Shown here: positions 1-64,000 of the stretch, one piece after another | Numbering within the stretch: the first letter of the stretch is position 1 | Layout of the letters: the number at the start of each line of letters is the position of its first letter | Sequence record: PP886230 | From: Escherichia phage vB_EcoM_E9.1 | Direction: 5' to 3' (one strand) | Length of the DNA: 64,000 nt | Notes under the pieces: model-generated | The model's input: the letters and a program-made list of their open reading frames with translations, nothing else | The model's database searches: none | Told to the model about the DNA's origin: nothing | Made by a program: the position numbers and the translations under genes

Positions 1-164
<164 letters not shown>

Positions 165-165
165 T

Positions 166-335
<170 letters not shown>

Positions 336-553
336 CGAAATTACAATAGGAAATTAAAATGCAACTTTTAATTCTTTCAATATTGTATATTATTATAATG
401 GTTCCGATATCAATACGTTTAATTACAGTTGAACGATTTTTATCGAAACATGGAAATAGATCTATGATCTTTGTACCAATTGGGCTTATATTGTTTGGTA
501 TTTTTGCATTTATAATGGGAATTAACGCTACATTCATTTCATAGGAAACAAAT

Positions 554-811
<258 letters not shown>

Positions 812-814
812 CTA

Positions 815-1015
815 ATGTCAAAATTTATTAACCGTAAGAAAAGAAAAAAACGTTCTAAAGAAGAAATTCTTCAGTTAATTAAACAAAACAAGAAAGAATT
901 GATACTTGATGAATATGTTTTCCAATACGGAATGAAAAGTGGTTTAGTGAAAGAATGTAATAATAAGTACAGTACTGAGCATTTTGATCTTATTAAAAAT
1001 ATTCTTTTAAAATAA
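815..1015 (+). CDS. hypothetical protein, lysine-rich
   Basis: ORF 66 aa starting 4 nt after previous stop. Confidence 0.5.
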   Translation: MSKFINRKKRKKRSKEEILQLIKQNKKELILDEYVFQYGMKSGLVKECNNKYSTEHFDLIKNILLK

Positions 1016-1183
1016 AAGTATTTTTTGGATTAATTATGAGATTAACACTTGAAGAAAAAGAAGCTATTCGAGTACTGGTACGGTAAAAAGAAATTGACAA
1101 AATATGTCATTTCACCTAAACTACGTGGTAAGACTTCACTTGGTGTATTCAACGCCGCAGACTTAAACTACTAGCGGGTATTA

Positions 1184-1525
<342 letters not shown>

Positions 1526-1550
1526 GGACGTAGGATGTAAGTATTCAGTT

Positions 1551-1588
<38 letters not shown>

Positions 1589-1607
1589 AGAGGTACTTCG
1601 AGTATGC

Positions 1608-1734
<127 letters not shown>

Positions 1735-1736
1735 TA

Positions 1737-1793
<57 letters not shown>

Positions 1794-1794
1794 A

Positions 1795-1826
<32 letters not shown>

Positions 1827-1878
1827 TACCAAGCAGCTTGAAGAACTTTGTAGTGCTGCACCTATGCCGACTCTTGGC

Positions 1879-1979
<101 letters not shown>

Positions 1980-1991
1980 TATCTTACTTCT

Positions 1992-2081
<90 letters not shown>

Positions 2082-2087
2082 TACACT

Positions 2088-2513
2088 ATGACATACAACA
2101 TTGTTAAAATGGTGAACTATGTATTAAAAAACAACGCATGGTCACTGCATGATGTACAATTAGAAGATATTGGTGAAGTTAGAGTATTTTGCTATGATCC
2201 AGATTTGAATCAAACCACAGATTTGAGTAAATGTTTTAATATTTTTCTTGGTTATGAATTCAATAATCATTTTTATTCATTTGATGTGTATTTTGAAAAA
2301 GTTATATTCAGAAGTTATGAATGTGATAATGAAGATTATGATTATGATGATGAATCAATTGAATTGAATGTTAACGATATTGATACTGAAGAAAAATTCT
2401 TCCAGTACTGCCTCCTTAACGACATATTAGGATTAACATTTGAGGACATTAAAGCTATACTTAAAGTTCAAAAGTTGATTCCAGAAGAGGTTCTAAATCC
2501 ATTAAATGACTAG
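2088..2513 (+). CDS. family-A paralog (C-terminal FQY..NDI.GLT motif)
   Basis: ORF 141 aa; C-terminus EEKFFQYCLLNDILGLTFEDIKAIL shared with 2506, 3591, 4000 and 39819 ORFs. Confidence 0.6.
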   Translation: MTYNIVKMVNYVLKNNAWSLHDVQLEDIGEVRVFCYDPDLNQTTDLSKCFNIFLGYEFNNHFYSFDVYFEKVIFRSYECDNEDYDYDDESIELNVNDIDTEEKFFQYCLLNDILGLTFEDIKAILKVQKLIPEEVLNPLND

Positions 2514-2871
2514 TCTAATAGTACGTATAATGCAAGATGTTTGTAATAACCTTTATACAGGCAATTTTGACGATCCGAACATAAAAATATTATGTTATGA
2601 TGGTTTTACAATGGTACATCCATCCTATTCAAATAATATCTACGTAGCATATACAGGTGAAAATCTATTATATCAATTTGATATATATAGTACAATGACA
2701 AAGATAATTTTGGATGCCTCTAAACCAGCAATCTTTATTGCTTCTCATGATTACCATTACACTGAAGAATCACTATTTCAGTACTCAATGATTAATGACA
2801 TTGGTGGGTTGACATTGGATGAGGTTAATGCTATACTAGCTGTCTCACGTTTAGTTAAAACCCACAATTAG
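2506..2871 (+). CDS. family-A paralog
   Basis: ORF 121 aa; start overlaps previous stop; C-terminus EESLFQYSMINDIGGLTLDEVNAIL. Confidence 0.6.
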   Translation: MTSLIVRIMQDVCNNLYTGNFDDPNIKILCYDGFTMVHPSYSNNIYVAYTGENLLYQFDIYSTMTKIILDASKPAIFIASHDYHYTEESLFQYSMINDIGGLTLDEVNAILAVSRLVKTHN

Positions 2872-2880
2872 GAGATTCAT

Positions 2881-3072
2881 ATGTTCTGGAATTTATTATG
2901 CTTGTTTGGTCGTACATTGGTTCTTGCTATTATTCATACACCTGGTATTCGTAATTATGTTTCTTATGAATTTAAGAAAAATTATCACAACAATACTGAA
3001 GTTCGTACAACTAAGATGTGCAAAGACTTCAAGGTAGATGTTCCACCATTCAAGAAGTACGAGGATGAATAA
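2881..3072 (+). CDS. hypothetical protein
   Basis: ORF 63 aa. Confidence 0.45.
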   Translation: MFWNLLCLFGRTLVLAIIHTPGIRNYVSYEFKKNYHNNTEVRTTKMCKDFKVDVPPFKKYEDE

Positions 3073-3356
3073 TGGAATTCATTGTTGCACCTGATGAACT
3101 TAAAACATTCACGTTCAGAGATAATAACAATTATCCTTATACAAATCATTCATTGAATTCATTACATGTTATTTCAATCATTGCATCTGAATACAGGGAT
3201 AATCCATGTATTGATTTTAAAACCACTGATGGTGAATATACATGGGTGATCCCAAAAGATAAATATAGTTATCAAGGGGCAGTAGAAATTCGTGACTCGA
3301 TTCTAAAACAAATCGAAGATGGAAATACTCATCCTAAACTAAACACTCAGTACTGA
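3072..3356 (+). CDS. hypothetical protein
   Basis: ORF 94 aa. Confidence 0.5.
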   Translation: MEFIVAPDELKTFTFRDNNNYPYTNHSLNSLHVISIIASEYRDNPCIDFKTTDGEYTWVIPKDKYSYQGAVEIRDSILKQIEDGNTHPKLNTQY

Positions 3357-3369
3357 AATCGTTTAACCC

Positions 3370-3424
3370 GATAGCTTCTAGTCAGTACTGATTCCTCCTT
3401 ATGTATAGAAGCTATCACTTTTTT
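3370..3424 (+). terminator. intrinsic terminator candidate
   Basis: 11-bp stem GATAGCTTCTA/TAGAAGCTATC with a large loop containing CAGTACTG, followed by a T6 run. Confidence 0.45.
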
Positions 3425-3512
3425 ACGTATAATGATATTACCCTCAAATTCATTATATTCGTTACCCTCTAACAGTATCTTTTTATTCCTCTTGGATGCT
3501 GTAATTTAGAAG

Positions 3513-3541
3513 TTGACTTTTTAACTTCTACTGTGTTATAC
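3513..3541 (+). promoter_or_regulatory. sigma70-type promoter
   Basis: TTGACT, 17-nt spacer, TATACT; followed by a leader hairpin GGCTGATTCG..CGAATCGGCC plus T-run before the next gene. Confidence 0.5.
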
Positions 3542-3590
3542 TTAAGGCTGATTCGATGAATCGGCCTTTTTTCTTATATAGGTGAATGCA

Positions 3591-4010
3591 ATGAGTTATT
3601 TGTTTACTTTAATTGATAAGTATGTTGACATTGTATACTGTCAAGTTTGTAGTGATACGTTTGAAACAAAAAACCCAATTAGAGATGGCTTTTTTGATGT
3701 TGTCGTTGGATCATTTTTGAATGGATACACCGAGACATTATACAACAGTAATAATATTTTTATTTCAGTTCAATCCAGACATACATCAGACTATGCTGTT
3801 AGCATTGATATTTGGGAAAATAATATAGAAATAGATATAACGGAACATACTAACATTCATGTTGATGATACATTTAATCAATTAACTGAAGAAATGTACT
3901 TGCAGTTGAATTTTGTACATGATCTTACAAATATCAGTTATGATACATTAAGGAAAATATGTTTTCTTAGTGGGGTGATCCGTAGTAATATGAGTAAGGA
4001 TGGGAAGTGA
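3591..4010 (+). CDS. family-A paralog
   Basis: ORF ~139 aa; ATG at 3591 preferred over GTG at 3582 because of upstream AGGTGA; C-terminal EEMYLQLNFVHDLTNISYDTL motif. Confidence 0.55.
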   Translation: MSYLFTLIDKYVDIVYCQVCSDTFETKNPIRDGFFDVVVGSFLNGYTETLYNSNNIFISVQSRHTSDYAVSIDIWENNIEIDITEHTNIHVDDTFNQLTEEMYLQLNFVHDLTNISYDTLRKICFLSGVIRSNMSKDGK

Positions 4011-4428
4011 AATGTTAAAAATTCCACCTAAGTCGTTAACACATCTTATTGAATGTGGTGTAATATTTTCCGAAGGTGATACCTCATCATACACATTGGT
4101 CGATGAACCTTATAATTTTTCATACCAATCTTATAAAAATAATTCTAAAATTTCTTGTAGATATGCTGAAAACATATTAATAGATGTTTCGTTACATAAT
4201 GTTCCGAAATTTTACATTGATATCTTTGGTGATTCTTTGACAATTCGAACATATGATTATTTTATTAATAAAGACCTCTTGAGTCTTCCAATTGAACATG
4301 ATACTATAGATTCAGAGATGTTCTTTCAACTATCAACAGTTTACGATTTACAGGGTTTAACTGTTGAGCAGTTGAATGGAATATTTGAGATTTCACGAAA
4401 CATACGAAGCAGGAATAAAAATGTCTAA
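4000..4428 (+). CDS. family-A paralog
   Basis: ORF 142 aa; C-terminal SEMFFQLSTVYDLQGLTVEQLNGIF motif. Confidence 0.6.
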   Translation: MGSEMLKIPPKSLTHLIECGVIFSEGDTSSYTLVDEPYNFSYQSYKNNSKISCRYAENILIDVSLHNVPKFYIDIFGDSLTIRTYDYFINKDLLSLPIEHDTIDSEMFFQLSTVYDLQGLTVEQLNGIFEISRNIRSRNKNV

Positions 4429-4831
4429 TATTTTAAATGAAAAAACAGTTGATGTTGTTATTGGTGTTCTTAACACCGCAACTTCATTTCAGAAGAAACA
4501 CAGTGTTGTATACTTTGGTGAAGATTGTTGGCTGAACTATACTAATAATTCGTTTATAATTCGTGTAGAGGCTGATGATATTGGATTAACCGTTCAGGTA
4601 GGATGTACCAAAACTGACAAACAAATCACTGTCATTGTTGATAAACTTACGTCTTCTTTTTATGATAGTATAGATGATTGTGAACACTGTAGTTCAACAT
4701 TTTATGATACAGAAGAAGAACATTTTATGGAAAGTACTGTTCAAGAGTTAGCTATTCCATATAAGCTAATGAAAGCAGTGAGTGATTTAATTTTAAAATA
4801 TAAAAAAATAGGAGTTACTAATGCAATTTAA
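4421..4831 (+). CDS. hypothetical protein
   Basis: ORF ~136 aa; start at ATG 4421 (MSNILNEK) preferred over the track start 4376. Confidence 0.5.
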   Translation: MSNILNEKTVDVVIGVLNTATSFQKKHSVVYFGEDCWLNYTNNSFIIRVEADDIGLTVQVGCTKTDKQITVIVDKLTSSFYDSIDDCEHCSSTFYDTEEEHFMESTVQELAIPYKLMKAVSDLILKYKKIGVTNAI

Positions 4832-5267
4832 TGGTAAAGTTTCCAAAGTAGGTTTGGTTTTTGAAAACTGTGAATTTGTTGATATTGATGTAAAGAATGT
4901 TTTATGGATGCATATTGCTGATGAGAAGACTCTTTGTAGCCGTTTTTCAAACGGTCTGACAATTAGTACTGTTATCGGTGAGTTCGGTATTGCATTACGC
5001 AGCAATACACCATCGGATTTCATGGACAACTCTACACTGTTAGACCGTTTAAAAATGCGTGACGTTACACACGTTTATCTATATGATACTAACGGTGTTG
5101 AACAGCGTTATGTAGTTGAATGGGCTAATTATAACCTTAGTGATCAATATTCAGTAAACCAGCGTGTTCAAATCACCCCTGGTGGTAATATTGTGTTTGT
5201 TAGTTCAACTGGTAAATTAATCAGTGTAGATGATAAAAACATTGACCTATTCACAGCATATAACTAA
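4821..5267 (+). CDS. hypothetical protein
   Basis: ORF 148 aa. Confidence 0.55.
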   Translation: MQFNGKVSKVGLVFENCEFVDIDVKNVLWMHIADEKTLCSRFSNGLTISTVIGEFGIALRSNTPSDFMDNSTLLDRLKMRDVTHVYLYDTNGVEQRYVVEWANYNLSDQYSVNQRVQITPGGNIVFVSSTGKLISVDDKNIDLFTAYN

Positions 5268-5278
5268 TACGAGCTTCC

Positions 5279-5698
5279 ATGAAAACAATCAAAATTCATT
5301 TCAAAGACACTTGGACAGAAGTAAGTACTGGTAATATTCAGGATATTTTATATAGTACTGAAACTATTCATGTTTATGATGAAGAGACTGCTACCGAGCA
5401 GTTAAAAGTTTTGCATCGTAGTGTTGGTGTGCACACCGAATATGGCATTAAACATACTCGTGAATTACTTAATACTAATCACATTGAAACCCGTAAAGCA
5501 AACTTATCAAAAGAAGAAATGTTCGATTTCATCCTGAACCATAAAGTTCATATTGAGCCTGATGGGTCTATATGGGAGAACACTGCTGGACAAAAAGTGC
5601 TGAAAAAATATCATGTTTCAATTGATAATGTAAAAATGTCAGGGTATGATTTGGAAGATGCAATTAATGAATATGTATCTAGGCAGAGGGCAAATTGA
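5279..5698 (+). CDS. hypothetical protein
   Basis: ORF 139 aa. Confidence 0.55.
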   Translation: MKTIKIHFKDTWTEVSTGNIQDILYSTETIHVYDEETATEQLKVLHRSVGVHTEYGIKHTRELLNTNHIETRKANLSKEEMFDFILNHKVHIEPDGSIWENTAGQKVLKKYHVSIDNVKMSGYDLEDAINEYVSRQRAN

Positions 5699-6069
5699 TG
5701 AGCTTGATAACATTTACAATTATTTGTTGCATTACTATTGTACTTTGTCGCCTGATTCATGTATACTCATATCATAAAGCGTTGCGAATCGAACAAGAGA
5801 TTTACAACGAAAACCGAGAACCAGAACCAGTCAAGAAGCCACCATCACCTTATGGGTTGAAACGTGAGATGCATTCTCAAAGTAAAAAGTGGGGTTATGC
5901 AATTACTAAAAATGGCTACATCTATACTGCAAGTAATGGTTATTTTCAAATTCACCACGAATTAGAAGTGGCAGTTCAAATTTTGTGGGAGATGGAGGAC
6001 ATTGGTGGTTATGAGCGTACTAAGTTTGAATTCATATCAAATGATCCAGGAACTTCACGAGAAACATGA
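5695..6069 (+). CDS. hypothetical protein with N-terminal TM helix
   Basis: ORF 124 aa; hydrophobic N-terminus; ATGA overlap with previous gene. Confidence 0.55.
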   Translation: MMSLITFTIICCITIVLCRLIHVYSYHKALRIEQEIYNENREPEPVKKPPSPYGLKREMHSQSKKWGYAITKNGYIYTASNGYFQIHHELEVAVQILWEMEDIGGYERTKFEFISNDPGTSRET

Positions 6070-6214
6070 TATAATTGTTGATGTGAAGAAGAAGGAAGTC
6101 GTTATGAAAAAGCAAGCATATAGAATTTTAGAAGACTTCCATCTAAAAGCATTTATAATGAAGTTCTGTACAGATGAACATCTTACCGGACGAGTAATAC
6201 GTAAGGAGTTGTAA

Positions 6215-6556
6215 ATGAACTTAAGTTCAACAATTCAGTACTTGAGCAGTAACTTCGAGAAAATTATTTCTCGCGGTGGGATGATTGTACACCCAGAAAC
6301 AGAGGAAATGTACATCATTGGATTTGATAAAAATTCTTATGATCAAGTACTTGTAATTTCCAAGTTAGAAAGTTATAATGAAGTTGTTCAGTTTTGCTGT
6401 ACCGAATTTGGTATCTATATTAAAGACGCTGAAACTAATACAATTTCGCATTATTTTTACCACACACTGATGGGTACTAAAGACTTCGGCTTGAAGTTCG
6501 ATGATTTAGTACAATGTCACTATATGTTTAAAACCTTCCCAGCTAGTGGGCATTAA
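6215..6556 (+). CDS. hypothetical protein
   Basis: ORF 113 aa. Confidence 0.55.
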   Translation: MNLSSTIQYLSSNFEKIISRGGMIVHPETEEMYIIGFDKNSYDQVLVISKLESYNEVVQFCCTEFGIYIKDAETNTISHYFYHTLMGTKDFGLKFDDLVQCHYMFKTFPASGH

Positions 6557-7358
6557 GGAGTATATCAATATGAGCAACATTTTCTTCAAAACTATTTCTT
6601 TCAAAAAAGCATCTTACTCCTACGCCTACGTTGATGGTAAAGTGCTTAATATTGTACTGGATGGTGTTGACGTACCAGTTGAATTTAAAACACATGAAGA
6701 AGCAGTTGAAGGTGCTAAAGAATTGAATTCAATTCTTAATGGTGAAGTAAGTCAAAAACAACATGTAAAATCTGATTTAGATGTACTTTTGGAAAAAATC
6801 AAAACTGGTGAAGTATTAGAAATTTTAGACAACTGTAATGAAAAACTTCGTAATGTAGTTAATAATGTTCGTGACCAGATTCAAGAAAAAGCACTAGAGC
6901 AAGCATTCAAACATGTATCCAAGAATGCTGAATCTCGTATTGACGGTATGGTTAAAAATCTTGATGATGTACTATCTCATCTCTTTACTAAAGAATACGA
7001 ACAAGAAGTTGAAGAAGAACCAGTAAAAGAAACTAAAAAAGAAAAACGTAGCTTTGGCTCAGGTGATGATGTGTTTGGTTTTACGAATGTCCGAACAAGT
7101 GCAGATGAACCAAAAGAAATTAGTGAGATGCTCATTGGTGACATGACAACTAAGCAGCTTCGTAATGAAATTGACAAGTTTGTAACTAGTTGTATCAAAT
7201 CAGAACGTGCACAAAGTATGTTTAAAAGCATTAGTGAGAACTTTGGTCCAGAAGCAACTGAGCAGGCACTAACTGCATTTAAAGAATTGATTTATAATGT
7301 AGCCATTAGCAATCCAGATAAAACACTTGAAGAAGTTCTACGTGACAATTTCAAATAA
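6546..7358 (+). CDS. hypothetical charged protein
   Basis: ORF 270 aa, rich in K/E. Confidence 0.6.
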   Translation: MGIKEYINMSNIFFKTISFKKASYSYAYVDGKVLNIVLDGVDVPVEFKTHEEAVEGAKELNSILNGEVSQKQHVKSDLDVLLEKIKTGEVLEILDNCNEKLRNVVNNVRDQIQEKALEQAFKHVSKNAESRIDGMVKNLDDVLSHLFTKEYEQEVEEEPVKETKKEKRSFGSGDDVFGFTNVRTSADEPKEISEMLIGDMTTKQLRNEIDKFVTSCIKSERAQSMFKSISENFGPEATEQALTAFKELIYNVAISNPDKTLEEVLRDNFK

Positions 7359-7372
7359 TTAGATAAAATTAA

Positions 7373-7400
7373 AGCCACTACAATGTAGTGGCTTTTTTTA
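7373..7400. terminator. bidirectional intrinsic terminator
   Basis: Hairpin AGCCACTA-CAATG-TAGTGGCT followed by T7; sits between convergent genes 6546-7358 (+) and 7401-8555 (-). Confidence 0.7.
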
Positions 7401-8555
7401 TTATGCGTTGTAACCAACTATTACGACTGAGCAGTCAAGCGGTTCTACTACTTTAAGAATTACATTATCATCTTCATCCACTTGTATTTCACTATGAACT
7501 ACATGATTGTCTGAAGAATATAATTGAACTTGTGGTAGTGCTTTACCATGTTCAGTTACTGGAACTGAGATAGAGTACATAGAGTCTTCACCGAGAACCC
7601 ACTCACTTAAAGTATATTCTTTATGGAAAGGAGTAGTATGCAGTGTTTTTCCGATTATACTCAAAGAAACAGGTAAATTATCAGTTTGATACACAGTAAT
7701 ATTACCTTCTGCGTCTACAGAAAGATCTACACCAACTTGATATAAGTCACCACTGTATGCTTGAAGTGCTAAGTACTGTCCACGATCATGAACATCAAAT
7801 GGAACAACCGCAGAAAATACACCTTCCGAAACAGGTTCAAATTGGGATAGAAGAACTGATGTAACAAAATCAATATCCTCACCACTTTCAAGAACATCAA
7901 ATTCCACCACTTTAGTGTTATAATATGGAGAAGTGAGCGTAGCAGTACCTTTCCCTGATTGTGTGATAACATCAACTGGAATTGTAAATGCATCATTAAC
8001 AAATTGGGTAGTAAAGTATTCTGTCCCGTCTGGTAATACGATTGTTATTACCATACCGTTAGTATCAATTTCTGAACCAGTGTTGAATAATTTACCACTA
8101 ATTGAGTCATTACCAACAAATACTGGTGAAATGAGAATATTATCTATATCACGATCTATAATACCACATTCAGGTGTATACATATGATACAAGGTTTGTG
8201 AACTACCTAAAATTGTTTTATGTAGCATAAATTTATATACAAATCCAGTATCAGTTTCTTGTGGCTCTTCAGAATATCCACGAACAAAGAAACAATTTTT
8301 ATTAATTTCACTTAATAGTTGGTCATTAGTTTTATTGTAATTTAATAGATAACCTTTATTATCTTTAGTTGTTATTTGTACTTTACGATATATTATATTA
8401 GTTCTTGGATCAACTAAATCATATAATCTATGGCTTCTTTGGCGATAGATTCTAATATTTTTTAGTCTAGTTCCATCGTTGAGGATTGCACCATCAACAA
8501 CATAACCACATTCACCAAACTTATAGCGTCCAGCCGCAGCAATTGACCTTGACAT
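7401..8555 (-). CDS. hypothetical protein (only minus-strand gene in the first 40 kb)
   Basis: ORF 384 aa; no recognisable motif. Confidence 0.6.
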   Translation of the reverse strand: MSRSIAAAGRYKFGECGYVVDGAILNDGTRLKNIRIYRQRSHRLYDLVDPRTNIIYRKVQITTKDNKGYLLNYNKTNDQLLSEINKNCFFVRGYSEEPQETDTGFVYKFMLHKTILGSSQTLYHMYTPECGIIDRDIDNILISPVFVGNDSISGKLFNTGSEIDTNGMVITIVLPDGTEYFTTQFVNDAFTIPVDVITQSGKGTATLTSPYYNTKVVEFDVLESGEDIDFVTSVLLSQFEPVSEGVFSAVVPFDVHDRGQYLALQAYSGDLYQVGVDLSVDAEGNITVYQTDNLPVSLSIIGKTLHTTPFHKEYTLSEWVLGEDSMYSISVPVTEHGKALPQVQLYSSDNHVVHSEIQVDEDDNVILKVVEPLDCSVVIVGYNA

Positions 8556-8615
8556 TTATCCCTCCATTGGTATAATTATTATAACGTATTTATTATGCAT
8601 ATCCAAAAAATGAGC

Positions 8616-8644
8616 TTGACTGGTGTATGATTTGGTGTTATCAT
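8616..8644 (+). promoter_or_regulatory. sigma70-type promoter
   Basis: TTGACT, 17-nt spacer, TATCAT, upstream of ORF 8672. Confidence 0.45.
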
Positions 8645-8671
8645 GTAGTGAATGAATAATGAGGTGTTTTT

Positions 8672-9256
8672 ATGAATGTTATTGATAATAGATTAGTACT
8701 GAAAAATGGAAAAATGACTGTTAAGTTATATAAAGATGAAGCTGATTCTTTTATGGCAAAAGCGATTGAAAAATCAGAACGATATAAACTTTTGGCTCCA
8801 GCAAGTAAATCGCCATATGGTTTTAATCATGCACATAGTCATTTTGTTGGTATGGTGTGTGAGCACGCATCTTTAGTACTTTTTAATGAAATTGAAAACA
8901 ATACTGGTATTAAACTTAATATCGATCCAGCATTCCAAAATGAAGCACGTGACGGTGAATGTGATATTAAGGTAAACAACCTTCGTATTGAAGTAAAAGG
9001 TATCAAGTATAAATCATGGACTGACTTTGGACCATGTGTTAGTACTCGACAGTTAAAAAATATCCAGAAAAAAGCTGACGTAATACTATGGGTATTGTAT
9101 AATGAGAAAAAACAAGAGTTCACGTTTGAGGGATTCAACTATGTAAAAGATATTAGTTCTATCCCAGTTATCCTCACTGGTGTACCAGGGCGACCAATGA
9201 TTGAAAATCACCCAGTACTCGGTATTATGAAACCACTACAGGAGTTACCATTGTGA
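8672..9256 (+). CDS. hypothetical protein (possible PD-(D/E)xK-like motif, unverified)
   Basis: ORF 194 aa; D..ECDIK..EVK segment is only suggestive. Confidence 0.5.
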   Translation: MNVIDNRLVLKNGKMTVKLYKDEADSFMAKAIEKSERYKLLAPASKSPYGFNHAHSHFVGMVCEHASLVLFNEIENNTGIKLNIDPAFQNEARDGECDIKVNNLRIEVKGIKYKSWTDFGPCVSTRQLKNIQKKADVILWVLYNEKKQEFTFEGFNYVKDISSIPVILTGVPGRPMIENHPVLGIMKPLQELPL

Positions 9257-9480
9257 TTACTGCAACTGTATATCAAGATATCAATGAAGAATTTCATTCT
9301 AAAATTGCGTTCTTATCATTTCCTGTACTCCCAGTAGTTGGGTCAACGTTGAATCTTACCATTTGTGGGTTTGAGAAATATTATAAAGTTCTAGATATTG
9401 AGTACTGTGCTGATGTATATTCATGTAATAGTGAAATTGCAATTCCAGTATCAATCGATATTATTGTAAAAGAGGTTTGA
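9253..9480 (+). CDS. hypothetical protein
   Basis: ORF 75 aa; GTG start preceded by GGAG. Confidence 0.45.
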   Translation: MITATVYQDINEEFHSKIAFLSFPVLPVVGSTLNLTICGFEKYYKVLDIEYCADVYSCNSEIAIPVSIDIIVKEV

Positions 9481-9938
9481 TTATGTTTAAGAATTTTATG
9501 GTTATCGTAGCAGTACTGTTTGGTACATCATGTTTTATTTCCCCAGTACACGCAGAAGAACAACGTCAAACTATTAAAACTATTGGGACTGGTAAAACTC
9601 CCCCTAAACGTACTGCTGACGAATACATGCCTGAAATGCGTGAACGTTATCGTCAGACATACAGGGAAAAACATGCTAATGATAAACCCATCAAGAAGCA
9701 TAAATGGGAAGTTGTTAAATCTCCTTCATTTTGTGCTGGATATGCTAAAGTAAAGATTGAGCAGCACAAAAACCAGTACTATAAAGATATGTATTCCTTC
9801 TATGACTCCAGAATTTCTGACACAGATATGATGGCAGGGAAGGTTGATAAAGAAGAATTTCTACAAGGCTATGATATGATGGACGATGACAAAATCATGG
9901 AATGCGTTGAAGTGTATGAAAAATACAGAGGCTTCTGA
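9477..9938 (+). CDS. secreted protein (signal peptide)
   Basis: ORF 153 aa; N-terminus MFKNFMVIVAVLFGTSCFISPVHA-EE looks like a Sec signal with AxA-type cleavage site. Confidence 0.6.
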   Translation: MIMFKNFMVIVAVLFGTSCFISPVHAEEQRQTIKTIGTGKTPPKRTADEYMPEMRERYRQTYREKHANDKPIKKHKWEVVKSPSFCAGYAKVKIEQHKNQYYKDMYSFYDSRISDTDMMAGKVDKEEFLQGYDMMDDDKIMECVEVYEKYRGF

Positions 9939-10414
9939 TGTTAACAATAGTGTTGTTGGTAAGTCCATTTGTGTATTTTGTGCTGTATAATATTTTTAGT
10001 AATGCTAATCATTTTAAATATGCACAAACAATTGCAAAGTATGAAGGTTTTTGGAATTTTTTCCCAGCATTACTATGCTCATATCTATACCATGAACGCT
10101 ATTTCATTTTTCCTGAATATAAAAATTATGGTTATGATTCTAAAGTAAATGGTATAATTGAGTACTGTATAAGAAATTATCTTAATAATAATGATAACGT
10201 CCAAGTAAGAATAGGAAATGGTAATATATCAAGAATAGTTTTCATACCTGATATACAAGATCCAATATACTTATATCCATATGATTATAGTATTAGTGTA
10301 GGTTGTTCGATACATGGTAGTAAATCTATGTACGATTACTTTATCTTACCACCAACACAAATTAGATTAATAGAAAAATATTTGAGGGAAAAGTTTGACA
10401 ACAAAGATTCTTAG
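9938..10414 (+). CDS. hypothetical protein with N-terminal TM segment
   Basis: ORF 158 aa. Confidence 0.5.
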   Translation: MLTIVLLVSPFVYFVLYNIFSNANHFKYAQTIAKYEGFWNFFPALLCSYLYHERYFIFPEYKNYGYDSKVNGIIEYCIRNYLNNNDNVQVRIGNGNISRIVFIPDIQDPIYLYPYDYSISVGCSIHGSKSMYDYFILPPTQIRLIEKYLREKFDNKDS

Positions 10415-10455
10415 TATTATAATTAACACACCAAGTAACCCAAGGGGGATGGAAA

Positions 10456-10914
10456 ATGGATGTATTAGCTACAAATTTCAAACGTAATGTTGAAGAGCGT
10501 GAAGGTTATTTTAGTATTAGTGAAGTTGTCGATGACAATTTTAAACAATACATTTTTAATAGTGCAATTAAATTAAAATGCACAAAAGATTCACCTGATC
10601 GTAGCTTTACTAAATGGATTGCGTATTGGGAAGATTCACCAGTTGCAATTGAAATGACTGTGATTACAACAGTACTTGAAACTGGTTACATCAAAGCCAT
10701 TATAGTTGATAAGAAAGTCCGTACTCTTGATGAAATTAATCCATATCCAGCCCGAAATTCTAAAGTTTTTGGTGTGTTGGTTGATGGTAAATTTATGATA
10801 GAAAAAGATGCAAAGGAATATGTAATTAATAAACTTCAAACTACATCAGAAAAAAAGGAAGTAGTGGACCAAAACTCTGTTGATGCAATCAAAAAAGCAT
10901 GGGGATTAAAGTAA
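10456..10914 (+). CDS. hypothetical protein
   Basis: ORF 152 aa. Confidence 0.55.
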   Translation: MDVLATNFKRNVEEREGYFSISEVVDDNFKQYIFNSAIKLKCTKDSPDRSFTKWIAYWEDSPVAIEMTVITTVLETGYIKAIIVDKKVRTLDEINPYPARNSKVFGVLVDGKFMIEKDAKEYVINKLQTTSEKKEVVDQNSVDAIKKAWGLK

Positions 10915-10915
10915 T

Positions 10916-11338
10916 ATGTTCACACTAAGTAATGCAAAATATCTTTTTCTTATTAGTATTATTGGTTGGGTTATGGCTCCAGTGCTAAATGCACTGGGGT
11001 TTTCCGATGAACATAAACTTTTAAATGTTTCAGGTTTAATTCAGGGTATTTCATGGTATACATTAATTACATTTTCAGTGTGCATCAATACATTTGCCCG
11101 TGATTATCGACGTTTGTTATATCTGAAAGTATTTGGAACTACACGATATAGTTTTGTTTACACTTTCATTTTAGTACCGTGTATGTTATATGCATTTGTA
11201 TTTGATTACTATACATATCTATGGGTATGTGGAACTATGTTTGTTATGTTGGAATACATCAGAACTGTTCAAAACTCATATGCCGATGAGTTTCATGATC
11301 TAGAAGTTAAACGAAAATTAACGGAGCTAAACAAATGA
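10916..11338 (+). CDS. multi-pass membrane protein
   Basis: ORF 140 aa with several hydrophobic stretches. Confidence 0.55.
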   Translation: MFTLSNAKYLFLISIIGWVMAPVLNALGFSDEHKLLNVSGLIQGISWYTLITFSVCINTFARDYRRLLYLKVFGTTRYSFVYTFILVPCMLYAFVFDYYTYLWVCGTMFVMLEYIRTVQNSYADEFHDLEVKRKLTELNK

Positions 11339-11760
11339 GAGGCTATAATAAGATTTGTATTTTTGTATTTTTAGTTTGTGCATTCAATTCGTTTGGTTAC
11401 TACTGTACAGAAAATAATATTTCATATGGTTTAAATCCTTTGTGGTTTACAATTTCCAATGTAGCACAAATTGGTATTGCTCTTATGTCTGCACTTATGT
11501 TCTGTCCAATTGTCACTATGGATACTGATCATGAAAGGCTTGGATTTCTCCGTGATACTGGAGACGAACCTTACAGTAGATTGATTGTGTTGTATCCATT
11601 TATTGTTATTTTAGGTACTAACATCCAACTTGGGTCATTATCTAATAGTGTTACATCAGCAGCTATTGCTATATTTGCATTCACATTTTTTATGGTACAC
11701 AAATCAGTACTTAATTGGTATATCACAAAAATGGCAGAAGAAGGTACTAAAAATACTTGA
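11335..11760 (+). CDS. multi-pass membrane protein
   Basis: ORF 141 aa; hydrophobic; ATGA overlap with previous. Confidence 0.55.
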   Translation: MRGYNKICIFVFLVCAFNSFGYYCTENNISYGLNPLWFTISNVAQIGIALMSALMFCPIVTMDTDHERLGFLRDTGDEPYSRLIVLYPFIVILGTNIQLGSLSNSVTSAAIAIFAFTFFMVHKSVLNWYITKMAEEGTKNT

Positions 11761-11785
11761 CATAATTTAGTATGTTATATATAAT
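11757..11785 (+). promoter_or_regulatory. sigma70-type promoter
   Basis: TTGACA, 17-nt spacer, TATAAT; the TGA stop of the upstream ORF lies inside the -35 hexamer. Confidence 0.6.
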
Positions 11786-11819
11786 TATTTTGTTAAAAAC
11801 AAATTAGAGTAAGGAACTT

Positions 11820-12071
11820 ATGAACATCGATAAGGTCAAAGAACTTAGTGCTGCACTAATTAAGAATGAAGAAGTTTGTGAAGAACTTCGCAGTACTATC
11901 AAAGTTGAGTACGCACGACTCCAAGGTATGCTTCAAGAATCAGAATGGGTAGTAACTAAATCTATCGAAGCAATCTATAAGGATATCGAATCCCTTTTCA
12001 ACAAGAAAAGTAAGATTGAATCTGATTCATATAACAAACGTAAAGAGTTATCTACTGCACTTGGTATCTAA
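11820..12071 (+). CDS. hypothetical protein
   Basis: ORF 83 aa. Confidence 0.55.
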   Translation: MNIDKVKELSAALIKNEEVCEELRSTIKVEYARLQGMLQESEWVVTKSIEAIYKDIESLFNKKSKIESDSYNKRKELSTALGI

Positions 12072-12077
12072 AAGTAT

Positions 12078-12106
12078 TTGACATAACAAATAATATGGAG
12101 TACAAT
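12078..12106 (+). promoter_or_regulatory. sigma70-type promoter
   Basis: TTGACA, 17-nt spacer, TACAAT. Confidence 0.55.
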
Positions 12107-12145
12107 GTGCTCCTAATTTAATTATCAGCTAAAAAGGAAAACATT

Positions 12146-12406
12146 ATGAAATCTATTCTCGTTGCAGTTAACCTGGTTGCTTCCCCATCTTTCAACTTCA
12201 AACAAGTTGTTGCTGATAATCTGAAGAAGATCTGTCCAAACGCTGAATTAACTTTCTGTGTGTTTGATTCAGAAAAAGTAACTAAAGTTGATCTAAACTA
12301 TCTTTTGAACGAAGTAAAAAGCGTTTCTGGTGAAAGTAACTTAAAAGTTCTTCATGATATTGCAGAAGATTATGATGACACTCTAGTAATTTCGGAGAAA
12401 TTCTAA
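12146..12406 (+). CDS. hypothetical protein
   Basis: ORF 86 aa. Confidence 0.55.
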   Translation: MKSILVAVNLVASPSFNFKQVVADNLKKICPNAELTFCVFDSEKVTKVDLNYLLNEVKSVSGESNLKVLHDIAEDYDDTLVISEKF

Positions 12407-12411
12407 ATCAA

Positions 12412-12831
12412 ATGATTACATTCATTCAGTACTTAATCATTAAATTTTTTGGCTATTATACGATTGAAGGCAAAGCTACACTCGCACATAAAATCTTTGT
12501 AGCATTATGTACGGGTGATTATGACGTATTGAATAAGTACTGTAAATCGCAAGCATGTATTGATATAATGGCACTTCGTATCTATGAGTGCCAGTTCAAT
12601 AGATATAATTTTTACCAGTACAGATTTGATAAAGAAGAATTTGATAGCATCAAAATGCTAAAGAATTTATGTAACAATAAAAAGAATATGCATATATCAG
12701 AATTTGTTGCTTTGTATTTTTATTTAAAAAGTTCATTGTATATGAACACGATGCAAAGATTCGATACTAGAATTAATGTATTCACCGATAAAGAATTTTA
12801 TATATACGATAAATTCTTAGATAAGGTTTAA
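12412..12831 (+). CDS. hypothetical protein
   Basis: ORF 139 aa. Confidence 0.5.
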   Translation: MITFIQYLIIKFFGYYTIEGKATLAHKIFVALCTGDYDVLNKYCKSQACIDIMALRIYECQFNRYNFYQYRFDKEEFDSIKMLKNLCNNKKNMHISEFVALYFYLKSSLYMNTMQRFDTRINVFTDKEFYIYDKFLDKV

Positions 12832-12832
12832 T

Positions 12833-13330
12833 ATGACAACTGTTTATATTGATAAACGATTAAATTTATTGATTACCGATTCTAGAGTTACGTCAACTAT
12901 ACCACGAAACTTATTTGGTTTTTTCCCACTAAGACCAAAATATCAATATGGAGTTGTTAATCAAAAAACTTTATATGTACATGACCGTTTATTCAGTGCT
13001 AGTGGGGTAGTAAGTGAAATTGATAAAGTACTGGATTGGTTAATTAATAAAGTACCAGTTATACCTGACAGAAAGTTAAGTTGCCATTGTGTGCTTCTTT
13101 CTAAAGATTATGTTATTCATATGATTTTAACTAAAGGAAAGTTTATTAAAAAACTTGAATATCTACATGAAGACTACACTTTCTTTATGGGAAGTGGTGG
13201 TGAATACATGCTAGATGCTGCTATTCATGAAGAACATACAACTTTATATGATAAAGTGTTTAGTACTTTCATGGATGTGCACAACCATGATTGCTTCACA
13301 GATGATAATATTAATGTATATCGATTTTGA
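12833..13330 (+). CDS. hypothetical protein
   Basis: ORF 165 aa. Confidence 0.55.
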   Translation: MTTVYIDKRLNLLITDSRVTSTIPRNLFGFFPLRPKYQYGVVNQKTLYVHDRLFSASGVVSEIDKVLDWLINKVPVIPDRKLSCHCVLLSKDYVIHMILTKGKFIKKLEYLHEDYTFFMGSGGEYMLDAAIHEEHTTLYDKVFSTFMDVHNHDCFTDDNINVYRF

Positions 13331-13351
13331 TTTCGTCATTAGGAGATGTAA

Positions 13352-14317
13352 GTGAAAAAGCTTGATTTAAATACAATTGCCGAAGAAGTTCTGGATGAAT
13401 GTTTTGCTAATGAAGAAGTCAACACACTAGAAGCCTTAGATTTCGTTGAAGATAAAGATGATAATGAAGGTAAAGTACAAAGCAGTTTCAAATATAATAT
13501 TACACTTAAGCGACCACCAAATGTTTCCAATGAAGATCTAATTCGTGATATTCAAGCTGGTATCAATGTAAAGAAAAACACTGAACTGTTAGTTCGTTAC
13601 AATTATGGACTGATTATTGATGTAGCAAGTAAATGTACTTGTTATATCCCATTTGAAGATAAGATTTCATATGGTGTTGAGGGGTTCATGAGAGCACTAA
13701 AAACCTTTGATCTTAATAAGAATGTTAAGTTCATTACCTATGCTTCTTCTAGTATTTACATGACAGTCTATAACGAAAGTTCTGACGCTAACTATATGGT
13801 ACACTTCCCACGTTATATGAGTGTTCATAAGATCAAAGTAAAAAGATTCTGCCAGGAATATATGCGTAAACATGGTGTTCGCCCAACACCTGAAATAATC
13901 TCAGAGGGTACTGGGATTGAGATTCAGCATGTTAATAATTGTTTGTTATTTCAAAGCGAATACACTTCGCTGGATGCACCATTAGACGGTGTTACAGATG
14001 GTACATTAGGTGACATTATTCATTCACCTGCTTCTGATTTTAACCTCAATGTTGATAGTATCCGTGCACCTTTGCGTTATGCTATCAATGAACTGACCAA
14101 CGAATTGAGTACTAAAGAACGTGAGATTATCCAGCGTGTTCATGGTCTAGGTGAATATGAACCTGAAACGCTTCGTGAGATTGCTGATAATGGTTTTGTT
14201 GATGATAATGGAAAATATGTTAAATCCCGTTCATCAATACATCGAAAGTACAGTGAAGCTATGCAAAAGCTTAAGAAGTTAGTACTTGCAAAAGGGTACG
14301 AATACGAAGATTTCTAA
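13352..14317 (+). CDS. phage-encoded sigma-70-family RNA polymerase sigma factor
   Basis: ORF 321 aa (GTG start after AGGAGA). Region-2-like segments (VRYNYGLIIDVASKC; FITYASSSIYMTVYN..FPRYM, compare RpoD FSTYATWWIRQ..RIPVHM) and a region-4-like HTH (LSTKEREIIQRVHGLGEYEPETLREIAD..SRSSIHRKYSEAMQKLKKL). Confidence 0.75.
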   Translation: MKKLDLNTIAEEVLDECFANEEVNTLEALDFVEDKDDNEGKVQSSFKYNITLKRPPNVSNEDLIRDIQAGINVKKNTELLVRYNYGLIIDVASKCTCYIPFEDKISYGVEGFMRALKTFDLNKNVKFITYASSSIYMTVYNESSDANYMVHFPRYMSVHKIKVKRFCQEYMRKHGVRPTPEIISEGTGIEIQHVNNCLLFQSEYTSLDAPLDGVTDGTLGDIIHSPASDFNLNVDSIRAPLRYAINELTNELSTKEREIIQRVHGLGEYEPETLREIADNGFVDDNGKYVKSRSSIHRKYSEAMQKLKKLVLAKGYEYEDF

Positions 14318-14325
14318 AGAACAAG

Positions 14326-14350
14326 GGTTGGCTTATGCCAACCTTTTTTT
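14326..14350 (+). terminator. intrinsic terminator
   Basis: Hairpin GGTTGGC-TTAT-GCCAACC followed by T7, directly after the sigma gene stop. Confidence 0.75.
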
Positions 14351-14874
14351 ATGGGATGAAGTAAAAGTTTGTGATATAATTATCTTGTACAATTCTGTTG
14401 GCATGATATTCATGTACCTGATCCACTCGAAAACGTAGAGGGCAGTTGAGCAGTCCGACAGTGCGAACAGCAAAAGAAACCCGTTAGATGTGGGCATAGT
14501 TTGAACCCCTCACGGCAATGCGGCTGTATAAAGAACCACGTTAGGATAGCTGGTGGTTCCTTGATAGACATATAAGGATAACACCTTACGAATTATCTAA
14601 GGGAGAGTTATCGAATTTTGTACAGGAAAGTTGCGTCCAAAATTTGAGTACTCACATTAAGTATTTGATTGCATAGATACTTAATGAAGATACACTATGT
14701 TTAAAAGTGTAGACCGTCATATGAAACTGAAGTAGAGAGAAACAGGATGACCCGCTTTCGCACTCTTTATGAGTAATCTTCAATGCAATAGCTCTGATAC
14801 CATCAGCGTCAAATTTCCCTCCTTGTGGGGGGAAGAAAAATCCCTTCCTCAAATCCCGTCAATATTAAAAGTCC

Positions 14875-14903
14875 TTGACAGTTATTAATCATTCGCGTAG
14901 AAT
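14875..14903 (+). promoter_or_regulatory. sigma70-type promoter
   Basis: TTGACA, 17-nt spacer, TAGAAT. Confidence 0.5.
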
Positions 14904-14967
14904 ACGTAGTATTAGAAGCGAACAGACATCTCGAAGAGATGGATGATTAACCATTAAGGAATATCAA

Positions 14968-15177
14968 ATGAATTCAGTAATCTTTTTAGTAGTCGCTTTC
15001 TCTGTTAATTCCGGTGTACAAATAACCCCAATGAATTCCATGAATCAATGCATAGCAGTACGTGATAGTACATACGAACAAGTAAACAAAGATATTTGGA
15101 TTACAGTTAGTAAAGAACAAATGTGGTGTTACAATAGTAATACTAACACAAAGCTTATTGTAGGACAAACTCAATGA
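14968..15177 (+). CDS. hypothetical protein
   Basis: ORF 69 aa; hydrophobic N-terminus. Confidence 0.5.
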   Translation: MNSVIFLVVAFSVNSGVQITPMNSMNQCIAVRDSTYEQVNKDIWITVSKEQMWCYNSNTNTKLIVGQTQ

Positions 15178-15404
15178 GTTATGGCGTTCGTTTTGAGATT
15201 CGTTCTATTGTCATCAATGCAGAGAAACAAGTATCGTTGGATGGTGATATACGTGAAATTTATCTATCATGTATCCGTGCGAAATCTGAAGCAGATGCCT
15301 TAGTACAAATGTATAGTTTTAACTTTTCAAATGGATTCTATTTGGTACGAGTTATTGAAGTGAAAAAAGTACTTATTGGTTGTAGCATAGAAGGATTAAT
15401 GTAA
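15174..15404 (+). CDS. hypothetical protein
   Basis: ORF 76 aa; ATGA overlap. Confidence 0.5.
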   Translation: MSYGVRFEIRSIVINAEKQVSLDGDIREIYLSCIRAKSEADALVQMYSFNFSNGFYLVRVIEVKKVLIGCSIEGLM

Positions 15405-15405
15405 A

Positions 15406-16194
15406 ATGAGCACTATAGATGAACTGATTCGACGGAATTCAAAATATTACCAACCATCAGAAATTGTAGGTAACATTACCAAATCAGAGTTTGGTCCAAA
15501 TACTCGAAAACTCATTCATGTAATGTCACGTGATGGCTTTAAATGTGATTGTTGCGGTGAATCTAATGTAGTATTCACTTTACACAAGCACAGTACTAAA
15601 GATCGTTATAAATTCAGACCTTATGTACTTAAAGGGAAACGCCTTGTACGCATGACGTTAGACCATAATGTACTGGACTGTCTTCAGGGCGGTAATGATA
15701 AAGAGAACATGACTGCACTGTGTGAAGATTGTAACGCATTACGCCAGCATAAGTTTGCTGAATACAGTGAGTTTAAACACTGGTATCATAACGCGGATCG
15801 TTCAATCGAGCCTGACGTTAACTACTGCTTCATTGAGTACATTAAGAATGCCAAAGATACATACATTCTTAAATCAATGTCACCTATTACCGTGTTTCCT
15901 GAGAACCTATTCACTACATTAAAGAATAGTTTTATTGTGGGTGATATTGATGCATTCAAGTATTTTGACAAAGGTGCAAAACATTTTGAAATTCAATGTC
16001 TTAGTACTGCACTATGTGAACTCATTAAAATTTACATAAAAGAGTATTTGGGTATTGACAATGTACGTGTACCAGAGTATACTTTTTCTATTGAATTCGA
16101 TTGTGAATCAATCAAAGAGTTTGGAATTCTTTTCAATAAACAAATAGAACTTGCAATTCAAAACGAAATCAAGTACTATACTACTAACATTTAA
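15406..16194 (+). CDS. HNH endonuclease
   Basis: ORF 262 aa; CDCCGE..LDHNVLDCLQGGNDKENMTALCEDCNALRQH matches the HNH His-Asn-His/zinc-knuckle signature. Confidence 0.7.
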   Translation: MSTIDELIRRNSKYYQPSEIVGNITKSEFGPNTRKLIHVMSRDGFKCDCCGESNVVFTLHKHSTKDRYKFRPYVLKGKRLVRMTLDHNVLDCLQGGNDKENMTALCEDCNALRQHKFAEYSEFKHWYHNADRSIEPDVNYCFIEYIKNAKDTYILKSMSPITVFPENLFTTLKNSFIVGDIDAFKYFDKGAKHFEIQCLSTALCELIKIYIKEYLGIDNVRVPEYTFSIEFDCESIKEFGILFNKQIELAIQNEIKYYTTNI

Positions 16195-16209
16195 TCAGAG
16201 GAAATTATC

Positions 16210-16392
16210 ATGCAAATTATCATTCTTATCGTTGGCATCATGCTGGGTGTTTACGGTCACTCCTGGATGAACGAGAAGTTTCCTAATACGCGTCCTGAGT
16301 ATTGCAGTACTAATGTATTCCAGAATGGTGAGAAACCAAAGGAAAGCATTGGTAAAAAGCTGGATAAAGTACTTGATGTGATCAATGAATAA
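16210..16392 (+). CDS. small membrane protein
   Basis: ORF 60 aa; N-terminal hydrophobic helix MQIIILIVGIMLGVYG. Confidence 0.5.
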   Translation: MQIIILIVGIMLGVYGHSWMNEKFPNTRPEYCSTNVFQNGEKPKESIGKKLDKVLDVINE

Positions 16393-16603
16393 GGGCCATA
16401 AAATGTTTAAACCGAATTCCAATGTTGGTAAGAAAGTTCAATTACTTGAAGATGTATCCACCATGAGTGGAATTTTCCCAAGAGGTCACATCATGACTAT
16501 TATTGCCGAAACATCCCGTGGGTGGGATTTGGAAGATGCTGATGGTAATCGCATCCTTGAGGCTGGATTCTATGGTCATCGTGAATATAAAATCGTTGAT
16601 TAA
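16385..16603 (+). CDS. hypothetical protein
   Basis: ORF 72 aa. Confidence 0.5.
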   Translation: MNKGHKMFKPNSNVGKKVQLLEDVSTMSGIFPRGHIMTIIAETSRGWDLEDADGNRILEAGFYGHREYKIVD

Positions 16604-16699
16604 GGATACAACATGACTTTAGAGATTGTCTTTGGTATTGTTAGCTTAGTCGTCTGTGTGGGTTGGTTTGGGTATCTGATGATTTTTGGTGATTAATAC

Positions 16700-16727
16700 T
16701 TGACATAAGATATCAGTACTGTATAAT
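16700..16727 (+). promoter_or_regulatory. sigma70-type promoter with CAGTACTG in spacer
   Basis: TTGACA, 16-nt spacer ending in CAGTACTG, TATAAT, then GTTTATATC. Confidence 0.65.
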
Positions 16728-16772
16728 GTTTATATCAAACGAAATCCACTTTAACAAATGATAGGAAATATT

Positions 16773-17051
16773 ATGTCTTTTTCTAAAGAAGAACGTGACC
16801 TTATTAAAAAAGCAATTTGGTTTTATGCTAATGAAGGGAAGTGCGATGAAGAAAAAGCACGTGAACTGTGTAATATTCTTGAGAAGAAACAAGAACTGAA
16901 AGTGTATCGTATCCGTGATTTGGATGAAGGAGATCGTATTGTCCTAGCTGAAACAAAAGAAGAAGCAGAACAAATCTTCACTGATAAAAACGAAAATCCA
17001 CATTGGATGGAAGAAGTCTGTGATGTTAAAAAAGGTACTTATATCGATTGA
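16773..17051 (+). CDS. hypothetical acidic protein
   Basis: ORF ~92 aa; ATG 16773 after AGGAAA preferred over in-frame ATG 16758. Confidence 0.55.
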   Translation: MSFSKEERDLIKKAIWFYANEGKCDEEKARELCNILEKKQELKVYRIRDLDEGDRIVLAETKEEAEQIFTDKNENPHWMEEVCDVKKGTYID

Positions 17052-17076
17052 CAGTACTGAATAATAGCAGTATTAT
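17048..17076 (+). promoter_or_regulatory. sigma70-type promoter
   Basis: TTGACA (containing the TGA stop of the upstream ORF), 17-nt spacer starting GTACTGAAT, TATTAT; followed by a 13-bp-stem hairpin GGGAATGCAGTGA..TCACTGCGTTCCC. Confidence 0.5.
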
Positions 17077-17170
17077 GTTTTATATAAAAGGGAATGCAGT
17101 GAAAGGAAAGACAGCATAATCGTACTCGTCACTGCGTTCCCGCCCTTTTAAATTAAATGAGGAATTAACT

Positions 17171-17479
17171 ATGTTTCAAACTAACACTCAAGGTTTTGTA
17201 ATCATCGATTTGAATCAAAACAGCGGTCATTGGATGAAACCTACTGACGCATGTATGCAGTTTGATTTCTTAGGTTACAAAATTAGTGTAAGTACTGGTG
17301 CTTCTGTACTGAGAGGTGGTTGTATCGTTGAACATCTGGTAACTGATCCAGAAGGTCGTGAGTATGAAATCGCAGGTTCAGTACAAGATGCCATTATGTT
17401 TGTATGTCAGCGTGAAATGAATGGTTCGAATTCAAATGCACTGACTCATGCTCTTTCTCAAGAAGTGGAGGTTCGTTAA
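17171..17479 (+). CDS. hypothetical protein
   Basis: ORF 102 aa. Confidence 0.55.
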   Translation: MFQTNTQGFVIIDLNQNSGHWMKPTDACMQFDFLGYKISVSTGASVLRGGCIVEHLVTDPEGREYEIAGSVQDAIMFVCQREMNGSNSNALTHALSQEVEVR

Positions 17480-17724
17480 TGAAATACATTGTAGCAGTAC
17501 TCGTCGCATTTCTACTCACTGCATGTGATGCTTCTACCAAAGAACGTACAAGTGATTTTGTTCTACCTGCTGAATTAAAAGAAGCAGGGTGTAAGATTTA
17601 TCGTATGCAACAAGATGGTGCTGGTGCGACTTTATACACTGTGTACTGTCCTAATGCAAATACAAGTACTGGATACACTAGCGGTAAAACACGAATCAAC
17701 ACTTCCGTAATTCATGGAGAATAA
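17479..17724 (+). CDS. putative lipoprotein
   Basis: ORF 81 aa; N-terminus MKYIVAVLVAFLLTAC with lipobox L-T-A-C. Confidence 0.65.
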   Translation: MKYIVAVLVAFLLTACDASTKERTSDFVLPAELKEAGCKIYRMQQDGAGATLYTVYCPNANTSTGYTSGKTRINTSVIHGE

Positions 17725-17726
17725 CA

Positions 17727-18095
17727 ATGAGCCTTGATACAACACGTGCAGCAGATTTATTAACTCGTCTGAATGATGAAGAATATCTTGCTGAGATAAA
17801 GTACAAGCTTGACAAACTTGTTCGAAGTGCTGAAGTAATTGAAGTTGAAGGTCACTTACCGATGGATCAATACCATAGGTTCAAGGAAGATATGGTTTAT
17901 TATCCTAATGAAATTTGGATTGAGTGGCAACATTGGACTAACAAAACTCTTCGCATTGAAGGGTATTGTGTGAAGTATGAAAGTTCACCTGGTGATGTTA
18001 CAAAAACTCTATCAATTTGGTGTACAAAAACAAATGAACTCGTTGAGGTGAATTTGAATTATATGAATGGATTCCGTTGGGGTGATGTTAAATGA
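17727..18095 (+). CDS. hypothetical protein
   Basis: ORF 122 aa. Confidence 0.55.
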   Translation: MSLDTTRAADLLTRLNDEEYLAEIKYKLDKLVRSAEVIEVEGHLPMDQYHRFKEDMVYYPNEIWIEWQHWTNKTLRIEGYCVKYESSPGDVTKTLSIWCTKTNELVEVNLNYMNGFRWGDVK

Positions 18096-18367
18096 TTAAA
18101 AAACTCTTGACTGGAATCATTGTGTGCAGTACAATGTTTCTTACAGCATGTAATGATGACGGCAGGTTTAGTGCAAAAGACTTAGTTCGTCAGGATTGTA
18201 CATTCACAGGTAAGTCTTTTATTAACGAGTATGAAATATGTACACAATCAGGTCGTATCTGTGGTGGTTGGGAAAAACGACAGGAGCGATTGTATGTATA
18301 TGAATGCCCTGGACATCACAACAAAGTACTAAGCACACACAAACTTGTTTATGATAAGGTTGAATAA
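18092..18367 (+). CDS. putative lipoprotein
   Basis: ORF 91 aa; N-terminus MIKKLLTGIIVCSTMFLTAC with lipobox L-T-A-C; cysteine-rich. Confidence 0.65.
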   Translation: MIKKLLTGIIVCSTMFLTACNDDGRFSAKDLVRQDCTFTGKSFINEYEICTQSGRICGGWEKRQERLYVYECPGHHNKVLSTHKLVYDKVE

Positions 18368-18582
18368 TGACTACCAATGAAATGATGCAGGTTATTTGGG
18401 ATAAAGGTTGTGATATTAAAATCACTAGTACTGATGTTCGTGTATTCAAAACTGAATATATGGAGTACTTGGACCTTGATACTTATAATAATATTGTATC
18501 AATTGAACACAAAGGTGCAGTACTGGAAACCATTGACGTAGTACTCAAGAAAGCTACCGACCTATTAGGAGTGGCAGTGTGA
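18367..18582 (+). CDS. hypothetical protein
   Basis: ORF 71 aa. Confidence 0.5.
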   Translation: MTTNEMMQVIWDKGCDIKITSTDVRVFKTEYMEYLDLDTYNNIVSIEHKGAVLETIDVVLKKATDLLGVAV

Positions 18583-18735
18583 ATAACAAAGAGTGGGAAG
18601 ATTACCGCAAGAAGTGCAGGGAGTTTGATAAAGAACTTACTGGTACAGTGAATGCAGTAATGTGGGTATCTGTAATTATTGCAGTTCTTGCGTTGGGTGC
18701 TATTATTATTAATAAATTATTCTAAGGCGAATATC

Positions 18736-18936
18736 ATGTTTACTTTATATCTCGCAGTAGTTCTCACCAATGGTGAAATCACTCGTACTATTGGTGAAGG
18801 TGTATATAAAACACCAGACCAGTGCTACTCTGCCACTCATTGGCCTCGCGATAGTGGGGATGAAACTCGCACTGAATTCAAATGCATGAAAGTAAAAGGT
18901 GATTTTGTTAACCTTAAGGTTATCGAGGCGAAATAA
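18736..18936 (+). CDS. small membrane protein
   Basis: ORF ~66 aa starting MFTLYLAVVLTNG; ATG 18736 preferred over track start 18679. Confidence 0.5.
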   Translation: MFTLYLAVVLTNGEITRTIGEGVYKTPDQCYSATHWPRDSGDETRTEFKCMKVKGDFVNLKVIEAK

Positions 18937-19454
18937 TGGATATTAATGAGTTGTTGAAATTAGTGTTTAATCGTGAACGCCGCGATACAAGACCAATTGA
19001 ATATCAAGATGTGATACGCATTGAAACTGATTTCTGTTATGGTAAAACAACTCATGACCTTTTGAATCTCTCTGGAAAACGCTATGCTGATGTTTGTTTT
19101 TCAGAGAGAAGTGATGGTTCAGAAATAACGAGTACTGATATTGTTTGTTACGCACGCAGTGCTGATAAATCTTATGAAATAGAACTTATATATTCCCCTA
19201 GTTCTAAAACAAATCATCACCGCCATATTTTATATGATGTTTATACACCACCTGGTATTGCTGAATATTTTGTTATTGATTATAGTACTGAAGAAAATGT
19301 GTTTCAACAAAGTTTGATTCATAACTTTGAGGTGAATGATCCATTAGTACCAAAGTTGTTCAAACTACTTGACACCATAGATGTTGATTTTGAATTTGTT
19401 ATGTGCATTAGAACTTCTTTATTCAATGAATTCATGGAACTTTTTAATATATGA
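18936..19454 (+). CDS. hypothetical protein
   Basis: ORF 172 aa. Confidence 0.55.
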   Translation: MDINELLKLVFNRERRDTRPIEYQDVIRIETDFCYGKTTHDLLNLSGKRYADVCFSERSDGSEITSTDIVCYARSADKSYEIELIYSPSSKTNHHRHILYDVYTPPGIAEYFVIDYSTEENVFQQSLIHNFEVNDPLVPKLFKLLDTIDVDFEFVMCIRTSLFNEFMELFNI

Positions 19455-19672
19455 ATAGATACTATGTTGTGTATGAACACGTCTCTGAATTTAATAACAT
19501 ACGCGGGTTTTCCAGAGTAGTCACCAAGATGGATGTATTCATTCGTGCTCTTAGTGAAGTAGATGCACTGTTTAAATTGTTTGATGAAATTACAAAGTAT
19601 AACACACCTAAAACACACCGCTATGTGGAAACTGTACATAGCATTATGCTAACTGAAAGTGATGAGGAATGA
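19451..19672 (+). CDS. hypothetical protein
   Basis: ORF 73 aa. Confidence 0.5.
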   Translation: MNRYYVVYEHVSEFNNIRGFSRVVTKMDVFIRALSEVDALFKLFDEITKYNTPKTHRYVETVHSIMLTESDEE

Positions 19673-19675
19673 TAA

Positions 19676-19894
19676 ATGAATTTATATCTAGTTGAAGGTT
19701 TAGTACAAGTCTATAAACCAGAAGGTGAAGGTCAACGTTTTTCACACGTAGAAGAATTTAAGTACGTTGTACAGGCTGATGGTCAGTACGATGCGGAAAT
19801 TCAAGTAGATGAATCATTCCGTAAGAAAAATGAAATTGGTAAATTTCAATACCAGAACTTACAATATAAAGTATGGCCTAGTATAAATGACTAA
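19676..19894 (+). CDS. hypothetical protein
   Basis: ORF 72 aa. Confidence 0.5.
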   Translation: MNLYLVEGLVQVYKPEGEGQRFSHVEEFKYVVQADGQYDAEIQVDESFRKKNEIGKFQYQNLQYKVWPSIND

Positions 19895-20102
19895 GATGTG
19901 GTGGTGTCATGGTGTATATAACGTGTATGTAAATGGTAGATATAAAATGTCTAGTACCTATGCAAGACGTGTTAATGCGAACAACCAAGTTGATGCTGCT
20001 TGTGAGATCATTGAGTGGTATGCTGAGTTCAATGCACCTGACTATATGTACGAAATAGTTACAATAAATGTTGTACAAATCGATACATCTTTGATACAAT
20101 AA
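19887..20102 (+). CDS. hypothetical protein
   Basis: ORF 71 aa. Confidence 0.5.
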   Translation: MTKMWWCHGVYNVYVNGRYKMSSTYARRVNANNQVDAACEIIEWYAEFNAPDYMYEIVTINVVQIDTSLIQ

Positions 20103-20134
20103 CCACATCAAAAAAATTGCATCTGAGGATACTT

Positions 20135-20797
20135 ATGTTAGTTAATCTTAATTTCATCACTTCACCTGACTGGGCATTACGTGGAGTTTCTTTAAACTTC
20201 AAGGAAACTATGTTTGACTACATTGGTGAGTGTACATTGGTAAATGCAACTTTTGATCCAAATCATCCGTTTTGGGCTGAAATTCATGATCCAAATGTAA
20301 ACAACAATACATCTGTTATGACTATTGTCCAGACTAAACATGCAGGTATCCTTGCAGGTTATCGACCTGCACATGCAATTGAACACTTCACTGATTACGA
20401 TGTCGTGGATGAATACCCAATGATCCATGAAGATGGAAGTCTATACACATCTGAAGACTTCCGTGCTATCTTTAATAGTACTGATGATATTCTACCAAGT
20501 GGACGTCCACGTCCTGAGTCTTATCTTATGCATCCATCTTATGGTGTAGCAGATACGCTTGAACAGATTATGAATAAGTACAAGAACCTAATTGAAGGTC
20601 CAGAAGAAATTGTCCTGTGCTATCACCCAGTACTGAAGTCTGAACAACCAAAGGATGGTGGATGGCGTTGGCATAAGAATGGTGAGTATATCGGTACTAA
20701 ACGAAGTAAAGAACGTTTTGAGTACTTGTATGATGAGCCAGATGTTGATGTGGTTTTGTGTTATAATTTTATTAAGGTGAAAAAGAAATGTATCTAG
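20135..20797 (+). CDS. hypothetical protein
   Basis: ORF ~220 aa; ATG 20135 after GAGGA preferred over TTG at 20117. Confidence 0.55.
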   Translation: MLVNLNFITSPDWALRGVSLNFKETMFDYIGECTLVNATFDPNHPFWAEIHDPNVNNNTSVMTIVQTKHAGILAGYRPAHAIEHFTDYDVVDEYPMIHEDGSLYTSEDFRAIFNSTDDILPSGRPRPESYLMHPSYGVADTLEQIMNKYKNLIEGPEEIVLCYHPVLKSEQPKDGGWRWHKNGEYIGTKRSKERFEYLYDEPDVDVVLCYNFIKVKKKCI

Positions 20798-21030
20798 TAC
20801 TAAGTTTTGTTGTTGCACTATTGTTTATGTTCTATCCTACACTAGTGGCATTAGCCACTAGGCGAACGATGGTAGATCTCACTACTGTATTCTTGCTAAA
20901 CGTGGCATTAGTACTGGTGTCTATTATCATTCCAGTGAGCTTTACAGTTATTGATATTATTTCGGTATTACTCTTCGTGTTAAGTTATCTTATGCTTATT
21001 GAAGAAACAAATGTTGACAAACGTTCGTAG
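20788..21030 (+). CDS. small membrane protein
   Basis: ORF 80 aa, two hydrophobic helices. Confidence 0.55.
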   Translation: MYLVLSFVVALLFMFYPTLVALATRRTMVDLTTVFLLNVALVLVSIIIPVSFTVIDIISVLLFVLSYLMLIEETNVDKRS

Positions 21031-21041
21031 TACTGTATAAT
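21014..21041 (+). promoter_or_regulatory. sigma70-type promoter
   Basis: TTGACA, 16-nt spacer ending in AGTACTG, TATAAT. Confidence 0.6.
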
Positions 21042-21088
21042 GGTTCCTGTAGTCTGAAACTTAACACTTAAACTTGAGGTAAAAAAAT

Positions 21089-21415
21089 ATGCTATCAGTA
21101 CTAATTTCAATTCCGTCTTTAATTCTGATTTGGCTTCTGGTTTACGAATGCTTTATTACTGATGATAATGATAAAAAAGAGTTCTCTGAGTTGTTTATGC
21201 TTGATTCACCGATTGTGCGTATTTTCTATACAGTCGTTGTGGTTTCAGTAATTGTATGGATTTTGAGTTTTATCTTCCCACTCGGTGCAGTAGTTAAAAC
21301 TTTGGATTTAGTTGAGAACTTTGTTGCAATTATGTGGCTAATCAAAGCACTATTTGCAGGAAATGTTAAAATTTGGATTGATATTATCAAATTCAAGTTC
21401 ACGAATAAGATGTAA
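21089..21415 (+). CDS. membrane protein
   Basis: ORF 108 aa, hydrophobic. Confidence 0.55.
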   Translation: MLSVLISIPSLILIWLLVYECFITDDNDKKEFSELFMLDSPIVRIFYTVVVVSVIVWILSFIFPLGAVVKTLDLVENFVAIMWLIKALFAGNVKIWIDIIKFKFTNKM

Positions 21416-21493
21416 CAGTGAAAATATCTCTATAGTATTAAATACTTCTGTACATATATATAGTACAGAAGTATTTCTCGTTAGAGGTTTGTT

Positions 21494-21853
21494 ATGAAGA
21501 GTTATATAAAATTAATAGCACTTGTGTGTGCATTATTTTCATGTTTTAGTTATGGTGCAGCAGCAGAAACATATTGTCGTAGTACTAAGGGAACGTGGCA
21601 TGTATTGACTAACGACCCTAGAAATGGTAAAAATATAGTTGTTGATGGTGTGATTTATCGTTTTAAAGTAGAAAGTATTATCGGTAATAAAAAAATCTCG
21701 ACTTATAGAGATGATTCTGGTACATTAGCAAACGTAATATTAATTGTAGACCCAAGAACTGGTAATGGTGATATCTATATAGTAATTTACTTGGACTCAT
21801 CGGTACGCCGTGACCTAGATATAGATAAATTGAACTTACACTGTGAAATATAG
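21494..21853 (+). CDS. secreted protein (signal peptide)
   Basis: ORF 119 aa; N-terminus MKSYIKLIALVCALFSCFSYGAAA-ET. Confidence 0.6.
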   Translation: MKSYIKLIALVCALFSCFSYGAAAETYCRSTKGTWHVLTNDPRNGKNIVVDGVIYRFKVESIIGNKKISTYRDDSGTLANVILIVDPRTGNGDIYIVIYLDSSVRRDLDIDKLNLHCEI

Positions 21854-21864
21854 GACTTAAAAAA

Positions 21865-22242
21865 ATGGTAAACACTATTTTACTTTTGTTGTTGAATATT
21901 CCAATTATTCTGTCTTTTTTAATTTCTATTTTTATGGCAGGATATTGTTTAGTTGCAGTAATTCATTTCATTTTAACAAACAAATATGTCCTAATTTCTA
22001 AGCTTGATTCTATTTTTGCTTGCGATTCGATTGCTTATAACTTGTGGTTAATTTGTTCTTGCATTATGGGAGTAACTTTCCTTCTGTATGTATTTGATGT
22101 CCTTGACCAAAAGTTCGTATACATCAGTACTGGATTGGCTCTTTATCCTGCTACGTGGTACTTGATTTACGTTGGTGATATATGGTATAGTACTTATAAA
22201 GAATATCAGTACAAGAAATCACTTAACGTTGGAGGAAAATAA
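21865..22242 (+). CDS. multi-pass membrane protein
   Basis: ORF 125 aa. Confidence 0.55.
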   Translation: MVNTILLLLLNIPIILSFLISIFMAGYCLVAVIHFILTNKYVLISKLDSIFACDSIAYNLWLICSCIMGVTFLLYVFDVLDQKFVYISTGLALYPATWYLIYVGDIWYSTYKEYQYKKSLNVGGK

Positions 22243-22244
22243 TC

Positions 22245-22595
22245 ATGAAAATTATTTTATTTTTTGTATGTATGTTAATGTGTGGATTGTCATATGCTGA
22301 ACCATTGGAAGGTTTAGTTTGTACAGATGGTAATATTAAACATATCTATCAAGGTGATAGTGACGATCGAGATATTGTATATATTGATGGACAATCATAT
22401 ACGTTTGTTAAAGAGCATACAGTAGGCGACATTAGCTTCACTGAGTTTTCTAACGACACAGACCCTAACTTCTTAGCGTTTATTGAAGTAGATGTATATG
22501 AAGATAGTAATGGCACACAATATGCTAAATTAGTTATGATGCGTCGTGGTGCTAAAGAAACTAGTTTTGGTGGCTTGTGTAAATATAAGGATTGA
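22245..22595 (+). CDS. secreted protein (signal peptide)
   Basis: ORF 116 aa; N-terminus MKIILFFVCMLMCGLSYA-EP. Confidence 0.6.
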   Translation: MKIILFFVCMLMCGLSYAEPLEGLVCTDGNIKHIYQGDSDDRDIVYIDGQSYTFVKEHTVGDISFTEFSNDTDPNFLAFIEVDVYEDSNGTQYAKLVMMRRGAKETSFGGLCKYKD

Positions 22596-22599
22596 TATT

Positions 22600-22791
22600 A
22601 TGTTGATTTATCAAAGTGATAATATTCGTGTTATGCAGCATCCCTACTTACAAATCTTTGATGTGCAGCAGTATATGGAAGGTGATGACCCAAGAACCTA
22701 TGGTCGTAAGTATGATTACTTCACTGTAAAGCAGTGTAAAAATATTAACGAAGTACGACAATTAGTTCAAGAACTTCAAAACAAAGGTTGA
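22600..22791 (+). CDS. hypothetical protein
   Basis: ORF ~63 aa; ATG 22600 after AAGGA; TGA stop lies inside the TTGACT of the downstream module. Confidence 0.5.
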   Translation: MLIYQSDNIRVMQHPYLQIFDVQQYMEGDDPRTYGRKYDYFTVKQCKNINEVRQLVQELQNKG

Positions 22792-22817
22792 CTTCGGTCA
22801 GCCTTTTTTGTTATAAT
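22785..22817 (+). promoter_or_regulatory. fused terminator-promoter module
   Basis: Hairpin AGGTTGAC-TTCG-GTCAGCCT plus T6; TTGACT in the 5-prime stem arm serves as -35, 18-nt spacer, TATAAT. Confidence 0.65.
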
Positions 22818-22845
22818 TCTCTTAATAAATTAGAGGATTTTAATT

Positions 22846-23286
22846 ATGTATGTATATCGTTTTGAACTTAAATTTAGTTACATTGAACCTAACTTAGATC
22901 CTGCACGAACTGTAGGTCCGTTTGCACGGTATTCAACTAGATACAGTACTAAAAATGGATTTGACCGTTTGCTTATGACTACACCTTCTCAATTCCAACC
23001 TGAACCAACTGAGGATGGGATCTATTCAATCAAAAGTGGATGGGTATTTGGCTGTCAAAGTTTGAAAGATTTGTTCAGATTCTTCACTATGGACTTGGGT
23101 AAATTGCATCGTGCTGGGTTTGCTATATCTGTATATGAAGTTCCAGACCACCATGTAGACATTGGTCGTAATCAGGTTCAGTACTATTGCGGTAGTGCTA
23201 AATTAGTTCGTATCATGTCAGTTAAGGAAGCAAAGGATGAGTTCCGACAAAGTAAAAGAGAAACACATGAGGTAATATATGGATAA
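22846..23286 (+). CDS. hypothetical protein
   Basis: ORF 146 aa. Confidence 0.55.
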   Translation: MYVYRFELKFSYIEPNLDPARTVGPFARYSTRYSTKNGFDRLLMTTPSQFQPEPTEDGIYSIKSGWVFGCQSLKDLFRFFTMDLGKLHRAGFAISVYEVPDHHVDIGRNQVQYYCGSAKLVRIMSVKEAKDEFRQSKRETHEVIYG

Positions 23287-23623
23287 AACTCAAATAGAAT
23301 TAAAGAAATTTGTTTCATTCTATTTTCCTGATGACCCACGTAATTCACAAAAAGATATTGAATATTATAATATCCTATCTAAACAGTTAATGAGAAAGTT
23401 TCAACAGTGTTTAACTATATTCAATACAGATGGAAGACGTAGATACCGAATCGTTTCAATGAATGATGAAAACGCAAATTTCTTTGATTACGATGTAGTT
23501 TTTAGAGCATATAATGATGATCGTATAAAATTAAATTATGATCAAATTATACTTGACCTGAATGTTATATGTGTTATAATCACTCACGTAGCCGAACTTA
23601 ATGGTTTTAAAGAATGGTATTGA
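23279..23623 (+). CDS. hypothetical protein
   Basis: ORF 114 aa. Confidence 0.55.
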   Translation: MDKTQIELKKFVSFYFPDDPRNSQKDIEYYNILSKQLMRKFQQCLTIFNTDGRRRYRIVSMNDENANFFDYDVVFRAYNDDRIKLNYDQIILDLNVICVIITHVAELNGFKEWY

Positions 23624-23637
23624 ATAGAGGATAACAT

Positions 23638-23904
23638 ATGAAGCTTAAATTACAATATAATGGATTTACTTTACGTAATGATACTGAATTTATTAATCGT
23701 TCTCCTGGTGCTGAACTGTTTTTACGAGAGATGAACATTCCTTTCATCATTACTACAGTGGGCGACCGTGAAGTTCTACAATATGCAGAGCATCCGATTA
23801 TTGATGTTCCTTGGTACTCTGAGCATATGTACATGGATATGGCACGTCGCTACAACTGTAAGTTCGTAGTTGAAGGTGATAAAATTACAGTCGAATTTAA
23901 ATAA
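23638..23904 (+). CDS. hypothetical protein
   Basis: ORF 88 aa. Confidence 0.55.
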   Translation: MKLKLQYNGFTLRNDTEFINRSPGAELFLREMNIPFIITTVGDREVLQYAEHPIIDVPWYSEHMYMDMARRYNCKFVVEGDKITVEFK

Positions 23905-23916
23905 GGTAAATTAAAA

Positions 23917-24210
23917 ATGATCAGTACTTCAGTTAATGAAAGCATCGTCGCTGACGTAGAAATGGTTAAAGAATGTGCAGATGAAACTCTTCGTGATATG
24001 TACATTAATGATTTAATTACTGAATACGGTAGTCGTGGTGTACACGAATTTATTCGTTTAAGTGGAGAGTTGATGAAAAATCGAATTCGTATGAAGCTTA
24101 ACGTACATCCAAAAGCATGGGCATTTACATTAAAATACGCAGAAGATATTGTGAATTTGCGTCGAACTGAAGTATATGAACGTTTGCACAATGGTATGTT
24201 AGATAAATGA
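23917..24210 (+). CDS. hypothetical protein
   Basis: ORF 97 aa. Confidence 0.55.
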   Translation: MISTSVNESIVADVEMVKECADETLRDMYINDLITEYGSRGVHEFIRLSGELMKNRIRMKLNVHPKAWAFTLKYAEDIVNLRRTEVYERLHNGMLDK

Positions 24211-24262
24211 TTGTAAAAAAGGAATTCTTAAATGAATTCCTTTTTGTTTATAAGGTATAGTA

Positions 24263-24484
24263 ATGAAATATATAGTACTTGTACTGATATTATTCAGTAC
24301 TGTTGTAAGTGCTAAACAAAAAGAATATGTTAAATGTATAAATTATGAAGAGAAATATGTTGAAACATATAAAAAAAGTATAATTAAAAACGTTTCGATT
24401 ACTAACAGAGCAACAATCATTGTACTTAAAAATGGGTTAATTATGCTATATAAACCACACGTTAAATGTGAAATTATTAATTGA
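24263..24484 (+). CDS. secreted small protein (signal peptide)
   Basis: ORF 73 aa; N-terminus MKYIVLVLILFSTVVSA-KQ. Confidence 0.55.
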   Translation: MKYIVLVLILFSTVVSAKQKEYVKCINYEEKYVETYKKSIIKNVSITNRATIIVLKNGLIMLYKPHVKCEIIN

Positions 24485-24491
24485 GGAAATT

Positions 24492-25064
24492 ATGAATCGT
24501 AAAGGTCGTTTTAAAGTATCAAAAAAGAACAAAAGTTCTAGGTTTAAACCTATTGTTTTAACAGTTAAATCTAACAAAGAATTAACTGCACTTAGTAAAA
24601 AGATAATTTCATCTAAGATTGAAGTATCATACGTAAATTCATTAAAATATATGAATGTCAAACCACTGGACCAACTCATTTCACTTATATTTGAACGTAA
24701 TGATTTTGAGATATCAGTAGATGATTATAGAGCCTATAATGCTGGTTTCATTAATGTTACTTGTAATAAAAAACTAACTGAGTTGGAAAATTTGTCATGT
24801 ATAATAAATCTAGATAAAGGTGTTGTGAAGTACCATTTTGTACATTTCACTAATATCAATAATGGAATGGGTGTACAATCCAGACCTATAGTGCCTACGT
24901 GTGATGTTACTAAATTAGCAAAGCTCAATGATGAAGAATATTTTCAAGAAAGCATTGTAACTGAGCATTTAGATGATATAATAGCTACTTACAAAGAATG
25001 CATATGGGTGTTGAATGCTATAAAACCTAAATTGTGTTTAATGAATATTGTTCGTGATTTATGA
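24492..25064 (+). CDS. hypothetical protein
   Basis: ORF ~190 aa; ATG 24492 after GAGGAA preferred over track start 24468. Confidence 0.55.
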   Translation: MNRKGRFKVSKKNKSSRFKPIVLTVKSNKELTALSKKIISSKIEVSYVNSLKYMNVKPLDQLISLIFERNDFEISVDDYRAYNAGFINVTCNKKLTELENLSCIINLDKGVVKYHFVHFTNINNGMGVQSRPIVPTCDVTKLAKLNDEEYFQESIVTEHLDDIIATYKECIWVLNAIKPKLCLMNIVRDL

Positions 25065-25077
25065 ATGGGGAATCGTA

Positions 25078-25521
25078 ATGAGTTGGGTAAATGTTAATAG
25101 TATTGAACTTAACGAACAAGATATTTTTGCATTTGTAAATTTAACTAATAACACAGTACTAAAAGGGCGTTTGTTCAGTGCTAGTGATGGGTACAAATGG
25201 ATCTCTTTGATGGATGATAGTGGTGTGATTTATAATGTAATGCAATTACCCCAATGGGTATATAGTAACACTGCTGACGATGTTCTTACCGCAGTTATGC
25301 GTGAGTTTGAAAAACTCCCAGGTGGTGATATCAAAAACAAAGTTTTTAATGCAGAACGTAAAAATTATACAGCACAGCAGTTGGAATCCCTTGCCATTGC
25401 TGCTTATCAAGCTGCTATTAAGAAGCCAGAGTGCGTTATTCTTAAGTATGTACCAGACTTAAAACTTACGTTGGAAGACATGGATGCATTCATTTTTACA
25501 TCTGAACTTGATCAGTACTAA
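25078..25521 (+). CDS. hypothetical protein
   Basis: ORF ~147 aa; ATG 25078 preferred over track start 25048. Confidence 0.5.
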   Translation: MSWVNVNSIELNEQDIFAFVNLTNNTVLKGRLFSASDGYKWISLMDDSGVIYNVMQLPQWVYSNTADDVLTAVMREFEKLPGGDIKNKVFNAERKNYTAQQLESLAIAAYQAAIKKPECVILKYVPDLKLTLEDMDAFIFTSELDQY

Positions 25522-25636
25522 TTTAACTTTGGGACAACCATTCTTATTATGATATAATGTTTTATGTCATTCGATATAAATGACAACGGAACTATAAATA
25601 TTATAGTAAAATTTATCTCTTATAGGAGTTATAAAA

Positions 25637-26020
25637 ATGGTTGATAAATGGAATAAGAAAGATCCATCACATGATGTTGATATTTCTGGTCTAGACAATG
25701 CACATAAGCACAAGTATCTAGATTCACTAGGTCTTCTAAAACCAGACCAAAGTCTTGCACATGATCGTCCATCCCGTGAAAAAGCATTTAGCCTAGAATC
25801 ACTAGGTCATGAGCTTAATCGTGTGTTTGAGGATCACCCAATCTATGTACGTGATATTATCGAGAAACTTAAAGTAACTCCTAAAGAGCACTTTAAAGCA
25901 ACTGTACACTCTGCATTCCGTGCATTACATGAATCTCTAAAGAAAACTCACAATCTTCGTAAAATTCATGATGAAATCGTGAATGCAATCGAAAGTGAAA
26001 AACATAAGTTCAAGAAGTAA
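25637..26020 (+). CDS. hypothetical helical protein; domain paralogous to N-terminal part of 26266 ORF
   Basis: ORF 127 aa; LDSLGLLKP..IIEKLKVTPKEHFKATVHSAF resembles VNSLGLLNA..IVKELQSVPKEELKVKAQAVL in the 425-aa ORF. Confidence 0.6.
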   Translation: MVDKWNKKDPSHDVDISGLDNAHKHKYLDSLGLLKPDQSLAHDRPSREKAFSLESLGHELNRVFEDHPIYVRDIIEKLKVTPKEHFKATVHSAFRALHESLKKTHNLRKIHDEIVNAIESEKHKFKK

Positions 26021-26027
26021 TAAAAAG

Positions 26028-26060
26028 GGGTTGACTAAGGTCAGCCCTTTGTTGTATCAT
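26028..26060 (+). promoter_or_regulatory. fused terminator-promoter module (variant)
   Basis: Hairpin GGGTTGAC-TAAG-GTCAGCCC, short T-run, TTGACT -35, 18-nt spacer, TATCAT. Confidence 0.55.
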
Positions 26061-26089
26061 AAATTCTCAATATAACTGAGGTATCATAT

Positions 26090-26203
26090 ATGCAAGGTTT
26101 GAAATTTGTAGTTGCTGCACTCATCGCCGCAGTACTGGTTGGTGGTGTATTCTATGTAGTGGATCAAAAAGTAAATCCACCTGCACAAGAACAATCTAAG
26201 TAA
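26090..26203 (+). CDS. micro membrane protein (37 aa)
   Basis: MQGLKFVVAALIAAVLVGGVFYVVDQKVNPPAQEQSK; single TM helix; sits between two terminator-promoter modules; below the ORF-track length cut-off. Confidence 0.45.
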   Translation: MQGLKFVVAALIAAVLVGGVFYVVDQKVNPPAQEQSK

Positions 26204-26210
26204 CAAAATA

Positions 26211-26242
26211 AGGTTGACTTCGGTCAGCCTTTTCTTTATACT
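26211..26242 (+). promoter_or_regulatory. fused terminator-promoter module
   Basis: Hairpin AGGTTGAC-TTCG-GTCAGCCT plus T-run, TTGACT -35, 17-nt spacer, TATACT. Confidence 0.6.
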
Positions 26243-26265
26243 ATAAATATAGACATAGAGAAAAA

Positions 26266-27543
26266 ATGAAATCTATGGAGAGAAATCAAATGCCAAGTAA
26301 TTTTACTGATAAAAATGGTGGTAACATGGCTGGTCACTCTGATAAATGGAGTGAACGCAACCGCCGTCCAAATAGTTATCAAGCAGGTCAAGGTTCACGT
26401 GGATCACGTAACCAAGGAACTGGTCTAGCTGGTAAAGCAAACGCAGAAGCAGGTGAAGTTAAGAGTACTGAGAACATGACTGAGCTAGAAAAGCTACGTT
26501 ATGTTAATTCATTGGGACTTCTTAATGCTACACAAAAACAACGCCTAGCTGATATGGAACGTGAAGAAAAAGAAAAATCTGCTCCTGCTAAAGAAGAACC
26601 AAAACAAGAAGCACCAAAGGCGGTTAACCCTGTCAAAGAACTGTCGGATAAGTTAGGTAAGATTTTTGCTAATAAACCACAACTTATCCAAGGTATTGTG
26701 AAAGAATTGCAATCTGTACCTAAAGAAGAATTAAAAGTCAAAGCACAAGCTGTGCTTGATGCAATGAGTGGAAATACCAGTACTGAACCAACTGAAGTAT
26801 TCAGTACTATAATGCGTGCACTTGAAGGTACGCAACAAGGTGATGTGCCTGCACAAGAGGAAGTAAGTCTTGAAAGCGTACTTAAAACATTTGATAGTAT
26901 TGGTAAAGAAGACCGTGCTAATGCTCAACAAGTTAAGAATGTACTAGCTAAGTTAGAAAACCGTCTGGAAGGTAAAGACGATAAGATTAAATTAGTATCT
27001 GATGCAGTTAACGATGCACTTAAATCTTATGTACAAGGTGAAAAGAGTCGTTTTGTAACTGCAATGGATGCTGCATTCAATACTATGAAAAAGTATGAAG
27101 CTGATCATGGTGAGAAGGTTACACGAGATGGTTATCTGATGCGTGATGATGAAGAAGGTGCAGTAGAACAGAACGATGTTCATTCAGACGAAGAAATTGA
27201 TGACATGGAAGCTGAACTGTCACAAGACCGCCAAATGACTGAAAAATCCCATAACGAACTACAGAAATTAATGCAATGGGTTGCAGATGTTGGTGAAAAA
27301 GCTGGTGCTGATAAGAAGAGTATAAACCGAAATCTTAGTTGGATTAAAGATAAAGTTGGTAACAACGCTCGTAAACTACAAAAAGCGTGGACTGATGTAG
27401 TGAATGGTGCTGTTGACATTGATGTTGAATCCGGTGAGGCATATGATTATGCATTGACTACACTTGATGACTCTTTCCGTGATTACGAAAATGGAAATGT
27501 AACTCCTTGGGAAAAGGACATCATGAGCAAATACGGTAAATGA
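26266..27543 (+). CDS. large acidic charged protein
   Basis: ORF 425 aa; E/K/D-rich; internal segment paralogous to ORF 25637. Confidence 0.65.
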   Translation: MKSMERNQMPSNFTDKNGGNMAGHSDKWSERNRRPNSYQAGQGSRGSRNQGTGLAGKANAEAGEVKSTENMTELEKLRYVNSLGLLNATQKQRLADMEREEKEKSAPAKEEPKQEAPKAVNPVKELSDKLGKIFANKPQLIQGIVKELQSVPKEELKVKAQAVLDAMSGNTSTEPTEVFSTIMRALEGTQQGDVPAQEEVSLESVLKTFDSIGKEDRANAQQVKNVLAKLENRLEGKDDKIKLVSDAVNDALKSYVQGEKSRFVTAMDAAFNTMKKYEADHGEKVTRDGYLMRDDEEGAVEQNDVHSDEEIDDMEAELSQDRQMTEKSHNELQKLMQWVADVGEKAGADKKSINRNLSWIKDKVGNNARKLQKAWTDVVNGAVDIDVESGEAYDYALTTLDDSFRDYENGNVTPWEKDIMSKYGK

Positions 27544-27552
27544 TAAAACAAA

Positions 27553-27577
27553 AGGTTGACTTCGGTCAGCCTTTTTT
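27553..27577 (+). terminator. intrinsic terminator (GGTTGAC-TTCG-GTCAGCC family)
   Basis: Perfect 7-bp stem, TTCG loop, T7 run; downstream -10 is weak. Confidence 0.7.
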
Positions 27578-27614
27578 TGTAAATACAAAAGAGGAATTAA
27601 GAAGAGGGATTACA

Positions 27615-27866
27615 ATGAAAAAATATATTATATTTGGAATTGTATTATTTTCCAGTACTGCTTATGGTGCAGATTATCATTGCTCCGTAGCAAGGCAGGA
27701 TTTCAGAAATGGGGAGTTCTATACTACCTCATACACAAAAGGAATAATACACGACACCGACAGAACTATTGGATTTAATGCGTTTGACAACAAAGATTCA
27801 TATACTTCAGGTATACTATCTGAGCGTAAGACTGATGTAATGGGAATAGAAAAAGAGTTCCGGTGA
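27615..27866 (+). CDS. secreted small protein (signal peptide)
   Basis: ORF ~83 aa from ATG 27615 (MKKYIIFGIVLFSSTAYG-AD); track start 27540 would read through the terminator hairpin. Confidence 0.6.
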   Translation: MKKYIIFGIVLFSSTAYGADYHCSVARQDFRNGEFYTTSYTKGIIHDTDRTIGFNAFDNKDSYTSGILSERKTDVMGIEKEFR

Positions 27867-27876
27867 TTCAGTAGCA

Positions 27877-28176
27877 ATGTGCAATGGCATTGAAAGTACT
27901 AAAACAATTTATTATAATAATGAACGTAACTATCGTTTTCATAATTTAACCACAAATAAAAGTTTACTATTTTACAATTGTAAAGAAGTAATACTCCCAT
28001 CAGACAATAGCTGTACTCCAACTAATCAACCCCCAGCACAATGTAATACTCCCTCTGAACCTGATAAAAATAAAAAAGACAAAAAACCTTTAAAAGATAA
28101 AAAGAAAGATAAAAAACCTAATCCGTTTAAAAATAATAAACAAGCACAACCCGATATGACGTGTAAAATAAAATAA
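27877..28176 (+). CDS. hypothetical lysine-rich protein
   Basis: ORF 99 aa; C-terminal KNKKDKKPLKDKKKDKKPNPFK low-complexity tail. Confidence 0.5.
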   Translation: MCNGIESTKTIYYNNERNYRFHNLTTNKSLLFYNCKEVILPSDNSCTPTNQPPAQCNTPSEPDKNKKDKKPLKDKKKDKKPNPFKNNKQAQPDMTCKIK

Positions 28177-28185
28177 GGATATATA

Positions 28186-28605
28186 ATGAAAAAGATTTTT
28201 TTAAGTATTATTTTAGTACTTTTTAGTTTTAATGTATATGCAGCAGATGCTAAACAGGTTGCAAATACAGTAAAAGATGTTATAGTAGATAATGCTCCTA
28301 CATTAGAGGAAATTGGGGTAAAAACTTGTGATATAGTAATATATAATTTAGTTAATGATGAACGAGTTATGTTGAATACGTATGAACAAGTAGTCCCATT
28401 GGTTGAATCTGGTGATGCTTTTAGCTTTACATATAAAGTTAAATTAACAGGAGGGGTTGAAGTTAATCTTGACATTGATACCGCTTCAGTACTAAAAGAT
28501 AAACTAGGATATGTGTTCAATCGTATTCGTGAAGAAGGTCATCTTAAGTATGTTTATGAAAGTAAAATACTAAAACGTGCAATAGTTATAGAAAACTGTA
28601 AATGA
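28186..28605 (+). CDS. secreted protein (signal peptide)
   Basis: ORF 139 aa; N-terminus MKKIFLSIILVLFSFNVYA-AD. Confidence 0.6.
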   Translation: MKKIFLSIILVLFSFNVYAADAKQVANTVKDVIVDNAPTLEEIGVKTCDIVIYNLVNDERVMLNTYEQVVPLVESGDAFSFTYKVKLTGGVEVNLDIDTASVLKDKLGYVFNRIREEGHLKYVYESKILKRAIVIENCK

Positions 28606-28614
28606 TAATAAAAG

Positions 28615-28646
28615 GGTTGACTTCGGTCAGCCTTTTTTGTTATGAT
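28615..28646 (+). promoter_or_regulatory. fused terminator-promoter module
   Basis: Hairpin GGTTGAC-TTCG-GTCAGCC plus T6, TTGACT -35, 18-nt spacer, TATGAT. Confidence 0.65.
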
Positions 28647-28674
28647 GTTGGTATTAACTACAGAGGATAAAGTA

Positions 28675-29316
28675 ATGACTAAGCAAGACATATTCAAAAC
28701 TTTAATTGACATTTTGCGTCCATCAAAAACTCGTTGTGCGATGGAGTTTGATATTCCTTATGCTGAACGCGTAATCTTTCCACAAGTTAAAGCTGCTGGA
28801 CTTACTTTGCTTGGAATGGGGATGTACTCTGTAGTAGTTGAACATAAAAACTATCCTGGGCGTGCATTTAAAGTAACCACTTCACGCTGGGATGGTTTTC
28901 GTGCTTATGCAAAGTACTGCATTGAAAACGCAGGAACCAAGTTTCTTCCAGTGATCTACAGTGCAAACGAACAAGGAAACTTTGGATGGTATGAGATGGA
29001 CAAGTACTATCCTATAATTAAACAAAAAAATAATTATGATGACTTTGTTAGTACTAAAATTGGAGATTTATATTCTTATGCACATGCTGGTCAGTACGCT
29101 ACTTCAGTGAATGATATGCGTGGAAATTCTGAAGAGATTGCTATTGCGACGGTCGCTGCTAACATCATGAAAGAGTTTCACGGGCGTTTTGTACCAGACA
29201 TTCATTCCAGTAATGTCATGATGGATAAAGATGGCAATGTATTCATTACTGATCCTCTTTCGTGTGATGTACGTAGAGAAATACCAGTTACTGAAGAAGA
29301 TCCAGTTTTTTATTGA
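28675..29316 (+). CDS. kinase-like protein (weak motif)
   Basis: ORF ~213 aa from ATG 28675 after AGAGGA; DIHSSNVMMDKDGNVFITDPLS resembles the catalytic-loop and metal-binding-loop pattern of APH/choline-kinase-like kinases (HGDLHxxN ... IDFE). Confidence 0.45.
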   Translation: MTKQDIFKTLIDILRPSKTRCAMEFDIPYAERVIFPQVKAAGLTLLGMGMYSVVVEHKNYPGRAFKVTTSRWDGFRAYAKYCIENAGTKFLPVIYSANEQGNFGWYEMDKYYPIIKQKNNYDDFVSTKIGDLYSYAHAGQYATSVNDMRGNSEEIAIATVAANIMKEFHGRFVPDIHSSNVMMDKDGNVFITDPLSCDVRREIPVTEEDPVFY

Positions 29317-29377
29317 CAGAACTGATGTTCTGGTGTATTCTTAATAAACCATAAAAATTGCGGTAAAGGATAAAATC

Positions 29378-29659
29378 ATGCGTTCATTTGAAAACTTAAT
29401 AGGTAAGCATCTTTTATCTGAAATTGATGCAGACGTTAAAGAATTATCCAAATCAAAAAGTTACATTCATTTGGATGAACTGTTTATTAAGTACGGTGAG
29501 ATTGGTTTTAAGTCATTATTTGTTTTTACTATGAAAGTACATAGTTTAAAGTACTTCGATTTGAGTGCTAAAGATGGTGAACCGAATCTATATTACATGT
29601 ATTACCTTAAGAACAAAGATGAAGCTAATACATTACTCTCTGAATATATATTGGGGTAA
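29378..29659 (+). CDS. hypothetical protein
   Basis: ORF 93 aa. Confidence 0.55.
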   Translation: MRSFENLIGKHLLSEIDADVKELSKSKSYIHLDELFIKYGEIGFKSLFVFTMKVHSLKYFDLSAKDGEPNLYYMYYLKNKDEANTLLSEYILG

Positions 29660-29661
29660 AA

Positions 29662-30000
29662 ATGGAACAATATTTTGAATTAATAAACAAAGTATCATTT
29701 TATGTAGTATCTTTGGTTTGGGTGTATTATATGTTTTGCTACATTATTGCATTCTTCCGATACACTACTTTATATGAACGTATCTATTATGATGCCCCAA
29801 TTTCATTCTTGATGTTTTGTGCATGTACGTGGGGAATATTAGAAGTACTGATATGTGGGTATAGTACTGATGAATTAAATCTGGTATCGGTCTTGACTGG
29901 GTTTTCATTTGTTGTTATGATAGCTGCCGTTCCAGTATGGTTGTTCTTTGGACTAGTTCATCGCATTGATATATGGCGTTCTAATATCCCTGAAAAGTAA
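29662..30000 (+). CDS. family-B small multi-pass membrane protein
   Basis: ORF 112 aa; 3-4 hydrophobic helices; basic motif FFRYTTLYERIYYD after helix 1; tail RSNIPEK. Confidence 0.65.
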   Translation: MEQYFELINKVSFYVVSLVWVYYMFCYIIAFFRYTTLYERIYYDAPISFLMFCACTWGILEVLICGYSTDELNLVSVLTGFSFVVMIAAVPVWLFFGLVHRIDIWRSNIPEK

Positions 30001-30009
30001 GGATTGGTA

Positions 30010-30351
30010 ATGATTTATTACACTAACATGTTTGCCTATGCTGTTGCTTGCATTTACATTGTGTACTTCTTATTCGGTGGAGTACTGTGCTTCTTTAAGT
30101 ACAAAACGTTGTTCAACCGAATGTACCCAAATCATCCAATTGTGGTTGTACTTTTGATTCTTTCAGTTTCTCAAATAATAGTTGAAACTACAATGGGTAT
30201 CAGTAGTGTACATTATAGTTTTGGTACTATAGTAATTATTACTATGCTTATTGCATACATTTTAGTACTTGGATATGGTATCTTTGGTAATATTGGTATG
30301 AAAATGTATCATCGAATTAAAACATTACGTGATAATCTACCGGAGCGTTGA
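30010..30351 (+). CDS. family-B small multi-pass membrane protein
   Basis: ORF ~113 aa (ATG 30010; track used TTG 30004); FFKYKTLFNRMYPN; tail RDNLPER. Confidence 0.65.
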   Translation: MIYYTNMFAYAVACIYIVYFLFGGVLCFFKYKTLFNRMYPNHPIVVVLLILSVSQIIVETTMGISSVHYSFGTIVIITMLIAYILVLGYGIFGNIGMKMYHRIKTLRDNLPER

Positions 30352-30352
30352 T

Positions 30353-30697
30353 ATGTATAATTTGAACCTAATCTCATATATTATAACAACACTGTTTACA
30401 TTCTATGCCTTTGTTGGTATAATCCTACTGTACTTTAAATTTTATAAAGTGTTTAACCGTTTCTATCCTTCAATGGAGAATGAGTTTTTCTTTGTGTTGT
30501 ACGTAGGTTACACATTAATGGCTACATGTTTCACTGTAGCCGATGGTGTCATCGGCATTAAAACTGATTCCCCAAATGGTAGTACGCTGGTTGCATTTAT
30601 TCTTACTGGATTCCTTGCAACTTATATTGCCTTCATTACAACATGGTCAGTGGTTGAATTTCTCTTGCGACTACGAAAGAATATGCCGAATCGATAG
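30353..30697 (+). CDS. family-B small multi-pass membrane protein
   Basis: ORF ~114 aa from ATG 30353 (TGATATG junction); YFKFYKVFNRFYPS; tail RKNMPNR. Confidence 0.65.
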   Translation: MYNLNLISYIITTLFTFYAFVGIILLYFKFYKVFNRFYPSMENEFFFVLYVGYTLMATCFTVADGVIGIKTDSPNGSTLVAFILTGFLATYIAFITTWSVVEFLLRLRKNMPNR

Positions 30698-30706
30698 GAG
30701 ACATAT

Positions 30707-30961
30707 ATGTTTGCGTTGCGTAATAAAAACACTAAAGAATTATTATGTATTGATACCGTATGGGATTGTGCGGGGTCAACTACAGTTCTTGAAGAAGGAA
30801 CTGGATATTGCGTGTTTGTTGTACATGATAGGAATGAACTCGAATTATTACTTGCTGAGTTCAATGCTGGTGGTAATCCTAACAGTACTGAATACCCTGA
30901 GATTATCAATCCAGCACCACCAGGCTCTTATGAAATTCTACAACTGTGGGAGTTGAAGTAA
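30707..30961 (+). CDS. hypothetical protein
   Basis: ORF 84 aa. Confidence 0.55.
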   Translation: MFALRNKNTKELLCIDTVWDCAGSTTVLEEGTGYCVFVVHDRNELELLLAEFNAGGNPNSTEYPEIINPAPPGSYEILQLWELK

Positions 30962-31341
30962 TGCGTCAAATGCACAAAGTAACCGAGCTAAACAAGCGTC
31001 TGGTTAAACAATCAATGTTCGAGGATAAAGAGTCTTATTATAACTTTAAACGTGCTGTAGAGGCTGCTATCCACATTCAGAAGCTTAAAGAACGTGGTTG
31101 TATTATTCTGGAAAATGGGTCGGAAGTTGTAACGGATGACTTTAGTGTAGCGTTTGATGTTTCACCTGACGGGACGCTATCAATGCCCCGCTTAGGAACT
31201 GGAAACATGACTGTTTGGGTTGGCTTCACTATGGGGAATGTACCTGGTACTGTGTACGTAGATGATGCGGAATTGAAAGACAGTTTCAAAAACTTATCTT
31301 ATCTTGAACCACAATACGCACATGAAATGAATTTATTTTGA
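30961..31341 (+). CDS. hypothetical protein
   Basis: ORF ~126 aa; TAATG stop-start overlap. Confidence 0.55.
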   Translation: MRQMHKVTELNKRLVKQSMFEDKESYYNFKRAVEAAIHIQKLKERGCIILENGSEVVTDDFSVAFDVSPDGTLSMPRLGTGNMTVWVGFTMGNVPGTVYVDDAELKDSFKNLSYLEPQYAHEMNLF

Positions 31342-31342
31342 G

Positions 31343-31370
31343 TTGACAAACACATTCAGTACTGTATAAT
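31343..31370 (+). promoter_or_regulatory. sigma70-type promoter with ATTCAGTACTG in spacer
   Basis: TTGACA, 16-nt spacer ending in ATTCAGTACTG, TATAAT; leader hairpin GGGATGA..TCATCCC follows. Confidence 0.65.
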
Positions 31371-31417
31371 GCTTATCAAGGGGATGAACTTCTCATCCCT
31401 ACAATCGAGGAACTACC

Positions 31418-31972
31418 ATGATTACTTTTAAGAAAACTGCTAACCACATCCATGAAATCTACATTAACGGTCACAAAGCTGGCCTTCTTCGTTTACTCGC
31501 CCATCATCCTGATGTTACCGTATCTGATAATGAACCTAAAGATTGGCGTGTATTTTTCTTTGGAAAGTACAGTGATTTTCAAGTATCAAACCTGAAGAAC
31601 ATTCGTTCAGTATGCACGTTAACTGAAATTAAAGAAAAGTTAGAAAAAGCATTGAAAACTAATCCAGATGGTGTTCTTCCACCTGATAACTTTGTAGAGA
31701 AAGGTTATGCATTAGCTCATTTCAAAGATGGTACTATTCAATCTATCAGTACTGAATATGAATATCAATGGACTGAGTACTTCACTTATGGATCGCGTAA
31801 TACATTGATGGCTTCACGTAGTAAATTGGAAGAAGTACTGACTCGTATGAATGAACGCGAGCGTCAATTTTATGACAAACCAGAAATGTGGAGTTCAACT
31901 TACATTGACCGTATTGACTATGTTATTATGACTCCAATCTTTGACACTGCTTACTATGATTCTTTGAAATAA
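31418..31972 (+). CDS. hypothetical protein
   Basis: ORF 184 aa. Confidence 0.6.
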   Translation: MITFKKTANHIHEIYINGHKAGLLRLLAHHPDVTVSDNEPKDWRVFFFGKYSDFQVSNLKNIRSVCTLTEIKEKLEKALKTNPDGVLPPDNFVEKGYALAHFKDGTIQSISTEYEYQWTEYFTYGSRNTLMASRSKLEEVLTRMNERERQFYDKPEMWSSTYIDRIDYVIMTPIFDTAYYDSLK

Positions 31973-31983
31973 GGATAACTTAT

Positions 31984-32160
31984 ATGAAACTACGTACTCG
32001 TAATCGACTGATGGATGCACTGTACCATGAACAGCTTTCACTGAATGAAGTGAAGCGTCAGTTAATGTACACATATCTGTTACCCGCTCGCATTGCAAAA
32101 CAACGTGCTAAAGAATTGCTGAAAGAAGCAATCGAGTACTGGGAATCTGATTCGTACTAA
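31984..32160 (+). CDS. hypothetical small protein (58 aa)
   Basis: MKLRTRNRLMDALYHEQLSLNEVKRQLMYTYLLPARIAKQRAKELLKEAIEYWESDSY; fills the gap between flanking genes; below the ORF-track cut-off. Confidence 0.45.
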   Translation: MKLRTRNRLMDALYHEQLSLNEVKRQLMYTYLLPARIAKQRAKELLKEAIEYWESDSY

Positions 32161-32164
32161 TATT

Positions 32165-32536
32165 ATGAATATAGATTTGAAAGGTGCAACACGAACTGTT
32201 ATCCTTATTGGGGATTATGCTATCAAGATTCCAACCTTCAAAAGCTGGAAGTTATTCTTGACAGGAATGATAGCTAACCTCAATGAACGTTCGTGGATGC
32301 AGTACTCCAATCGTAGTGATAGTAGTATCTGTCCTACGTTGTGGTCATCATGTACTGGACTAGTAACTGTACAGAAACGTTGTAAGCCAGTGCAACATAG
32401 GGGTTTATTTTGGGTGGAGTTGTGTGCTTTAGCATTGAATTCAGAGTTAAGTACTGACTTCTTCTATTCAGATGCGAAGCCAGAAAACTTTGGGTATCTG
32501 TGTGGTAAGTTGGTTAAACTTGATTATGGAGATTAA
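32165..32536 (+). CDS. hypothetical protein
   Basis: ORF 123 aa. Confidence 0.55.
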   Translation: MNIDLKGATRTVILIGDYAIKIPTFKSWKLFLTGMIANLNERSWMQYSNRSDSSICPTLWSSCTGLVTVQKRCKPVQHRGLFWVELCALALNSELSTDFFYSDAKPENFGYLCGKLVKLDYGD

Positions 32537-32537
32537 T

Positions 32538-32807
32538 ATGTACGCACTGTATAATAAAGAAAAGAAACGATTTGCTAAGGTTGAAATTTCGATTGATACA
32601 TTTGACATGTTGGAGTACTGTATTGTAACGGACCTATATGCTAACTTGTATTACGTTCTTGATGACGTATCAGTACTGCAACGATTGCTTGAGAATTCCA
32701 AAAGCCAATGCCAGGGCATCTATGATGGTTCATCTTATGAAACACCTGAGTGTTCCTACGGCTATCTGGACGGGTATGAGATTGTGAAGTTGGGGATTGT
32801 TGAATAA
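32538..32807 (+). CDS. hypothetical protein
   Basis: ORF ~89 aa; ATG 32538 one nt after previous stop. Confidence 0.5.
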   Translation: MYALYNKEKKRFAKVEISIDTFDMLEYCIVTDLYANLYYVLDDVSVLQRLLENSKSQCQGIYDGSSYETPECSYGYLDGYEIVKLGIVE

Positions 32808-32900
32808 ATGGATTAAACAATGAAGAAGTGTATGATTCTTTGTTCTAATCACCATCGCATGGTACATTCTGGTAGACTATGTTTGATTGAAAGAAAAAAA

Positions 32901-32933
32901 GGGTTGACTTCAGTCGGCCCTTTTTGCTATAAT
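32901..32933 (+). promoter_or_regulatory. fused terminator-promoter module
   Basis: Hairpin GGGTTGAC-TTCA-GTCGGCCC (two G-U pairs) plus T5, TTGACT -35, 18-nt spacer, TATAAT; conserved leader CATTTCATCGAAACGAGAGG before the ATG. Confidence 0.65.
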
Positions 32934-32961
32934 CATTTCATCGAAACGAGAGGATGAATAC

Positions 32962-33477
32962 ATGACACGCATTAACTTAGTACACGTTAAAGAACTTGCT
33001 GACCAACATCTGATGGCTGAATATCGTGAACTCCCACGTGTATTTGGTGCTGTACAAAAACACGTTCAAGCACGTAAGCGTGTACGTGATTTCAAAATTA
33101 ACAGTACTTATCTGTTAGGTTCAGGTCATGTAACATTTTTCTACGACAAGTTACTGTACTTACAGAAGCGTCATATTGATATTGTCAACGAATGTCTGCG
33201 TCGTGGTATGAAGATTCAAAACACTGAAGTAAACGACATTAGCGGCTTCCCTGCTGAGTTTTGTAATGACTATGTACCATCGGAGTCAGAGATTAAAATG
33301 TCTCGTGATCGTTTGATTGAGAAGCTCCAGATGAAGCCTACGTGGTATAAGTTTACTGATGTTGAATGTCCACAGTACGTTAAAGATATGCAGAACGTAA
33401 GTAGTAAGAACGAATCTAGTACTGATATGTTCGACGAAATTGAAGAACAAATCAAAGATGAAATGAATAATTATTAA
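32962..33477 (+). CDS. denV: pyrimidine-dimer DNA glycosylase / AP lyase (T4 endonuclease V family)
   Basis: ORF 171 aa; N-terminal ~135 aa nearly collinear with T4 endonuclease V as recalled ([50 protein letters not shown]); carries a ~35-aa acidic C-terminal extension. Confidence 0.85.
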
Positions 33478-33515
33478 AGGAAAGGATTGACTTCGGTTAC
33501 ACAAAGGAACATAAC

Positions 33516-33710
33516 ATGTTATTAGTATATTCAAAGCGTTTCTGGATTTCTTTTATTGTACTATCGCTAATCGGCTTCGGTTTGAGTATACTCTTTTCGT
33601 GGGATGAATTGGGTACATGGTATTATGAAGTACCGTGGTACATGAAGATAGCTCCTTGTTATGCGGCATTGTTCGTGTCATTCCTTATTGTTGTCTTCAG
33701 CGAGGATTAG
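33516..33710 (+). CDS. small membrane protein
   Basis: ORF 64 aa; two hydrophobic helices. Confidence 0.5.
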   Translation: MLLVYSKRFWISFIVLSLIGFGLSILFSWDELGTWYYEVPWYMKIAPCYAALFVSFLIVVFSED

Positions 33711-33761
33711 TTGATGTAGTATGTGCTACACCAAAGTATTTGGATATTTGAGATATAAACA

Positions 33762-33790
33762 TTGACACCTGTTCTATCTTTCTGTATTAT
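33762..33790 (+). promoter_or_regulatory. sigma70-type promoter
   Basis: TTGACA, 17-nt spacer, TG-extended TATTAT. Confidence 0.55.
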
Positions 33791-33816
33791 GTACATCACC
33801 AAATGAGGAATACAAC

Positions 33817-34176
33817 ATGGCATCTTTAAGTGAAATCGCGGAATACAACCCACTAACAATCTCAACAATTCAACGTACAAAAACTTTTTATTTCCGTCCT
33901 GCTGATGGATGGAAACGTGGAATGAATGGTGACTATCGAGTACTGGAAGATTCGCTCATCGAGCGTATCAACTCTGAACTACAGAAGTATGAAGGTGTTA
34001 AAGTTGTGCGTTCAACTTCTCGTTATTTTGAGTACTACATTGAGTCTTCAACTGTAAATGAAAACTCATCATTCTCGGTGGACAACACTGATATTCTTCG
34101 TAATGCAGTTGGTCTGTTATGCAACATTGCAGAAGAAATGGGCTTAACTATTACTACTATGAGTGAATTAGAATAA
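33817..34176 (+). CDS. hypothetical protein
   Basis: ORF 119 aa. Confidence 0.6.
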   Translation: MASLSEIAEYNPLTISTIQRTKTFYFRPADGWKRGMNGDYRVLEDSLIERINSELQKYEGVKVVRSTSRYFEYYIESSTVNENSSFSVDNTDILRNAVGLLCNIAEEMGLTITTMSELE

Positions 34177-34182
34177 CATAAA

Positions 34183-34215
34183 GGGTTGACTTCGGTCAGC
34201 CCTTTTTGCTATAAT
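34183..34215 (+). promoter_or_regulatory. fused terminator-promoter module
   Basis: Hairpin GGGTTGAC-TTCG-GTCAGCCC plus T5, TTGACT -35, 18-nt spacer, TATAAT; same conserved leader ATCGAAACGAGAGG as at 32940. Confidence 0.7.
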
Positions 34216-34241
34216 TATTTTATCGAAACGAGAGGTAATAC

Positions 34242-34481
34242 ATGAAACTATCTTTTATACGTTTAGCAGAATTCTTCGGTACTGATATTATTACTTTACA
34301 ACAAATTGCAGACAATACTTCATTAAGTACACAAGAAGTACTTGACTTAGATGTAATTCAGTGCGATAATACTTCCATTGATTTCAAAGAAGGTCTTGTC
34401 GAAAAAGATAAGATTCAAGCTAAGATTAATGGTGCTGGACGGGTTCAGTACTGGAAAGGAGTTTTAAGTAATGCCAGCTAA
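34242..34481 (+). CDS. hypothetical protein
   Basis: ORF 79 aa. Confidence 0.55.
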   Translation: MKLSFIRLAEFFGTDIITLQQIADNTSLSTQEVLDLDVIQCDNTSIDFKEGLVEKDKIQAKINGAGRVQYWKGVLSNAS

Positions 34482-35820
34482 ATTAACCCCTAAACAAGCA
34501 AAAGAAAAATTCAACAATAAAGTATTAGAACATAACGTTCCAATTGAAGCTGATTATAGTAAGTATGAAAATGCCAAATTAAAAAACATCCAAGTAGTTT
34601 GCAATGATGTATTAAAACACAAATCAGGCATATCACAAGTATATCTTATGGATCACGCAAACCTCACACACCCATCTAAAAAATTTGGTTGTCCTGAATG
34701 TGAAGACTGGTATAATGGTCATGCTAAAAGTTTAGATATTTTAATTGTTAGGGAAAGAATTAATTCTTGGATTAGTACTTATGGTGGCATAATTGATACA
34801 GTTAGTGGTGAAGTTGAAGTTTATAAAAATAATTCAACAAAAATACCATATATTTGTAAAAATGGAACTAAAAAAACGCTTACTATTTCTACACTGGGTG
34901 ATGAAATCGGTTGTAATTGTTCTAAATGTAAATCTGAATTAATATCAGAAATCGAAGATAACAATGAATATACATCCATGACTACTGATGATGATTGTGT
35001 TACAATTTCCCATTTTATATTTGGGGATGATGTTGCATTCTCGTGGATTTCACCATTGGAAATGAAAAAACATGGTTACGGTCTTGCCGAAAAAATGAAA
35101 GAAAAAGCATTGTCGGTTGGTAAAAATATTATTGGATATGCAATATCATCTCTTAGTGAATGGAAAAATGAAAAAACTCCTGTAATAACGGAACACGAAG
35201 GAGTATTATATCGTATTTCCAGAGCATCATATTTGATCAATAATAATATAGTACATAGACCACATTATACAAAAAATAATTTTTTATATTATTTTTACAA
35301 ATGTTCACCTAACAATCAACTTATTACACCAATCCTAATACCTGATGATGTTGGTACAAAAAAGAAAATTAAAGTATGTTATAAATCATGTGGGTGTGAA
35401 TACGATATATCTGTGGACGTTATAATGAACAGAAATTTAAAAACTTGTGGAAACTGTAAAAATATAGATACTAAAACATTTATAGAAAAGTGCTTGGAGT
35501 TCAAATCAAGTGGAGAATATATCTATAATAGAGTAAACTATATAAATCAAAGTACACCTGTAACTATAGTTCATAAAATTTACGGAGAATTCAAAAGTAC
35601 ACCACAAAATCACTTAACACATTTAAAAAACAGTTTGAAATATGATACAGCTAACTTTAAAATAAAAAATCTAACTCAATTTAAAATTAAAGCAAATGAA
35701 GTTCATAATAACTTATATAATTATGATAAAGTTGATTATGTAAATTCTTCAACGAATTTAAAATTAAAGCAAATGAAGTTCATAATAACTTATATAATTA
35801 TGATAAAGTTGATTATGTAA
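34471..35820 (+). CDS. cysteine-rich repeat protein, C-terminus disrupted by a 77-bp tandem duplication
   Basis: ORF 449 aa with CxxC pairs (CPECEDW, CNCSKCK, CGNCKN) and repeated ~40-aa units (Y..V.Y.N..T...I.H..YG.F...P..HL); the last 21 codons are read out of frame through the second DNA repeat copy. Confidence 0.5.
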   Translation: MPAKLTPKQAKEKFNNKVLEHNVPIEADYSKYENAKLKNIQVVCNDVLKHKSGISQVYLMDHANLTHPSKKFGCPECEDWYNGHAKSLDILIVRERINSWISTYGGIIDTVSGEVEVYKNNSTKIPYICKNGTKKTLTISTLGDEIGCNCSKCKSELISEIEDNNEYTSMTTDDDCVTISHFIFGDDVAFSWISPLEMKKHGYGLAEKMKEKALSVGKNIIGYAISSLSEWKNEKTPVITEHEGVLYRISRASYLINNNIVHRPHYTKNNFLYYFYKCSPNNQLITPILIPDDVGTKKKIKVCYKSCGCEYDISVDVIMNRNLKTCGNCKNIDTKTFIEKCLEFKSSGEYIYNRVNYINQSTPVTIVHKIYGEFKSTPQNHLTHLKNSLKYDTANFKIKNLTQFKIKANEVHNNLYNYDKVDYVNSSTNLKLKQMKFIITYIIMIKLIM

Positions 35821-36068
35821 ATTCTTCAACGAAAGTATTAATAACTCATCCAGTGTATGGAGACTTTTGGCAAACTCCAAATGGGCATTTGGCAGGTAAA
35901 GGACACCCGAAAGTCAAAGGTGGTGTTCCTTATACATGTGATGAATTTAAAATTAAAGCAAATGAAGTTCATAATAACTTATATAATTATGATAAAGTTG
36001 ATTATGTAAATTCTTCAACGAAAGTATTAATAACTCATCCAGTGTATGGAGACTTTTGGCAAACTCCA
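35680..36068 (+). repeat. tandem DNA duplication inside the repeat-protein locus
   Basis: 77-bp unit TTTAAAATTAAAGCAAATGAAGTTCATAATAACTTATATAATTATGATAAAGTTGATTATGTAAATTCTTCAACGAA at 35680-35756, repeated and extended at 35757-35879 and again at 35946-36068; copies identical by eye. Confidence 0.8.
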
Positions 36069-36434
36069 GCAAGTCACCTTTGTGGGTCTGGTCATCCACT
36101 TGCGGCTGGTCATTCTCAGCAATATGCATATATTCATAATATTTTGGATGGTGATTTATCTGTAGCATTGAAATATGGTATTGAAAAGCAGAAAGGTAAG
36201 AGGGTTATGCAGCAAAATAAAAAATCATTATTTAAAATTGAATCGTTACATACGTATTTTTTCACATCTGTGTTTGAGTGTAAGGAAGCTGAAAAAGAAT
36301 GTAAAAAACTATTTGGTAAAGGCGTTTTAACTAAACAAGAAATGCCAGATGGTTATACTGAAACTACTACACCAAACAACATAGATAAAATTATTGCAAT
36401 CTATGAAAAATGGGGTGGGGTGAAAAAAAACTAA
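35853..36434 (+). CDS. repeat protein (continuation or second copy of the 34471 locus)
   Basis: ORF 193 aa containing two copies of FKIKANEVHNNLYNYDKVDYVNSSTKVLITHPVYGDFWQTP.HL.G.GHP. Confidence 0.5.
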   Translation: MYGDFWQTPNGHLAGKGHPKVKGGVPYTCDEFKIKANEVHNNLYNYDKVDYVNSSTKVLITHPVYGDFWQTPASHLCGSGHPLAAGHSQQYAYIHNILDGDLSVALKYGIEKQKGKRVMQQNKKSLFKIESLHTYFFTSVFECKEAEKECKKLFGKGVLTKQEMPDGYTETTTPNNIDKIIAIYEKWGGVKKN

Positions 36435-36440
36435 ACAAAA

Positions 36441-36473
36441 GGGTTGACTTCGGTCAGCCCTTTTTGCTATAAT
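36441..36473 (+). promoter_or_regulatory. fused terminator-promoter module
   Basis: Hairpin GGGTTGAC-TTCG-GTCAGCCC plus T5, TTGACT -35, 18-nt spacer, TATAAT. Confidence 0.7.
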
Positions 36474-36501
36474 TATTTCATCAACTGATGAGGATAACGA
36501 A

Positions 36502-37272
36502 ATGACCAGAGAAGCACGTAGCATTCAAATCCAGAAAAACTTCAACTCCATGATGGTTGCTCTTGAGTGTTTGCTCGACGATAGCAGTACTGTAAAAAGT
36601 ATGGTTGTCAGTGGTGCTCCTGGTGTTGGTAAGACTTACACCCTGTCTAAACGCCTCCAGAAAGCTCATGACGCAGCAGAATGGAACGTAGCTACCATCA
36701 GTGGTAAAATGACTACTCTGGCTCTGTACGAAGTTCTGTACAAGAATCGTCACAGCACTAACGTATTAGTACTGGATGATATGGACAGCATCTTTGATTC
36801 AGAAGACGGTATGAACCTGCTCAAAGCAGTACTGGACAGTGGTAAACGTACTGTGTCTTACATGACTAGCTCTAAGTACTTAACCACTAACGGTATCCCT
36901 AACAGCTTTGATTTTAACGGTCGTATCGTATTCATCACTAACAAAGATTTAGCATTAGATGCTAAAGCTAAAACGAAAATGTCTGCTCACTATGCTGCTC
37001 TTATGTCTCGTTCTGTATACGTTGACTTACAGATTCAGACCAAAAGCGATATCATGATTCACATTGAGAACGTGATGAATCAGACTAACATTTTAGAATC
37101 TAAGGGTATTAACCGTAATGGTAGTAAAGCAATTCTGAACTGGATGTTGAAGCACGAAGATTCTCTTCGTTCACCTTCACTGCGTATGCCACTGTTGATT
37201 TCGGCAGTATATAACAACAACCCATACGATTGGGAAGAGCAGTGCGAAAACTTGTTCCTTGAGAAAATTTAA
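36502..37272 (+). CDS. P-loop NTPase (Walker A/B)
   Basis: ORF 256 aa; Walker A GAPGVGKT near residue 38, Walker-B-like VLVLDD near residue 90. Confidence 0.6.
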   Translation: MTREARSIQIQKNFNSMMVALECLLDDSSTVKSMVVSGAPGVGKTYTLSKRLQKAHDAAEWNVATISGKMTTLALYEVLYKNRHSTNVLVLDDMDSIFDSEDGMNLLKAVLDSGKRTVSYMTSSKYLTTNGIPNSFDFNGRIVFITNKDLALDAKAKTKMSAHYAALMSRSVYVDLQIQTKSDIMIHIENVMNQTNILESKGINRNGSKAILNWMLKHEDSLRSPSLRMPLLISAVYNNNPYDWEEQCENLFLEKI

Positions 37273-37279
37273 TTCCATA

Positions 37280-37308
37280 TTGACAGTACTACCATAGTGT
37301 AGTACTAT
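37280..37308 (+). promoter_or_regulatory. sigma70-type promoter (weaker -10)
   Basis: TTGACA, 17-nt spacer containing AGTACT twice, TACTAT. Confidence 0.45.
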
Positions 37309-37337
37309 AACTTAATATTCACCACCGGAGATACGAT

Positions 37338-37676
37338 ATGCTTGAGTTTTTTAATTCAGATACAATGATTAGTATTACTTTGATTTATCTGTTTGGTTTT
37401 TTCTTTTATCATGCACTGGTTGTAGTACTGTGGTATTTTAAAAAGAAAATTGTTTTTAAACTGTATCCAGTAAGGAATTCATCACTAGTTCTTTACACAC
37501 TAGTTCAAGGTTTGTTTGCAATTGTTGGTCTTATGGCACACTTAATTTATTGTGCTAATCCTCATTTGAACTCAATCTCACAATATATTGTATTCTTTGG
37601 GTTGTTCATTTGGTTAGTTGTATACTTAATCCATCTCATTATTCATGGTAGAGATAAAATTCGCGGAGACTTCTAA
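37338..37676 (+). CDS. family-B small multi-pass membrane protein
   Basis: ORF 112 aa; WYFKKKIVFKLYP after helix 1. Confidence 0.65.
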   Translation: MLEFFNSDTMISITLIYLFGFFFYHALVVVLWYFKKKIVFKLYPVRNSSLVLYTLVQGLFAIVGLMAHLIYCANPHLNSISQYIVFFGLFIWLVVYLIHLIIHGRDKIRGDF

Positions 37677-38023
37677 TGTTTGAAGCTTATCTTGAGTTTT
37701 TAAGGAGTAGTCCAGTTGCACATTCACTTGCAGGGATTATTCTAACAACTTATGTATCATTTTGGGTAGTTATGTTTCTAGGATGGTATTTTAAACGACA
37801 ATTCTATAAACGTAATGGTGAAGATTTTATAAATTCTGCCATTAATCAATCGTTGTTTGCATCAACATTGATTGCATGTATTGTAGCAACACTCACAGGA
37901 AAGGTACTACCAGCTTTTTCCGCAGTTTACGGCACACTTGGGATGATATGTTTAACTTTTATATTGACCATTAAAATTTGTTGTGTTATGATTGAACTTC
38001 GAAATAAGATACCGGAGGAATGA
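37676..38023 (+). CDS. family-B small multi-pass membrane protein
   Basis: ORF 115 aa; WYFKRQFYKRN; tail RNKIPEE. Confidence 0.65.
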   Translation: MFEAYLEFLRSSPVAHSLAGIILTTYVSFWVVMFLGWYFKRQFYKRNGEDFINSAINQSLFASTLIACIVATLTGKVLPAFSAVYGTLGMICLTFILTIKICCVMIELRNKIPEE

Positions 38024-38358
38024 TGGAGTACTTTATTGATTTACTGCCGTGGTATATGAAAGTTAGTACCATGTACTATATTATTAGTGCTGGATTCTAC
38101 TTTCTGATGTGGTTCTTTAAACGACCAATTTCAGTATTCATCGCTGATAACATGCTGCAATTAAAATTACACGCATGGTTTGGTATGGCGATGATTATGC
38201 CTATTATTCACTACTCAATGATTAGTAGAGGTTTCCGTTCTAATGGTGAACCAATTGTATTAGTATTCTATTGGGGTTCAACTATTGCATATGTAAGTTT
38301 GTTGTTGTTCCCAGTCGTTCATAAGTTACGTGCTAAAGTTCCTGATGCGAGGTACTAA
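38020..38358 (+). CDS. family-B small multi-pass membrane protein
   Basis: ORF 112 aa; WFFKRPISVF; tail RAKVPDARY. Confidence 0.65.
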   Translation: MMEYFIDLLPWYMKVSTMYYIISAGFYFLMWFFKRPISVFIADNMLQLKLHAWFGMAMIMPIIHYSMISRGFRSNGEPIVLVFYWGSTIAYVSLLLFPVVHKLRAKVPDARY

Positions 38359-38672
38359 TGGATATAGTAACATTGATTTACACGTTGTATTCATTCTATT
38401 TCATTATGTGTTGGGTTGGATTTTTATTTGTACTCAAGATGTTTGATTATGTTGAAAAACAGATAAAAGAATTTTGTATTCCTTTTATCGGTTCAACCAT
38501 TATTAGTGTTTCTTGTGTGTATTTTTTGGTTTTTGATCCACCAGATAACACTGCAATGATTGACTTGATGTTACTACCAACAACTGTTACTTTTTTATGT
38601 AGTCTGATGCCGCCGATTAGCCGTGGACTATCAGAATTTAGACGCAATCAAAAGCGTAAACGAGGGATGTAA
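38358..38672 (+). CDS. family-B small multi-pass membrane protein
   Basis: ORF 104 aa; tail RRNQKRKRGM. Confidence 0.6.
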   Translation: MDIVTLIYTLYSFYFIMCWVGFLFVLKMFDYVEKQIKEFCIPFIGSTIISVSCVYFLVFDPPDNTAMIDLMLLPTTVTFLCSLMPPISRGLSEFRRNQKRKRGM

Positions 38673-39040
38673 TGGAAATTGCTCTTATTATCTTAACTGC
38701 TATGCTGTTTATTAGTACTGTGGTTATAATTGGTAAATTCTTTTGTGTATCATTTTTAGAAACGGTATACGATGAAATTGCTGATGATTATGAATTACAA
38801 GCCGGATTTTTCATTACGTATTGGCTTAGTTTATTTTGTCTAGTCATTGCTTGGATTTTACATATCTTTAAATGGGGTATGGTAGACGGTGATCCTATTA
38901 TGGCAATTATTGTTCTAGTGTTTGGTATCCTTGGTGGTGCAGTGCATAATCTAATGGTTATCTGGCAAACTGTTCAATATGTTTTGGTTCCCTATTTCGA
39001 AAAGATGCACAGTACAATTAAAAAACGTAAACGAGGTTAG
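38672..39040 (+). CDS. family-B small multi-pass membrane protein
   Basis: ORF 122 aa; tail IKKRKRG. Confidence 0.6.
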   Translation: MEIALIILTAMLFISTVVIIGKFFCVSFLETVYDEIADDYELQAGFFITYWLSLFCLVIAWILHIFKWGMVDGDPIMAIIVLVFGILGGAVHNLMVIWQTVQYVLVPYFEKMHSTIKKRKRG

Positions 39041-39041
39041 T

Positions 39042-48616: not shown

Positions 48617-49756
48617 TTATTTCCACGGTAGAAGTGAATCAGGAACCCTTGTTGGTACAGTAGTTGAAGACATTCCAGTAAGATTGGGTACACCACATGT
48701 GTATAAATTATTATATTCGTCAACTAACATCGTATAAGAATAGCTCTTACAAAAACTACTAAGATTACTACCTTCTAATGCAGTAAGATCCATTTCAGCG
48801 AATGATGTTATATACATATCAGTTGTACCAATACCACATTGACCATTTGAATTAAGGCCACATGAAAATAACTTATTATTATTATTAATTATACAGGATG
48901 GTCCGGTAAGGTTTGTCCCAAGCTCACCCACCAACTCCACTTCTCCTTGGAATGATAAATTTGGAATTAATGTACTCATTGGGGCTACTGACCTATTTCC
49001 TGTACCTGCTTGTCCATAGTCGTTAATAGATGCAACTTTAACATTACCATCATTAAGAAATATATAAGAAGTTTCATTTGTATTGACTGCTTTAATTGCA
49101 TTACTAATCGAAGTATCTTGTGTAAATGTGAGCAAGTTTTGTGTCGTCGTTCCTGATACAAACGTTCTACCTGCATACCAATATGAACCATCATTTAGTA
49201 CTAATCCAGTACTATATATTGCACAACCAGCACTGATAACATTTTCTATTGTACTATAGGTGAATCGTGAAACGCTTGAAGTTGATCCATTCCCAAAAAC
49301 ACCACCAGTACCAGCACCACAGTAGAACCACTTTCCATTTTTTAAAAATACACGCATACACGAAGATATCACAACACTATCAATATCATCTGCACTGACA
49401 CCGAAATCAGTAAAGTTCTGTGTTATATCAACCCAAACGCCGTTAGTGTTTGAAGATAGTATTGGAATAACAGTACGTCTACCAGTGTACCAAATAGTAC
49501 CATCTTTCTTTATAGCAATTGTTCCTTGTACCCCACCCCAATATCGTGTAACATTTGAGTTGACAAGAGTCCATTCAGTTGAAGAGTCCAATGAACCATT
49601 ACCACTTTGTCCATATGCTGAAGAACCAAACCAATATAGATTGCCATTTGTGTGTAAATAAAATTTGGCATCAGCAGAACATTGTAACCTGTTTTTAGGT
49701 AGAATCAGTTCAGGTGCGATATTCCCGTACTTAACCATTCTTGCAAAAGGTAACAT
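48617..49756 (-). CDS. RCC1-like repeat protein, array member 5
   Basis: ~380 aa from MLPFARMVKYGNIAP (track start 49918 runs through the control element); motifs YGQSGNGS, NGQCGIGT, YGQAGTGN. Confidence 0.8.
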   Translation of the reverse strand: MLPFARMVKYGNIAPELILPKNRLQCSADAKFYLHTNGNLYWFGSSAYGQSGNGSLDSSTEWTLVNSNVTRYWGGVQGTIAIKKDGTIWYTGRRTVIPILSSNTNGVWVDITQNFTDFGVSADDIDSVVISSCMRVFLKNGKWFYCGAGTGGVFGNGSTSSVSRFTYSTIENVISAGCAIYSTGLVLNDGSYWYAGRTFVSGTTTQNLLTFTQDTSISNAIKAVNTNETSYIFLNDGNVKVASINDYGQAGTGNRSVAPMSTLIPNLSFQGEVELVGELGTNLTGPSCIINNNNKLFSCGLNSNGQCGIGTTDMYITSFAEMDLTALEGSNLSSFCKSYSYTMLVDEYNNLYTCGVPNLTGMSSTTVPTRVPDSLLPWK

Positions 49757-49826
49757 ATTCCCTCCTTTATTTGTTATACTATATTTAATACAAATAAGAA
49801 AGCCAGTACAGTGTACTGGCATTATG
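49757..49826 (-). promoter_or_regulatory. array control element
   Basis: Near-identical copy. Confidence 0.6.
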
Positions 49827-50936
49827 TTATTTTGGTAAATCAATTTTAGTAAAGACTGCAACATCCTCGATTGCACCTGGAATGGCGTAATACGATCCAG
49901 TACTATACACATCTCCATTTTTGGTTAATATCGATGTCAAACCATCACTAAAAAGAACATCCCTAATCTCACTAACTTCAACGGGTAATTGTAAATTGGT
50001 AGCACTATATATAGCACCAGTTTGAGAATTGTTTAATCCCAAACCACGGTTCGCCCCAACACCCTTCTGATATGTACTAGTAATTACCATTTGTGTAGCA
50101 GTATTTAAGGCAGGTGAATTCGTCATAAACAATGGAGAACTATTAGGCAAAGTACTTACAGGAACTGCACGGAATGTAGTCGTACCTGAACTAAGAAAGT
50201 TTGGAGTTTGACCACATACGAAATATGATGTACCATTATAGTAATTTAATGCATTACCACCAATGGCTGCATCGATTACACCAGAACTACGCAATCCCCA
50301 AGTGTTAATTTGTGTTTGGTTCCCCGTACCATGCTGCCCACTACTATTCCATCCAGAACTATATAGCTTATTATCTAATGTAAGATACATACTATCATTC
50401 GCATTGGTCATTACTTTACGAACGTTCGTAGCACATTGAGTTAATGTGTAAATTGATGAGGAACCAATACCCAAAGAACCACGATATCCATTATCTCCTG
50501 CACCATAGAGTACTGAATTAGTGCTAAGTACAAATATTAAACCATTTGTACATACAATATTAGCAATTTCACTTACTGGTATAGCATTGGTAAACCAATT
50601 AGTTCTTTCAACTAATACAGTACTGTAAGAAGTAGTTGTAGAAGATGAGAACCAGTACGTTTGACCTGATGTCCATATCGTATTATCATTTTTAATAATA
50701 ACAAGTGTACGATCACCCACGAAAAAATTAGAAACATCTGCACTTACTAATGTCCACGAAGACACCGTGTTGGTATTACCATTTCCAGATTCACCACCTT
50801 GATTTCTACCTATGTAATATAAATCATGTGAATCAGTCAATAAGAATTGGCCTTGGGTAGAAGCACCAACTTTAATTATTTTTTTAGGACCAGGGACAAT
50901 ATTTCCATACCTAATCATTCTTCCAAAAGGTAACAT
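49827..50936 (-). CDS. RCC1-like repeat protein, array member 4
   Basis: ~370 aa from MLPFGRMIRYGNIVP; motifs GGESGNGN, SGQHGTGN; start 8 nt after upstream stop, with AGGAGG inside the end of the upstream gene. Confidence 0.75.
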   Translation of the reverse strand: MLPFGRMIRYGNIVPGPKKIIKVGASTQGQFLLTDSHDLYYIGRNQGGESGNGNTNTVSSWTLVSADVSNFFVGDRTLVIIKNDNTIWTSGQTYWFSSSTTTSYSTVLVERTNWFTNAIPVSEIANIVCTNGLIFVLSTNSVLYGAGDNGYRGSLGIGSSSIYTLTQCATNVRKVMTNANDSMYLTLDNKLYSSGWNSSGQHGTGNQTQINTWGLRSSGVIDAAIGGNALNYYNGTSYFVCGQTPNFLSSGTTTFRAVPVSTLPNSSPLFMTNSPALNTATQMVITSTYQKGVGANRGLGLNNSQTGAIYSATNLQLPVEVSEIRDVLFSDGLTSILTKNGDVYSTGSYYAIPGAIEDVAVFTKIDLPK

Positions 50937-50944
50937 ATTCCCTC

Positions 50945-52147
50945 CTATTGTTGCCATAACTGCGTTGGCATTAATGTTAGTGTAGTAATACTATAAGTGC
51001 CATCTGGCAATCTACCACCATTTCCATTCCAGCCACCACATGCATATAATTTATAATCTTTAGTAATTATTATGGTTCTGCTCCAATCTTTAGATGCCAT
51101 AAGAACATTGTCATAACCACCACTTATTGCACTAAGATTAAAAATATTCCAAGTTCTAACTAATGTATTAGTTCCATTACCTTCTTGACCATATGAGTTA
51201 GCACCACTACTTCTAACATATGGTGCGTATTGTGCCATAGGTGCACCAATTGATGCATTTCCCATATTACTTGGACAAATAAAAGTACTGTACTTACTTA
51301 CATCAACCGTGACCGATGTGTTCCTAATTGGTGTTAGCTGATTTACCGATGTAGTCGTACCATTACCAGCTTGTCCAGAACTGTTAGCCCCGCTATAATA
51401 TACAGACCCACCAGTAGTAAACCACCAAGTAACATCGTATGTAGTACTAATATGTTCTACATTACTAATCACGAATTTGTTCAAATATACAACAGAACTA
51501 CCACCACATCCACTTTCACCAAAGTTATCCTTACCACAAAACCATGCATCTTTATTTGATTTGATATAGTGCGTTCCTTGTAATGAACATGCCATATGTG
51601 TAACTTCACCCATATTAGTCATAACTGTGAGTGTAGGGATGGAATTTTTATTCCCAGAGCCACATTCACCATTAGTATTTCTTCCACACGCAATTACTCT
51701 ACCATCGGTTAATAATATTCTAGTACTTTCACCTATATATACACTCTTGATCATATTAGCCATAACACCTATTTTATTAAATGCAACAGTAACATCAGTC
51801 CATGTTGTCAAATAACCATTAACAGGTGTTGCATCTCCATAATCAGAAAATGCACCCACAGACCCAGTGTAGTATATTTTATTATCCAAATCAATCATCA
51901 ATGAACCTTGAACACCAAGCCAAAAGGCTGCACAGTTCCTTGCAAGTACTGTAAATGACGAAACTGCTGCTGAATTCCCAAGACCAAATTGATAAAAGTT
52001 ATTACTACCATAACCATATAAAGTATTAGTTGGGTTATGGAGATACATACAGTTTGTATAATGTTGTTGTAAAACATCTGAGAACTCTACAGGTTCTGGA
52101 CCTGGTGCAATATTTGCGTACTTAACCATTCTTCCAAAAGGTAACAT
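50945..52147 (-). CDS. RCC1-like repeat protein, array member 3
   Basis: 400 aa; leader MLPFGRMVKYANIAP; motifs FYQFGLGNS, NGECGSGN, SGQAGNGT, YGQEGNGT. Confidence 0.8.
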   Translation of the reverse strand: MLPFGRMVKYANIAPGPEPVEFSDVLQQHYTNCMYLHNPTNTLYGYGSNNFYQFGLGNSAAVSSFTVLARNCAAFWLGVQGSLMIDLDNKIYYTGSVGAFSDYGDATPVNGYLTTWTDVTVAFNKIGVMANMIKSVYIGESTRILLTDGRVIACGRNTNGECGSGNKNSIPTLTVMTNMGEVTHMACSLQGTHYIKSNKDAWFCGKDNFGESGCGGSSVVYLNKFVISNVEHISTTYDVTWWFTTGGSVYYSGANSSGQAGNGTTTSVNQLTPIRNTSVTVDVSKYSTFICPSNMGNASIGAPMAQYAPYVRSSGANSYGQEGNGTNTLVRTWNIFNLSAISGGYDNVLMASKDWSRTIIITKDYKLYACGGWNGNGGRLPDGTYSITTLTLMPTQLWQQ

Positions 52148-52218
52148 ATTTCCCTCCTTTATTCATTATACTATATTTAATACAAAAAGAAATGCCAGTA
52201 TCAAGTACTGGCATAATA
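52148..52218 (-). promoter_or_regulatory. array control element
   Basis: Near-identical copy. Confidence 0.6.
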
Positions 52219-53397
52219 TTATCGGTTAAATTTAAAATCTGTTATGTGTGTCCATGTATGATTTAATGGGGTACTCATTGGTGTAAAGCCAGCAGGGTCT
52301 GACAAAGCTGTACCACGTGCGTACATAAATTGATTGCCAGTACAATCCATTATAGCATAAGAACGTGTTGCTGTGCCACATTTGAACCCAACTGCACTAC
52401 TTGGGGTCGGTAATACTTCAAATGTAGGTGCATTTGAACTACCACCCCCATCTTTTGTTCCAGCTATGTACAGAACTCCATTAGTATCAATGATTAAGTT
52501 AGTCCAATATGCTTGTTCTCGACCAGCATAAAAATATGTTAAATCACCGGGTACAAATGGTAACGTTCCTTTATATATTGTAGTATTAACATTCACTGGT
52601 GCACCAGCTACACCCCATGAACTCATATAGTTTCTCCCACTTGAGTAGAATGTAGTTCCTTTACCGTAAAGTATTAATGTTGCTTGACTTGTTCGCATTG
52701 CATTATATTCAAACTCAGGATCATCAGTAGCGTCCTTAAAAATCTGTGTCCATGTTGTTATATTACCAGTAGTCGTAACACCCATTTGATAATAATAATT
52801 ATCACCAGTAGCATAGAATTCTTTAGGGCCAGTTTGTACAATTGCATTCCCATTAGTTAACCAAAAATCTAATGTATTAGTCTTGATCTTGGTTGGTGTG
52901 TAATTCGCCACGGTATTTCCTTTTCCGAAATAACCATTAGCGTTATTTCCATGACCCCATAAATCACCATTAGTTGTGCGTAGGAATAATGTACCAGTAT
53001 TGAATCCAACTTTTTCTATAGTACTTATGTCAATACCAACAGTCGTGTACTTCGTTGTAAAATCTTGAAAAGTACTCCAATAATTAGATGAACCATTAAA
53101 CATGGTTTGTCTACCAGTGTACTTCACTTTATTATCGTTAGTGATAAGTAATGTCCCCCACACTGACGCGAACATTAACTTAACATTTTCCATAACAAAG
53201 TATGGCTTACCGTATGCTGACGCGGTAGTGTTTAAACCTAATAGTTGTCCATCATTACTACAACCCCATACTTCGCCGTTATCCAAAAGCATCAACATAG
53301 TAGGTTTGCCGGATGATACATCCAAAAAGAAATCTTTTGGTGTTGGTACGCCCGGTGCTTCATTTCCATAATTCAACATTCTTCCAAAAGGTAACAT
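52219..53397 (-). CDS. RCC1-like (divergent) repeat protein, array member 2
   Basis: 392 aa; leader MLPFGRMLNYGNEAP; weaker repeat motifs (ANGYFGKGN). Confidence 0.7.
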   Translation of the reverse strand: MLPFGRMLNYGNEAPGVPTPKDFFLDVSSGKPTMLMLLDNGEVWGCSNDGQLLGLNTTASAYGKPYFVMENVKLMFASVWGTLLITNDNKVKYTGRQTMFNGSSNYWSTFQDFTTKYTTVGIDISTIEKVGFNTGTLFLRTTNGDLWGHGNNANGYFGKGNTVANYTPTKIKTNTLDFWLTNGNAIVQTGPKEFYATGDNYYYQMGVTTTGNITTWTQIFKDATDDPEFEYNAMRTSQATLILYGKGTTFYSSGRNYMSSWGVAGAPVNVNTTIYKGTLPFVPGDLTYFYAGREQAYWTNLIIDTNGVLYIAGTKDGGGSSNAPTFEVLPTPSSAVGFKCGTATRSYAIMDCTGNQFMYARGTALSDPAGFTPMSTPLNHTWTHITDFKFNR

Positions 53398-53466
53398 AGT
53401 TCCTCCTTTATCATTATACTATATTTAATACAAATAAGAAAGCCAGTATCAAGTACTGGCATCGTA
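53398..53466 (-). promoter_or_regulatory. array control element
   Basis: Near-identical copy. Confidence 0.6.
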
Positions 53467-54576
53467 TTACTTGGGTAATGGAATTGTGGTCCATCTATTT
53501 GCGGCAACGTCACCTGGTACATATGTAGGACTACCACTTACAGCAATAGTTTCATTACCATCATATACAACACTGAAGTTTGTGCACGTATACAACGCTG
53601 CGGCATCTGGATTGTAATTTTCAAGTGTTAGTGTATTGGTGAACAAATTCAATGCAGTAGTTGAGCCGTTTTTACCATATGCACCTGTAGTATATATCTT
53701 TCCTTCTGTTGTTGAGTACATATTAACATATGACCCAGATGATGATTTAGCAATTTTATCTATCTTGCTATCTATTGTTTTAGAGTTAAATTGAAATGGA
53801 TATACCTGTACGTTAGTATCTAAACCATTTCCCAGTTCCCCATTTAACTGCCACCCTGTGTGGTACATTCCCGCATTTGTATATGCAAGCGTACTATACG
53901 CATTACCACCCATTATTTTAGTGCCAGATAATTTTAAACCAAACGATGTCCACTTACCAGTTTCATTTCCTATGGAACCATAAGCACTTGTACCACACGC
54001 ACGAAGCTCGCCATTTGACGTTAGAAGCACTGTATTATTAACGTTACCAAATATATCAATAACCTGATTAGTGCCATTATTCAGTACTGAAGTAAAAGTA
54101 CTCTGTGAGTAAGTACTACCTGAACCAACAGAACCATTTGTGTTCATACCTCTTCCATATACAATTTTACCATCAGCACTAACATAGTGCATTGAATCAA
54201 AACCAATGGATATCATTTTAATATCAGATATATCTGGAAATGAAGAAGTTACATCTACTCCACCTAGTGGAATTGTATTATTTCCTAAACCTAATGAGAC
54301 ATTAGTTCCGTGCATTATAAATTTATCTTCTTTAAAATATAAAATATTATATCCACCAGCCCATGCATTATTAACGCCATTTGTAATCAGTACCCATTTA
54401 TTTTGTGTAGTAGTTCCAGTAATATTTAACTGTTGATAGTTATTGATTCCACAACCATATAGCGATCCATCACCATATAGTACATATAAATTATCATATC
54501 CTGCAATAACTTTCTTTATTTTTTTGGGTACAGGTGCTACATTCCCATACTTTAACATTCTTCCAAAAGGTAACAT
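53467..54576 (-). CDS. RCC1-like repeat protein, array member 1
   Basis: 369 aa; leader MLPFGRMLKYGNVAP; motifs NGSVGSGS, NGELGNGL. Confidence 0.75.
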   Translation of the reverse strand: MLPFGRMLKYGNVAPVPKKIKKVIAGYDNLYVLYGDGSLYGCGINNYQQLNITGTTTQNKWVLITNGVNNAWAGGYNILYFKEDKFIMHGTNVSLGLGNNTIPLGGVDVTSSFPDISDIKMISIGFDSMHYVSADGKIVYGRGMNTNGSVGSGSTYSQSTFTSVLNNGTNQVIDIFGNVNNTVLLTSNGELRACGTSAYGSIGNETGKWTSFGLKLSGTKIMGGNAYSTLAYTNAGMYHTGWQLNGELGNGLDTNVQVYPFQFNSKTIDSKIDKIAKSSSGSYVNMYSTTEGKIYTTGAYGKNGSTTALNLFTNTLTLENYNPDAAALYTCTNFSVVYDGNETIAVSGSPTYVPGDVAANRWTTIPLPK

Positions 54577-54625
54577 TATTTTCTCCTTTATTCATTATAT
54601 CATATTTACCTCCTAACGAAAACCC

Positions 54626-54654
54626 TTGACATTCTTTCAGTACTGGTGTACTAT
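54626..54654 (+). promoter_or_regulatory. sigma70-type promoter driving the plus-strand small-gene array
   Basis: TTGACA, 17-nt spacer containing CAGTACTG, TG-extended TACTAT, then AAGGAG and ATG 54680; back-to-back with the first array gene. Confidence 0.55.
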
Positions 54655-54679
54655 AGAAGGAATATAAGGAGAACTACAC

Positions 54680-54907
54680 ATGACAAATACTCTTAAGTAC
54701 TACCTCAATACTCTAAATGAACTAGAGTACGGGGAATTTCTCGCGGATAGTTCGTGGCTAATTGAGCTAAAAAATTATAATAGTCCAGGATGCACCCTTA
54801 TGATGAACAATGCAATTGATACCCTCATTGTGAGTATTTTACACAGCAACATCTGCGGGGATAGCAATAAACAATTATCAAAAATCTTAGTACTGCTATC
54901 TATATGA
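54680..54907 (+). CDS. array-S small protein (first member, divergent)
   Basis: ORF 75 aa; N-terminal YY..L motif; hydrophobic C-terminal tail. Confidence 0.5.
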   Translation: MTNTLKYYLNTLNELEYGEFLADSSWLIELKNYNSPGCTLMMNNAIDTLIVSILHSNICGDSNKQLSKILVLLSI

Positions 54908-55107
54908 ATATCGAACAGTACTACATCGATGCACTACCAACAAAAGGTCTACGTGAAAGCCTACTGCATACACAAACTAATTTCAAACACCTCAAACGTA
55001 GCCCTAAACTCCTGAACTCGTACAGGAATAATAACATAAGAAATGCTTTACAAGGGGTAGAATGTATGCAATACTATTACATCCTTACCCTATTAATCGA
55101 GTACTAA
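54904..55107 (+). CDS. array-S small paralog
   Basis: ORF 67 aa; MNIEQYYIDALP..YYYILTLLIEY. Confidence 0.55.
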   Translation: MNIEQYYIDALPTKGLRESLLHTQTNFKHLKRSPKLLNSYRNNNIRNALQGVECMQYYYILTLLIEY

Positions 55108-55108
55108 T

Positions 55109-55318
55109 ATGAATACTGAACATAAAGAATTCTACACCAAATACCTTAGCAACGAAGAACAATTGTTTCTAAGGAGTGTATCACCTGTAAGTACCAATAC
55201 TCAATTCGGTAGAGATTGCTTTAATAATTGTATACGTAGTACTCTAGAAGCAATCGAATGCAATAACAAAAATATTATGTACTCAGGTTTAATAGGACTA
55301 ATATATTTCTATGAATAA
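55109..55318 (+). CDS. array-S small paralog
   Basis: ORF 69 aa; MNTEHKEFYTKYLS..GLIGLIYFYE; closest to ORF 58690. Confidence 0.6.
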   Translation: MNTEHKEFYTKYLSNEEQLFLRSVSPVSTNTQFGRDCFNNCIRSTLEAIECNNKNIMYSGLIGLIYFYE

Positions 55319-55505
55319 TCATAAAGATTTCTATTGTAGTAAACTACCCAAACAAGAACAGCTATCATTCTCTTTAGCACCACCTATGAGAAAGGATAAT
55401 CTGTATTATAATTACGATTTCAGGATGGTGACACGTTATGCAATAGAACATCAGTTCCCTGAAACTAAGTACCGCTCTATCCTGAACCTCATCTTTAAGT
55501 TCTAA
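55311..55505 (+). CDS. array-S small paralog
   Basis: ORF 64 aa; MNNHKDFYCSKLP..LNLIFKF. Confidence 0.55.
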   Translation: MNNHKDFYCSKLPKQEQLSFSLAPPMRKDNLYYNYDFRMVTRYAIEHQFPETKYRSILNLIFKF

Positions 55506-55557
55506 AAGGTACACCAGGGACCGAGTACTTTAATATAGTAAGGCTAATTACATTATA

Positions 55558-55743
55558 ATGAATCATATAAGCTACTACTACCAACAACTATCCGACAGAG
55601 ACAAGTACAGTCACAACTCCCATGTGTGGTACTACAAACGCGGCAGTATAAGAGACAAACAACATTACTTCTGTATTTCTATTAAAGAAGCACTGACAAC
55701 TAAGTACACGTACCGAGCAGTACTTAAACTTATTGAAATGTAA
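55558..55743 (+). CDS. array-S small paralog
   Basis: ORF 61 aa; ..KYTYRAVLKLIEM. Confidence 0.55.
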   Translation: MNHISYYYQQLSDRDKYSHNSHVWYYKRGSIRDKQHYFCISIKEALTTKYTYRAVLKLIEM

Positions 55744-55753
55744 AGAGAATACT

Positions 55754-55936
55754 ATGAACATTGAATTGTACTTAAGTAAATTACAGCCTGGCGATAGATT
55801 CATCTACAATAAGTTCGAATTCAACTACAAGAACGGGAGCAACAAATATCGTCGAGGATACCTATATACAAGCACAAGAGATGCACAAAACGAAAAGTAC
55901 ACATACAGAGAAGTACTTAAACTAATCTCTATTTGA
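55754..55936 (+). CDS. array-S small paralog
   Basis: ~60 aa from MNIELYLSKL; ..EKYTYREVLKLISI. Confidence 0.55.
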   Translation: MNIELYLSKLQPGDRFIYNKFEFNYKNGSNKYRRGYLYTSTRDAQNEKYTYREVLKLISI

Positions 55937-55944
55937 GGTAATAT

Positions 55945-56130
55945 ATGAATACATTTGAGTACTATACCAATAAACTATCTATGCCTGAAAGATCTCATCT
56001 CTATGTGTGGAGAAATGCGTATAAAAGCGGCAATAAACTTATACAAAGAAATTCCCTTACAGTGTGTACAAATTTAATTAAAGCAGAGTACCGCACATAT
56101 ATTGAAGTACTCAAACTGATAGCAATATAA
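55945..56130 (+). CDS. array-S small paralog
   Basis: ORF 61 aa; MNTFEYYTNKLS..YIEVLKLIAI. Confidence 0.6.
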   Translation: MNTFEYYTNKLSMPERSHLYVWRNAYKSGNKLIQRNSLTVCTNLIKAEYRTYIEVLKLIAI

Positions 56131-56138
56131 GGTACTCT

Positions 56139-56318
56139 ATGCAAGAATTCTATATCTATAACCTCCAGCACAAAGATAGATACAACTATAATAAATTCCA
56201 AAGGTACTACACAGTCGGGAACAAAAGAGATAAAAAACGTTATCTACTCTCGTGTACAGTAGAAGCACAAAACGAAAAGTACACGTACAGAGAAGTACTT
56301 AAACTAATCTCAATCTAA
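56139..56318 (+). CDS. array-S small paralog (59 aa, missed by the ORF track)
   Basis: MQEFYIYNLQ..EKYTYREVLKLISI; C-terminal 14 aa identical to ORF 55754. Confidence 0.55.
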   Translation: MQEFYIYNLQHKDRYNYNKFQRYYTVGNKRDKKRYLLSCTVEAQNEKYTYREVLKLISI

Positions 56319-56325
56319 GGTAGAC

Positions 56326-56514
56326 ATGAACACTTTTGAGTACTACTTCAATAAACTAAACCACATAGAACAAAGTATGCACCACACATTTATTCAGAAC
56401 CATCAATCATCTTCACCTCTAATTAAAAACATATCGATTGAGATTATCACTACCCGTGTACAGTCATCTGAACGTTATATGTATATTGATGTACTGAAAC
56501 TCATCTCTATGTAA
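56326..56514 (+). CDS. array-S small paralog
   Basis: ORF 62 aa; MNTFEYYFNKLN..YIDVLKLISM. Confidence 0.6.
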   Translation: MNTFEYYFNKLNHIEQSMHHTFIQNHQSSSPLIKNISIEIITTRVQSSERYMYIDVLKLISM

Positions 56515-56522
56515 GGAATACT

Positions 56523-56702
56523 ATGCAACAATTCTATAGAGAACACATAAGCATTAAAGACCGTTTCATGTACGACACCTTCGTGAAGTACTACAAACTA
56601 GGAACAAAAAGTACTAAAAATATTAATCTCAATAGCTGCATTTATGCTGTACTAACACAAGATAATCCCTACAGGGAAATCATTGCCCTGGCATCTATAT
56701 AA
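56523..56702 (+). CDS. array-S small paralog (59 aa, missed by the ORF track)
   Basis: MQQFYREHISIKDRFMYDTFVKYY..PYREIIALASI. Confidence 0.5.
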   Translation: MQQFYREHISIKDRFMYDTFVKYYKLGTKSTKNINLNSCIYAVLTQDNPYREIIALASI

Positions 56703-56712
56703 AGGAAACCAA

Positions 56713-57372
56713 ATGAAACTTAATCCACACAGCAAACAATACCTTAAGCACTTTAAATACCTCAACAGTATTCAAGCAGAATCTTTTACACCAGCATATA
56801 CGTATCACCCAAATGTACTAAAGAAACGAAATAAAAAGAAAAAATCCAGAAATGTTCTCGTATCTAAGAACCTCAAATCGTACTTGAAGAAAAATAATAT
56901 AGCTCTTGCTTTTATTAATATCTATAATACTGATTTAAAAGTATTGAGTACTAATACCAGCACAAAAGCACTAAAGAATGCATCTATCTATATACACATG
57001 GATAATATCCCGTGCACTATAATTCTATCTTTCGGGAATGTATACTTCTTCGGGAATTGTAATAGCACCCATGATATCAGTACTGCACAATTCCAAATCG
57101 GCGATATGTACTGCATGGGTTCAGAAAAAATACACGATAACATGCACTTCTTCCAAAAGCAACGTACTAACGAAACTGATACAGTACTGCAATTCCTAAA
57201 AGAACTACAAAACAAAGAATTAACACCAGAAGAAGAATTCATGTACAGTACTGTAATCGATAATCCAGAACTCTATAAAAACGCGTACAATCTAACAAAA
57301 CATGTACAGGAACTTATCAGTACTGATAAGAAATTTCATCACCTCATTACGTATATTTCAAACTATGTATAA
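56713..57372 (+). CDS. larger protein embedded in array-S
   Basis: ~219 aa from MKLNPHSKQYLKHFKYLN (track start 56683); basic N-terminus; unrelated to the 60-aa units by eye. Confidence 0.55.
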   Translation: MKLNPHSKQYLKHFKYLNSIQAESFTPAYTYHPNVLKKRNKKKKSRNVLVSKNLKSYLKKNNIALAFINIYNTDLKVLSTNTSTKALKNASIYIHMDNIPCTIILSFGNVYFFGNCNSTHDISTAQFQIGDMYCMGSEKIHDNMHFFQKQRTNETDTVLQFLKELQNKELTPEEEFMYSTVIDNPELYKNAYNLTKHVQELISTDKKFHHLITYISNYV

Positions 57373-57547
57373 AGAATACTACAAAGATAAAATCCCAATG
57401 CATCTACAACACCATATACCAAACGTTGCATTGGGTATCAAAGATCACGCAAAGATAATGTTCCAACAATGTACTAAGTACACGCTCATATACGATGATA
57501 ATCCATATATGCTGTACTACGTAGTAATGCTAACATTCAGGTACTAA
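57365..57547 (+). CDS. array-S small paralog
   Basis: ~60 aa from MYKEYYKDKIPMHLQHHIPNVALGI..VVMLTFRY. Confidence 0.55.
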   Translation: MYKEYYKDKIPMHLQHHIPNVALGIKDHAKIMFQQCTKYTLIYDDNPYMLYYVVMLTFRY

Positions 57548-57548
57548 T

Positions 57549-57728
57549 ATGAATACTTATAAAGAATTCTACCTCTCGTACCTTAATTCCGATATAGTAA
57601 CATCCAATACATTCAGTACTAAAATTATCTATAATGAATTAATGAAAGAATGTATTAAAGGTGCTATTAACCCTAAAGATACGTATGACTTGTACTATGC
57701 AGTACTAACCCTTGTTTTCACGAAATAA
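57549..57728 (+). CDS. array-S small paralog (59 aa, missed by the ORF track)
   Basis: MNTYKEFYLSYLNS..YYAVLTLVFTK; ATG one nt after previous stop. Confidence 0.5.
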   Translation: MNTYKEFYLSYLNSDIVTSNTFSTKIIYNELMKECIKGAINPKDTYDLYYAVLTLVFTK

Positions 57729-57736
57729 CACATAAT

Positions 57737-64000: not shown

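Follow-up and report, generated by a model that had tools for sequence, protein, structure and literature searches.

A sigma-70-family protein of an Asteriusvirus jumbo coliphage and the promoter class that it may serve

Which promoters could be read by a sigma-like protein that a jumbo coliphage encodes in its early region? The question is raised by an open reading frame (13352..14317, + strand, 321 aa) in the 64-kb stretch of DNA analysed here, which we call the window. The window comes from an Asteriusvirus, a jumbo coliphage of the PBECO4/121Q type, and is 99.8% identical to phage JP4, in which the counterpart gene (99.8% nucleotide identity) carries the annotation 'RNA polymerase sigma factor'. 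Orthologues of the protein (PBECO4 gp356, 121Q gp167, RaK2 ORF244 and CBB_513) are 99% identical within Asteriusvirus and 33–47% identical across genera. Since the genomes of PBECO4, 121Q, RaK2 and CBB already label the gene as that of an RNA polymerase sigma factor, its identification is not new; our literature search turned up no study of transcription or biochemistry for any sigma of Asteriusvirus or of the Rak2-like phages.

The gene begins with a GTG codon, with an AGGAG Shine-Dalgarno sequence six bases ahead (13341-13345, + strand), and this start is supported by the N-termini of its aligned homologues, all twelve of which open with MKKLDLN. The product is a genuine sigma-70-family protein with regions 2, 3 and 4. 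A first-pass annotation, made from the letters alone, had described a protein with regions 2 and 4 and a size well above that of T4 gp55; at 321 residues it is larger by far, and comparisons with Pfam, NCBIfam, PHROG, PDB and Foldseek uphold the family assignment and extend it to region 3. The Pfam model of region 3 (PF04539) matched with an E-value of 2e-9 and 37.8 bits (cut-off 25.3), and that of region 2 (PF04542) with an E-value of 7e-5 and 23.0 bits, 1 bit short of its gathering score of 24. The region 4 model (PF04545; 23.8 bits, cut-off 24.1) aligned to residues 251-279 alone, covering only the first half of that region because of a beta-hairpin insert described below. Among the NCBIfam models, RpoD_Cterm matched residues 79-283 (E 6e-25) and the superfamily model TIGR02937 scored 44.7 bits, above its cut-off of 42.9. 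PHROG 351 ('RNA polymerase sigma factor'; E 2e-60) was the sole PHROG match, and the gp55 families were unmatched. Sequence matches in the PDB were to RpoD, SigA and RpoS (E 7e-17 to 1e-11), and the AlphaFold2 model resembled sigmaS and sigmaA in RNA polymerase (RNAP) initiation complexes (Foldseek, E 8e-11). The curated equivalog and subfamily cut-offs of NCBIfam were not reached, neither for RpoD_Cterm (88 versus 354 bits) nor for rpoS_proteo (70 versus 379) or the cyanobacterial RpoD-like model (73 versus 385). The Pfam region 1.2 model (PF00140), present in the cellular matches, found no match in the protein or its phage clade; region 1.2 is vestigial.

The following parts of the protein were delimited on the gene:

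13352..13405, + strand: N-terminal motif MKKLDLNxIxEEVLDECF (codons 1-18), kept down to 33-35% overall identity
13586..13792, + strand: sigma region 2 (about aa 79-147), from a HMMER alignment to RpoD (7ye1_F) and family alignments
13811..14029, + strand: sigma region 3 (about aa 154-226), with PF04539 above its gathering score over residues 162-226
14072..14293, + strand: sigma region 4 (about aa 241-314), from the Pfam region 4 model, the rpoS model, AlphaFold2 and alignments

Alignment to 7ye1_F (residues of cellular sigmas are numbered here as in E. coli sigma70) indicated that region 2 retains equivalents of N383, D403, G408, F419, K426, F427 and Y430. The substituted positions include the tryptophan pair W433/W434 (S133/S134 in the window protein and TT, AA or TS in its relatives), Q437 (to M) and T440 (to Y), as well as Q406, E407 and N409 of region 2.2 (to S, Y and V, respectively). 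Residues of the −11A pocket (F119, D120, K123 and Y130) are conserved within the family, as are those of the recognition helix. In region 3, H455 and E458 of RpoD are replaced by Y155 and V158. Region 4 contains a conserved beta-hairpin of approximately 10 residues (GFVDDNGKYVK), inserted ahead of a recognition helix (KSRSSIHRKY) that retains the equivalent of R584 (R293) and in which E585 is changed to S, R588 to H297 and Q589 to R298; a conserved acidic C-terminal tail (YEYEDF) follows. The alignment to the NCBIfam rpoS model reaches residue 319, and the region 4 helices (254-264, 274-280 and 293-314) were modelled by AlphaFold2 with pLDDT values of 86-91. The values fall below 50 for residues 1-6 and 14-48, and the variable acidic linker (aa 19-50) is disordered in the model.

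The gene closes a run of tightly packed genes bounded by the following elements:

11757..11785, + strand: host-type promoter TTGACA-N17-TATAAT (12/12), upstream of the gene run that ends in the sigma gene
12078..12106, + strand: host-type promoter TTGACA-N17-TACAAT (11/12), directly before the four packed genes 12146..14317
12146..13330, + strand: three open reading frames of 86, 139 and 165 aa (PHROGs 26969, 37211 and 24804)
14323..14346, + strand: intrinsic terminator AAGGGTTGGC-TTAT-GCCAACCTTT followed by T7, six bases past the sigma stop codon

The gaps within the run are 5, 1 and 21 nt, and the three upstream genes, which found no match in Pfam and whose PHROGs are all labelled 'unknown function', are probably co-transcribed with the sigma gene. 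The earlier placing of the gene in an 'early region' is supported by the sequence, because the run has near-perfect host sigma-70 promoters in front and a terminator at its end; the surrounding block is populated by sigma-70 consensus promoters, with sites scoring at least 11/12 numbering 24 on the plus strand of the window and 4 on the minus strand. The CBB orthologue likewise stands behind a TTGACA-N17-TATAAT promoter. The strong terminator was also correctly noted, its stem comprising 10 bp with five G-C pairs; the proposal that it imposes tight dosage control on the sigma is speculation. The same terminator forms the boundary between the sigma operon and a non-coding RNA gene with a promoter of its own.

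Candidate targets for the protein were found in a promoter class, here class 3, with the consensus tG(G/A)GACAa-N16-TG(A/C)TATAAT. In 412 kb the hexamer G[GA]GACA is present at 122 places, and at 15 of them TATAAT follows at a distance of exactly 16 nt, versus at most 3 occurrences for every other spacing; simulated genomes (n = 30) contained a mean of 0.3 G[GA]GACA-N16-TATAAT sites. When all NNGACA-16/17-TATAAT sites were sorted by their leading dinucleotide, TT (28), GG (12), GA (6) and TG (3) accounted for all but single occurrences of any other, and the −35 elements therefore fall into two discrete types. A TG at −15/−14 is present in 15 of 18 class-3 sites versus 3 of 27 class-1 sites. 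Class-3 sites precede ssb (as a tandem pair) and the genes for topoisomerase II, primase, an exonuclease, gp513/DNA polymerase and gp530, and also lie upstream of all four paralogues of a structured RNA. PBECO4 gp530 is gp55-like (PHROG 12791, E 3e-154; PHROG 234, E 8e-18). Class 3 thus forms a bipartite promoter class of its own, placed upstream of replication genes and of the gene for the gp55-like sigma. Its representatives in the window, and the RNA locus beside the sigma gene, are:

25531..25558, + strand: the sole canonical class-3 promoter in the window, GGGACA-N16-(TGA)TATAAT
14353..14380, + strand: degenerate class-3 promoter GGGATG-N16-TGATATAAT, pointing into an ORF-free stretch
14417..14862, + strand: conserved structured non-coding RNA in that stretch, one of four paralogous copies

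The canonical site lies 78 nt before a gene (25637..26020) for a virion structural protein (PHROG 16530). The RNA, of approximately 450 nt, shows covariation: RNAalifold predicted 75 pairs, and 50 of these show compensatory changes. The evidence for structure comes from the alignment and not from folding of the single sequence, which was uninformative for the ORF-free stretch (z = −1.59). Rfam, searched at the gathering threshold and with E-values up to 1, returned no family for this stretch or for four homologous loci (three from 121Q and one from fHe-Yen9-04), and our literature search found no paper on this RNA family. The RNA paralogues have a canonical G(G/A)GACA-N16-TATAAT where the window copy has the degenerate GGGATG, and the window RNA is a putative class-3 transcript. 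Rak2-like phages would contain four to five such RNAs per genome, within the middle programme considered below.

Two other motifs were rejected. For phage CBB, 'divergent RpoD-like' promoters with a −35 element of TGAAACG have been described ahead of DNA-synthesis genes and the gp55-like gene (PMC5259590). The corresponding TGAAAC is unenriched in PBECO4, where only 13 of 348 occurrences are intergenic, and its Asteriusvirus equivalent is G(G/A)GACA. Sites of the form AAAAAGTACTTGCAA-N16-TATAATGTTTTACAT, which occur at 61-64 kb in the window and at 132-150 kb in PBECO4 within tandemly duplicated early cassettes of small ORFs, have a TTGCAA −35 element, an upstream A-tract and a perfect −10 element; they were judged to be a sigma-70-type variant, and therefore do not constitute a separate class read by a phage sigma.

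The −35 hexamers were then set beside the recognition helices of region 4.2, using orthologous intergenic regions from four or five lineages. The G(G/A)GACA of PBECO4 is paired with the helix KSRSSIHRKY; the GGGACG, GAGACA and GGAACA of Ecwhy_1 with TARSSLHRKY; the TGAAC(A/G) of RaK2 with TVRGTLHYKF; and the G(A/G)AAC(G/A/T) of CBB with TSKATLSRRY. For XaC1, GAAAC(G/A) was set against the sigma helix of another phage, XbC2 (also TSKATLSRRY). Hexamer and helix change together across the lineages, though not one-to-one; RaK2 is an exception in that H297 is retained, yet the third hexamer position is A. The sigma-70 of the hosts of these phages is essentially unchanged, and a hexamer that varies by lineage must therefore be read by a phage protein.

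We favour, with a probability of roughly 55%, the reading that the window sigma is made early and directs host core RNAP to class-3 promoters within a three-step cascade; its binding to core, its timing and its link to class 3 are features that we infer. The published CBB promoters mentioned above, which precede comparable genes, speak in its favour, and so does the PA5oct comparison given below. In the first step, host sigma-70 holoenzyme would transcribe the sigma gene early from TTGACA-N17-TA(T/C)AAT promoters, as the final member of an operon of four genes that ends at the intrinsic terminator. The sigma would then bind host core RNAP and redirect it to class-3 promoters, which would serve ssb, primase, topoisomerase II, the exonuclease, the DNA polymerase region, the gp55-like gene and the four structured-RNA genes; its diverged region-4.2 helix (R293, H297 and R298) would recognise the altered −35 hexamer, whose 16-bp spacing is the normal one. 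In the last step the gp55-like sigma would act on TAAATA late promoters, a class to which the window's array of RCC1-like genes would belong. The broader proposal, that this sigma sets a previously unassigned middle programme of Rak2-like jumbo phages, reading a lineage-specific −35 element (G(G/A)GACA in Asteriusvirus) with a region 4.2 that contains a beta-hairpin insert, and so switches on replication genes, the late sigma and the structured RNAs, we put at even odds. Several observations speak against the cascade: the class-3 −10 element, TGnTATAAT, is a textbook extended −10 element for host sigma-70; the window sigma is without the residues that read the TG (H455 and E458) and position −12 (Q437 and T440), and without the W433/W434 melting dyad; the pairing of helix and hexamer covers four or five lineages and is not one-to-one; and the RNA copy in the window has a degenerate −35 element.

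The first two of these would be accommodated if host sigma-70 itself served class 3 through the extended −10 element found in 15 of its 18 sites, with a phage activator reading G(G/A)GACA in the manner of T4 sigma appropriation; the window protein would then be a sigma with other, unrecognised targets. We consider this unlikely. It draws further support from the middle promoters of T4, which likewise pair a good −10 element with a replaced −35 element and use host sigma-70 together with MotA and AsiA. The class-3 hexamer, however, stands at the canonical −35 distance, nearly always with a 16-bp spacer, versus the −30 position of the MotA box; its GACA half is common to TTGACA, and the window sigma retains the R584 equivalent; and the hexamer varies between lineages together with the recognition helix of that sigma. 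Phages of the PA5oct type, in which an ssb homologue is present and no match to the window sigma was found, also argue against an activator, the ssb gene of PA5oct standing behind a perfect TTGACA-N17-TATAAT. A tblastn search of PBECO4 chunks and the window for an AsiA-like ORF returned nothing below an E-value of 0.8, a weak result obtained with an unvalidated T4 AsiA query, and the PBECO4 annotation tables outside 150-180 kb contain no anti-sigma or MotA entry.

It is highly improbable that the protein is instead a sigma-like competitor or decoy, which would bind host core RNAP, or a partner from host or phage, through its conserved N-terminal helix and acidic C-terminal tail, direct no initiation, and shut off host transcription. 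The loss of the tryptophan dyad, the changes in region 2.2, and the strong conservation of the N-terminal motif and C-terminal tail would suit such a role, but all three DNA-facing domains are kept, with cores that AlphaFold2 predicts confidently; the family conserves the −11A pocket and the recognition helix; and an orphan promoter class exists to match them. Group-3 sigmas are also without the dyad and yet are functional.

The first-pass annotation had proposed a different target, namely the AT-rich boxes that precede the genes of the array:

44046..52183, − strand: seven array boxes, TAAATA-TAGTATAATG...AGGAGG, each after the terminator of the preceding RCC1-like paralogue

The boxes are strongly conserved (seven copies of GTATTAAATATAGTATAATGAATAAAGGAGG at no more than 3 mismatches, all on the minus strand, with 0 expected by chance), and contain a perfect TATAAT in addition to TAAATA followed by (G)TATA. 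Each begins immediately past the T-run of the upstream gene's terminator. Their −35 position, which falls in that T-run, reads TTCTTA or TTTCTT, matching neither TTGACA nor G(G/A)GACA, and the boxes are therefore not bipartite promoters. The same TAAATA-(G)TATA motif, which resembles the T4 late promoter TATAAATA, also stands 25-50 nt ahead of the genes for the major head protein, the tail sheath and tail tube, the tail fibre and the baseplate, and by analogy with T4 this class would belong to the separate gp55-like sigma of the phage. The virion proteome of phAPEC6 includes two 40-41 kDa 'DNA condensation' proteins (PMC7247149), which we infer to be RCC1-like array proteins and which would fit late expression of the array. 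The array boxes are thus likely to be late-type promoters, and recognition of them, or of TAAATA promoters generally, by the window sigma is the least probable of the readings considered.

If the window sigma does read class 3, these coliphages of 350 kb would run a cascade of three sigmas on the host polymerase, combining a middle sigma in the style of SPO1 with a late sigma in the style of T4. The lineage-specific pairs of hexamer and helix would then form a natural data set on DNA reading by region 4, and a source of orthogonal promoter-sigma pairs for E. coli. Class 3 also points to an undescribed family of large structured RNAs, and at this locus the RNA may hold greater interest than the sigma gene.

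The closest proposed parallel in function is with SPO1, whose cascade runs from sigmaA to gp28 (the middle-gene sigma) and on to gp33/34. Like SPO1, the window phage encodes a sigma-70-family protein, one that would be made early from host-sigma promoters, and the role proposed for it is to steer host core RNAP towards bipartite middle promoters, that of the late-sigma gene among them. The window sigma differs from gp28 in its larger size, its full region 3 and a putative −10 element of the host type, TATAAT; the late sigma, moreover, is like T4 gp55 rather than gp33/34, and the middle role of the window sigma is putative.

Rak2-like phages are related to T4 by portal and capsid phylogeny (PMC5259590), and the group to which the window phage belongs shares with T4 a gp55-like gene and TAAATA late promoters. 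Class 3 also resembles T4 middle promoters in combining a good extended −10 element with a replaced −35 element. In the MotA/AsiA system the replaced element stands at −30, whereas in class 3 it stands at −35 and is followed by a 16-bp spacer, and unlike gp55, which is without regions 3 and 4, the window sigma has both.

In sequence and fold, the best matches are group-2 sigmas (RpoS, actinobacterial SigB and cyanobacterial proteins) and the C-terminal part of RpoD, with which regions 2.1-4.2 are collinear. The window sigma departs from group 1 and 2 proteins in that it has no region 1.2 match and none of the tryptophan dyad, Q437, T440, H455 and E458, and in that it carries a beta-hairpin inside the HTH of region 4.2, together with an acidic C-terminal tail and a unique N-terminal motif. 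Genome papers on jumbo phages with orthologues suggest the same genomic role for them, giving domain annotation only and assigning no promoter class. In phage phiEco32, as Pavlova and colleagues reportedly found in 2012 (cited in PMC7318152), gp36 diverts the core RNAP of E. coli towards both middle and late promoters; that protein is a two-domain sigma of the ECF type, whereas the window sigma has three domains and is closest to groups 1 and 2.

The open reading frame at 13352..14317 (plus strand) is real by ORF calling and encodes 321 amino acids. Its GTG start has AGGAG 6 bases upstream, and is fixed by the fact that all twelve aligned homologues (46–85% identity) begin with the same N-terminus, MKKLDLN. 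The window comes from an Asteriusvirus, one of the jumbo coliphages of PBECO4/121Q type (~350 kb). Its sigma gene shares 99.8% identity with the gene in phage JP4 and 98–99.7% with the orthologues in PBECO4, 121Q, phAPEC6 and Sharanji, where a majority of the entries carry the label 'RNA polymerase sigma factor'. The identification is therefore not new, having been made in annotations and in several genome papers.

The first-pass annotation had described a sigma-70-family protein with region 2 and region 4 motifs. Profile and structure searches bore this out: a non-sigma family, the outcome named there as refuting, was not returned, and both motifs are present together with region 3 (Pfam, NCBIfam, Foldseek). 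In Pfam, region 3 scores above its gathering score and regions 2 and 4 each fall at most 1 bit short of theirs; the protein exceeds the cut-off of the NCBIfam sigma-70 superfamily model, aligns to the RpoD C-terminal model over residues 79–283 (E 6e-25) and matches PHROG 351 ('RNA polymerase sigma factor') at 2e-60. Its closest solved proteins by sequence search are RpoD, SigA, SigB and RpoS. An AlphaFold2 model calculated from 46 sequences (mean pLDDT 73.5) has confident domain cores, with disorder at residues 1–6, 14–48 and the 3–4 linker, and resembles sigmaS and sigmaA within RNA polymerase initiation complexes (Foldseek). The protein is a member of the sigma-70 family within a phage-specific clade (PHROG 351), outside the RpoD and RpoS equivalogs and not gp55-like.

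It departs from cellular sigma factors at several points. It scores below the curated NCBIfam cut-offs for RpoD, RpoS and SigB (best 88 vs 354 bits), and no match to region 1.2 was found. Positions were mapped onto its HMMER alignment to RpoD using E. coli sigma-70 residue numbering. Equivalents of N383, D403, G408, F419, K426, F427 and Y430 are retained; the W433/W434 dyad is replaced by SS (TT, AA or TS among relatives), and Q437, T440, H455 and E458 are replaced by M, Y, Y and V. In region 4.2 a conserved beta-hairpin insert (GFVDDNGKYVK) precedes the recognition helix, KSRSSIHRKY, which retains the R584 equivalent and carries S, S, H and R in place of E585, R586, R588 and Q589. An N-terminal motif, MKKLDLNxIxEEVLDECF (codons 1–18, window 13352–13405), and an acidic C-terminus (codons 315–321, window 14294–14314) both persist within the clade at 33–35% overall identity and have no counterpart among cellular sigmas; they may be where RNA polymerase, or some partner from the phage or the host, docks.

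The surroundings of the gene contain the following features:

11757, plus strand: promoter TTGACA-N17-TATAAT, upstream of four packed genes
12078, plus strand: promoter TTGACA-N17-TACAAT, upstream of the same four genes
14323–14346, plus strand: terminator with a 10-bp stem, directly 3' of the sigma gene
14353–14880 (core 14417–14862), plus strand: conserved ORF-free element, a putative structured RNA

The sigma gene is the last of the four tightly packed genes behind the two promoters, and its CBB orthologue likewise lies downstream of a perfect TTGACA-N17-TATAAT. Sigma-70 consensus promoters are dense on the plus strand from ~1.6 to 40 kb, and sites matching at least 11 of 12 consensus positions number 24 on the plus strand vs 4 on the minus strand of the whole window. 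The earlier placement of the gene in an early region, followed by a strong terminator, is therefore supported at the level of sequence by the promoters upstream and the stem downstream.

Other repeated elements occur in the window. A module, AAAGGGTTGACTTCGGTCAGCCCTTTTT(G)nTATAAT, found on the plus strand at 22788, 32904, 34186 and 36444 and in the 26090-, 26290- and 28675-regions, is a terminator and promoter combined between early genes: a TTGACT −35 hexamer lies within the stem of a terminator-like hairpin, whose T-run is the spacer to TATAAT. A stereotyped cassette, repeated more than 15 times (window 61384–63920, plus strand; PBECO4 132–150 kb, minus strand), consists of AAAAAGTACTTGCAA-N16-TATAATGTTTTACAT, a leader hairpin (GAGAGGGGGAA...TTCTCCC) and a small ORF, and resembles a set of early genes duplicated in tandem, their −35 being a variant (TTGCAA) preceded by an A-tract. 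Across the whole window, promoter spacers right before TATAAT and terminator stems contain the palindrome AGTACT, in many cases within CAGTACTG, at a frequency judged far above expectation (for example 16700, 21014, 31343 and 60110, plus strand; array terminators at 44–53 kb, minus strand); a phage methylase or regulator could act there, or the palindrome could be a mere repeat family.

Listing all intergenic sigma-70-promoter-like sites in six PBECO4 segments plus the window (412 kb, genes called crudely) revealed a second discrete −35 type beside the host-type TTGACA (class 1), which we term class 3: G(G/A)GACA-N16-TGnTATAAT. Among 122 occurrences of G[GA]GACA, TATAAT follows after 16 nt in 15 and after 17 nt in 3, and no other spacing between 8 and 29 is represented more than once; the mean over simulated genomes was 0.3 sites with the 16-nt spacing. 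The dinucleotide leading NNGACA-16/17-TATAAT is TT in 28 cases, GG in 12, GA in 6 and TG in 3 (others at most one each), and TG at −15/−14 is present at 15/18 class-3 sites vs 3/27 TTGACA sites. Class-3 sites lie upstream of ssb (a tandem pair), topoisomerase II, primase, exonuclease, gp513 (itself upstream of DNA polymerase) and gp530, a gp55-like sigma. The window holds a single canonical example:

25531–25558, plus strand: class-3 promoter

The CBB genome paper described 'divergent RpoD-like' promoters (−35 TGAAACG) before DNA-synthesis genes and the gp55-like gene, and names no factor for them (PMC5259590).

Class-3 promoters also precede the ORF-free element downstream of the sigma terminator. 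This 530-nt stretch is 90.9% identical in Ecwhy_1, vs 68% for the sigma gene. The element (~430–510 nt) has four paralogous copies per Asteriusvirus genome, those of PBECO4 elsewhere being:

~94196–93640, minus strand: paralogue of the element
~38547–37960, minus strand: paralogue of the element
~305442–304900, minus strand: paralogue of the element

All three are preceded by canonical class-3 promoters, and the window copy by GGGATG-N16-TGATATAAT (14353–14380). Up to five places per record match in related jumbo-phage genera, and an IMG/VR pattern scan added 27 homologues from related jumbo phages; homologues lie at L014:4501–4931, L030, L050, L053 and 20 other IMG/VR loci. The aligned copies each lie downstream of a lineage-specific class-3 promoter, and most terminate in a hairpin and T-run. 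RNAalifold on 23 copies gave 75 pairs, 50 with compensatory double changes, long-range helices included, and Rfam 15 returned no family for any copy tested; the element is probably a large structured RNA of an as yet undescribed family. RaK2 (L012:2425–2766) repeats the window's layout: downstream of its sigma gene come a class-3 promoter of that lineage's type, TGAACA-N16-TGATATAAT, and 340 nt lacking ORFs, which align to the 5' half of the family only. About 550 nt downstream of the RNA is an HNH endonuclease gene (PHROG 35175; 15406–16194, plus strand) with its own promoter, TTGACA-N17-TAGAAT, at 14875.

We compared −35 hexamers from orthologous intergenic regions with the recognition helix of each lineage's sigma.

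Class-3 hexamers and sigma recognition helices by phage lineage
PBECO4: hexamer G(G/A)GACA; helix KSRSSIHRKY
Ecwhy_1: hexamers GGGACG, GAGACA, GGAACA; helix TARSSLHRKY
RaK2: hexamer TGAAC(A/G); helix TVRGTLHYKF
CBB: hexamer G(A/G)AAC(G/A/T); helix TSKATLSRRY
Xanthomonas phages: hexamer GAAAC(G/A), from XaC1; helix TSKATLSRRY, from XbC2

To our knowledge host sigma-70 is essentially invariant across the hosts of these phages, and a hexamer that differs from one phage lineage to another therefore needs a phage protein to read it. CBB and the Xanthomonas phages have helix and hexamer in common despite different hosts, and in RaK2 R298 is replaced by Y and the first hexamer position changes from G to T; the comparison covers few lineages, and the pairing is not one-to-one. 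PA5oct-type phages have an ssb homologue (11 records) and no detectable homologue of the sigma, and PA5oct ssb has a perfect TTGACA-N17-TATAAT upstream. The 16-bp spacing and shared GACA half fit sigma region 4 in its usual position. From these patterns we infer, as a new assignment, that the sigma protein reads class-3 promoters, with a probability of roughly 0.55. We found no experimental work on this family in the literature.

Our confidence is only moderate because the class-3 −10 is a classic extended −10 for host sigma-70, because of the likeness to T4, and because the lineages are few and the search for AsiA was a weak test. An activator acting with host sigma-70 could serve these promoters instead, which we regard as unlikely. 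In its favour, the phage sigma is without the residues by which sigma-70 reads an extended −10, and T4 middle promoters resemble class 3 yet use sigma-70 with MotA and AsiA; tblastn of PBECO4 segments and the window with an AsiA sequence found no homologue. That the protein is a non-initiating decoy seems to us quite improbable.

Least probable of all is the earlier proposal that the sigma reads the AT-rich boxes before the array genes, whose −35 position is TTCTTA or TTTCTT and which belong to a class seen before virion genes. The box (TAAATA TAGTATAATG; seven minus-strand copies in the window at up to 3 mismatches) lies upstream of RCC1-like beta-propeller paralogues of ~380–400 aa, each copy directly abutting the hairpin and T-run of the preceding gene's terminator. 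In the 412-kb set ATAAATA is 24-fold enriched in intergenic DNA, and TAAATA, often followed by (G)TATA, lies 25–50 nt upstream of the start codons of genes for the major head protein, scaffold, tail sheath, tail tube, tail fibres and baseplate (for example TAAATA TAGTATATAT at tail fibre gene gp515; TAAATA AAGTATAATG at tail tube gene gp020). This class is similar to the T4 late promoter (TATAAATA), and PBECO4 gp530, annotated 'sigma factor for late transcription', is gp55-like (PHROG 12791, 3e-154; PHROG 234, 8e-18); the boxes are therefore most plausibly late promoters served by the gp55-like sigma. The array itself comprises eleven paralogous genes (41687–54576, minus strand; ~250–430 aa, beginning MLPFGRMVKYGN), most with their own terminator and TAAATA-type promoter; both paralogues scanned match RCC1-like beta-propeller families, and one paralogue is Gly-rich. 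Eleven RCC1-like genes were noted in phAPEC6, whose virion proteome by mass spectrometry includes 40–41 kDa 'DNA condensation' proteins (PMC7247149) that may be array members.

If the sigma protein does read class 3, this middle step would precede a T4-like, gp55-type late step. The nearest functional parallel is SPO1 gp28, which is produced early and, as a phage sigma, activates middle genes, the late sigma among them; unlike in SPO1, the late step in the window phage would be T4-like.

Follow-up and report, generated by a model that had tools for sequence, protein, structure and literature searches.

Few large RNAs have a conserved tertiary architecture, and the majority of the known ones have proved to be ribozymes, cores of ribonucleoproteins or unexpected assemblies of RNA only. 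ROOL and GOLLD are phage-borne RNAs of several hundred nucleotides that combine many helices and several pseudoknots with highly conserved joining strands and loop-loop pairings detected by covariation, and they have no known protein partner or function. In ROOL, a kissing loop that had been predicted from covariation as a 'tertiary' contact proved to be intermolecular, joining the subunits of a nanocage (PMC12286853). In the Pseudomonas jumbo phage PA5oct, four ORF-free RNAs of 236-619 nt (ncRNA001-004) are transcribed from the + strand, and, varying with the time point, two of these each account for 1.2-5.1% of the phage reads (PMC7318152).

Here we describe a locus of Escherichia phage vB_EcoM_E9.1 (PP886230), located in a stretch of 64,000 nt that was analyzed as a whole (hereafter, the window; all coordinates are those of the window, + strand). 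The RNA predicted at this locus resembles ROOL and GOLLD in all the general features listed above. Unlike these RNAs, it has no match by sequence or Rfam model, is represented by 3-5 diverged paralogues per genome as opposed to the single copy of ROOL and GOLLD, is not adjacent to tRNA islands (the nearest tRNA is ~12 kb away), and is limited to one clade, the jumbo myoviruses of Enterobacterales and Xanthomonas. With respect to the homo-oligomers formed by ROOL and GOLLD, the likeness is by analogy; the loop-loop pairing denoted PKb below could be either intra- or intermolecular. Judging from the comparative sequence analysis, the gap between the annotated genes at this locus is very likely a gene for a structured RNA of a new family.

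Location of the probable RNA gene and its predicted promoter

A previous, sequence-only reading of the window had described the segment 14351-14874, which follows a gene for a sigma-70 family protein, as a GC-richer gap that contains no credible ORF and is bounded by a terminator and by a promoter at 14875, with a suspected -10 element inside. Each of these points is borne out (Table 1). Only short overlapping ORFs are present on either strand, the largest being the 66-aa antisense ORF that had already been pointed out (14652-14852). The GC content of the segment is 0.399 compared to the window mean of 0.345 (sd 0.036), a value that is as high in just 6% of equal-sized (524-bp) segments. The downstream promoter (TTGACA-17-TAGAAT) agrees with the sigma-70 consensus in 11 of 12 positions. 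The non-coding gap is longer than noted originally and extends to the next start codon (ATG) at 14968. Automatic pipelines annotate three to six tiny hypothetical proteins in this gap, which careful annotators leave empty; in the record of phage UE-S1, the gap is annotated as a 'repeat_region'.

The suspected -10 element, TATAAT (14375-14380), is preceded by an extended TG (14372-14373), so that the extended -10 reads TGATATAAT (14372-14380), with a -35-like TGGGAT at 14352-14357, a spacer of 14 nt and a predicted transcription start at ~14387-14389. The proposal that this element drives the expression of the RNA gains support from its conservation: TGnTAYART is found at most 90 nt upstream of the RNA, in the same orientation, in 42 of the 45 family copies, and TGnTATACT in two more. 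The upstream box, TGRRRY, is present in 39 of the 45 copies, in 37 of these exactly 14 nt from the TG. Outside Asteriusvirus, the box is TGAAAC(G), i.e., the 'divergent RpoD-like' promoter class of phages CBB and GAP32 that is located mostly 5' of DNA-synthesis genes (PMC5259590). We infer that the RNA gene is transcribed from its own promoter. In the window copy, the -10 element ends 10 nt 5' of the conserved core; among the copies, the leader between the two varies from 8 to 46 nt, whereas the core starts at a fixed motif, AAYYCUG. The leaders of some paralogues contain a 5' hairpin, which is terminator-like in the B-type copies.

Table 1. Features of the RNA locus and helices of the RNA model in window coordinates. 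Double changes are substitutions on both sides of a pair among the 45 copies.
Feature	Coordinates	Strand	Evidence or support
Upstream ORF	13352-14317		Sigma70_r2, r3 and r4 domains
Intrinsic terminator of the sigma-70-family gene; 5' boundary of the RNA locus	14323-14350	+	10-bp stem (14323-14346) and T-run
Predicted promoter of the RNA gene	14352-14380	+	sequence; conserved in family copies
Conserved structured RNA core, 478 nt	14391-14868	+	nhmmer profile, alignments, covariation
5' pseudoknot domain	14395-14464	+	
P1	14395-14401 with 14455-14461		in an 8-bp register, each of the 8 pairs at least 93% canonical
Hp1, variable hairpin	14402-14414		
P2, hairpin	14418-14445		82% paired; both sides change in 7 of 8 pairs
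P3	14450-14452 with 14462-14464		100% paired; 20 and 3 double changes
P4-P5 domain	14467-14527	+	
P4 (ACAGC/GCUGU)	14467-14471 with 14523-14527		100% paired; 7, 13 and 22 double changes
P5 (CCGU/ACGG)	14481-14484 with 14512-14515		100% paired
PKa (AUG/CAU), tertiary triplet	14518-14520 with 14569-14571		100% paired; 13 changes of G-C to A-U, 1 of U-A to C-G
Hairpins P6 and P7 with the invariant joiner CCnnGAUAGAnnUAU between them	14533-14588	+	
P6 (GAACCAC/GUGGUUC)	14533-14559		94% paired; both sides change in 6 of 7 pairs
P7 (UAAGG/CCUUA)	14573-14588		84% paired; both sides change in 4 of 5 pairs
Single-stranded AAGGGA (14599-14604), then hairpin P8 (14605-14653)	14599-14653	+	AAGGGA invariant in 45 of 45 copies
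Long hairpin P9 (14657-14684), then hairpin P10 (14692-14710)	14657-14712	+	P9, 87% paired, 8 of 8 pairs change on both sides; P10, 84% paired, 4 of 4
PKb (P9 loop AUUGCAU), 7 bp	14668-14674 with 14783-14789		94.3% paired; 6 of 7 pairs with double changes
3' pseudoknot complex	14716-14789	+	
S1	14716-14720 with 14747-14751		100% paired
P12	14728-14732 with 14778-14782		99.6% paired; 5 of 5 pairs covary
S2	14735-14739 with 14755-14759		99.1% paired
P13, hairpin	14762-14774		90% paired
3' hairpin P15 (UUCCCUCC-UUGU-GGGGGGAA, 14815-14834) and conserved tail CAAAUCCCGUCAA (14850-14862)	14815-14862	+	
Outside the RNA core: sigma-70 promoter (14875-14903) and leader of the downstream ORFs	14875-14967	+	
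Leader hairpin CAUCUC-GAA-GAGAUG	14928-14942		sequence

Distribution, paralogues and genomic context

Conservation in related phages had been suggested as a check on the significance of the gap, and the element indeed turned out to be conserved and, in most records, multi-copy. The segment is 99-100% identical among the 121Q/PBECO4-like coliphages (Asteriusvirus), with 100% identity over 801 bp in phage JP4, and shows 66-75% identity in distant genera; for its core (about 14417-14870), the identity is 66-72% in Eneladusvirus, Mimasvirus and related jumbo phages that infect Erwinia, Serratia, Yersinia, Cronobacter, Pectobacterium, Salmonella, Klebsiella and Xanthomonas. A search with the family profile using nhmmer recovers the window copy with E=2.9e-100 across 14401-14867. 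In blastn searches, the element was detected in 61-71 records of Rak2-like jumbo phages, with 2-5 copies in each and 3-5 in most; the upper number was obtained with a query from CBB, which matched 71 phage records, RaK2 and K64-1 being among the partial matches. A scan of IMG/VR for the conserved motif CGGCRAYRCGGCNNNATAAAG yielded 43 loci, 40 of which, in contigs of jumbo phages, are true members. A longer pattern identified 48 loci in metagenomes and, when applied to 185,579 species genomes of bacteria and archaea, a single contig; this sole match in a cellular genome, a 212-kb contig in an Enterobacteriaceae MAG, is presumably a phage. Given that the matches come from phage records, IMG/VR, metagenomes and this one contig, the family appears to be confined to the Rak2-like clade.

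The genome of JP4 carries exactly four copies (A to D), all on the + strand, at ~76.3, 201.4, 255.8 and 334.6 kb; the window contains no second copy as determined by a blastn comparison of the segment to the window. The JP4 genome and the window are not identical and differ at the ends, and the offset of 61912 between the two coordinate systems is valid only near the element. Four types of paralogues are found within Asteriusvirus and about five outside, with 65-72% identity to each other and RNA lengths of about 480-570 nt across the family. All copies are intergenic. At least two paralogues, B and C, keep their genomic positions across genera, and synteny from the coliphages to CBB is apparent for two types, namely SbcD-SbcC-endonuclease VII(-)-RNA-baseplate hub(-)-portal, and RNA-174 aa-methyltransferase-cytidylyltransferase. 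The duplications thus appear to be older than the genera. Most copies are located just 5' of same-strand genes, an arrangement that is also compatible with a role in cis. The C/gamma paralogue, however, lies between the minus-strand genes for endonuclease VII and the baseplate hub in both JP4 and CBB and therefore cannot be the leader of a protein gene. Together with the different downstream genes of the paralogues, this context speaks against a riboswitch, a T-box or an attenuator-type leader.

Conserved fold of the RNA

The fold was derived from alignments of 37 and 45 sequences by an all-against-all search for covarying stacks. The resulting model includes 21 helices, pseudoknots among them, and was scored on 45 non-redundant copies. 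In the model, 84.8% of the cells are paired, compared to 70.7% in shuffles, none of which (0 of 500) reaches the value of the model, and 35-41% in slid controls. The number of pairs that change on both sides is 76 in the model vs. 53.9 in shuffles and 28-34 in slid controls, and the covariation score is 0.386 vs. 0.148 and 0.065-0.090, respectively. Strong covariation is observed in at least 13 helices, pseudoknots included, and eight helices, four of which belong to pseudoknots, are 99-100% paired and show compensatory changes. Compensation is plain even in the four-copy alignment, e.g., GAACCAC/GUGGUUC vs. GAACUCU/AGAGUUC. In the robust helices, 89 G-U cells contrast with 24 A-C cells, which identifies the + strand as the folded one. 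By the energy of single-sequence folding, the segment is unremarkable (z = -1.7, on both strands), and folding by minimum free energy cannot represent pseudoknots; the case for structure accordingly rests on the comparative data.

The RNA begins with a pseudoknot in which P1, by joining the 5' end to the P3 loop, crosses P3; AU, CG and UG pairs alternate in P1, which encloses the hairpins Hp1 and P2, the latter with the loop GAAAACGUA. The P4-P5 domain contains an insert hairpin, P5a, which in one copy (L085) is wholly replaced by a UUCG loop. The joiner CAAUGCG of this domain supplies the 5' strand of PKa, which crosses P4. The base of P8 covaries, and this hairpin bears an optional module, UUUUGUACAGGAAAGUUGCGUCCAAAAUUUG, which, depending on the paralogue, is found at the tip of P8, at the tip of P13, at both or at neither. 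In the 3' pseudoknot complex, S1 and S2 cross to form an H-type pseudoknot, and in the model P12 stacks on the 3' strand of PKb. PKb, which crosses P9, is copy-specific in sequence: in JP4, copies A to D have AUUGCAU, UCAUAU, AUUGUAU and AUCGAAU, respectively. The crossings S1/S2, P1/P3, PKa/P4 and PKb/P9 amount to at least three to four pseudoknots. The joining strands GAAACCCG, CGGCnAnnCGGCnnnAUAAAG, CCnnGAUAGAnnUAU, AAGGGA, GACCGU, ACCCGC and CAAAnCnnGUCA are invariant. P14 is poorly supported and, as drawn from the window copy, was rejected, being only 21% paired in the window register; an alternative register is about 50-100% paired at the individual pairs, without covariation.

The interpretation of the gap as a structured non-coding RNA, which had been proposed, with a cis-acting site as the other option, on the basis of its length and lack of ORFs, is thus supported by covariation in at least 13 helices, the excess of G-U over A-C and the conserved promoter. 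The finding exceeds this proposal in that the RNA belongs to a clade-wide family with four paralogues in the genome and, with its size and pseudoknots, differs from a simple sRNA. At the level of sequence comparison, these patterns demonstrate that the fold is under purifying selection, specifically on the + strand, in several ancient paralogues. The opposite view, that there is no functional RNA and that the locus is either a site in double-stranded DNA (for protein binding or packaging) or a set of genes for small proteins, could draw on the tiny hypothetical ORFs in some records and on the 'repeat_region' annotation. This view is largely refuted and extremely improbable: the compensatory changes preserve pairing rather than sequence, the asymmetry between G-U and A-C is strand-specific, and the indels in the alignment do not come in multiples of three. 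A short translated ORF would have spoken against the RNA, and none is conserved in frame, position and strand across the 45 relatives, eight of which lack any ORF of at least 40 aa. A 9-codon ORF in the optional module (UUG...UGA) was also rejected, its amino acids not being conserved and the ORF itself missing from many copies. Mimicry of a Shine-Dalgarno or anti-Shine-Dalgarno sequence by P7 was rejected as well because P7 covaries freely.

Comparison with known RNA families

The covariance-model scan that had been recommended for the segment did not recover a known family. Rfam 15 (4227 models), which includes RNase P, tmRNA, 6S, group I and group II introns, HDV-like and hammerhead ribozymes as well as HEARO, ROOL, GOLLD, OLE and raiA, matched only three tRNAs in the whole window at the gathering score, and only chance terminator-like matches below 20 bits were found in 14250-15000 at E-values up to 10. 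The outcome for 13 other loci of the family was similar, with no family match. ARAGORN detects no tRNA or tmRNA at the element, the tRNAs of the window (Met, Asn, Thr) being located at 174-2071. We found no published description of the RNA in the literature searched, where it might be present as an unnamed entry among more than 10,000 candidate motifs (PMC10690425).

The RNAs of PA5oct come from a distant relative in the same phage clade and resemble the family in several respects: they are also four in number and free of ORFs, one lies between minus-strand genes as copy C does, and the 3' end of ncRNA004 is a CCC/GGG hairpin similar to P15. Unlike the members of the present family, they have not been reported to be paralogues of each other. 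A search with nhmmer (--max, E up to 10) detected no similarity between them and the family, and none of the invariant motifs of the family was found in them, so that homology was rejected.

The size of the RNA and its pseudoknotted core recall large ribozymes, which raises the alternative of a self-processing ribozyme or a relic of a mobile element, either self-excising or a decayed intron or transposon without an ORF. A core that starts at a fixed motif although the leaders differ in length would be compatible with 5' processing; besides, there are multiple copies of the element, and copies A and D have HNH genes no more than a few kb away. No Rfam model of group I, group II, HDV-like, hammerhead or any other ribozyme is matched, however, and every copy is intergenic; the divergence of the paralogues and the retention of the B and C positions across genera point to ancient duplication rather than recent mobility. 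The hammerhead deserves separate mention. Its hallmark is a three-way junction with the invariant core CUGAUGA ... GAAA. A hammerhead-like string, CAGAUGAG...CGAA, is present at a junction with the consensus (C/U)AG(A/U)UGAG-P3-C(G/A)(A/C/G)(A/U); this candidate was rejected because the 45 copies differ at the equivalents of U4, G12, A13 and A14. Taken together, a self-processing ribozyme or mobile-element relic seems quite unlikely. A link of the IscB/omega-RNA kind to the downstream 262-aa 'HNH' ORF was likewise rejected: this ORF has no Pfam match and is not a homologue of its counterpart 3' of the RNA in Serratia phage BF, and other copies have no such neighbor.

The 3' end and cis-acting alternatives

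No terminator precedes the next promoter in the window copy, and the 3' end of the RNA is therefore not defined there. A hairpin of 7-11 bp is present in the P15 region in all 45 copies, which accommodates changes of C-G to U-G and, in the outer pair, changes of U-A to A-U. In 19 of the 45 copies, although not in the window copy, a terminator-like hairpin of more than 25 nt is inserted between P14 and P15; since the RNA-level conservation nevertheless extends to P15 and the tail, the position of the 3' end is uncertain. This internal hairpin is awkward for the notion of a single discrete RNA. In other genera, N5-GAA-N5' hairpins analogous to the leader hairpin of the window copy are found 3' of the RNA, and the copies outside Asteriusvirus have two more covarying hairpins downstream that occur almost exclusively next to the RNA. 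The possibility that P15 and the tail are a general architecture of early promoters was rejected because the tail motif occurs only once in the window.

These features bear on the possibility that the RNA is a cis-acting leader or a processive antiterminator similar to HK022 put or to EAR, although far larger; in the latter version, the nascent fold would modify its own RNA polymerase, causing read-through of terminators into the downstream cluster. Similarly to put, the RNA directly follows a promoter, precedes terminators and gene blocks, and would require no dedicated ORF. Moreover, most copies directly precede blocks of co-oriented protein genes, the window copy is not separated from the next ORFs by a terminator, and the hairpin inserted in 19 copies has to be read through to yield P15 and the tail. 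Several observations make this explanation rather unlikely all the same. Downstream of the C/gamma paralogue, there are no co-oriented genes, and both the minus-strand genes and the terminator found there are convergent; each paralogue has different genes downstream, and the ORFs downstream of the window copy have a strong promoter of their own. In the B-type copies, the terminator-like hairpin precedes the core, where override is impossible. Known antiterminator RNAs are 70-120 nt long, which also counts against this reading; the phage RNA is four to seven times larger than these and has no Rfam match.

A second cis-acting alternative is suggested by replication origins. ColE1 RNA II, about 500 nt long, is structured and transcribed from a promoter, and phage T4 has several promoter-dependent origins per genome. 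By analogy with RNA II and with T4 oriF and oriG, each locus could be an origin whose structured transcript, held in a persistent hybrid, primes leading strand synthesis. Such a function would fit a promoter-driven RNA encoded by 3-5 copies that are spread around a 350-kb genome at conserved positions and in one orientation. The promoter class is the one reported 5' of DNA-synthesis genes in CBB, a G6 run is present close to the 3' end, as is the case for the G-rich run of those origins, and the genes of the phage include those for a T4-like replisome and for RNase H. Conversely, the selection on RNA folding, the pseudoknotted tertiary core and the invariant joiners, which distinguish this RNA from RNA II and the T4 origin transcripts, are more in keeping with an RNA that is free and compact than with an R-loop. 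The sequence right after the promoter exceeds the genome in GC content and contains no AT-rich unwinding element of the kind found at the T4 origins. The GC skew is without an inflection at the positions of the copies, which is a weak test because the skew follows gene orientation in this genome. Finally, no homology is known among the T4 origins, in contrast to the paralogous copies of the RNA. An origin transcript hence appears unlikely.

Possible mode of action

Among the explanations considered, we favor an independent gene at 14352-14868 for a large structured non-coding RNA of an undescribed family that functions in trans as a folded particle; this complete assignment is probable by analogy with RNAs of comparable architecture. 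That the RNA is a stable, trans-acting folded particle is, taken by itself, somewhat more plausible than the contrary. The RNA would be synthesized by the host RNA polymerase with sigma-70 or, alternatively, with the phage sigma factor encoded just upstream, and the terminal hairpins would stabilize it. The compact particle might consist of RNA only or be bound to protein and could be a homo-oligomer joined by the copy-specific 7-bp PKb pairing. Antisense pairing, a coding function and a role as a DNA site are not part of this model.

More tentatively, analogy leaves some room for a new class of catalytic or self-assembling RNA, although we regard this as doubtful. In the self-assembly form, PKb would be intermolecular and each paralogue would build its own homo-oligomeric particle, in the manner of ROOL and GOLLD, whereas in the ribozyme form, the pseudoknotted core would be a new ribozyme. 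If either holds, four or five genes in this clade of jumbo phages would be dedicated to an RNA machine without a cellular counterpart.

Implications

The results call for a correction of annotation: in many records, the three to six 'hypothetical proteins' in this gap are spurious, and the same is probably true at the three other copies. For the biology of these phages, the finding means that 350-kb phages of E. coli, Salmonella, Klebsiella, Erwinia, Yersinia, Serratia and Xanthomonas appear to keep a large pseudoknotted RNA in multiple copies. Several of the phages that carry it grow on E. coli K-12, so that the RNA is open to direct study.

Peripheral and downstream hairpins of the RNA

Comparison of the four paralogues (copies A to D) of the predicted structured RNA in the close Asteriusvirus relative JP4, along with other copies of the family, points to a hairpin module of ~31 nt whose position differs among paralogues, capping the P8 hairpin in some and the P13 hairpin in others. 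Copy D carries the module at both tips, and copy C carries it at neither. As judged from the alignment, this looks like a peripheral element that is exchanged between two hairpin tips, perhaps with a docking or protein-binding role.

In the RNA copies from outside Asteriusvirus (L050, L081, L089, L018 and others), two further hairpins are located within 60-110 nt downstream of the RNA, and both show compensatory changes. Within the 10-14 kb loci that were compared, this pair is almost confined to RNA-adjacent positions. The RNA may extend in the 3' direction to include these hairpins, or they may serve as an operator.

Features of the RNA, its surroundings and the related JP4 region
Feature	Location	Description
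tRNA genes Met-CAT, Asn-GTT, Thr-TGT	window 174-330 and 1998-2071	three genes
Phage-encoded sigma-70-family protein	window 13352-14317	regions 2, 3 and 4 present
Hairpin module, ~31 nt	window 14614-14644	UUUUGUAC-A(G/A)NAUAG(U/A)U(G/C)CGUC-CAAAAUUUG
Second site of the module	alignment A2 (family copies), columns ~510-545	other RNA copies
First downstream hairpin		non-Asteriusvirus copies; GAAUUGAGUU-hairpin-AACGAAAAUUC
Second downstream hairpin		non-Asteriusvirus copies; UUGAC-N5-GAA-N5'-GGCAAAU
Hairpin CAUCUC-GAA-GAGAUG	window 14928-14942	within leader of next ORF
262-aa ORF	window 15406-16194	'HNH endonuclease' in JP4 and 121Q annotation
JP4 small-ORF block	125983-146000 and 146097-166000	two tandem units; L006 184-20205 and 20298-40300

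The 3' end of ncRNA004 of the Pseudomonas jumbo phage PA5oct (L108 1080-1115) forms a hairpin, UUUCCUUCCC-AAAC-GGGGAGGAAA, that is similar to P15, the hairpin near the 3' end of the RNA family. Like copy C of the family, ncRNA004 is also flanked by minus-strand genes. Otherwise, no profile similarity between ncRNA004 and the family was detected. It could be a very distant analogue of the family, or the resemblance could be a coincidence.

Genomic context

The sigma-70-family gene lies directly 5' of the RNA gene, and its product might recognise the promoters of the RNA copies. These promoters contain an unusual -35-like box, TGGGAT in the window and TGAAAC in other genera. In the GenBank record of phage UE-S1, the 5' third of the RNA is covered by an unexplained 'repeat_region' (L002 1691-1848, corresponding to window ~14390-14550), apparently paralogy that was picked up by an annotation tool and left uninterpreted.

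For the 262-aa ORF, Pfam gave no match at E<0.01, and the ORF that occupies the equivalent position in Serratia phage BF is not similar to it. The tRNA genes belong to a tRNA island that, in JP4, continues upstream with Gly, Ser, Arg, Ser, Ser and Met. At the other end of the window, the sequence from ~62.7 kb maps onto the start of a JP4 region whose annotation lists one series of ~58 small ORFs as CDS0264-0321 and again, in tandem, as CDS0332-0389. The terminal repeat of phage Sharanji is 20,668 bp long (PMC11895373). The JP4 duplication looks like a head-to-tail assembly of the direct terminal repeat of ~20 kb that these phages carry.

Follow-up and report, generated by a model that had tools for sequence, protein, structure and literature searches.

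What do eight nearly identical hairpins do in the gene junctions of a single part of a jumbo phage genome? The window analyzed here is a 64,000-nucleotide stretch of Escherichia phage vB_EcoM_E9.1 (PP886230), a jumbo coliphage (genome ~350 kb) that belongs to the 121Q/PBECO4/slurp01 group of Asteriusvirus. The hairpin, GGTTGAC-TTCG-GTCAGCC with a T-run behind it, occurs eight times between 22.8 and 36.5 kb, always at a gene junction, on the + strand and in the orientation of the genes. A search with GGTTGACTTCGGTCAGCC, allowing ≤3 mismatches, matched at 22786, 26029, 26212, 27554, 28615, 32902, 34184 and 36442 (modules 1 to 8), six of them exactly and two (26029 and 32902) with 2 mismatches each. 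None of 100 shuffled sequences held a match (chance expectation, 0), which bears out the eight shared units of the earlier note. An nhmmer profile search of the whole 64 kb found no strong copy beyond these eight, leaving the remaining 50 kb without any; its only extras were a half copy at 33481 and an unrelated terminator at 14323. The unit had also been called dispersed and portable. Comparative genomics shows portability, but the genome-wide search in a 351,992-bp relative runs contrary to dispersal: all strong copies of that complete genome fall in one ~14-kb cluster, and they are thus not dispersed genome-wide.

The combined hairpin and start signal is 35-45 bp long and occupies gene-to-gene gaps of 54-71 nt. 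In 7/8 copies the preceding gene stops within the hairpin or 7-10 nt ahead of it, and 17-25 nt past the predicted +1 come an SD and ATG. We consider it likely that each module represents a composite regulatory cassette of the PeSL (promoter-early stem-loop) type in the Asteriusvirus early region, and that the module-bearing stretch is this early region, transcribed by the host RNA polymerase. Genes of the region include a T7 gp0.7-like protein kinase and denV, and seven perfect (12/12) sigma-70 promoters lie on the module strand in the same early-region context. In + strand RNA, AAAGGGUUGAC-UUCG-GUCAGCCCUUUUU would form an intrinsic terminator that closes the upstream unit. The same bases would serve as DNA as a sigma-70 promoter, in which the 5' arm supplies the -35 TTGACT, the 17-18-bp spacer is built from the loop, 3' arm and T-run, and TGnTATAAT follows directly. 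Transcription would restart ~45 nt past the hairpin start with a 17-25-nt leader containing the SD. Since stop and restart would both be accomplished within a 54-71-nt gap, each gene or small gene group would be insulated. A promoter-bound polymerase would block an upstream elongation complex before the hairpin, so that the two functions would never operate simultaneously on one template.

Individual copies follow this plan with some variation. Module 1 (22783..22817, + strand, as are all features below) has a 10-bp stem at 22783-22806 with a TTCG loop and then the T-run (-14.1 kcal/mol), a -35 TTGACT at 22788-22793, an 18-nt spacer and TG plus -10 TATAAT at 22812-22817; the predicted +1 is 22824 and the ATG 22846. 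As previously claimed, the TGA of the upstream ORF (22789-22791) is inside the -35, an overlap annotated likewise in the G17 record, where the module is listed as an ARNold terminator. Module 2 (26025..26060) contains an 11-bp stem at 26025-26050 with loop TAAG (-17.6 kcal/mol), a short, interrupted T-run (CTTTGTTG), TTGACT at 26031-26036, spacer 18 and -10 TATCAT at 26055-26060, with a 37-codon ORF (26090-26203) downstream. Module 3 (26210..26249) has a 9-bp stem at 26210-26231 (-12.4 kcal/mol), TTGACT at 26214-26219, spacer 17 and a weak -10 TATACT at 26237-26242, overlapped by a T4-late-type TATAAATA at 26242-26249; a virion-protein gene (26266/26290-27543) lies downstream. Module 4 (27550..27583) is a terminator-only copy, with an 11-bp stem at 27550-27575, a T7 run (-14.3 kcal/mol) and a retained TTGACT, no credible -10 (TGTAAATAC), and a downstream ATG at 27615. 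Module 5 (28610..28646) combines a 12-bp stem at 28610-28637 and a T6 run (-14.8 kcal/mol) with a -35 at 28617-28622, spacer 18 and TG plus -10 TATGAT at 28641-28646, upstream of the kinase gene (ATG 28675). Module 6 (32896..32949), upstream of denV (ATG 32962), has a 13-bp stem at 32896-32925 with loop TTCA (-17.3 kcal/mol) and, owing to its 3' arm GTCGGCC, two G·U pairs; its -35 (32904-32909), spacer of 18 and TG plus TATAAT (32928-32933) lead to a predicted +1 at 32940 with leader ATCGAAACGA. The same leader begins at the predicted +1 of module 7 (34222, ATG 34242), which spans 34180..34231 with an 11-bp stem at 34180-34205 (-18.3 kcal/mol), -35 at 34186-34191, spacer 18 and TG plus TATAAT at 34210-34215. 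Finally, module 8 (36437..36473) has a 12-bp stem at 36437-36464 (-17.6 kcal/mol), -35 at 36444-36449, spacer 18, TG plus TATAAT at 36468-36473, a predicted +1 at 36480, leader ATCAACTGATGAGG and an ATG at 36502. The earlier note had given modules 6 to 8 a shared leader, CATTTCATCGAAACGAGAGG; this is exact in 32902 and carries 2 differences in 34184, but 7 in 36442, which has only ATTTCATC and GAGG in common with it.

Viewed across the copies, the promoter signals show a sigma-70-like conservation profile: TTGACT, T-12 and A-11 are invariant, T-7 is conserved at ≥90% and the central -10 positions vary freely. The anticipated TTGACT and TATAAT at 17-18 nt proved correct for the -35, which the 5' arm forms in 8/8 copies, and for the spacing (18 nt, suboptimal, except for 17 nt in 26212), but TATAAT itself is present only in 22786, 32902, 34184 and 36442, three copies having a near match and 27554 none. 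Seven of the eight copies match the -10 at 5-6/6 positions, as in a sigma-70-like early promoter, and 5/8 have the TG of an extended -10. Upstream, an A-tract and GGG resemble the proximal UP subsite reported by Estrem et al. (1999).

These signals bear on the possibility that the modules are terminators only, TTGACT and TATAAT being non-functional by-products of a hairpin in an AT-rich genome. Existing annotations all say terminator only, including the depositors' own; module 4 lacks a -10 while its hairpin is perfectly kept; and a generic promoter scan of the region gave 110 sites, about equal to the 92.6 in shuffled sequence. We nevertheless regard this explanation as unlikely. TTGACT is fixed in 28 distinct copies, whereas the 3' arm varies, toggling between A and G only and at wobble positions. 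The conservation profile of the -10 is that of sigma-70, at a constant spacing of 17-18 and with TG, and the -10 is kept in orthologous copies although the leader has been wholly replaced. Unrelated phages, too, have this geometry of hairpin and -10, combined with many kinds of loop. Moreover, several gene groups would be left promoterless behind a strong terminator.

The hairpin has the anatomy of a canonical intrinsic terminator, a G+C-rich stem with a UUCG loop and a U-run behind a gene. Predicted stabilities range from -12.4 to -18.3 kcal/mol in the eight copies (z -4 to -6); with C·A in place of G·U, the reverse-strand hairpin loses 3-5 kcal/mol. Pairing of the hairpin is under selection. 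Pairing holds for 98.4% of cells in the 28 distinct copies, versus 19.8-63% with the partner slid by 1-3 columns, and three pairs show compensatory changes on both sides. In other phages the clamp is inverted (GCCC..GGGC). Terminators were also called here independently by the pipelines of other groups (ARNold in G17; UE-S1; the CBB supplement). The U-run is only 3-7 nt long and is weak in 26029 (CUUUGUUG, interrupted) and 26212 (UUUUCUUU), so termination may be partial.

Could the promoter instead be joined to a hairpin that does not terminate, acting as a 3'-end stabilizer, a processing site, a DNA cruciform or a binding site for a recombination protein? Some U-runs are short, two half modules (33481 in the window and ~15530 in JP4 L009) end right at the loop, and one PeSL crossover in RB49 was mapped to the loop (PMC2839356). 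This seems very unlikely to us, since the G·U found at one stem position in 25/28 copies is tolerated only in + strand RNA and would be a mismatch in a cruciform or on the other strand. Loops are biased to the UNCG and GNRA tetraloops typical of terminators, a U-run stands behind the stem in all 8 window copies, and most crossovers require homology only, leaving chimera cores intact. We return to the composite cassette: a stable stem-loop that overlaps the -35 and spacer of a putative promoter. A fused terminator-promoter module, as first proposed, fits all the in-silico evidence, from hairpin anatomy to sigma-70 profile, and we infer that termination and initiation probably both take place in vivo.

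The concept of a composite promoter/terminator cassette is already known, as the PeSL of T4-like phages, described in RB49/phi1 (Arbiol et al. 2010; PMC2839356) and in PST/T4 and nt-1/KVP40 (Comeau et al. 2014; PMC4122927). The RB49/phi1 PeSLs have demonstrated promoter and terminator activity in lacZ fusions, and a subclass with the stem-loop overlapping the -35 has been described (PMC2839356). The nt-1/KVP40 consensus is A3-4G3-loop-C3T3-4 (PMC4122927), and KVP40 carries AAAGGGTTGACTACGGTCAGCCCTTTCTTGTATTAT, the module architecture nearly verbatim. As in PeSLs, a sigma-70-like early promoter and a terminator stem-loop share a short intergenic gap; the stop codon of the preceding gene lies in A/T-rich sequence, and the SD and start codon of the next one are at the 3' end. 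Both types of repeat crowd into a hyperplastic early region whose genes are small and variable (here 8 copies in 14 kb, with relatives covering only 62-97% of the region), contain G-T pairs in their stems and include 'degraded' half copies. PeSLs differ in having been described in Straboviridae, whereas the modules belong to a ~350-kb Asteriusvirus jumbo phage outside that family, where each genome has a single cluster of 8-9. The modules are nearly all of one subclass (5' arm as -35, spacer 18 plus TG, UUCG loop), compared with five positional subclasses in RB49/phi1, and their promoter and terminator activities are predictions from sequence. The modules resemble E. coli and phage intrinsic terminators in their G+C-rich 8-13 bp stem, stable tetraloop, 3' U-run, position just past a stop codon and ARNold-positive calls in relatives. 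In contrast to these, the module 5' arm is fixed as TTGAC and never varies, the U-run passes directly into a -10 hexamer, and the element is almost symmetric owing to an A-tract upstream.

Recombination footprints show that related phages gained or lost genes through recombination between modules. In three clean cases, two window modules flanking 0.1-2.3 kb (26029/26212, 27554/28615 and 34184/36442) correspond to one chimeric module in a relative, with the left flank from one copy, the right flank from the other and an intact core. This is also the PeSL pattern: where one phage has genes between two copies, a close relative has a single chimeric copy instead, and indels and replacements are bounded by the repeats. 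Exchange between adjacent PeSLs is further associated with excised mini-circles; for the modules, the end products are seen, as deletions and insertions in relatives. Since the modules are near-identical direct repeats of 45-70 bp, homologous recombination could delete, insert or swap the intervening genes, and a recombined gene would retain its own start and stop signals. Breakpoint clusters fall ≤40 nt from a hairpin centre in 8/27 cases, against 0.9 expected (uniform null, P=2e-6), and rearrangement breakpoints occur at 7/8 module junctions versus 6/26 others (junction-only null, P=0.002); 10/26 breakpoints are genic. Module breakpoints map to 26057-26070 at module 2 (UE-S1, Ec-M-J and Turkey3), 26198-26205 at module 3, and 27577 and 28598 at modules 4 and 5 (both UE-S1). 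A 78-bp indel adjoins the 5' edge of module 6 at 32886, module 7 is a crossover site in SP27, UE-S1, JP4, Ec-M-J and Turkey3, and module 8 is a homology boundary (36414-36437) in seven relatives. The cassette between modules 7 and 8 (34232..36436), with a 79-codon ORF and a split homing-type endonuclease gene, is missing in SP27 and UE-S1, which have one chimeric module instead, and is swapped for other endonuclease genes in 121Q, JP4, PBECO4, Ec-M-J and Turkey3. The degraded half module at 33481..33497 (GGATTGACTTCGGTTAC) consists of the 5' arm and loop, without 3' arm, T-run or -10, and lies within a 392-bp segment (33365-33757) absent from slurp01, phAPEC6 and PBECO4.

It is highly improbable that free-standing homing endonuclease genes or general illegitimate recombination at junctions caused the rearrangements with the modules as bystanders: endonuclease genes do lie in or beside the most variable cassettes (34471-36434 in the window) and differ among 121Q, PBECO4 and JP4, an HNH insertion is present at 32826-32833 in JP4 and Ec-M-J, and breakpoints also occur at six non-module junctions, but neither the 26029/26212 nor the 27554/28615 event includes an endonuclease gene, each leaves one chimeric module with flanks from both copies, and the enrichment stands against the junction-only null. 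The homing endonuclease genes of the most variable cassette could alone drive part of the exchange. A site-specific recombination site or a transposable repeat (MITE/REP-like) was also considered and rejected. Every copy has the orientation of the genes, the modules show no flanking duplication, no integrase or transposase was found among the scanned flanking genes, and homology alone accounts for the chimeric copies.

The +1 leader ATCGAAACGA is common to different phage families. The predicted transcript start of the modules, ATCGAAACGAGAGG, resembles those of T7 A1 (ATCGAGAGGG), which shares the -35 TTGACT, and T7 A3 (ATGAAACGA). The likeness covers a short part of the initial transcript and may be due to chance; A1 and A3 differ from the modules in having no terminator hairpin within the -35 and spacer.

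The fused hairpin-promoter units of the window, here called modules and named by their start, are PeSLs (promoter-early stem-loops, composite promoter/terminator cassettes described in T4-like phages), a kind of element already described; what is new is their presence in a jumbo-phage genus in which they are annotated as terminators only. They form a repeat family with a selected + strand RNA hairpin, a sigma-70-like pattern of constraint and the footprints of recombination. The earlier note had proposed eight sites at which a hairpin is fused to a -35 element, and all eight were recovered: the 18-mer GGTTGACTTCGGTCAGCC, with up to three mismatches, gave eight matches in the 64-kb window and none in 100 shuffled sequences. 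Its reading of the sites as combined terminators and promoters is supported in silico. The copies (22786, 26029, 26212, 27554, 28615, 32902, 34184 and 36442) all lie on the + strand and, when aligned by their flanks, share the core AAAGGGTTGAC-TTCG-GTCAGCCCTTTTTG(C/T)TATAAT. The stem is 9-13 bp long including its A/U extension, the -35 is TTGACT in every copy, and the spacer is 18 nt long, or 17 nt in module 26212 only. The TATAAT that had been placed 17-18 nt downstream is found in four copies; three carry TATCAT, TATACT or TATGAT, and module 27554 has no -10 (TGTAAATAC). Five of the eight have a TG-extended -10. An ATG preceded by a Shine-Dalgarno sequence (SD) lies 17-25 nt 3' of the predicted +1, and the intergenic gaps that hold the modules measure 54-71 nt, except for 154 nt at 32902. 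A stop codon does lie inside a -35, as had been noticed: TGA at 22789-22791 falls within the -35 at 22788-22793, and the identical overlap is annotated in the record of the relative G17. The leader at the predicted +1, said to be common to three copies, holds for 32902 and 34184 (two mismatches) and fails for 36442 (seven mismatches).

A profile HMM of the core revealed no ninth strong module in the 64-kb window. It matched a half copy at 33481 (GGATTGACTTCGGTTAC), which is devoid of the 3' arm, T-run and -10, and a site at 14323 (GGGTTGGC-TTAT-GCCAACC-T7), which is a terminator unrelated to the modules. Terminators separate from the modules lie at 3544-3568, 7371-7395 and 14323-14346. An Rfam search gave no family match at the modules, its only matches within the window being three tRNAs near the window start (174-2071; Met-CAT, Asn-GTT and Thr-TGT).

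The module region is 97-99% identical to Asteriusvirus coliphages of ~350 kb (slurp01, phAPEC6, JP4, SP27, 121Q and PBECO4). All genes from 1 to ~40 kb of the window are on the + strand, with a switch in GC skew near 40 kb, and among them are genes for a T7 gp0.7-like protein kinase and for homing-type endonucleases, denV, and numerous small ORFs without known function. Seven perfect 12/12 sigma-70 promoters (TTGACA-16/17-TATAAT) occur on the + strand, at 1678, 8549, 10395, 11757, 16700, 21014 and 31343. This is an early region, transcribed by the host polymerase. None of the seven perfect promoters is fused to a module hairpin. The suggestion that the copies are dispersed was not borne out, as the strong copies in the complete 351,992-bp relative EC22.5-2 form one cluster, matching that of the window. 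Past the window's 3' end, the complete relative carries a diverged subfamily of four copies ~3 kb apart, GGGATTGAC-TCCG-GTCAGTCCC, with a short T-run. Hairpin-promoter units of this subfamily, AAAGGGATTGAC-TCCG-GTCAGTCCCTTTGCTATTAT, are located at 40051, 43525, 46792 and 49544 of OR845138.1 (L016). The subfamily has an extra, compensated base pair and a T-run of 3 T only; in related contigs, a conserved CTAACCCACAGGGTG element follows similar units.

As + strand RNA, the modules have folding energies between -12.4 and -18.3 kcal/mol (z-scores, -4 to -6), and the reverse strand folds more weakly by 3-5 kcal/mol because the conserved G·U turns into C·A. Pairing and conservation were assessed in an alignment of 28 distinct copies drawn from the window, ten Asteriusvirus relatives and other phages. 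Paired cells amounted to 98.4%, against 19.8-63% when the 3' partner was shifted by 1-3 columns. Two-sided changes occur at three pairs (12 cells), and contigs of other phages carry an inverted clamp, GCCC..GGGC. The hairpin pairing is therefore under selection, and the constraint on it is asymmetric: the 5' arm TTGAC does not vary among the 28 copies, and the 3' arm varies solely by exchange of A and G where wobble pairing is possible (GTCAGCC, GTCAACC, GTCGGCC). We interpret the asymmetry to indicate that the 5' arm doubles as the -35 and that pairing is functional only in the + strand RNA. The wobble G may keep a mirror-image TTGAC from arising on the opposite strand and make the antisense hairpin weaker, a role held with low confidence because a few natural copies carry A there. 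Three independent annotations list these hairpins as terminators (ARNold in G17, UE-S1 and the CBB supplement) and none of the three lists a promoter at them, so the predicted early promoters within have been overlooked.

Across the same 28 copies, T-12 and A-11 of the -10 are invariant, T-10 and T-7 are conserved in at least 90%, with no constraint on the two middle positions. This pattern agrees with the conservation profile of the sigma-70 -10. The spacing is constant at 17-18 nt and TG is mostly present. Divergent orthologues in UE-S1, Ec-M-J and Turkey3 retain the -10 and have a wholly different leader. The proximal UP-element subsite was reportedly given as AAAAAARNR by Estrem et al. in 1999, and the A-tract and GGG located 5' of the -35 (AAAAAAGGG) fit it.

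Arbiol et al. 2010 described the PeSLs of RB49 and phi1, in which a strong sigma-70 promoter and a stem-loop are joined in one composite cassette; these cluster in hyperplastic regions and fall into five positional subclasses, one with the stem-loop over the -35. Both promoter and terminator activity were demonstrated by lacZ fusions, and recombination of neighbouring PeSLs was demonstrated by mini-circles and chimeric PeSLs (PMC2839356). Comeau et al. 2014 widened the concept to PST/T4 and nt-1/KVP40, with the stem consensus A3-4G3-loop-C3T3-4 for nt-1/KVP40, and reported half PeSLs, termed "degraded", close to indels (PMC4122927). A 71-nt module query matched 172 phage records, and KVP40 contains AAAGGGTTGACTACGGTCAGCCCTTTCTTGTATTAT, which has the module architecture. 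From the PeSL traits and the KVP40 sequence, the window units are therefore of the PeSL kind. They are probably the very type described for KVP40/nt-1, judged by the consensus in the text of PMC4122927 and the KVP40 sequence. In the literature searched, PeSL in the phage sense appears in PMC2839356 and PMC4122927 only, and the searched papers on 121Q-like phages nowhere describe the modules as promoters. The PeSL idea hence reaches beyond T4-like phages to Rak2/121Q-type jumbo phages.

To follow exchange at the modules, we aligned window 18-41 kb to the ten relatives and located the modules in each. SP27 and UE-S1 have one module in place of 34184 and 36442, with the intervening 2.26 kb absent. 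UE-S1 also has one module in place of 26029 and 26212 (114-bp ORF absent) and one in place of 27554 and 28615 (three genes, ~1.06 kb, absent). In each of these events, the single module combines the left flank of the first copy with the right flank of the second around an intact core. Ec-M-J and Turkey3 carry 730 bp of other genes between their two modules at 26029 and 26212, and JP4 has an extra 612-bp gene at the loop of 34184, where a degraded left half copy remains. At 36442, the endonuclease cassettes are replaced in 121Q, JP4, PBECO4, Ec-M-J and Turkey3, with homology resuming exactly at the module's 5' edge (36414-36437), and a 78-bp indel adjoins the 5' edge of 32902 in G17, SP27, 121Q, PBECO4 and UE-S1. 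Of the 27 breakpoint clusters, eight are no more than 40 nt from the centre of a hairpin, where 0.9 would be expected (P=2e-6). Under a null confined to the 34 gene junctions, breakpoints fall at 7 of 8 module junctions vs 6 of 26 others (P=0.002). Breakpoints away from modules exist, ten of them within genes, and part of the exchange between 32.8 and 36.4 kb is probably due to homing endonuclease genes. The modules point to natural crossover sites for adding or removing gene cassettes in these phages. In a PeSL, regulatory punctuation has a second use, as the substrate on which recombination reshuffles accessory genes.

Variation of other kinds was also seen. An exact 77-bp tandem duplication (35678-35833; 2.0 copies, 100% identical) breaks up what in slurp01/phAPEC6 is a 1887-bp endonuclease gene, leaving ORFs 34471-35820 and 35853-36434; it arose as a recent frameshifting duplication or is an artefact of assembly. 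A paralogous array of ~340-bp genes at 37338-37676 and downstream varies in copy number among relatives, and its breakpoints at 37338 and 37466 (JP4, SP27 and UE-S1) are unconnected with modules. A virion-protein gene (425 codons) has a ~290-bp in-frame indel at 27178-27233; G17, slurp01, 121Q, PBECO4, Ec-M-J and Turkey3 carry the longer version (1488-1530 bp vs 1254 bp).

In the working that we propose, the upstream transcript would end in the U-run, a stretch that also serves as promoter spacer and as the beginning of the -10. Host holoenzyme would start ~7 nt past the -10, and termination plus restart would insulate each cassette. Judged by the size of the polymerase footprint, termination and initiation cannot take place on one template at one moment, because a promoter-bound polymerase would stop an upstream elongation complex short of the hairpin. 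A speculative and unlikely extension is local re-initiation, in which a polymerase that releases its transcript within the following promoter might start again while staying on the DNA, by analogy with RNA polymerase recycling (PMC6978380). The insulator role is supported by the placement of the T4 late-promoter motif TATAAATA, which is strongly depleted in the 64-kb window (2 vs 14.2±3.6 in shuffles). Its two + strand copies, at 25593-25600 and 26242-26249, lie 24-44 nt upstream of ORFs 25637-26020 and 26266-27543, the two genes that match "virion structural protein" PHROGs, and these are bracketed by modules 26029 and 26212 and the terminator-only 27554. Thus, the modules separate units of different temporal class. 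The pattern suggests that the late motif is avoided outside its sites of use, and that genes of late type sit within the early region. The module would also offer synthetic biology a compact part of 45 bp that combines stop and start.

The finding most deserving of pursuit is conservation of the entire cassette, leader included, across phage families. The strict pattern with TATAAT is confined in IMG/VR to jumbo contigs of 345-378 kb, and in 185,579 cellular species genomes to two Faecalimonas MAG contigs (L033, L034), possibly phage-derived contigs binned into MAGs. A host-motif reading is ruled out by this near absence from cellular genomes. A looser composite that includes the leader ATCGAAACGA was found in KVP40, VH7D, Certrevirus-sized contigs, 108-174-kb contigs and other jumbo contigs, with many kinds of loop, mainly UNCG or GNRA. 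The leader stands at the predicted +1 in the window (32940-32949 and 34222-34231) and in records L002, L003, L026 and L035-L046, and "GAAAC" at ~+4..+8 is retained even in otherwise different leaders.

Near-verbatim recurrence of design and leader across families makes convergence vs cassette transfer a testable question. Joint transfer with a gene is rejected, as genes 3' of the KVP40, DU_PP_I, SalinJah, BF and XbC2 copies have no homology to the window or the relative's genome. A 5' stem-loop in the leader was dropped, with by-eye stems of just 3-5 bp that vary among leader variants. A TGAAACG "-35" motif reported for CBB/GAP32 prompted an operator test of GAAACG; as a site for a phage middle-mode factor it found no support, GAAACGA not being enriched in the window (8 vs 5.4), where a search for TGAAACG-N12-18-TATAAT returned no site. 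T7 A1 (TTGACT, +1 ATCGAGAGGG) and A3 (+1 ATGAAACGA) have short pieces in common with the module leader, a resemblance that may be chance. Hairpin and promoter geometry can account for convergence of the core, but not for the common 10-13-nt leader. Two explanations are left: the cassette itself is passed from phage to phage, or its initial transcribed sequence has a function. The full ~55-60-nt unit comprises an A-tract/GGG clamp, the TTGAC 5' arm, a tetraloop, the GTCAG/CCC 3' arm, a T-run, TGnTATNAT and the leader. That it is a horizontally mobile regulatory cassette of unrelated large virulent phages, with a functional conserved initial transcribed sequence, is a speculative reading that we consider unlikely. 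The phages concerned would be Rak2-like jumbo phages, KVP40-like Schizotequatrovirus, Certrevirus and the uncultured 108-174-kb contigs; candidate leader roles under the mobile-cassette reading would be promoter escape, 5'-end protection or a regulator site.

The modules also touch on gene starts annotated in the relatives. In phAPEC6, JP4 and SP27, a 327-bp CDS (window 27540-27866) is annotated from an ATG that makes it run through module 27554, and in 121Q and PBECO4 the ATG of the kinase CDS (window 28642-29316) lies within the -10 of module 28615 (TATGAT). Shorter versions of the two CDSs, which begin at 27615 and 28675, are preceded by proper SDs.

Follow-up and report, generated by a model that had tools for sequence, protein, structure and literature searches.

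A predicted T7-type protein kinase comprising the kinase domain only in an Asteriusvirus jumbo coliphage

The gene described here lies within a 64,000-nucleotide stretch of the genome of Escherichia phage vB_EcoM_E9.1 (PP886230), referred to below as the window, and consists of a single uninterrupted open reading frame of 213 codons on the plus strand (positions 28675-29316) that ends in a TGA stop codon at 29314-29316. The window derives from an Asteriusvirus jumbo coliphage of the 121Q/PBECO4/G17 group, with which it shares 98-99% DNA identity. A 2-kb query around the ORF matched 42 phage records, 20 of them with a query coverage of 80% or more and an identity of 98-99%, and the ORF is conserved across all 42. 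The named records are all Asteriusvirus jumbo phages of E. coli or Salmonella with genomes of 310-373 kb, and include 121Q, PBECO4, phAPEC6, G17, Sharanji, and SP27. Gene order is identical in 121Q, G17, Sharanji, and phAPEC6, and the orthologues are 121Q gp205, phAPEC6 gp031c, and Sharanji gp144 (WNN14432.1), the last being confirmed as the orthologue at the position of the window gene. The G17_00108 protein of vB_EcoM_G17, annotated as 'putative protein kinase', is identical to the window protein at 210 of 213 residues (99%), with D5E, R63S, and V205I as the three substitutions, and is the same gene in a sister isolate. The names under which the orthologues are recorded vary between 'protein kinase', 'putative protein kinase', and 'hypothetical protein', the last being applied to Sharanji and several Salmonella-phage records. 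The RefSeq product name of 121Q gp205 and the PBECO4 orthologue is 'protein kinase; inhibitor of host transcription; positively regulates RNaseIII; negatively on RNaseE'. The coordinates of the gene, its motifs, and the flanking expression signals are collected in Table 1.

Table 1. Features at the kinase locus, in window coordinates, with the evidence for each
Feature	Position	Strand	Evidence
Stem-loop GGTTGAC-TTCG-GTCAGCC, predicted intrinsic terminator of the upstream gene	28615..28632	+	Followed by T-run 28633-28638; annotation in G17
Predicted -35 box TTGACT, within the 5' arm of the stem	28617..28622	+	Promoter scan
Predicted extended -10 box TG-T-TATGAT, 18 nt past the -35 box	28638..28646	+	Scan with 10/12 matches plus TG; conserved in 8 copies
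Shine-Dalgarno sequence GAGGA, 7 nt ahead of ATG 28675	28663..28667	+	Same SD-to-ATG geometry at other cassette copies
CDS, predicted 213-aa T7K-type protein kinase (kinase domain only), stop codon included	28675..29316	+	Homology, AlphaFold2 model, Foldseek
Glycine-rich ATP-binding loop L46-G-M-G-M-Y-S-V-V-V55	28810..28839	+	Conservation (76 members); model hairpin E44-48/E52-56
K66, beta3 ATP-anchoring lysine (A-F-K-V)	28870..28872	+	Invariant; aligns with T7K K93 (R-V-I-K-V)
Catalytic loop D175-I-H-S-S-N180	29197..29214	+	D, H, and N invariant; aligns with T7K D195-M-H-S-G-N200
Metal-binding D193-P194-L195, then S196	29251..29262	+	D193 invariant, P194 at least 90% conserved; S196 equivalent to T7K S216
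Acidic tail R-E-I-P-V-T-E-E-D-P at the C-terminus, restricted to the jumbophage clade	29272..29304	+	Conservation in 22 homologues
Weak terminator-like hairpin directly 3' of the stop codon	29317..29332	+	Consensus scan alone

The stem-loop upstream of the gene is part of a cassette that recurs in the window. The hairpin is present eight times, in all cases on the plus strand and in six as exact copies, with no occurrence expected by chance, and the orthologous hairpin of G17 is annotated as a terminator (-13.5 kcal/mol). The consensus of the eight aligned cassettes is GGGTTGACTTCGGTCAGCCTTTTTTGnTATAAT, with GAGGA approximately 25 nt further and then ATG, and the -10 consensus across the eight copies is TGnTATAAT. 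By its sequence, the cassette is a predicted composite terminator/early promoter of the PeSL kind, elements that have been described in T4-like phages (PMC4122927; PMC2839356). The gene therefore probably has its own promoter for the host σ70 RNA polymerase and is expressed early; the reading of early expression derives entirely from the match to the promoter consensus.

The cassette also bears on the choice of start codon. A second, upstream ATG at 28642, contained in the mechanically generated ORF list, would extend the protein to 224 residues. As this codon sits within the -10 hexamer (28641-28646) and consequently 5' of any transcript start, the true start would be ATG 28675, which follows the GAGGA sequence at the spacing given in Table 1. 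The start at 28675 adopted in the earlier note is thus favored, and it is better supported than the 28642 start of the GenBank and RefSeq records. The annotators of G17 and phAPEC6 chose the equivalent of 28675. In 121Q, PBECO4, and Sharanji the gene begins 11 codons earlier, and these records probably place its start too far upstream. Mass spectrometry of phAPEC6 virions identified 62 proteins; the orthologue gp031c is absent among them, and the products of gp035c and gp037c, four and six genes upstream, are present. The absence of gp031c from the virion indicates that the kinase is not injected but acts once it has been synthesized de novo in the infected cell.

Sequence comparisons relate the protein to gp0.7 of phage T7 (T7K; sequence taken from NC_001604). 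BLASTP aligns it with gp0.7 residues 68-230 at 26% identity (E 5e-9), and an hhalign comparison of the 22-homologue profile with gp0.7 gives a probability of 98.5% (E 2.9e-15). The protein matches PHROG 15752 over its full length (E 2.5e-97) as well as PHROG 2828, the 'serine-threonine kinase' family that contains T7 gp0.7 (E 8.8e-17). In the reciprocal search, gp0.7 matches PHROG 15752 over gp0.7 residues 6-222 (E 1.7e-46), which indicates that the entire 213-residue protein, including its N-terminal helices, corresponds to the gp0.7 kinase domain. A database protein that is 100% identical (P0001) has the precomputed Pfam label PF27024, Phage_T7_kinase. PHROG 15752 is sister to PHROG 2828. 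The window protein belongs to the T7K family (PF27024), and its description as a T7K-family kinase-domain protein can be regarded as nearly certain. When 1.84 billion cluster representatives were searched exhaustively with HMMER, 242 relatives were retrieved at E values up to 1e-3, and the T7-kinase family is modest in size and of phage type.

Other searches returned little. A scan against a local Pfam-A copy, older than PF27024 and leaving the precomputed label as the sole occurrence of that family, gave no match even at E values up to 10, including PF00069 and PF01636, and a scan against NCBIfam gave only a noise match to SurA (E 0.039). PDB sequence searches, started from either the single protein or the profile, yielded nothing significant, the best kinase matches (E 0.29-1.8) being located around the catalytic loop, and no close relative of solved structure is detectable by this route. 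The earlier note had called the gene, from a single motif, a possible phage protein kinase comparable to T7 gp0.7, and this call is borne out by the BLASTP, hhalign, and reciprocal PHROG results and by a kinase-like model with catalytic and ATP-binding residues in place. Of the kinase classes that it considered, the general assignment as a kinase holds, but the suggested affinity to APH/choline kinases or canonical eukaryotic-like kinases, for which there is no Pfam-A match, gives way to the T7-kinase family.

Two further candidate relatives were rejected. The tblastn matches to the kinase at 7.1-7.5 kb of the window, on the minus strand, have E values of 0.37-5.4 and represent chance similarity rather than a paralogue; the ORFs concerned are an unrelated one of 384 aa and a spurious one in antisense orientation. 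The second 'protein kinase' of Sharanji, WNN14351.1 (194 aa), belongs to PHROG 4301, of unknown function, and has no significant similarity to the T7K family (hhalign probability 1.9%). Its equivalent would sit approximately 46 kb further on, outside the window.

The catalytic and metal-binding motif is contained in the segment DIHSSNVMMDKDGNVFITD (residues 175-193; nucleotides 29197-29253, plus strand). This segment had been singled out from the sequence beforehand, and its resemblance to a kinase active site is not due to chance, as D175, H177, N180, and D193 do not vary among 22 close homologues or among 76 family members. In the 76-sequence alignment, which combines diverse family representatives with T7 gp0.7, the invariant positions are G49, K66, P92, D175, H177, N180, and D193, and conservation of at least 90% is found at G47, H57, D73, F168, M182, T192, and P194. 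The lack of a glycine-rich or lysine ATP-binding element had been named as a finding that would count against a kinase; both elements are present (G47-x-G49 and K66) and conserved. Conservation in the 22 homologues reaches 90% or more at I203, P204, and E207 of the acidic tail, and the REIPVTEEDP sequence forms the end of the protein where T7K runs on into its shut-off domain.

The metal-binding motif is also informative with respect to regulation. Family counts for this motif are 105 for DPV, 30 for DPL, and 12 for DPI, and the DPL of the window protein is the family's DPV-type variant of DFG. The DPV motif has been described as replacing DFG, with the valine less conserved in jumbophage homologues (PMC13645617). 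The same paper proposes that DPV, being without the phenylalanine of DFG, keeps the enzyme fixed in an active conformation and that T7K is turned off by autophosphorylation at S216/S218 (PMC13645617). S216 is the reported inhibitory autophosphorylation site of T7K and is stated to be conserved in all variants (PMC13645617). The position equivalent to S216 is a serine in the window protein (S196) but alanine or glycine in 20 of the 22 clade members, indicating that the off-switch is not a feature of this clade, unlike the published remark. Judging from these substitutions, regulation in the clade may differ from that of T7K.

The predicted structure is consistent with the assignment from homology. 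The AlphaFold2 model, built from the alignment of 22 homologues (A1), has a mean pLDDT of 93.2 and a pTM of 0.88 and comprises three N-terminal helices, a five-stranded beta-rich N-lobe (strands E44-48, E52-56, E63-68, E94-100, and E103-109, with a helix at 75-84), and a short helical C-lobe that has its catalytic strands within residues 172-198 and ends just past the metal-binding loop. Foldseek searches of the PDB gave 213 matches at E values up to 1e-3, and the best 50 of these 213 are all protein kinases or APH, with a probability of at least 0.97 (1.00 for 48 of the 50). The top PDB match is APH(3')-IIIa (2BKK; E 1.8e-5, TM 0.39, 14% identity). In the BFVD library of viral models, the best match is a 62%-identical orthologue of 213 residues (TM 0.91), followed at ranks 2-9 by Autographiviridae 'protein kinase' models (TM 0.64-0.74, E about 1e-12 to 1e-15). 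The modeled fold is protein-kinase-like, and structure prediction, which had been suggested as a check that could have returned a non-kinase fold, thereby upholds the kinase assignment with a confident model. The fold by itself does not distinguish protein kinases from small-molecule kinases.

The window protein differs from T7K in consisting of the kinase domain only. It ends at residue 213, 20 residues past D193-P-L, and the homology to gp0.7 ends near residue 230 of 359, such that the missing C-terminal SO (shut-off/DNA-binding) domain amounts to roughly 130 residues. A tblastn search of the 64-kb window with gp0.7 residues 231-359 revealed nothing resembling the SO domain (best E 0.71), and a corresponding search with the T7K N-terminus was likewise negative. 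Loss of the SO domain has been reported for the T7K homologues of the jumbophages G17 and Munch (Bartolec et al., Nature 2026, PMC13645617), and the SO domain has been shown to bind DNA and to bias T7K to nucleic-acid-binding substrates (Bartolec et al., PMC13645617). Of 173 family proteins retrieved in a metagenomic search, 99 are at most 260 aa and 53 exceed 320 aa in length, a count that includes 27 close homologues of the query that are all kinase-only, and the kinase-only architecture is common in the T7K family. As the SO domain is absent, the inhibition of host transcription that is named in the RefSeq label is unsupported. The sequence likewise gives no support to the RNase III and RNase E wording, and the product name is a transfer from T7 gp0.7 that over-reaches.

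The best overall explanation, and one held with considerable confidence, is that the gene encodes a kinase-domain-only T7K-family member that would act as follows. Soon after infection, the host σ70 RNA polymerase would transcribe the gene from the promoter fused to the upstream terminator hairpin. The protein is predicted to fold as a compact kinase-like domain with the G-x-G loop and K66 in its N-lobe and a short C-lobe, and by homology it would bind Mg-ATP via K66, N180, and D193, with D175 acting as the catalytic base in the phosphorylation of host and phage proteins on Ser/Thr and possibly on Tyr. As DPL lacks the DFG phenylalanine and is not followed by a long activation loop, the enzyme is probably constitutively active. 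Without an SO domain, neither shut-off of host transcription in the manner of the gp0.7 C-terminus nor a T7K-like bias to nucleic-acid-bound substrates would be expected. The role would most likely be in early host takeover and/or the weakening of host defense via phosphorylation, this being the least certain step. Activity as a protein kinase on host proteins early in infection appears highly probable from the combined analysis, and an anti-defense role is conceivable at somewhat less than even odds.

The possible breadth of phosphorylation can be considered in relation to amino acid composition. T7K and four Autographiviridae homologues (Bas64/65/66/68) are hyperpromiscuous Ser/Thr/Tyr kinases according to phosphoproteomics (PMC13645617), T7K weakens Retron-Eco9 and other DNA-associated defenses (PMC13645617), and early proteins of T7-like phages are reported to be depleted in Ser, Thr, and Tyr (PMC13645617). 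Depletion of the T7-like kind is not evident in the window proteins by a crude composition check, as Ser+Thr+Tyr accounts for 20.5% of residues over 118 non-overlapping ORFs and 17.5% in the 22-40 kb block, values from mechanically chosen ORFs of an AT-rich genome compared without a matched control. The kinase itself contains 17.4%. This slight compositional evidence hints that the enzyme of the jumbo phage may be more selective, or less active, than T7K.

A small-molecule kinase of the APH, choline-kinase, or Kdo-kinase type, with an antibiotic, sugar, or lipid as its substrate, would be compatible with the predicted fold but is very unlikely, since the protein is homologous to T7K, whose protein kinase activity has been proven experimentally (PMC13645617), the PF01636 APH family is unmatched in the local Pfam-A copy, and the nearest viral models after the orthologue are T7-like kinases with TM scores well above the approximately 0.4 of APH. 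The view that the protein is bifunctional in the manner of gp0.7 and also shuts off host transcription draws solely on the transferred RefSeq annotation and the description line of PHROG 15752. It is rendered highly improbable by the early end of the protein after DPL, the limit of gp0.7 homology at about residue 230, the null SO-domain search of the window, and the independent statement that jumbophage homologues lack this domain (PMC13645617); the effects on RNase III and RNase E are moreover specific to T7 substrates and not transferable at 26% identity. Nor is a catalytically dead pseudokinase or scaffold a credible reading, the chance of it being minimal given that the ATP-binding and phosphotransfer residues are all invariant over 76 divergent sequences and that T7K, which has the same truncated kinase architecture, is highly active.

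More weight attaches to an active kinase with narrow, clade-specific targets, whose conserved N-terminal helices or acidic tail would provide for docking or regulation. In favor of this reading, the protein is without the DNA-binding domain by which T7K is concentrated on its preferred substrates, the REIPVTEEDP tail is conserved in the jumbophage clade alone, the kinase and its neighboring proteins lack Ser/Thr/Tyr depletion, and P1 Doc provides an example of a specific phage kinase (PMC13645617). On the other hand, the DPx motif, the proposed basis of constitutive high activity, is retained, all T7K homologues assayed were hyperpromiscuous (PMC13645617), and the composition comparison is a crude one, leaving narrow specificity a possible but doubtful alternative to the explanation preferred here. 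It can also be proposed, tentatively, that the jumbophage clade (213-237 aa, kinase-only), which is without the DNA-binding domain and has a conserved acidic tail instead, forms a branch of the T7K family with a function of its own, acting either as a freely diffusing hyperpromiscuous kinase against defenses that are not DNA-associated or as a specific regulator. A different activity regime is hinted at by the undepleted Ser/Thr/Tyr content of the neighboring proteins and by the missing S216-type serine in most of the clade.

The gene is already known and nothing at this locus constitutes a new kind of system. The name 'protein kinase' has been in use in GenBank since 121Q (KM507819), Pfam family PF27024 covers the gene, the G17 protein has been listed as a jumbophage T7K homologue of putative function (Bartolec et al., Nature 2026, PMC13645617), and the Sharanji genome paper identifies WNN14432.1 as homologous to the T7 kinase and considers an anti-defense role possible (PMC11895373). 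The present analysis adds the correction of the start codon, the promoter/terminator cassette context, the over-reach of the RefSeq name, the lack of conservation of the S216-type serine in the clade, and the absence of Ser/Thr/Tyr depletion. T7-type kinases were recently shown to phosphorylate almost all of the host proteome and to disable a number of anti-phage defense systems (PMC13645617). The jumbo-phage homologues, which are natural kinase-only versions of these enzymes, bear on whether the DNA-binding domain gives T7K its substrate bias and anti-defense reach, and on whether giant phages also use this strategy.

Among known systems, the window protein and APH(3')-IIIa (2BKK) have a protein-kinase-like fold in common at the low similarity noted above, and the substrate-binding helical subdomain of APH is missing from the window protein. 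Eukaryotic-like Ser/Thr kinases (PF00069; PknB, PDB 1MRU) show no match at the sequence level, and the window protein lacks their HRD motif, the Lys at +2, DFG, APE, and the long activation loop. It ends about 20 residues past the metal-binding Asp, such that helices alphaF-alphaI of the C-lobe are missing. Relative to T7 gp0.7 (UniProt P00513), the window protein is shorter (213 versus 359 aa), the SO domain is found in T7K only, DPL takes the place of DPV, the acidic REIPVTEEDP tail is found here, and the Ser+Thr+Tyr content is higher (9.5% in T7K). The phages themselves also differ, the present one being a myovirus-type jumbo phage of approximately 350 kb and T7 a 40-kb podovirus. Both proteins are nevertheless encoded by E. 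coli phages and share a homologous kinase domain, a compact predicted fold, and the G-x-G, beta3 Lys (V-I-K-V in T7K and A-F-K-V here), D-x-H-x-x-N, and I-T-D-P-[VL]-S motifs.

At the position equivalent to S216 of T7K (phage T7 gp0.7), which is reported to be an inhibitory autophosphorylation site (PMC13645617), the E9.1 kinase carries a serine, S196. S216 is described in the same study as conserved in all variants, whereas this column is Ala or Gly in 20 of the 22 retrieved jumbophage-clade members in our alignment of close homologues (A1). Asteriusvirus genomes also encode a second protein, of 194 aa, that is termed a protein kinase in the Sharanji paper (WNN14351.1) and is assigned to PHROG 4301, labelled unknown function. 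Its similarity to the T7K family is not significant (hhalign probability 1.9%), and the viral fold search with the kinase places a 194-aa RaK2 protein at rank 50 (E 9.7e-5).

Features in and around the kinase region (window coordinates unless stated)
Feature	Position	Strand	Remarks
Acidic Lys/Glu-rich protein	26266-27543	+	425 aa
Small-protein ORFs, immediately 5′ of kinase	27540-27866; 28186-28605	+	two
Kinase, longer annotation	ATG 28642	+	224 aa; 121Q, PBECO4, Sharanji
Kinase, shorter annotation	ATG 28675	+	213 aa; G17, phAPEC6
S196 (T7K S216)	nt 29260-29262	+	column of A1
Tandem paralogous small ORFs, just 3′ of kinase	29662-30000; 30004-30351; 30329-30697	+	three, 112-122 aa
Hairpin copies of cassette	22786, 26029, 26212, 27554, 28615, 32902, 34184, 36442	+	18 nt each
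WNN14351.1 (outside window)	Sharanji OR545507.1 20026-20610 (locus L005 2027-2611)	-	194 aa

The acidic protein upstream of the kinase has as orthologues phAPEC6 gp035c, labelled 'chromosome segregation protein' and found in virions, and 121Q gp201, labelled 'virion structural protein'. Its ORF spans 1278 nt with the stop codon; in 121Q, phAPEC6 and Sharanji the annotated orthologous CDSs measure 1488, 1254 and 1545 nt, respectively. These isolate-to-isolate differences suggest that its low-complexity region varies by indels. The two ORFs that follow encode products with signal-peptide-like N-termini (MKKYIIFGIVLFSSTAYG, counted from an internal Met, and MKKIFLSIILVLFSFNVYA, respectively) and could be early proteins destined for secretion or for the periplasm. 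Downstream of the kinase, the translations of the three tandem ORFs, read by eye, each contain membrane-like hydrophobic segments, share a core resembling F-[RK]-Y-x-T-L-[YF]-x-R-x-Y-P and end similarly (W-R-S-N-I-P-E-K, L-R-D-N-L-P-E-R and L-R-K-N-M-P-N-R), and thus look like a locally duplicated membrane-protein family.

Three metagenome contigs (L007, L008 and L009) carrying distant kinase homologues of 45-56% identity have a setting like that of the window, with long unidirectional runs of small ORFs of ~50-250 aa. The ORFs around these homologues are almost devoid of Pfam matches, one neighbour matching PF26820 (Phage_T4_Y00F). Apparently, the kinase-only form accompanies hyperplastic early-gene regions of large phages.

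A repeated intergenic cassette consists of the hairpin GGTTGAC-TTCG-GTCAGCC followed by a T-run, with a -35 box (TTGACT) in the stem, TGnTATAAT 17-18 nt further on, and then a Shine-Dalgarno (SD) sequence and an ATG. The window contains eight copies, six of them exact, against a chance expectation of 0. As the annotated start of the first of the two small ORFs upstream of the kinase (27540-27866) overlaps a hairpin copy, the internal MKKY is probably its true start. Public records also differ in the start of the kinase itself, and the shorter form is preferred because the ATG of the longer one falls within a predicted -10 box and lacks an SD. The cassette resembles the 'PeSL' elements reported from T4-like phages (PMC4122927, PMC2839356), which are composites of a terminator and an early promoter and for which a role in gene shuffling has been proposed; the cassette described here belongs to an Asteriusvirus jumbo phage.

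Follow-up and report, generated by a model that had tools for sequence, protein, structure and literature searches.

A T4 endonuclease V ortholog with a modular, recombining acidic C-terminal tail in an Asteriusvirus jumbo coliphage

The analysis of the window (the whole stretch of 64,000 nucleotides from Escherichia phage vB_EcoM_E9.1, sequence record PP886230) focused on denV and on the C-terminal extension of its product. Taken jointly, the observations are best explained by an Asteriusvirus DenV enzyme, a cassette promoter upstream of its gene and a modular tail that recombines among related phages, a reading to which we assign a probability of roughly 80%. The tail is a real and translated module appended to the enzyme, in which a variable polar linker is followed by a conserved acidic amphipathic helix of 14-18 residues that ends in Tyr.

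The gene and its putative ribosome binding site are located as follows.

32962..33477, + strand: denV, T4 endonuclease V ortholog, with an ATG start and 171 codons plus stop
32948..32953, + strand: Shine-Dalgarno-like GAGAGG, 8 nt 5' of the denV ATG, read from the sequence

The open reading frame had been placed exactly by the sequence-only reading, which also gave its strand, its length of 171 aa and its C-terminal sequence correctly. Minus-strand ORFs overlapping denV (61 and 82 aa) were without support and were treated as noise. The 4.5 kb surrounding denV present 98.6-98.7% identity to Escherichia phages phAPEC6 and slurp01, and match about 59 jumbo-phage records, mostly from Asteriusvirus; the source is an Asteriusvirus jumbo coliphage of the 121Q/PBECO4/phAPEC6 type. 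Tail included, the protein encoded in the window is 100% identical over 171 aa to that of CRJP21, and 99.4% identical over the same length to gp217 of 121Q (AIT14107.1). The annotation "endonuclease V" is carried in GenBank by 121Q gp217, by the phAPEC6 and RaK2 proteins and in many Asteriusvirus genomes, and a T4 endonuclease V homolog in RaK2-like jumbo phages is already on record (PMC7824862, PMC5259590). Given these annotations and reports of the same protein, the enzyme is not new: it is a known, annotated and ordinary DenV ortholog, with the acidic tail as its sole unusual feature.

Searches with phmmer against all PDB chains returned matches only to T4 endonuclease V entries (2END, the mutants 1ENI/J/K and the complexes 1VAS and 2FCC), with 2END_A matching at an E-value of 1.8e-54 (187 bits). 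The protein also matched the Pfam family PF03013 (Pyr_excise) with 55.8 bits (gathering score 23; E-value 5.9e-15), and PHROG 1183 ("endonuclease V N-glycosylase UV repair enzyme") with an E-value of 1.2e-58 over 137 of 139 profile positions. No NCBIfam model matched the window DenV, an uninformative result given that this library targets cellular genomes, and a Pfam DUF6376 hit over residues 104-167 was discarded for falling below threshold (17.3 bits versus a cut-off of 27.3).

The pairwise alignment with T4 DenV that had been proposed as a check was performed, and delimited the catalytic core of the protein.

32962..33354, + strand: catalytic core, residues 1-131, aligned without gaps to residues 1-131 of T4 endonuclease V

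In this alignment 85 of the 131 positions are identical (65%) and the catalytic residues are kept. The sequence-only reading had stated that the first ~135 residues track T4 DenV closely; the closeness is borne out, but the gap-free match stops earlier, at residue 131. Its description of the N-terminal Thr2 region and of the catalytic-core motifs also agrees with the alignment, where the MTRINL start, T2 and E23 are all present. In the T4 enzyme, functional importance attaches to Thr2 (which provides the nucleophilic alpha-amine), Glu23, Arg3, Arg22, Arg26, Arg117 and Lys121, together with Gln15, His16, Tyr21 and Trp128-Tyr129-Lys130, following the work of Lloyd and Morikawa. Core residues identical between both proteins comprise T2, R3, Q15, H16, Y21, R22, E23, R26, R117, K121, W128, Y129 and K130, and the only changes among the functional residues checked, R125K and Y131F, are conservative. 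Furthermore, an alignment of 72 homologs shows no variation at T2, R3, E23, R26 or R117.

An AlphaFold model of the window DenV, built from this 72-homolog alignment, presented a mean pLDDT of 90, with values of 85-98 across residues 1-131 and helices at residues 14-36, 64-80 and 108-124 with pLDDT above 90. The predicted fold is an all-alpha single domain, with three long helices and a C-terminal loop near the N-terminus. Foldseek aligned the model with 2END at an E-value of 3e-16, with a target-normalized TM-score of 0.94 and an rmsd of 1.2 A over 133 columns, and apart from T4 endonuclease V no fold in the PDB came near the model in this search. On the basis of sequence and model, the denV product is predicted with high confidence to be an active pyrimidine-dimer DNA glycosylase/AP lyase. 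Homology and residue conservation are observed, and by homology we infer that the catalytic chemistry is that of the T4 enzyme. The alpha-amino group of Thr2, after removal of Met, would attack C1' of the 5' pyrimidine in the cyclobutane dimer; with the assistance of Glu23, a Schiff base would form and beta-elimination would nick the strand. The kinked DNA would be held by R3, R22, R26, R117, K121 and the WYKF segment.

The sequence-only reading had also pointed out a tail of ~35 residues, rich in D/E/S and absent from T4 DenV. The presence of such a tail was confirmed, but its size and layout had to be revised, since the extra residues number 33 and fall into two separate parts: a 7-aa insertion (TDVECPQ) after WYKF and 26-27 residues past the usual end of the protein. 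The alignments used for the extension included T4, phAPEC6, 121Q, RaK2, XbC2 and 40 metagenomic relatives. The segment YVKDMQN of the window protein aligns with the T4 C-terminus, YGKAIYA, and an insertion after WYK[FY] (TDVExP-) followed by a cap (Y[YV]xxM..) is common to all the DenV proteins of RaK2-like jumbo phages. The C-terminal region of the window protein can hence be divided into the following elements.

33355..33393, + strand: C-terminal cap, residues 132-144, defined by the alignments; tail-less homologs stop here
33394..33432, + strand: polar S/T/N-rich linker, residues 145-157, varying in length and sequence among homologs
33433..33474, + strand: acidic amphipathic tip, residues 158-171, conserved in the alignments

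The extension proper (residues 145-171) spans 27 aa, with 8 D/E and 2 K residues and a net charge of -6, and shifts the computed net charge of the protein (K+R minus D+E) from +4 (pI 9.0) to -2 (pI 6.2). The tip follows the consensus [DE]x[IV]E[EQR]QIK[DEN]EMN[NL][YE]. The hydrophobic moment of the last 18 residues is 0.48, a value reached by 5 of 2000 shuffles, and the tips of XbC2 and P0009 are similar in this respect. In the AlphaFold model of the window protein, residues 138-169 form a single 32-residue helix with pLDDT values of about 70-81, the linker lying at ~70. In the P0009 model, two helices (138-156 and a terminal one at 164-177, the latter of low confidence, 50-58) are separated by a linker at 156-163 whose pLDDT falls below 50. 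The tip is helical in these two independent predicted models. In both sequence and models, the tail bears the signature of a short, conditionally folding, amphipathic acidic helix on a flexible linker, under some degree of protein-level constraint.

In terms of its distribution, the tail with its conserved tip is a real, if small, variant specific to a lineage. A tblastn search of 50,697 phage records with the 20-aa tail, at E-values up to 10, detected it in 18 of them and returned only the 18 denV 3' ends. The tip is kept in 121Q-type coliphages, XbC2, P0003/4, P0008 and P0009, and in-frame length variants of 158, 167, 171, 176 and 179 aa were identified, every one of which retains it. Those differing in length from the window protein are listed below.

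ph0011, 167 aa: same motif as in the window, with an in-frame 4-residue deletion in the linker
P0003 and P0004, 158 aa: same motif as in the window, with in-frame loss of nearly the whole linker
P0008, 176 aa: terminal motif EDIEQQIKDEMNLE
Xanthomonas phage XbC2 and P0009, 179 aa: terminal motif E[DN][VI]ERQIKEEMNNY

Between the window protein and those of XbC2, P0009 and P0008, the core is 76-79% identical and the tip preserves 9-10 of its 14 residues, while the linker cannot be aligned. Across homologs, the linker ranges from 0 to about 21 residues in length and shows no conserved sequence. The tail of P0025 is acidic and unrelated in sequence. Tail-less relatives (144-149 aa) were found in phAPEC6, slurp01 and PBECO4 (144 aa in all three), RaK2 (147 aa), GAP32 (146 aa), A4 and CBB, and the tail-less sister phages are 94-95% identical to the window over DenV residues 1-143. 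Synonymous changes between the window and XbC2 affect 1 of 9 conserved codons in the tip and 43 of 100 in the core, counts that are too small for a firm reading; the conservation of the tip could partly arise at the DNA level (e.g. from AT-rich sequence 5' of the next promoter) or from recent transfer.

Neither the window, in a six-frame regular expression search, nor the 50,697 phage records yielded another protein bearing this tip, and nothing therefore points to a shared docking motif. The six-frame search of the window did return a C-terminus ending in ...HEMNLF on the ORF at 30946..31341, which was treated as a coincidence; distant homologs of this ORF align only to residue 117-118, and its RaK2 homolog ends in ...QKYSFQ. 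A literature search for tailed pyrimidine-dimer glycosylases found nothing relevant. The existence of near-identical sister phages without the tail, and the presence of the tip on no other protein found, speak against any essential role for the tail.

The alleles of the window, phAPEC6 and 121Q were compared position by position. The window denV shows no differences from the tail-less allele of phAPEC6 between -67 and +311, and none from the tailed allele of 121Q between +320 and the stop codon (nt 320-516). The five differences with respect to 121Q lie in the 5' part of denV and are synonymous or near-synonymous, and differences with respect to phAPEC6 become dense after +405. The comparison delimits a short breakpoint interval.

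33273..33281, + strand: recombination breakpoint interval, gene nt 312-320, from the position-by-position comparison

Since the window denV follows the phAPEC6 allele over its 5' two-thirds and that of 121Q over the remainder, it is an intragenic recombinant, with a phAPEC6-like 5' part and a 121Q-like 3' part. The tail is carried by an exchangeable 3' gene segment that recombines between co-circulating phages.

A terminator-promoter module had been proposed to precede denV, and the stable hairpin and near-consensus promoter identified there establish it as a real sequence feature. This cassette is intergenic, located between an upstream HNH-remnant ORF and denV, and contains the following elements.

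32896..32925, + strand: cassette hairpin (PeSL-like), 13 bp with a 4-nt loop, followed by a T run
32904..32933, + strand: predicted sigma-70-type promoter, matching 11/12 positions plus TG in a consensus scan

The core stem of the hairpin, GGGTTGAC/GTCGGCCC, is lengthened by A5/T5 pairs. RNA folding of positions 32896-32925 yielded -17.4 kcal/mol (z-score -4.26), with 2 of 200 shuffles performing as well. The upstream hairpin was absent from the list returned by the terminator scanner, probably because the stem, as extended by the program, absorbs the A5/T5 pairs so that no T tail remains; the presence of the hairpin was established by folding the sequence directly. The -35 element TTGACT (32904) lies inside the 5' arm of the hairpin, and is followed after an 18-nt spacer by a TG-extended -10 element, TATAAT, ending at 32933. 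Based on the promoter consensus and the stability of the hairpin, denV is probably transcribed early by the host sigma-70 RNA polymerase from the cassette promoter.

Near-identical copies of the cassette are present in the window at 22788, 26214, 34186 and 36444, with a shortened copy at 33486. The 5' leader ATCGAAACGAGAGG is common to denV and to the cassette copy at 34186, and the neighbors adjoining the cassettes in the window are ORFans of unknown function. The same cassette was identified 5' of denV in phAPEC6, 121Q, RaK2, XbC2 and two metagenomic contigs, and was not found 5' of denV in GAP32.

Downstream of denV, the window contains a shortened copy of the cassette and a small ORF.

33478..33515, + strand: shortened cassette copy (AAGGAAAGGATTGACTTCGGT...), directly 3' of the denV stop codon, supplying the ribosome binding site for the next ORF
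33516..33710, + strand: 64-aa hydrophobic ORF (121Q gp218 homolog), the next gene 3' of denV

The shortened copy lacks the 3' arm, the T run and the -10 element, and aligns to the intact cassette in fEgEco12 and ph0011. Folding revealed no stable hairpin 3' of denV in the window (-1.1 kcal/mol), and the 64-aa ORF is therefore probably co-transcribed with denV. Neither Pfam nor PHROG returned a family for this ORF. It was present in 13 phage records, all of them tail-bearing, and absent from five tail-bearing records; a tie between the tail and the 64-aa ORF was rejected on the grounds of these five tailed genomes. The ORF is optional cargo, separate from the enzyme. In fEgEco12 and ph0011, the stop codon of the tail directly adjoins an intact cassette, beyond which lies an AAA-ATPase gene. 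The post-denV cassette of fEgEco12 combines the 5' half found at positions 33478-33500 of the window with the 3' half of the window cassette at 36444, and in the window this 3' half at 36444 is accompanied by the same ATPase gene as in fEgEco12 and ph0011. Given that the fEgEco12 cassette joins these two window halves, about 3 kb of small ORFs are present or absent between cassette copies.

The existence of sister phages without the tail indicates that the tail is dispensable for catalysis. The possible interaction or regulatory tail suggested in the sequence-only reading fits the data, given the conserved tip on a variable linker, its amphipathic character and its patchy presence. The reading that we tentatively prefer, at somewhat less than even odds, is that the tail constitutes a tethered docking helix with a specific interaction role. 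Its target would be a repair or replication partner protein, or the basic DNA-binding face of the enzyme itself, and docking would tune either recruitment or non-specific DNA scanning. A bolder proposal, which we consider doubtful, is that the tip (QIKxEMNNY) couples the glycosylase to a specific partner, such as the phage SSB/replisome or a host enzyme that clears the 3' end blocked by AP lyase action, and that the module spreads among jumbo phages by recombination at cassette-bounded gene ends. Were this the case, the T4 endonuclease V family, whose members otherwise stand alone, would gain its first partner-recruited enzyme.

Recombination could also have generated the tail as a neutral by-product, if exchange at the 3' cassette moved the stop codon and brought foreign or non-coding sequence into translation, leaving the tail idle. 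The patchy occurrence of the tail among genomes sharing 94-99% core identity, the exchange of the denV 3' end by recombination next to a recombinogenic cassette and the low structure confidence of the tail in the P0009 model are all compatible with neutrality, as is the scarcity of synonymous changes in the tip, which could equally stem from DNA-level constraint or recent transfer. We nevertheless deem an idle tail improbable. The 14-aa tip has been kept even though the cores differ in 21-24% of their amino acids and the linker has diverged past alignment, the length of the linker has changed at least 4 times, in frame each time, and the amphipathic periodicity of the tip is strongly non-random. 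Even if the tail were neutral, the locus would still represent a clear case of cassette-mediated and intragenic mosaicism in jumbo phages.

Charge alone might also account for the tail, by analogy with HMGB1, if it acted as a purely electrostatic, intramolecular DNA mimic that folds on the basic face, weakening non-specific binding and altering one-dimensional scanning with no specific partner. The negative charge of the tail and the resulting reversal in the net charge of the protein are in line with such a role, as is its position adjoining the WYKF DNA-binding segment. In the T4 literature (Lloyd and colleagues), DNA scanning by the T4 enzyme is reported to be electrostatic in nature and to be important in vivo for survival after UV. 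A generic polyanion would not need the Q, I, K, M, N, N and Y residues that are also kept in the tip, however, and the acidic but unrelated tail of P0025 suggests that charge alone is free to vary. We thus regard this explanation as unlikely, and docking as favored over a generic polyanion, because these non-acidic residues are conserved on one face of the helix. It is harder still to envisage the C-terminal helix as a coiled coil mediating homodimerization, which could bring two catalytic domains to clustered dimers or to both strands. The single 32-residue helix predicted by AlphaFold for residues 138-169 of the window protein would lend itself to this arrangement, and so would its hydrophobic stripe (M155/F156, I159, I163, M167 and Y171), but the i+4 spacing of the stripe is mismatched to heptads, the helix is broken by the linker in the P0009 model, with pLDDT below 50, and the 158-aa variants lose half of it. 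Dimerization hence appears very improbable.

A tethered docking helix therefore remains our preferred, if tentative, reading of the tail. The occurrence of tailed and tail-less alleles in near-identical phages provides a natural pair for effects of charge or of a partner on lesion search. The gain in knowledge is incremental, given that the enzyme was already known and annotated.

T4 endonuclease V is a textbook enzyme that serves as a model for one-dimensional scanning of DNA and finds use in skin-repair formulations; to our knowledge, it has always been regarded as a minimal protein of 138 aa that works on its own. The window protein resembles this enzyme (DenV, T4-PDG; 2END, 1VAS, 2FCC; PF03013) in its MTRINL N-terminus, its all-alpha fold and its aromatic-basic C-terminal segment, which reads WYKF in the window and WYKY in T4. 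It differs from it in length (171 versus 138 aa) and net charge (-2 versus +5), as well as in the 7-aa insertion after WYKF and the 27-aa acidic extension. The genomes that encode them also differ, that of the window belonging to a jumbo phage of ~350 kb and that of T4 to the T4-like Tevenvirinae. Among closer relatives, 121Q and CRJP21 present the same neighbors as the window, with the cassette 5' and the 64-aa ORF 3' of denV. The phAPEC6/slurp01/PBECO4, RaK2 and GAP32 proteins come from the same jumbo-phage subfamily and share the TDVExP insertion and the Y[YV]xxM cap, but, unlike the window protein, stop at 144-147 and have neither linker nor acidic tip. The upstream cassette of the window is found in most tail-less relatives, GAP32 being without it.

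Acidic C-terminal tips on flexible linkers are a feature of single-stranded DNA-binding proteins, such as E. coli SSB (SSB-Ct), T7 gp2.5 and T4 gp32 (C-domain). The likeness of the DenV tail to these tips is one of analogy and not of homology, and encompasses a variable low-complexity linker, an acidic tip ending in an aromatic residue and a basic DNA-binding domain. There is zero sequence similarity between them, and the DenV tip is predicted to be a helical, amphipathic element, whereas SSB-type tips are extended peptides.

Finally, the cassettes in the window resemble the PeSL (promoter-early stem-loop) cassettes of T4-type phages (Arbiol et al. 2010, PMC2839356; Comeau et al. 2014, PMC4122927), one published subclass of which has the stem-loop overlapping the -35 box (PMC2839356). 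As in PeSLs, the window cassette combines a near-consensus sigma-70 promoter, a stable stem-loop and an AT-rich upstream tract; the cassettes are repeated between small early ORFs in a plastic region, and insertion/deletion junctions fall inside cassettes of the window type. From these sequence features we infer promoter and terminator activity, and early timing, for the window cassette. In contrast to PeSLs, which are found in Tevenvirinae, the window cassettes occur in RaK2-like jumbo phages, and their sequence, AAAGGGTTGACTTCGGTCAGCCCTTTTTGCTATAAT, is specific to this lineage.

The gene encoding DenV, the T4 endonuclease V homologue, is adjoined on its 5' side by a short ORF, and its surroundings contain several repeated or rearranged elements:

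32820..32957, + strand: ORF of 45 codons, HNH remnant by comparison with the intact fEgEco12 gene
33366-33850: region corresponding to the fusion in Salmonella phage SD-2_S15 P0005
22788, 26214, 32904, 34186 and 36444, + strand: cassette copies, repeated sequence of ~35 bp
33478-33515, + strand: truncated copy of the same cassette
35678-35833: tandem duplication of 77 bp (2.0 copies, 100% match), affecting ORFs 34471..35820 and 35853..36434
29662..30697, + strand: three tandem ORFs of 112-122 aa with similar hydrophobic profiles and ends
30946..31341, + strand: ORF whose C-terminus (...QYAHEMNLF) resembles the DenV tip (...DEMNNY)

Comparison with phage fEgEco12, in which the intact HNH homing endonuclease gene encodes 138 aa, indicates that the 45-codon ORF is the remnant of a free-standing enzyme of this type, which still begins with MKKC and, beyond an internal deletion, keeps the HNH portion of the C-terminus, MILCSNHHRMVHSGRLCLIERKKG; one additional A in an A-run carries its frame through the cassette hairpin. 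Homing-endonuclease activity beside denV could help to explain the mosaic denV allele, with its phAPEC6-like 5' part and 121Q-like 3' part. At the other end of the gene, P0005 of SD-2_S15 (242 aa) joins DenV residues 1-135 in frame to a homologue of the product of ORF 33817..34176, with the acidic tail, the hydrophobic 64-aa ORF and the next promoter all deleted. P0005 is either a genuine deletion-fusion or a product of misassembly, and it again marks the denV 3' end as a breakage hot-spot.

The 77-bp perfect duplication lies within a nuclease-like gene with PHROG matches to HNH/endonuclease, present here as two ORFs (449 aa and 193 aa) and in phAPEC6 as a single CDS of ~629 aa annotated as 'exonuclease ABC C subunit'. 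A length of 77 bp is not divisible by 3, so the extra copy would shift the reading frame, and this could account for the split; the duplication is either a recent inactivating event or an assembly artefact.

Upstream, the three tandem ORFs have similar multi-pass hydrophobic profiles and similar C-terminal ends (...SNIPEK, ...DNLPER and ...KNMPNR), and appear to be an array of paralogues encoding small membrane proteins. A tip shared between DenV and the 30946..31341 product was also considered, but the likeness is probably due to chance: alignments with distant homologues stop at residue 117-118, and the homologue in RaK2 has a different C-terminus (...QKYSFQ).

Insertion/deletion junctions between related genomes coincide with the cassette, whose repeat unit is AAAGGGTTGACTTCGGTCAGCCCTTTTTGCTATAAT and which is often followed 3' by a conserved leader, ATTT(C/T)ATCGAAACGAGAGG. 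The unit reads as a terminator-like hairpin and a sigma-70 promoter, with the -35 box within the stem. In this arrangement it resembles the promoter-early stem-loop (PeSL) cassettes of T4-type phages, and looks like their jumbo-phage counterpart.

Follow-up and report, generated by a model that had tools for sequence, protein, structure and literature searches.

The gene and its insertion site

The region described lies on the forward strand of a window of 64,000 nucleotides (the whole stretch of DNA that was analyzed), and all positions and features given below refer to that strand. An endonuclease gene occupies a fixed intergenic site between a gene of 79 amino acids and an AAA-ATPase gene. 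The conserved upstream 79-amino acid gene (phrog_34150, positions 34242-34481) carries at its 3' end an AAGGAG ribosome-binding site and overlaps the endonuclease ATG in the sequence TAATG. A near-consensus sigma-70-like promoter (TTGACT-18-TATAAT with TG, 11 of 12 matches) is located at 34186-34215 and likely starts the transcription unit of the 79-amino acid gene and the endonuclease gene. The promoter is placed inside a repeated hairpin/promoter cassette, of which there are five copies in the window compared with zero expected by chance. Directly 3' of the gene, at 36439-36473, the cassette (GGGTTGAC-TTCG-GTCAGCCC, then TATAAT) forms the right-hand boundary of the insertion site. In Salmonella phage SD-2_S15 this site is empty, with the junction reading ...GGAAAGGAGTTTTAAGTAAAAAAAGGGTTGACTTCGG..., and in PBECO4, BAU.Micro_ELP-22, and vB_Ec-M-J other endonuclease genes are found at the same junctions. 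The gene is thus optional at a fixed position, with both empty and alternatively occupied alleles among relatives, and it is much less diverged than its upstream flank. The best matches to the window as a whole are BAU.Micro_ELP-22 (97.4% identical) and slurp01 (98.6%).

Judged from its sequence, the gene is a free-standing homing-endonuclease-like gene of an Asteriusvirus (PBECO4/121Q-like) jumbo coliphage, and it matches phrog_681 "endonuclease" at 7.8e-57. From the N to the C terminus, the protein consists of a CxxC-rich region, three DNA-binding repeats of the DUF723/CapR type, and a GIY-YIG nuclease domain resembling T5orf172; its homologues contain DUF723, DUF4379, and CapR domains. The nuclease domain (36090-36431) has the GIY-YIG alpha/beta fold and retains all residues that are invariant in the family (Tyr-14, Lys-28, Gly-30, Arg-38, Gln-42, Cys-64, Glu-68, Asp-87, Gly-88, Glu-91, and Gly-109), among which the Tyr of GIY, an Arg, and a metal-binding Glu may have catalytic roles; the protein presumably cuts DNA and homes. 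The family was assigned via PHROGs, homologues, and structure. Searches of Pfam and NCBIfam with the two open reading frames and the intact protein returned only noise, the DUF723-type units were not found by Pfam directly, and the nuclease domain of the window gave no match to Pfam T5orf172 or MUG113 at E<=0.1. Among homologous domains 41-58% identical to it, T5orf172 (PF10544) is matched by 18 of 40 (best 9.1e-06) and MUG113 (PF13455) by 17 of 40. A profile of the domain against PDB sequences gave nothing meaningful (TUP1, E 0.1), and comparing the domain alignment with one T5orf172-positive sequence by hhalign gave no usable signal (probability 0.1%).

Split reading frames and repeat structure

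As written in the record, the gene appears as two open reading frames. ORF1 (34471-35820) encodes 449 amino acids, of which the first 428 are native, covering the CxxC-rich N-terminal region, the first DUF723-like unit, and half of the second, and the last 21 are out of frame. ORF2 (35853-36434) encodes 193 amino acids from a GTG start and is the 3' part of the same gene, containing the remainder of the second DUF723 unit, all of the third, and the nuclease domain. Both the out-of-frame end of ORF1 after 21 codons and the restart at 35853 reported in the preliminary description are present in the sequence. Independent translation of ORF2 is unlikely, as its GTG is not preceded by a Shine-Dalgarno sequence and is located 33 nt past the ORF1 stop.

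The break is formed by a tandem array at 35678-35833, for which Tandem Repeats Finder gives a period of 77, 2.0 copies, 100% matches, and a score of 312. A script comparison confirmed that the two 77-mers are identical, as had been noted for 35680-35756 and 35757-35833; the phase of the array is ambiguous by 2 nt due to an AA at the boundary, and those coordinates are an equivalent phase. In the phase used here, copy 1 (AATTT...CAACG, 35678-35754) is equivalent to nt 1208-1284 in the intact gene, the 77 bases with which repeat unit A opens, and copy 2 (35755-35831) is the extra copy that breaks the frame (77 = 3x25+2). Since 77 cannot be divided by 3, a single gene appears as two open reading frames. 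The duplicated junction as written consists of CTAACTC and the 77-mer followed by AATTTAAAATT, whereas the single-copy junction has the 77-mer followed by AAAGTATT. No other perfect tandem duplication with a period of at least 20 occurs in the 64-kb window, and a perfect duplication of 77 bp is far beyond chance.

Deletion of one copy gives an open reading frame of 1887 bp encoding 628 amino acids, which differs by 1 nt from the intact coding sequence of Escherichia phages vB_Eco_slurp01 and phAPEC6. The preliminary description had looked to long reads of the phage population for a different repeat number that restores one continuous frame; such a repeat number is found in these closest relatives, each with a continuous 1887-bp open reading frame. 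The 45-mer spanning the duplication junction is absent from the viral and metagenome contig collections searched, and an exact-sequence look-up found neither the 449- nor the 193-amino acid product on record.

A longer repeat lies within the gene itself. The segment at 35754-35879 is identical to that at 35943-36068 over 126 nt at a spacing of 189 nt (63 codons), so that the longer copy described earlier at 35946-36068 is real. In relatives without the duplication the intragenic repeat is 125 bp, with unit A at nt 1208-1332 and unit B at nt 1397-1521 of the intact gene. In the window, unit A is placed at 35755-35879 and encodes FKIKANEVHNNLYNYDKVDYVNSSTKVLITHPVYGDFWQTP, and unit B, the same over 125 bp, is placed 189 bp downstream at 35944-36068; the tail specific to unit A (35880-35942) starts with AATGGGCATTTGGCAGGTAAAGG. 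No other exact repeat in the 64-kb window reaches 77 bp (the second longest measures 64 bp), and the 77-bp unit begins at the first base of this 125-bp repeat (nt 1208 of the intact gene). Phage A4 has an allele without exactly one 189-bp unit, in frame. The suggestion of repeat expansion or contraction thus gains some comparative support on the side of contraction, and the shorter A4 allele could alternatively be a repeat collapsed in a short-read assembly.

At the protein level the units are indeed repeated, with a period of 63 amino acids, of which ~42 are identical, in place of the ~40 first proposed. A custom HMM of the unit, made from the homologues, detects three DUF723-like units (i-E 2.8e-13, 6.4e-26, and 3.7e-25); the first (2.8e-13) is a degenerate copy at 35479-35631 (amino acids 337-387 of the intact protein). 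Their zinc ligands are replaced, and the duplicated units are cysteine-free variants of the zinc-finger repeat, with ITHPVYG...GHP compared with the consensus IICPEHG...GCPKC. CxxC pairs occur solely in the N-terminal third of the protein.

Origin of the duplication

The 77-bp tandem duplication is probably an assembly artefact rather than a biological feature, and of the three readings offered previously (active repeat change, a decaying gene, or an artefact of assembly) this is the one the evidence favors. The duplicated length matches one of the k values used by assemblers (55, 77, 99, or 127), and the two copies do not differ from each other; with 150-nt reads, SPAdes goes up to k=77 by default. 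When the k=77 graph was simulated after deletion of one copy, 77-mers that branch appeared at just four positions of the window, 35678, 35726, 35867, and 35915. The untrimmed joining of a contig ending with the first branching 77-mer to a contig starting with the same 77-mer reproduces all 64,000 bases exactly. Contigs also end at or beside the 125-bp repeat in three independent short-read draft assemblies that carry the gene: in GCA_029945195.1 contigs of 323,817 and 28,750 bp overlap by 73 bp inside the repeat, in GCA_029942545.1 the contig break falls in the middle of the repeat, and in GCA_025271275.1 a contig starts 2 nt past unit B. The artefact is also supported by the absence of the junction from the collections searched, by the single nucleotide that separates the single-copy gene from the intact alleles, and by the retained nuclease residues.

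In the proposed sequence of events, the true gene would have the 125-bp exact internal repeat with units A and B 189 bp apart, and in a k=77 de Bruijn graph contig boundaries would fall at the opening 77-mer of the repeat, which the ends on both sides would carry. Joining these ends without trimming the shared k-mer would write the 77-mer twice, copy 2 being an untrimmed k=77 contig overlap. The source assembly is in this case presumed to have used a SPAdes-type k=77 and an untrimmed join. Identical 77-bp ends that need trimming are documented for SPAdes contigs of circularly permuted phage genomes (PMC9409062). The duplication resembles such terminal k-mer overlaps (identical 55-, 77-, or 127-bp ends on circular or circularly permuted genomes) in its length of 77, its perfect identity, its position at a branching k=77 k-mer, and the reproduction of the sequence by an untrimmed join. 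It differs in that the copies are adjacent and internal and not at the two ends of the record, suggesting that before submission a circular contig had been closed and then re-oriented, or two contigs pasted together.

A real, recent, and strain-private 77-bp duplication, formed by replication slippage or illegitimate recombination and inactivating a selfish homing-endonuclease gene, is unlikely. It would represent the first step in the usual decay of such genes after fixation, and the phage would make a 449-amino acid DNA-binding fragment without the nuclease domain. A real duplication requires two coincidences: the length must be 77 to the base, and the left breakpoint must fall on the very base at which the sole repeat longer than 77 bp in 64 kb begins. 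Length aside, a random breakpoint would lie within 2 nt of that base in ~1/400-600 cases in the gene alone. The AA at the boundary could have provided 2 nt of microhomology for slippage, and the remaining gene is undamaged (1 nt different and the invariant residues kept), which fits a very recent event. The junction, however, is found in no second record of the collections searched. The phage of the window is an isolate in its own right (97-99% identity to the nearest records, and a different best overall relative), and a private mutation in it is possible. A genuine disruption would not be surprising because homing-endonuclease genes of the T5orf172 repeat family are often frameshifted, truncated, or duplicated in real phage isolates, with frameshifts, stops at variable positions, in-frame deletions, and duplications reported as sources of its instability (PMC10448857), and the repeat region varies among the present relatives, with A4 lacking one unit. 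Recombination between units A and B would, however, shift the length by 189 bp and not by 77, and unequal crossing-over between them is rejected as the origin of the duplication.

Highly improbable is a reversible switch in which a real tandem 77-mer converts the homing endonuclease into a nuclease-less DNA-binding protein comparable with CapR-type repressors, which evolved from the DNA-binding repeats of such nucleases. Loss of a copy by recombination or rare -1 slippage on T_TTA_AAA would then restore the nuclease, and the phage population would carry both states. In phages proficient in recombination, a perfect tandem duplication is by nature unstable, a point in favor of such a switch; two copies of a 77-nt unit are nevertheless unlike known contingency repeats. 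Bacterial contingency loci, where phase variation occurs in simple sequence repeats, likewise shift a reading frame by a change of copy number, but they consist of tracts of 1-10-nt units in surface or restriction-modification genes, whereas here a 77-nt unit occurs twice in a selfish nuclease gene and is not conserved. The earlier suggestion of phase variation is accordingly not supported, with only two copies of a long unit present and the split form found in none of the relatives or public collections searched.

As a functional device turning the nuclease on and off, whether by such gain and loss of copies or by a leaky frameshift, the arrangement is scarcely credible. In the leaky version, the T_TTA_AAA heptamer at 35757-35763, which lies in the ORF1 frame such that a -1 slip would lead into the ORF2 frame (open from there to 36434), would give a full-length protein of 654 amino acids beside the truncated DNA-binding form. 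The heptamer is phased solely through the duplication, being read TTT AAA in all relatives, and its phasing is regarded as coincidental. There is no stimulatory RNA structure downstream of it (minimum free energy -16.7 kcal/mol, z -0.49), the split form is conserved in no relative, and the ORF2 start without a Shine-Dalgarno sequence also argues against a functional arrangement. Programmed -1 frameshifting is rejected on the missing structure, the lack of conservation, and the occurrence of the arrangement in one record only.

Relationship to known endonuclease genes and significance

In organization, the gene is closest to the T5orf172-family homing-endonuclease genes (GIY-YIG superfamily) with repeated CapR, DUF723, or DUF4379 zinc-finger DNA-binding domains, which Barth et al. 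(2023, PMC10448857) described in ICP1 and further phages. Shared with them are a C-terminal nuclease of the GIY-YIG fold, whose homologues match T5orf172/MUG113, tandem DUF723-type repeats N-terminal to the nuclease, and a free-standing arrangement with presence/absence polymorphism at a fixed site. Intragenic nucleotide repeats and an in-frame deletion of a unit in a relative are also shared (189 bp in A4 and 228 bp in ICP1 gp174, PMC10448857). Unlike members of that class, the nuclease domain in the window falls below every Pfam threshold, its DUF723 units have lost the zinc-binding cysteines, and the lineage is an Asteriusvirus jumbo coliphage. The classical GIY-YIG homing endonucleases, the T4 Seg proteins and I-TevI, are similarly encoded by free-standing intergenic genes between conserved phage genes. 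In contrast with these, the nuclease domain is here C-terminal and not N-terminal, the DNA-binding part is formed by DUF723/CapR repeats in place of NUMOD or helix-turn-helix modules, and there is no sequence-level match to solved structures.

The main value of the analysis is in quality control. If the duplication is an artefact, the record contains a false frameshift, and automatic annotation gives two hypothetical proteins or a pseudogene for one intact endonuclease gene. The combination of an exact tandem duplication, a length equal to an assembler k, and a position at the edge of a longer exact repeat offers an inexpensive and widely applicable way of finding assembler overlaps left untrimmed in phage genomes that have been deposited. 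The gene itself is a further example of the known T5orf172/DUF723 repeat class and is not new in kind. Its site is an insertion hot spot among the Asteriusvirus jumbo phages, with an empty form and four or more different occupants, and is useful for studies of genome mosaicism.

Tandem duplication and reading frames

Within the region 34300-36600, which was read directly, Tandem Repeats Finder gives a single strong array at 35678-35833 with a period of 77, 2.0 copies, 100% matches, no indels and a score of 312, and direct comparison shows the two 77-mers to be identical. The direct duplication placed by the preliminary description at 35680-35756 and 35757-35833 is the same array with its phase 2 nt off the 35678 start, both phases being valid because AA comes right after the array. 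The longer recurring copy described there is also found, with 35754-35879 matching 35943-36068 exactly over 126 nt at a spacing of 189 nt (63 codons). The two reading frames are as had been claimed, with ORF1 (34471-35820, 449 aa) ending out of frame, its final 21 residues being off-frame, and ORF2 (35853-36434, 193 aa) opening with a GTG start codon. An exhaustive scan of the 64-kb window turned up no second perfect tandem duplication of period 20 or more. The 77-bp duplication and the split gene are confirmed as real in the sequence, and chance is impossible as their source.

Removal of one 77-bp copy gives one ORF of 1887 bp (628 aa). Megablast against GenBank phages assigns the window to Asteriusvirus, the PBECO4/121Q-like jumbo coliphages, and the same 1887-bp CDS is located at the same position in Escherichia phages vB_Eco_slurp01 and vB_EcoM_phAPEC6, 1 nt apart from the corrected gene (window 35527, Asn versus Asp). 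The intact gene contains an exact repeat of 125 bp, with unit A at nt 1208-1332 and unit B at nt 1397-1521. No other exact repeat in the window reaches 77 bp (the runner-up is 64 bp), and the duplicated 77-mer begins exactly where this 125-bp repeat does, at nt 1208. Alleles of 565 aa, each exactly one 189-bp unit short, occur in phage A4 (1698 bp, L002 3292-4989) and as protein P0001 from a Logan contig; this in-frame loss may reflect true recombination between the 125-bp repeats or short-read repeat collapse.

Origin of the duplication

The most probable source of the frameshift is a k=77 overlap between contigs, left untrimmed at the internal repeat. With 150-nt reads, SPAdes by default goes up to k=77, and the agreement of the duplication length with this value was counted towards a non-biological origin. 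Identical 77-bp stretches at the two contig ends, which have to be trimmed off, are documented for SPAdes assemblies of phages with circularly permuted genomes (PMC9409062). For a simulation one 77-bp copy was taken out of the window, whose graph was then constructed at k=77. Branching 77-mers in the simulated window are confined to positions 35678 and 35726, the first and last of unit A, plus 35867 and 35915, the first and last of unit B; at k=127 no vertex branches. When a contig ending in the first of these 77-mers is joined, untrimmed, to one that starts with it, the 64,000 bases of the record come out exactly, so that under the assembly model both length and position follow from k alone. 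Contigs from the de Bruijn graph at k=77 would end and start on the shared first 77-mer of unit A, and joining them without trimming would write this 77-mer twice, causing one gene to be read as two ORFs.

The cluster of the intact 628-aa protein includes contig-end partial proteins from three short-read draft assemblies labelled "E. coli". In GCA_029945195.1 two contigs overlap by 73 bp within the repeat, the 323,817-bp one running up to gene nt 1495 and the 28,750-bp one beginning at nt 1423; if this pair were pasted end to end, a similar tandem duplication of 73 bp, likewise frameshifting, would result. Two contigs of GCA_029942545.1 are broken mid-repeat, and a contig of GCA_025271275.1 begins 2 nt past unit B. 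The junction 45-mer of the duplication was not found in viral and metagenome contig collections, and neither the 449-aa nor the 193-aa split product is recorded among ~15 billion proteins. As a separate observation, an Asteriusvirus with this gene is present in all three drafts, which are deposited as Escherichia coli, and the two GCA_029945195.1 contigs total about one phage genome, an indication that the sequenced cultures were contaminated with phage or in a carrier state.

A genuine duplication arisen by slippage is unlikely. Decay is known for T5orf172-family genes (PMC10448857) and AA provides a 2-nt microhomology, but chance would have to bring both length and breakpoint into line with the values set by the assembler, and length changes through recombination between units A and B would come in 189-bp steps. 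A functional switch and a leaky frameshift are both highly improbable. The second copy does read AAT TTA AAA in the ORF1 frame, which puts T_TTA_AAA (35757-35763) in the right phase to slip by -1 into the frame of ORF2, which is open, but no RNA structure follows this motif (z -0.49), it is out of phase in all relatives, and the arrangement is found in this record alone.

Domain organization of the intact protein

The intact protein matches phrog_681 "endonuclease" (7.8e-57), and a search of 5.8 billion proteins gives as homologues multi-repeat DUF723 (PF05265)/DUF4379 (PF14311) proteins with varied C-terminal nuclease domains fused. A unit HMM made from the homologues locates three DUF723-type units at aa 337-387, 404-456 and 467-519, in which other residues stand in place of the usual zinc ligands (ITHPVYG...GHP versus the consensus IICPEHG...GCPKC); the 77 duplicated bp code for the opening 25 residues of unit 2. 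The last 114 residues (window 36090-36431) make up a widespread domain, invariably C-terminal, with 539 representative clusters. The window's own copy is undetected by Pfam, and among 40 homologous domains 18 match T5orf172 and 17 match MUG113. The residues invariant in the 40-sequence alignment (Y14, K28, G30, R38, Q42, C64, E68, D87, G88, E91 and G109) are all kept in the window, and AlphaFold2, run on this alignment, models the domain with confidence (pLDDT 93.5). Full-length relatives with this domain carry CapR-homology repeats (43/53), DUF723 (19/53) or DUF4379 (18/53).

DUF723-type repeats joined to a C-terminal nuclease domain are the architecture described for T5orf172-family homing-endonuclease genes; these are reported to be unstable, through in-frame deletions, frameshifts and stops that vary, and to recombine between their internal repeats (PMC10448857). 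Judged from sequence, the underlying gene is an intact, ordinary free-standing homing-endonuclease gene of the T5orf172/DUF723-repeat class, with predicted cleavage and homing activity.

Insertion site and probable gene exchange

Elsewhere in the window, tRNA genes Met-CAT (174-252), Asn-GTT (257-330) and Thr-TGT (1998-2071) lie on the plus strand at its start and are probably part of the phage's tRNA cluster. About 10 head-to-tail paralogous genes of 251-433 aa occupy 42865-54576 on the minus strand, sharing 50-64-bp exact repeats at ~1.2 kb spacing; the annotation of the matching region in phage BAU.Micro_ELP-22 reads "regulator of chromosome condensation" (x8). A stretch of ~390 bp at 33366-33756, another small indel or cassette adjoining the denV-like glycosylase region, contains a 64-aa hydrophobic ORF (33516-33710) and is without counterpart at this position in slurp01, PBECO4 and SD-2_S15.

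The endonuclease gene starts in a TAATG overlap with a conserved 79-aa upstream gene, whose 3' end supplies the AAGGAG that the endonuclease gene uses, and ends just ahead of an intergenic cassette. Five plus-strand copies of this cassette (22783-22817, 28612-28646, 32899-32933, 34181-34215 and 36439-36473) differ by at most 3 mismatches, with 0 expected by chance. Each is a GC-rich hairpin, GGGTTGAC-TTCG-GTCAGCCC, with a TTGACT -35 box in the stem and loop and TG-TATAAT 18 nt after it (11/12 promoter matches), and looks like a combined terminator/promoter module between small gene cassettes.

The left (TAA/TAATG) and right (hairpin) junctions are common to window 34471-36434 and all compared alleles. 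In Salmonella phage SD-2_S15 the flanks abut (...AGTAA/AAAAAGGGTTGACTTCGG..., L004 ~2672) and the site is empty. The same junctions surround another DUF4379 and T5orf172-like gene in PBECO4 (gp306, 30% identity over 252 aa, L005 2672-3811) and endonuclease genes with a C terminus that is PD-(D/E)xK/Vsr-like by motif only in BAU.Micro_ELP-22 (L011 1098-2522) and vB_Ec-M-J (L012 1092-2207). BAU.Micro_ELP-22 is the window's best overall relative and has another gene at this site. Compared with slurp01/phAPEC6, the gene with ~50 bp upstream and ~30 bp downstream (34419-36466) shows 1 difference, whereas the 320 bp directly upstream show 16 and the downstream flank diverges by ~1%. This pattern fits recent lateral exchange with putative short co-conversion tracts, and a near-identical gene in diverged flanks, at a site filled differently in the best overall relative, is what marks a mobile homing-endonuclease gene exchanged not long ago, here with presumed cleavage and homing. 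On these comparisons the intergenic position is a hot spot for endonuclease-gene insertion in Asteriusvirus genomes.
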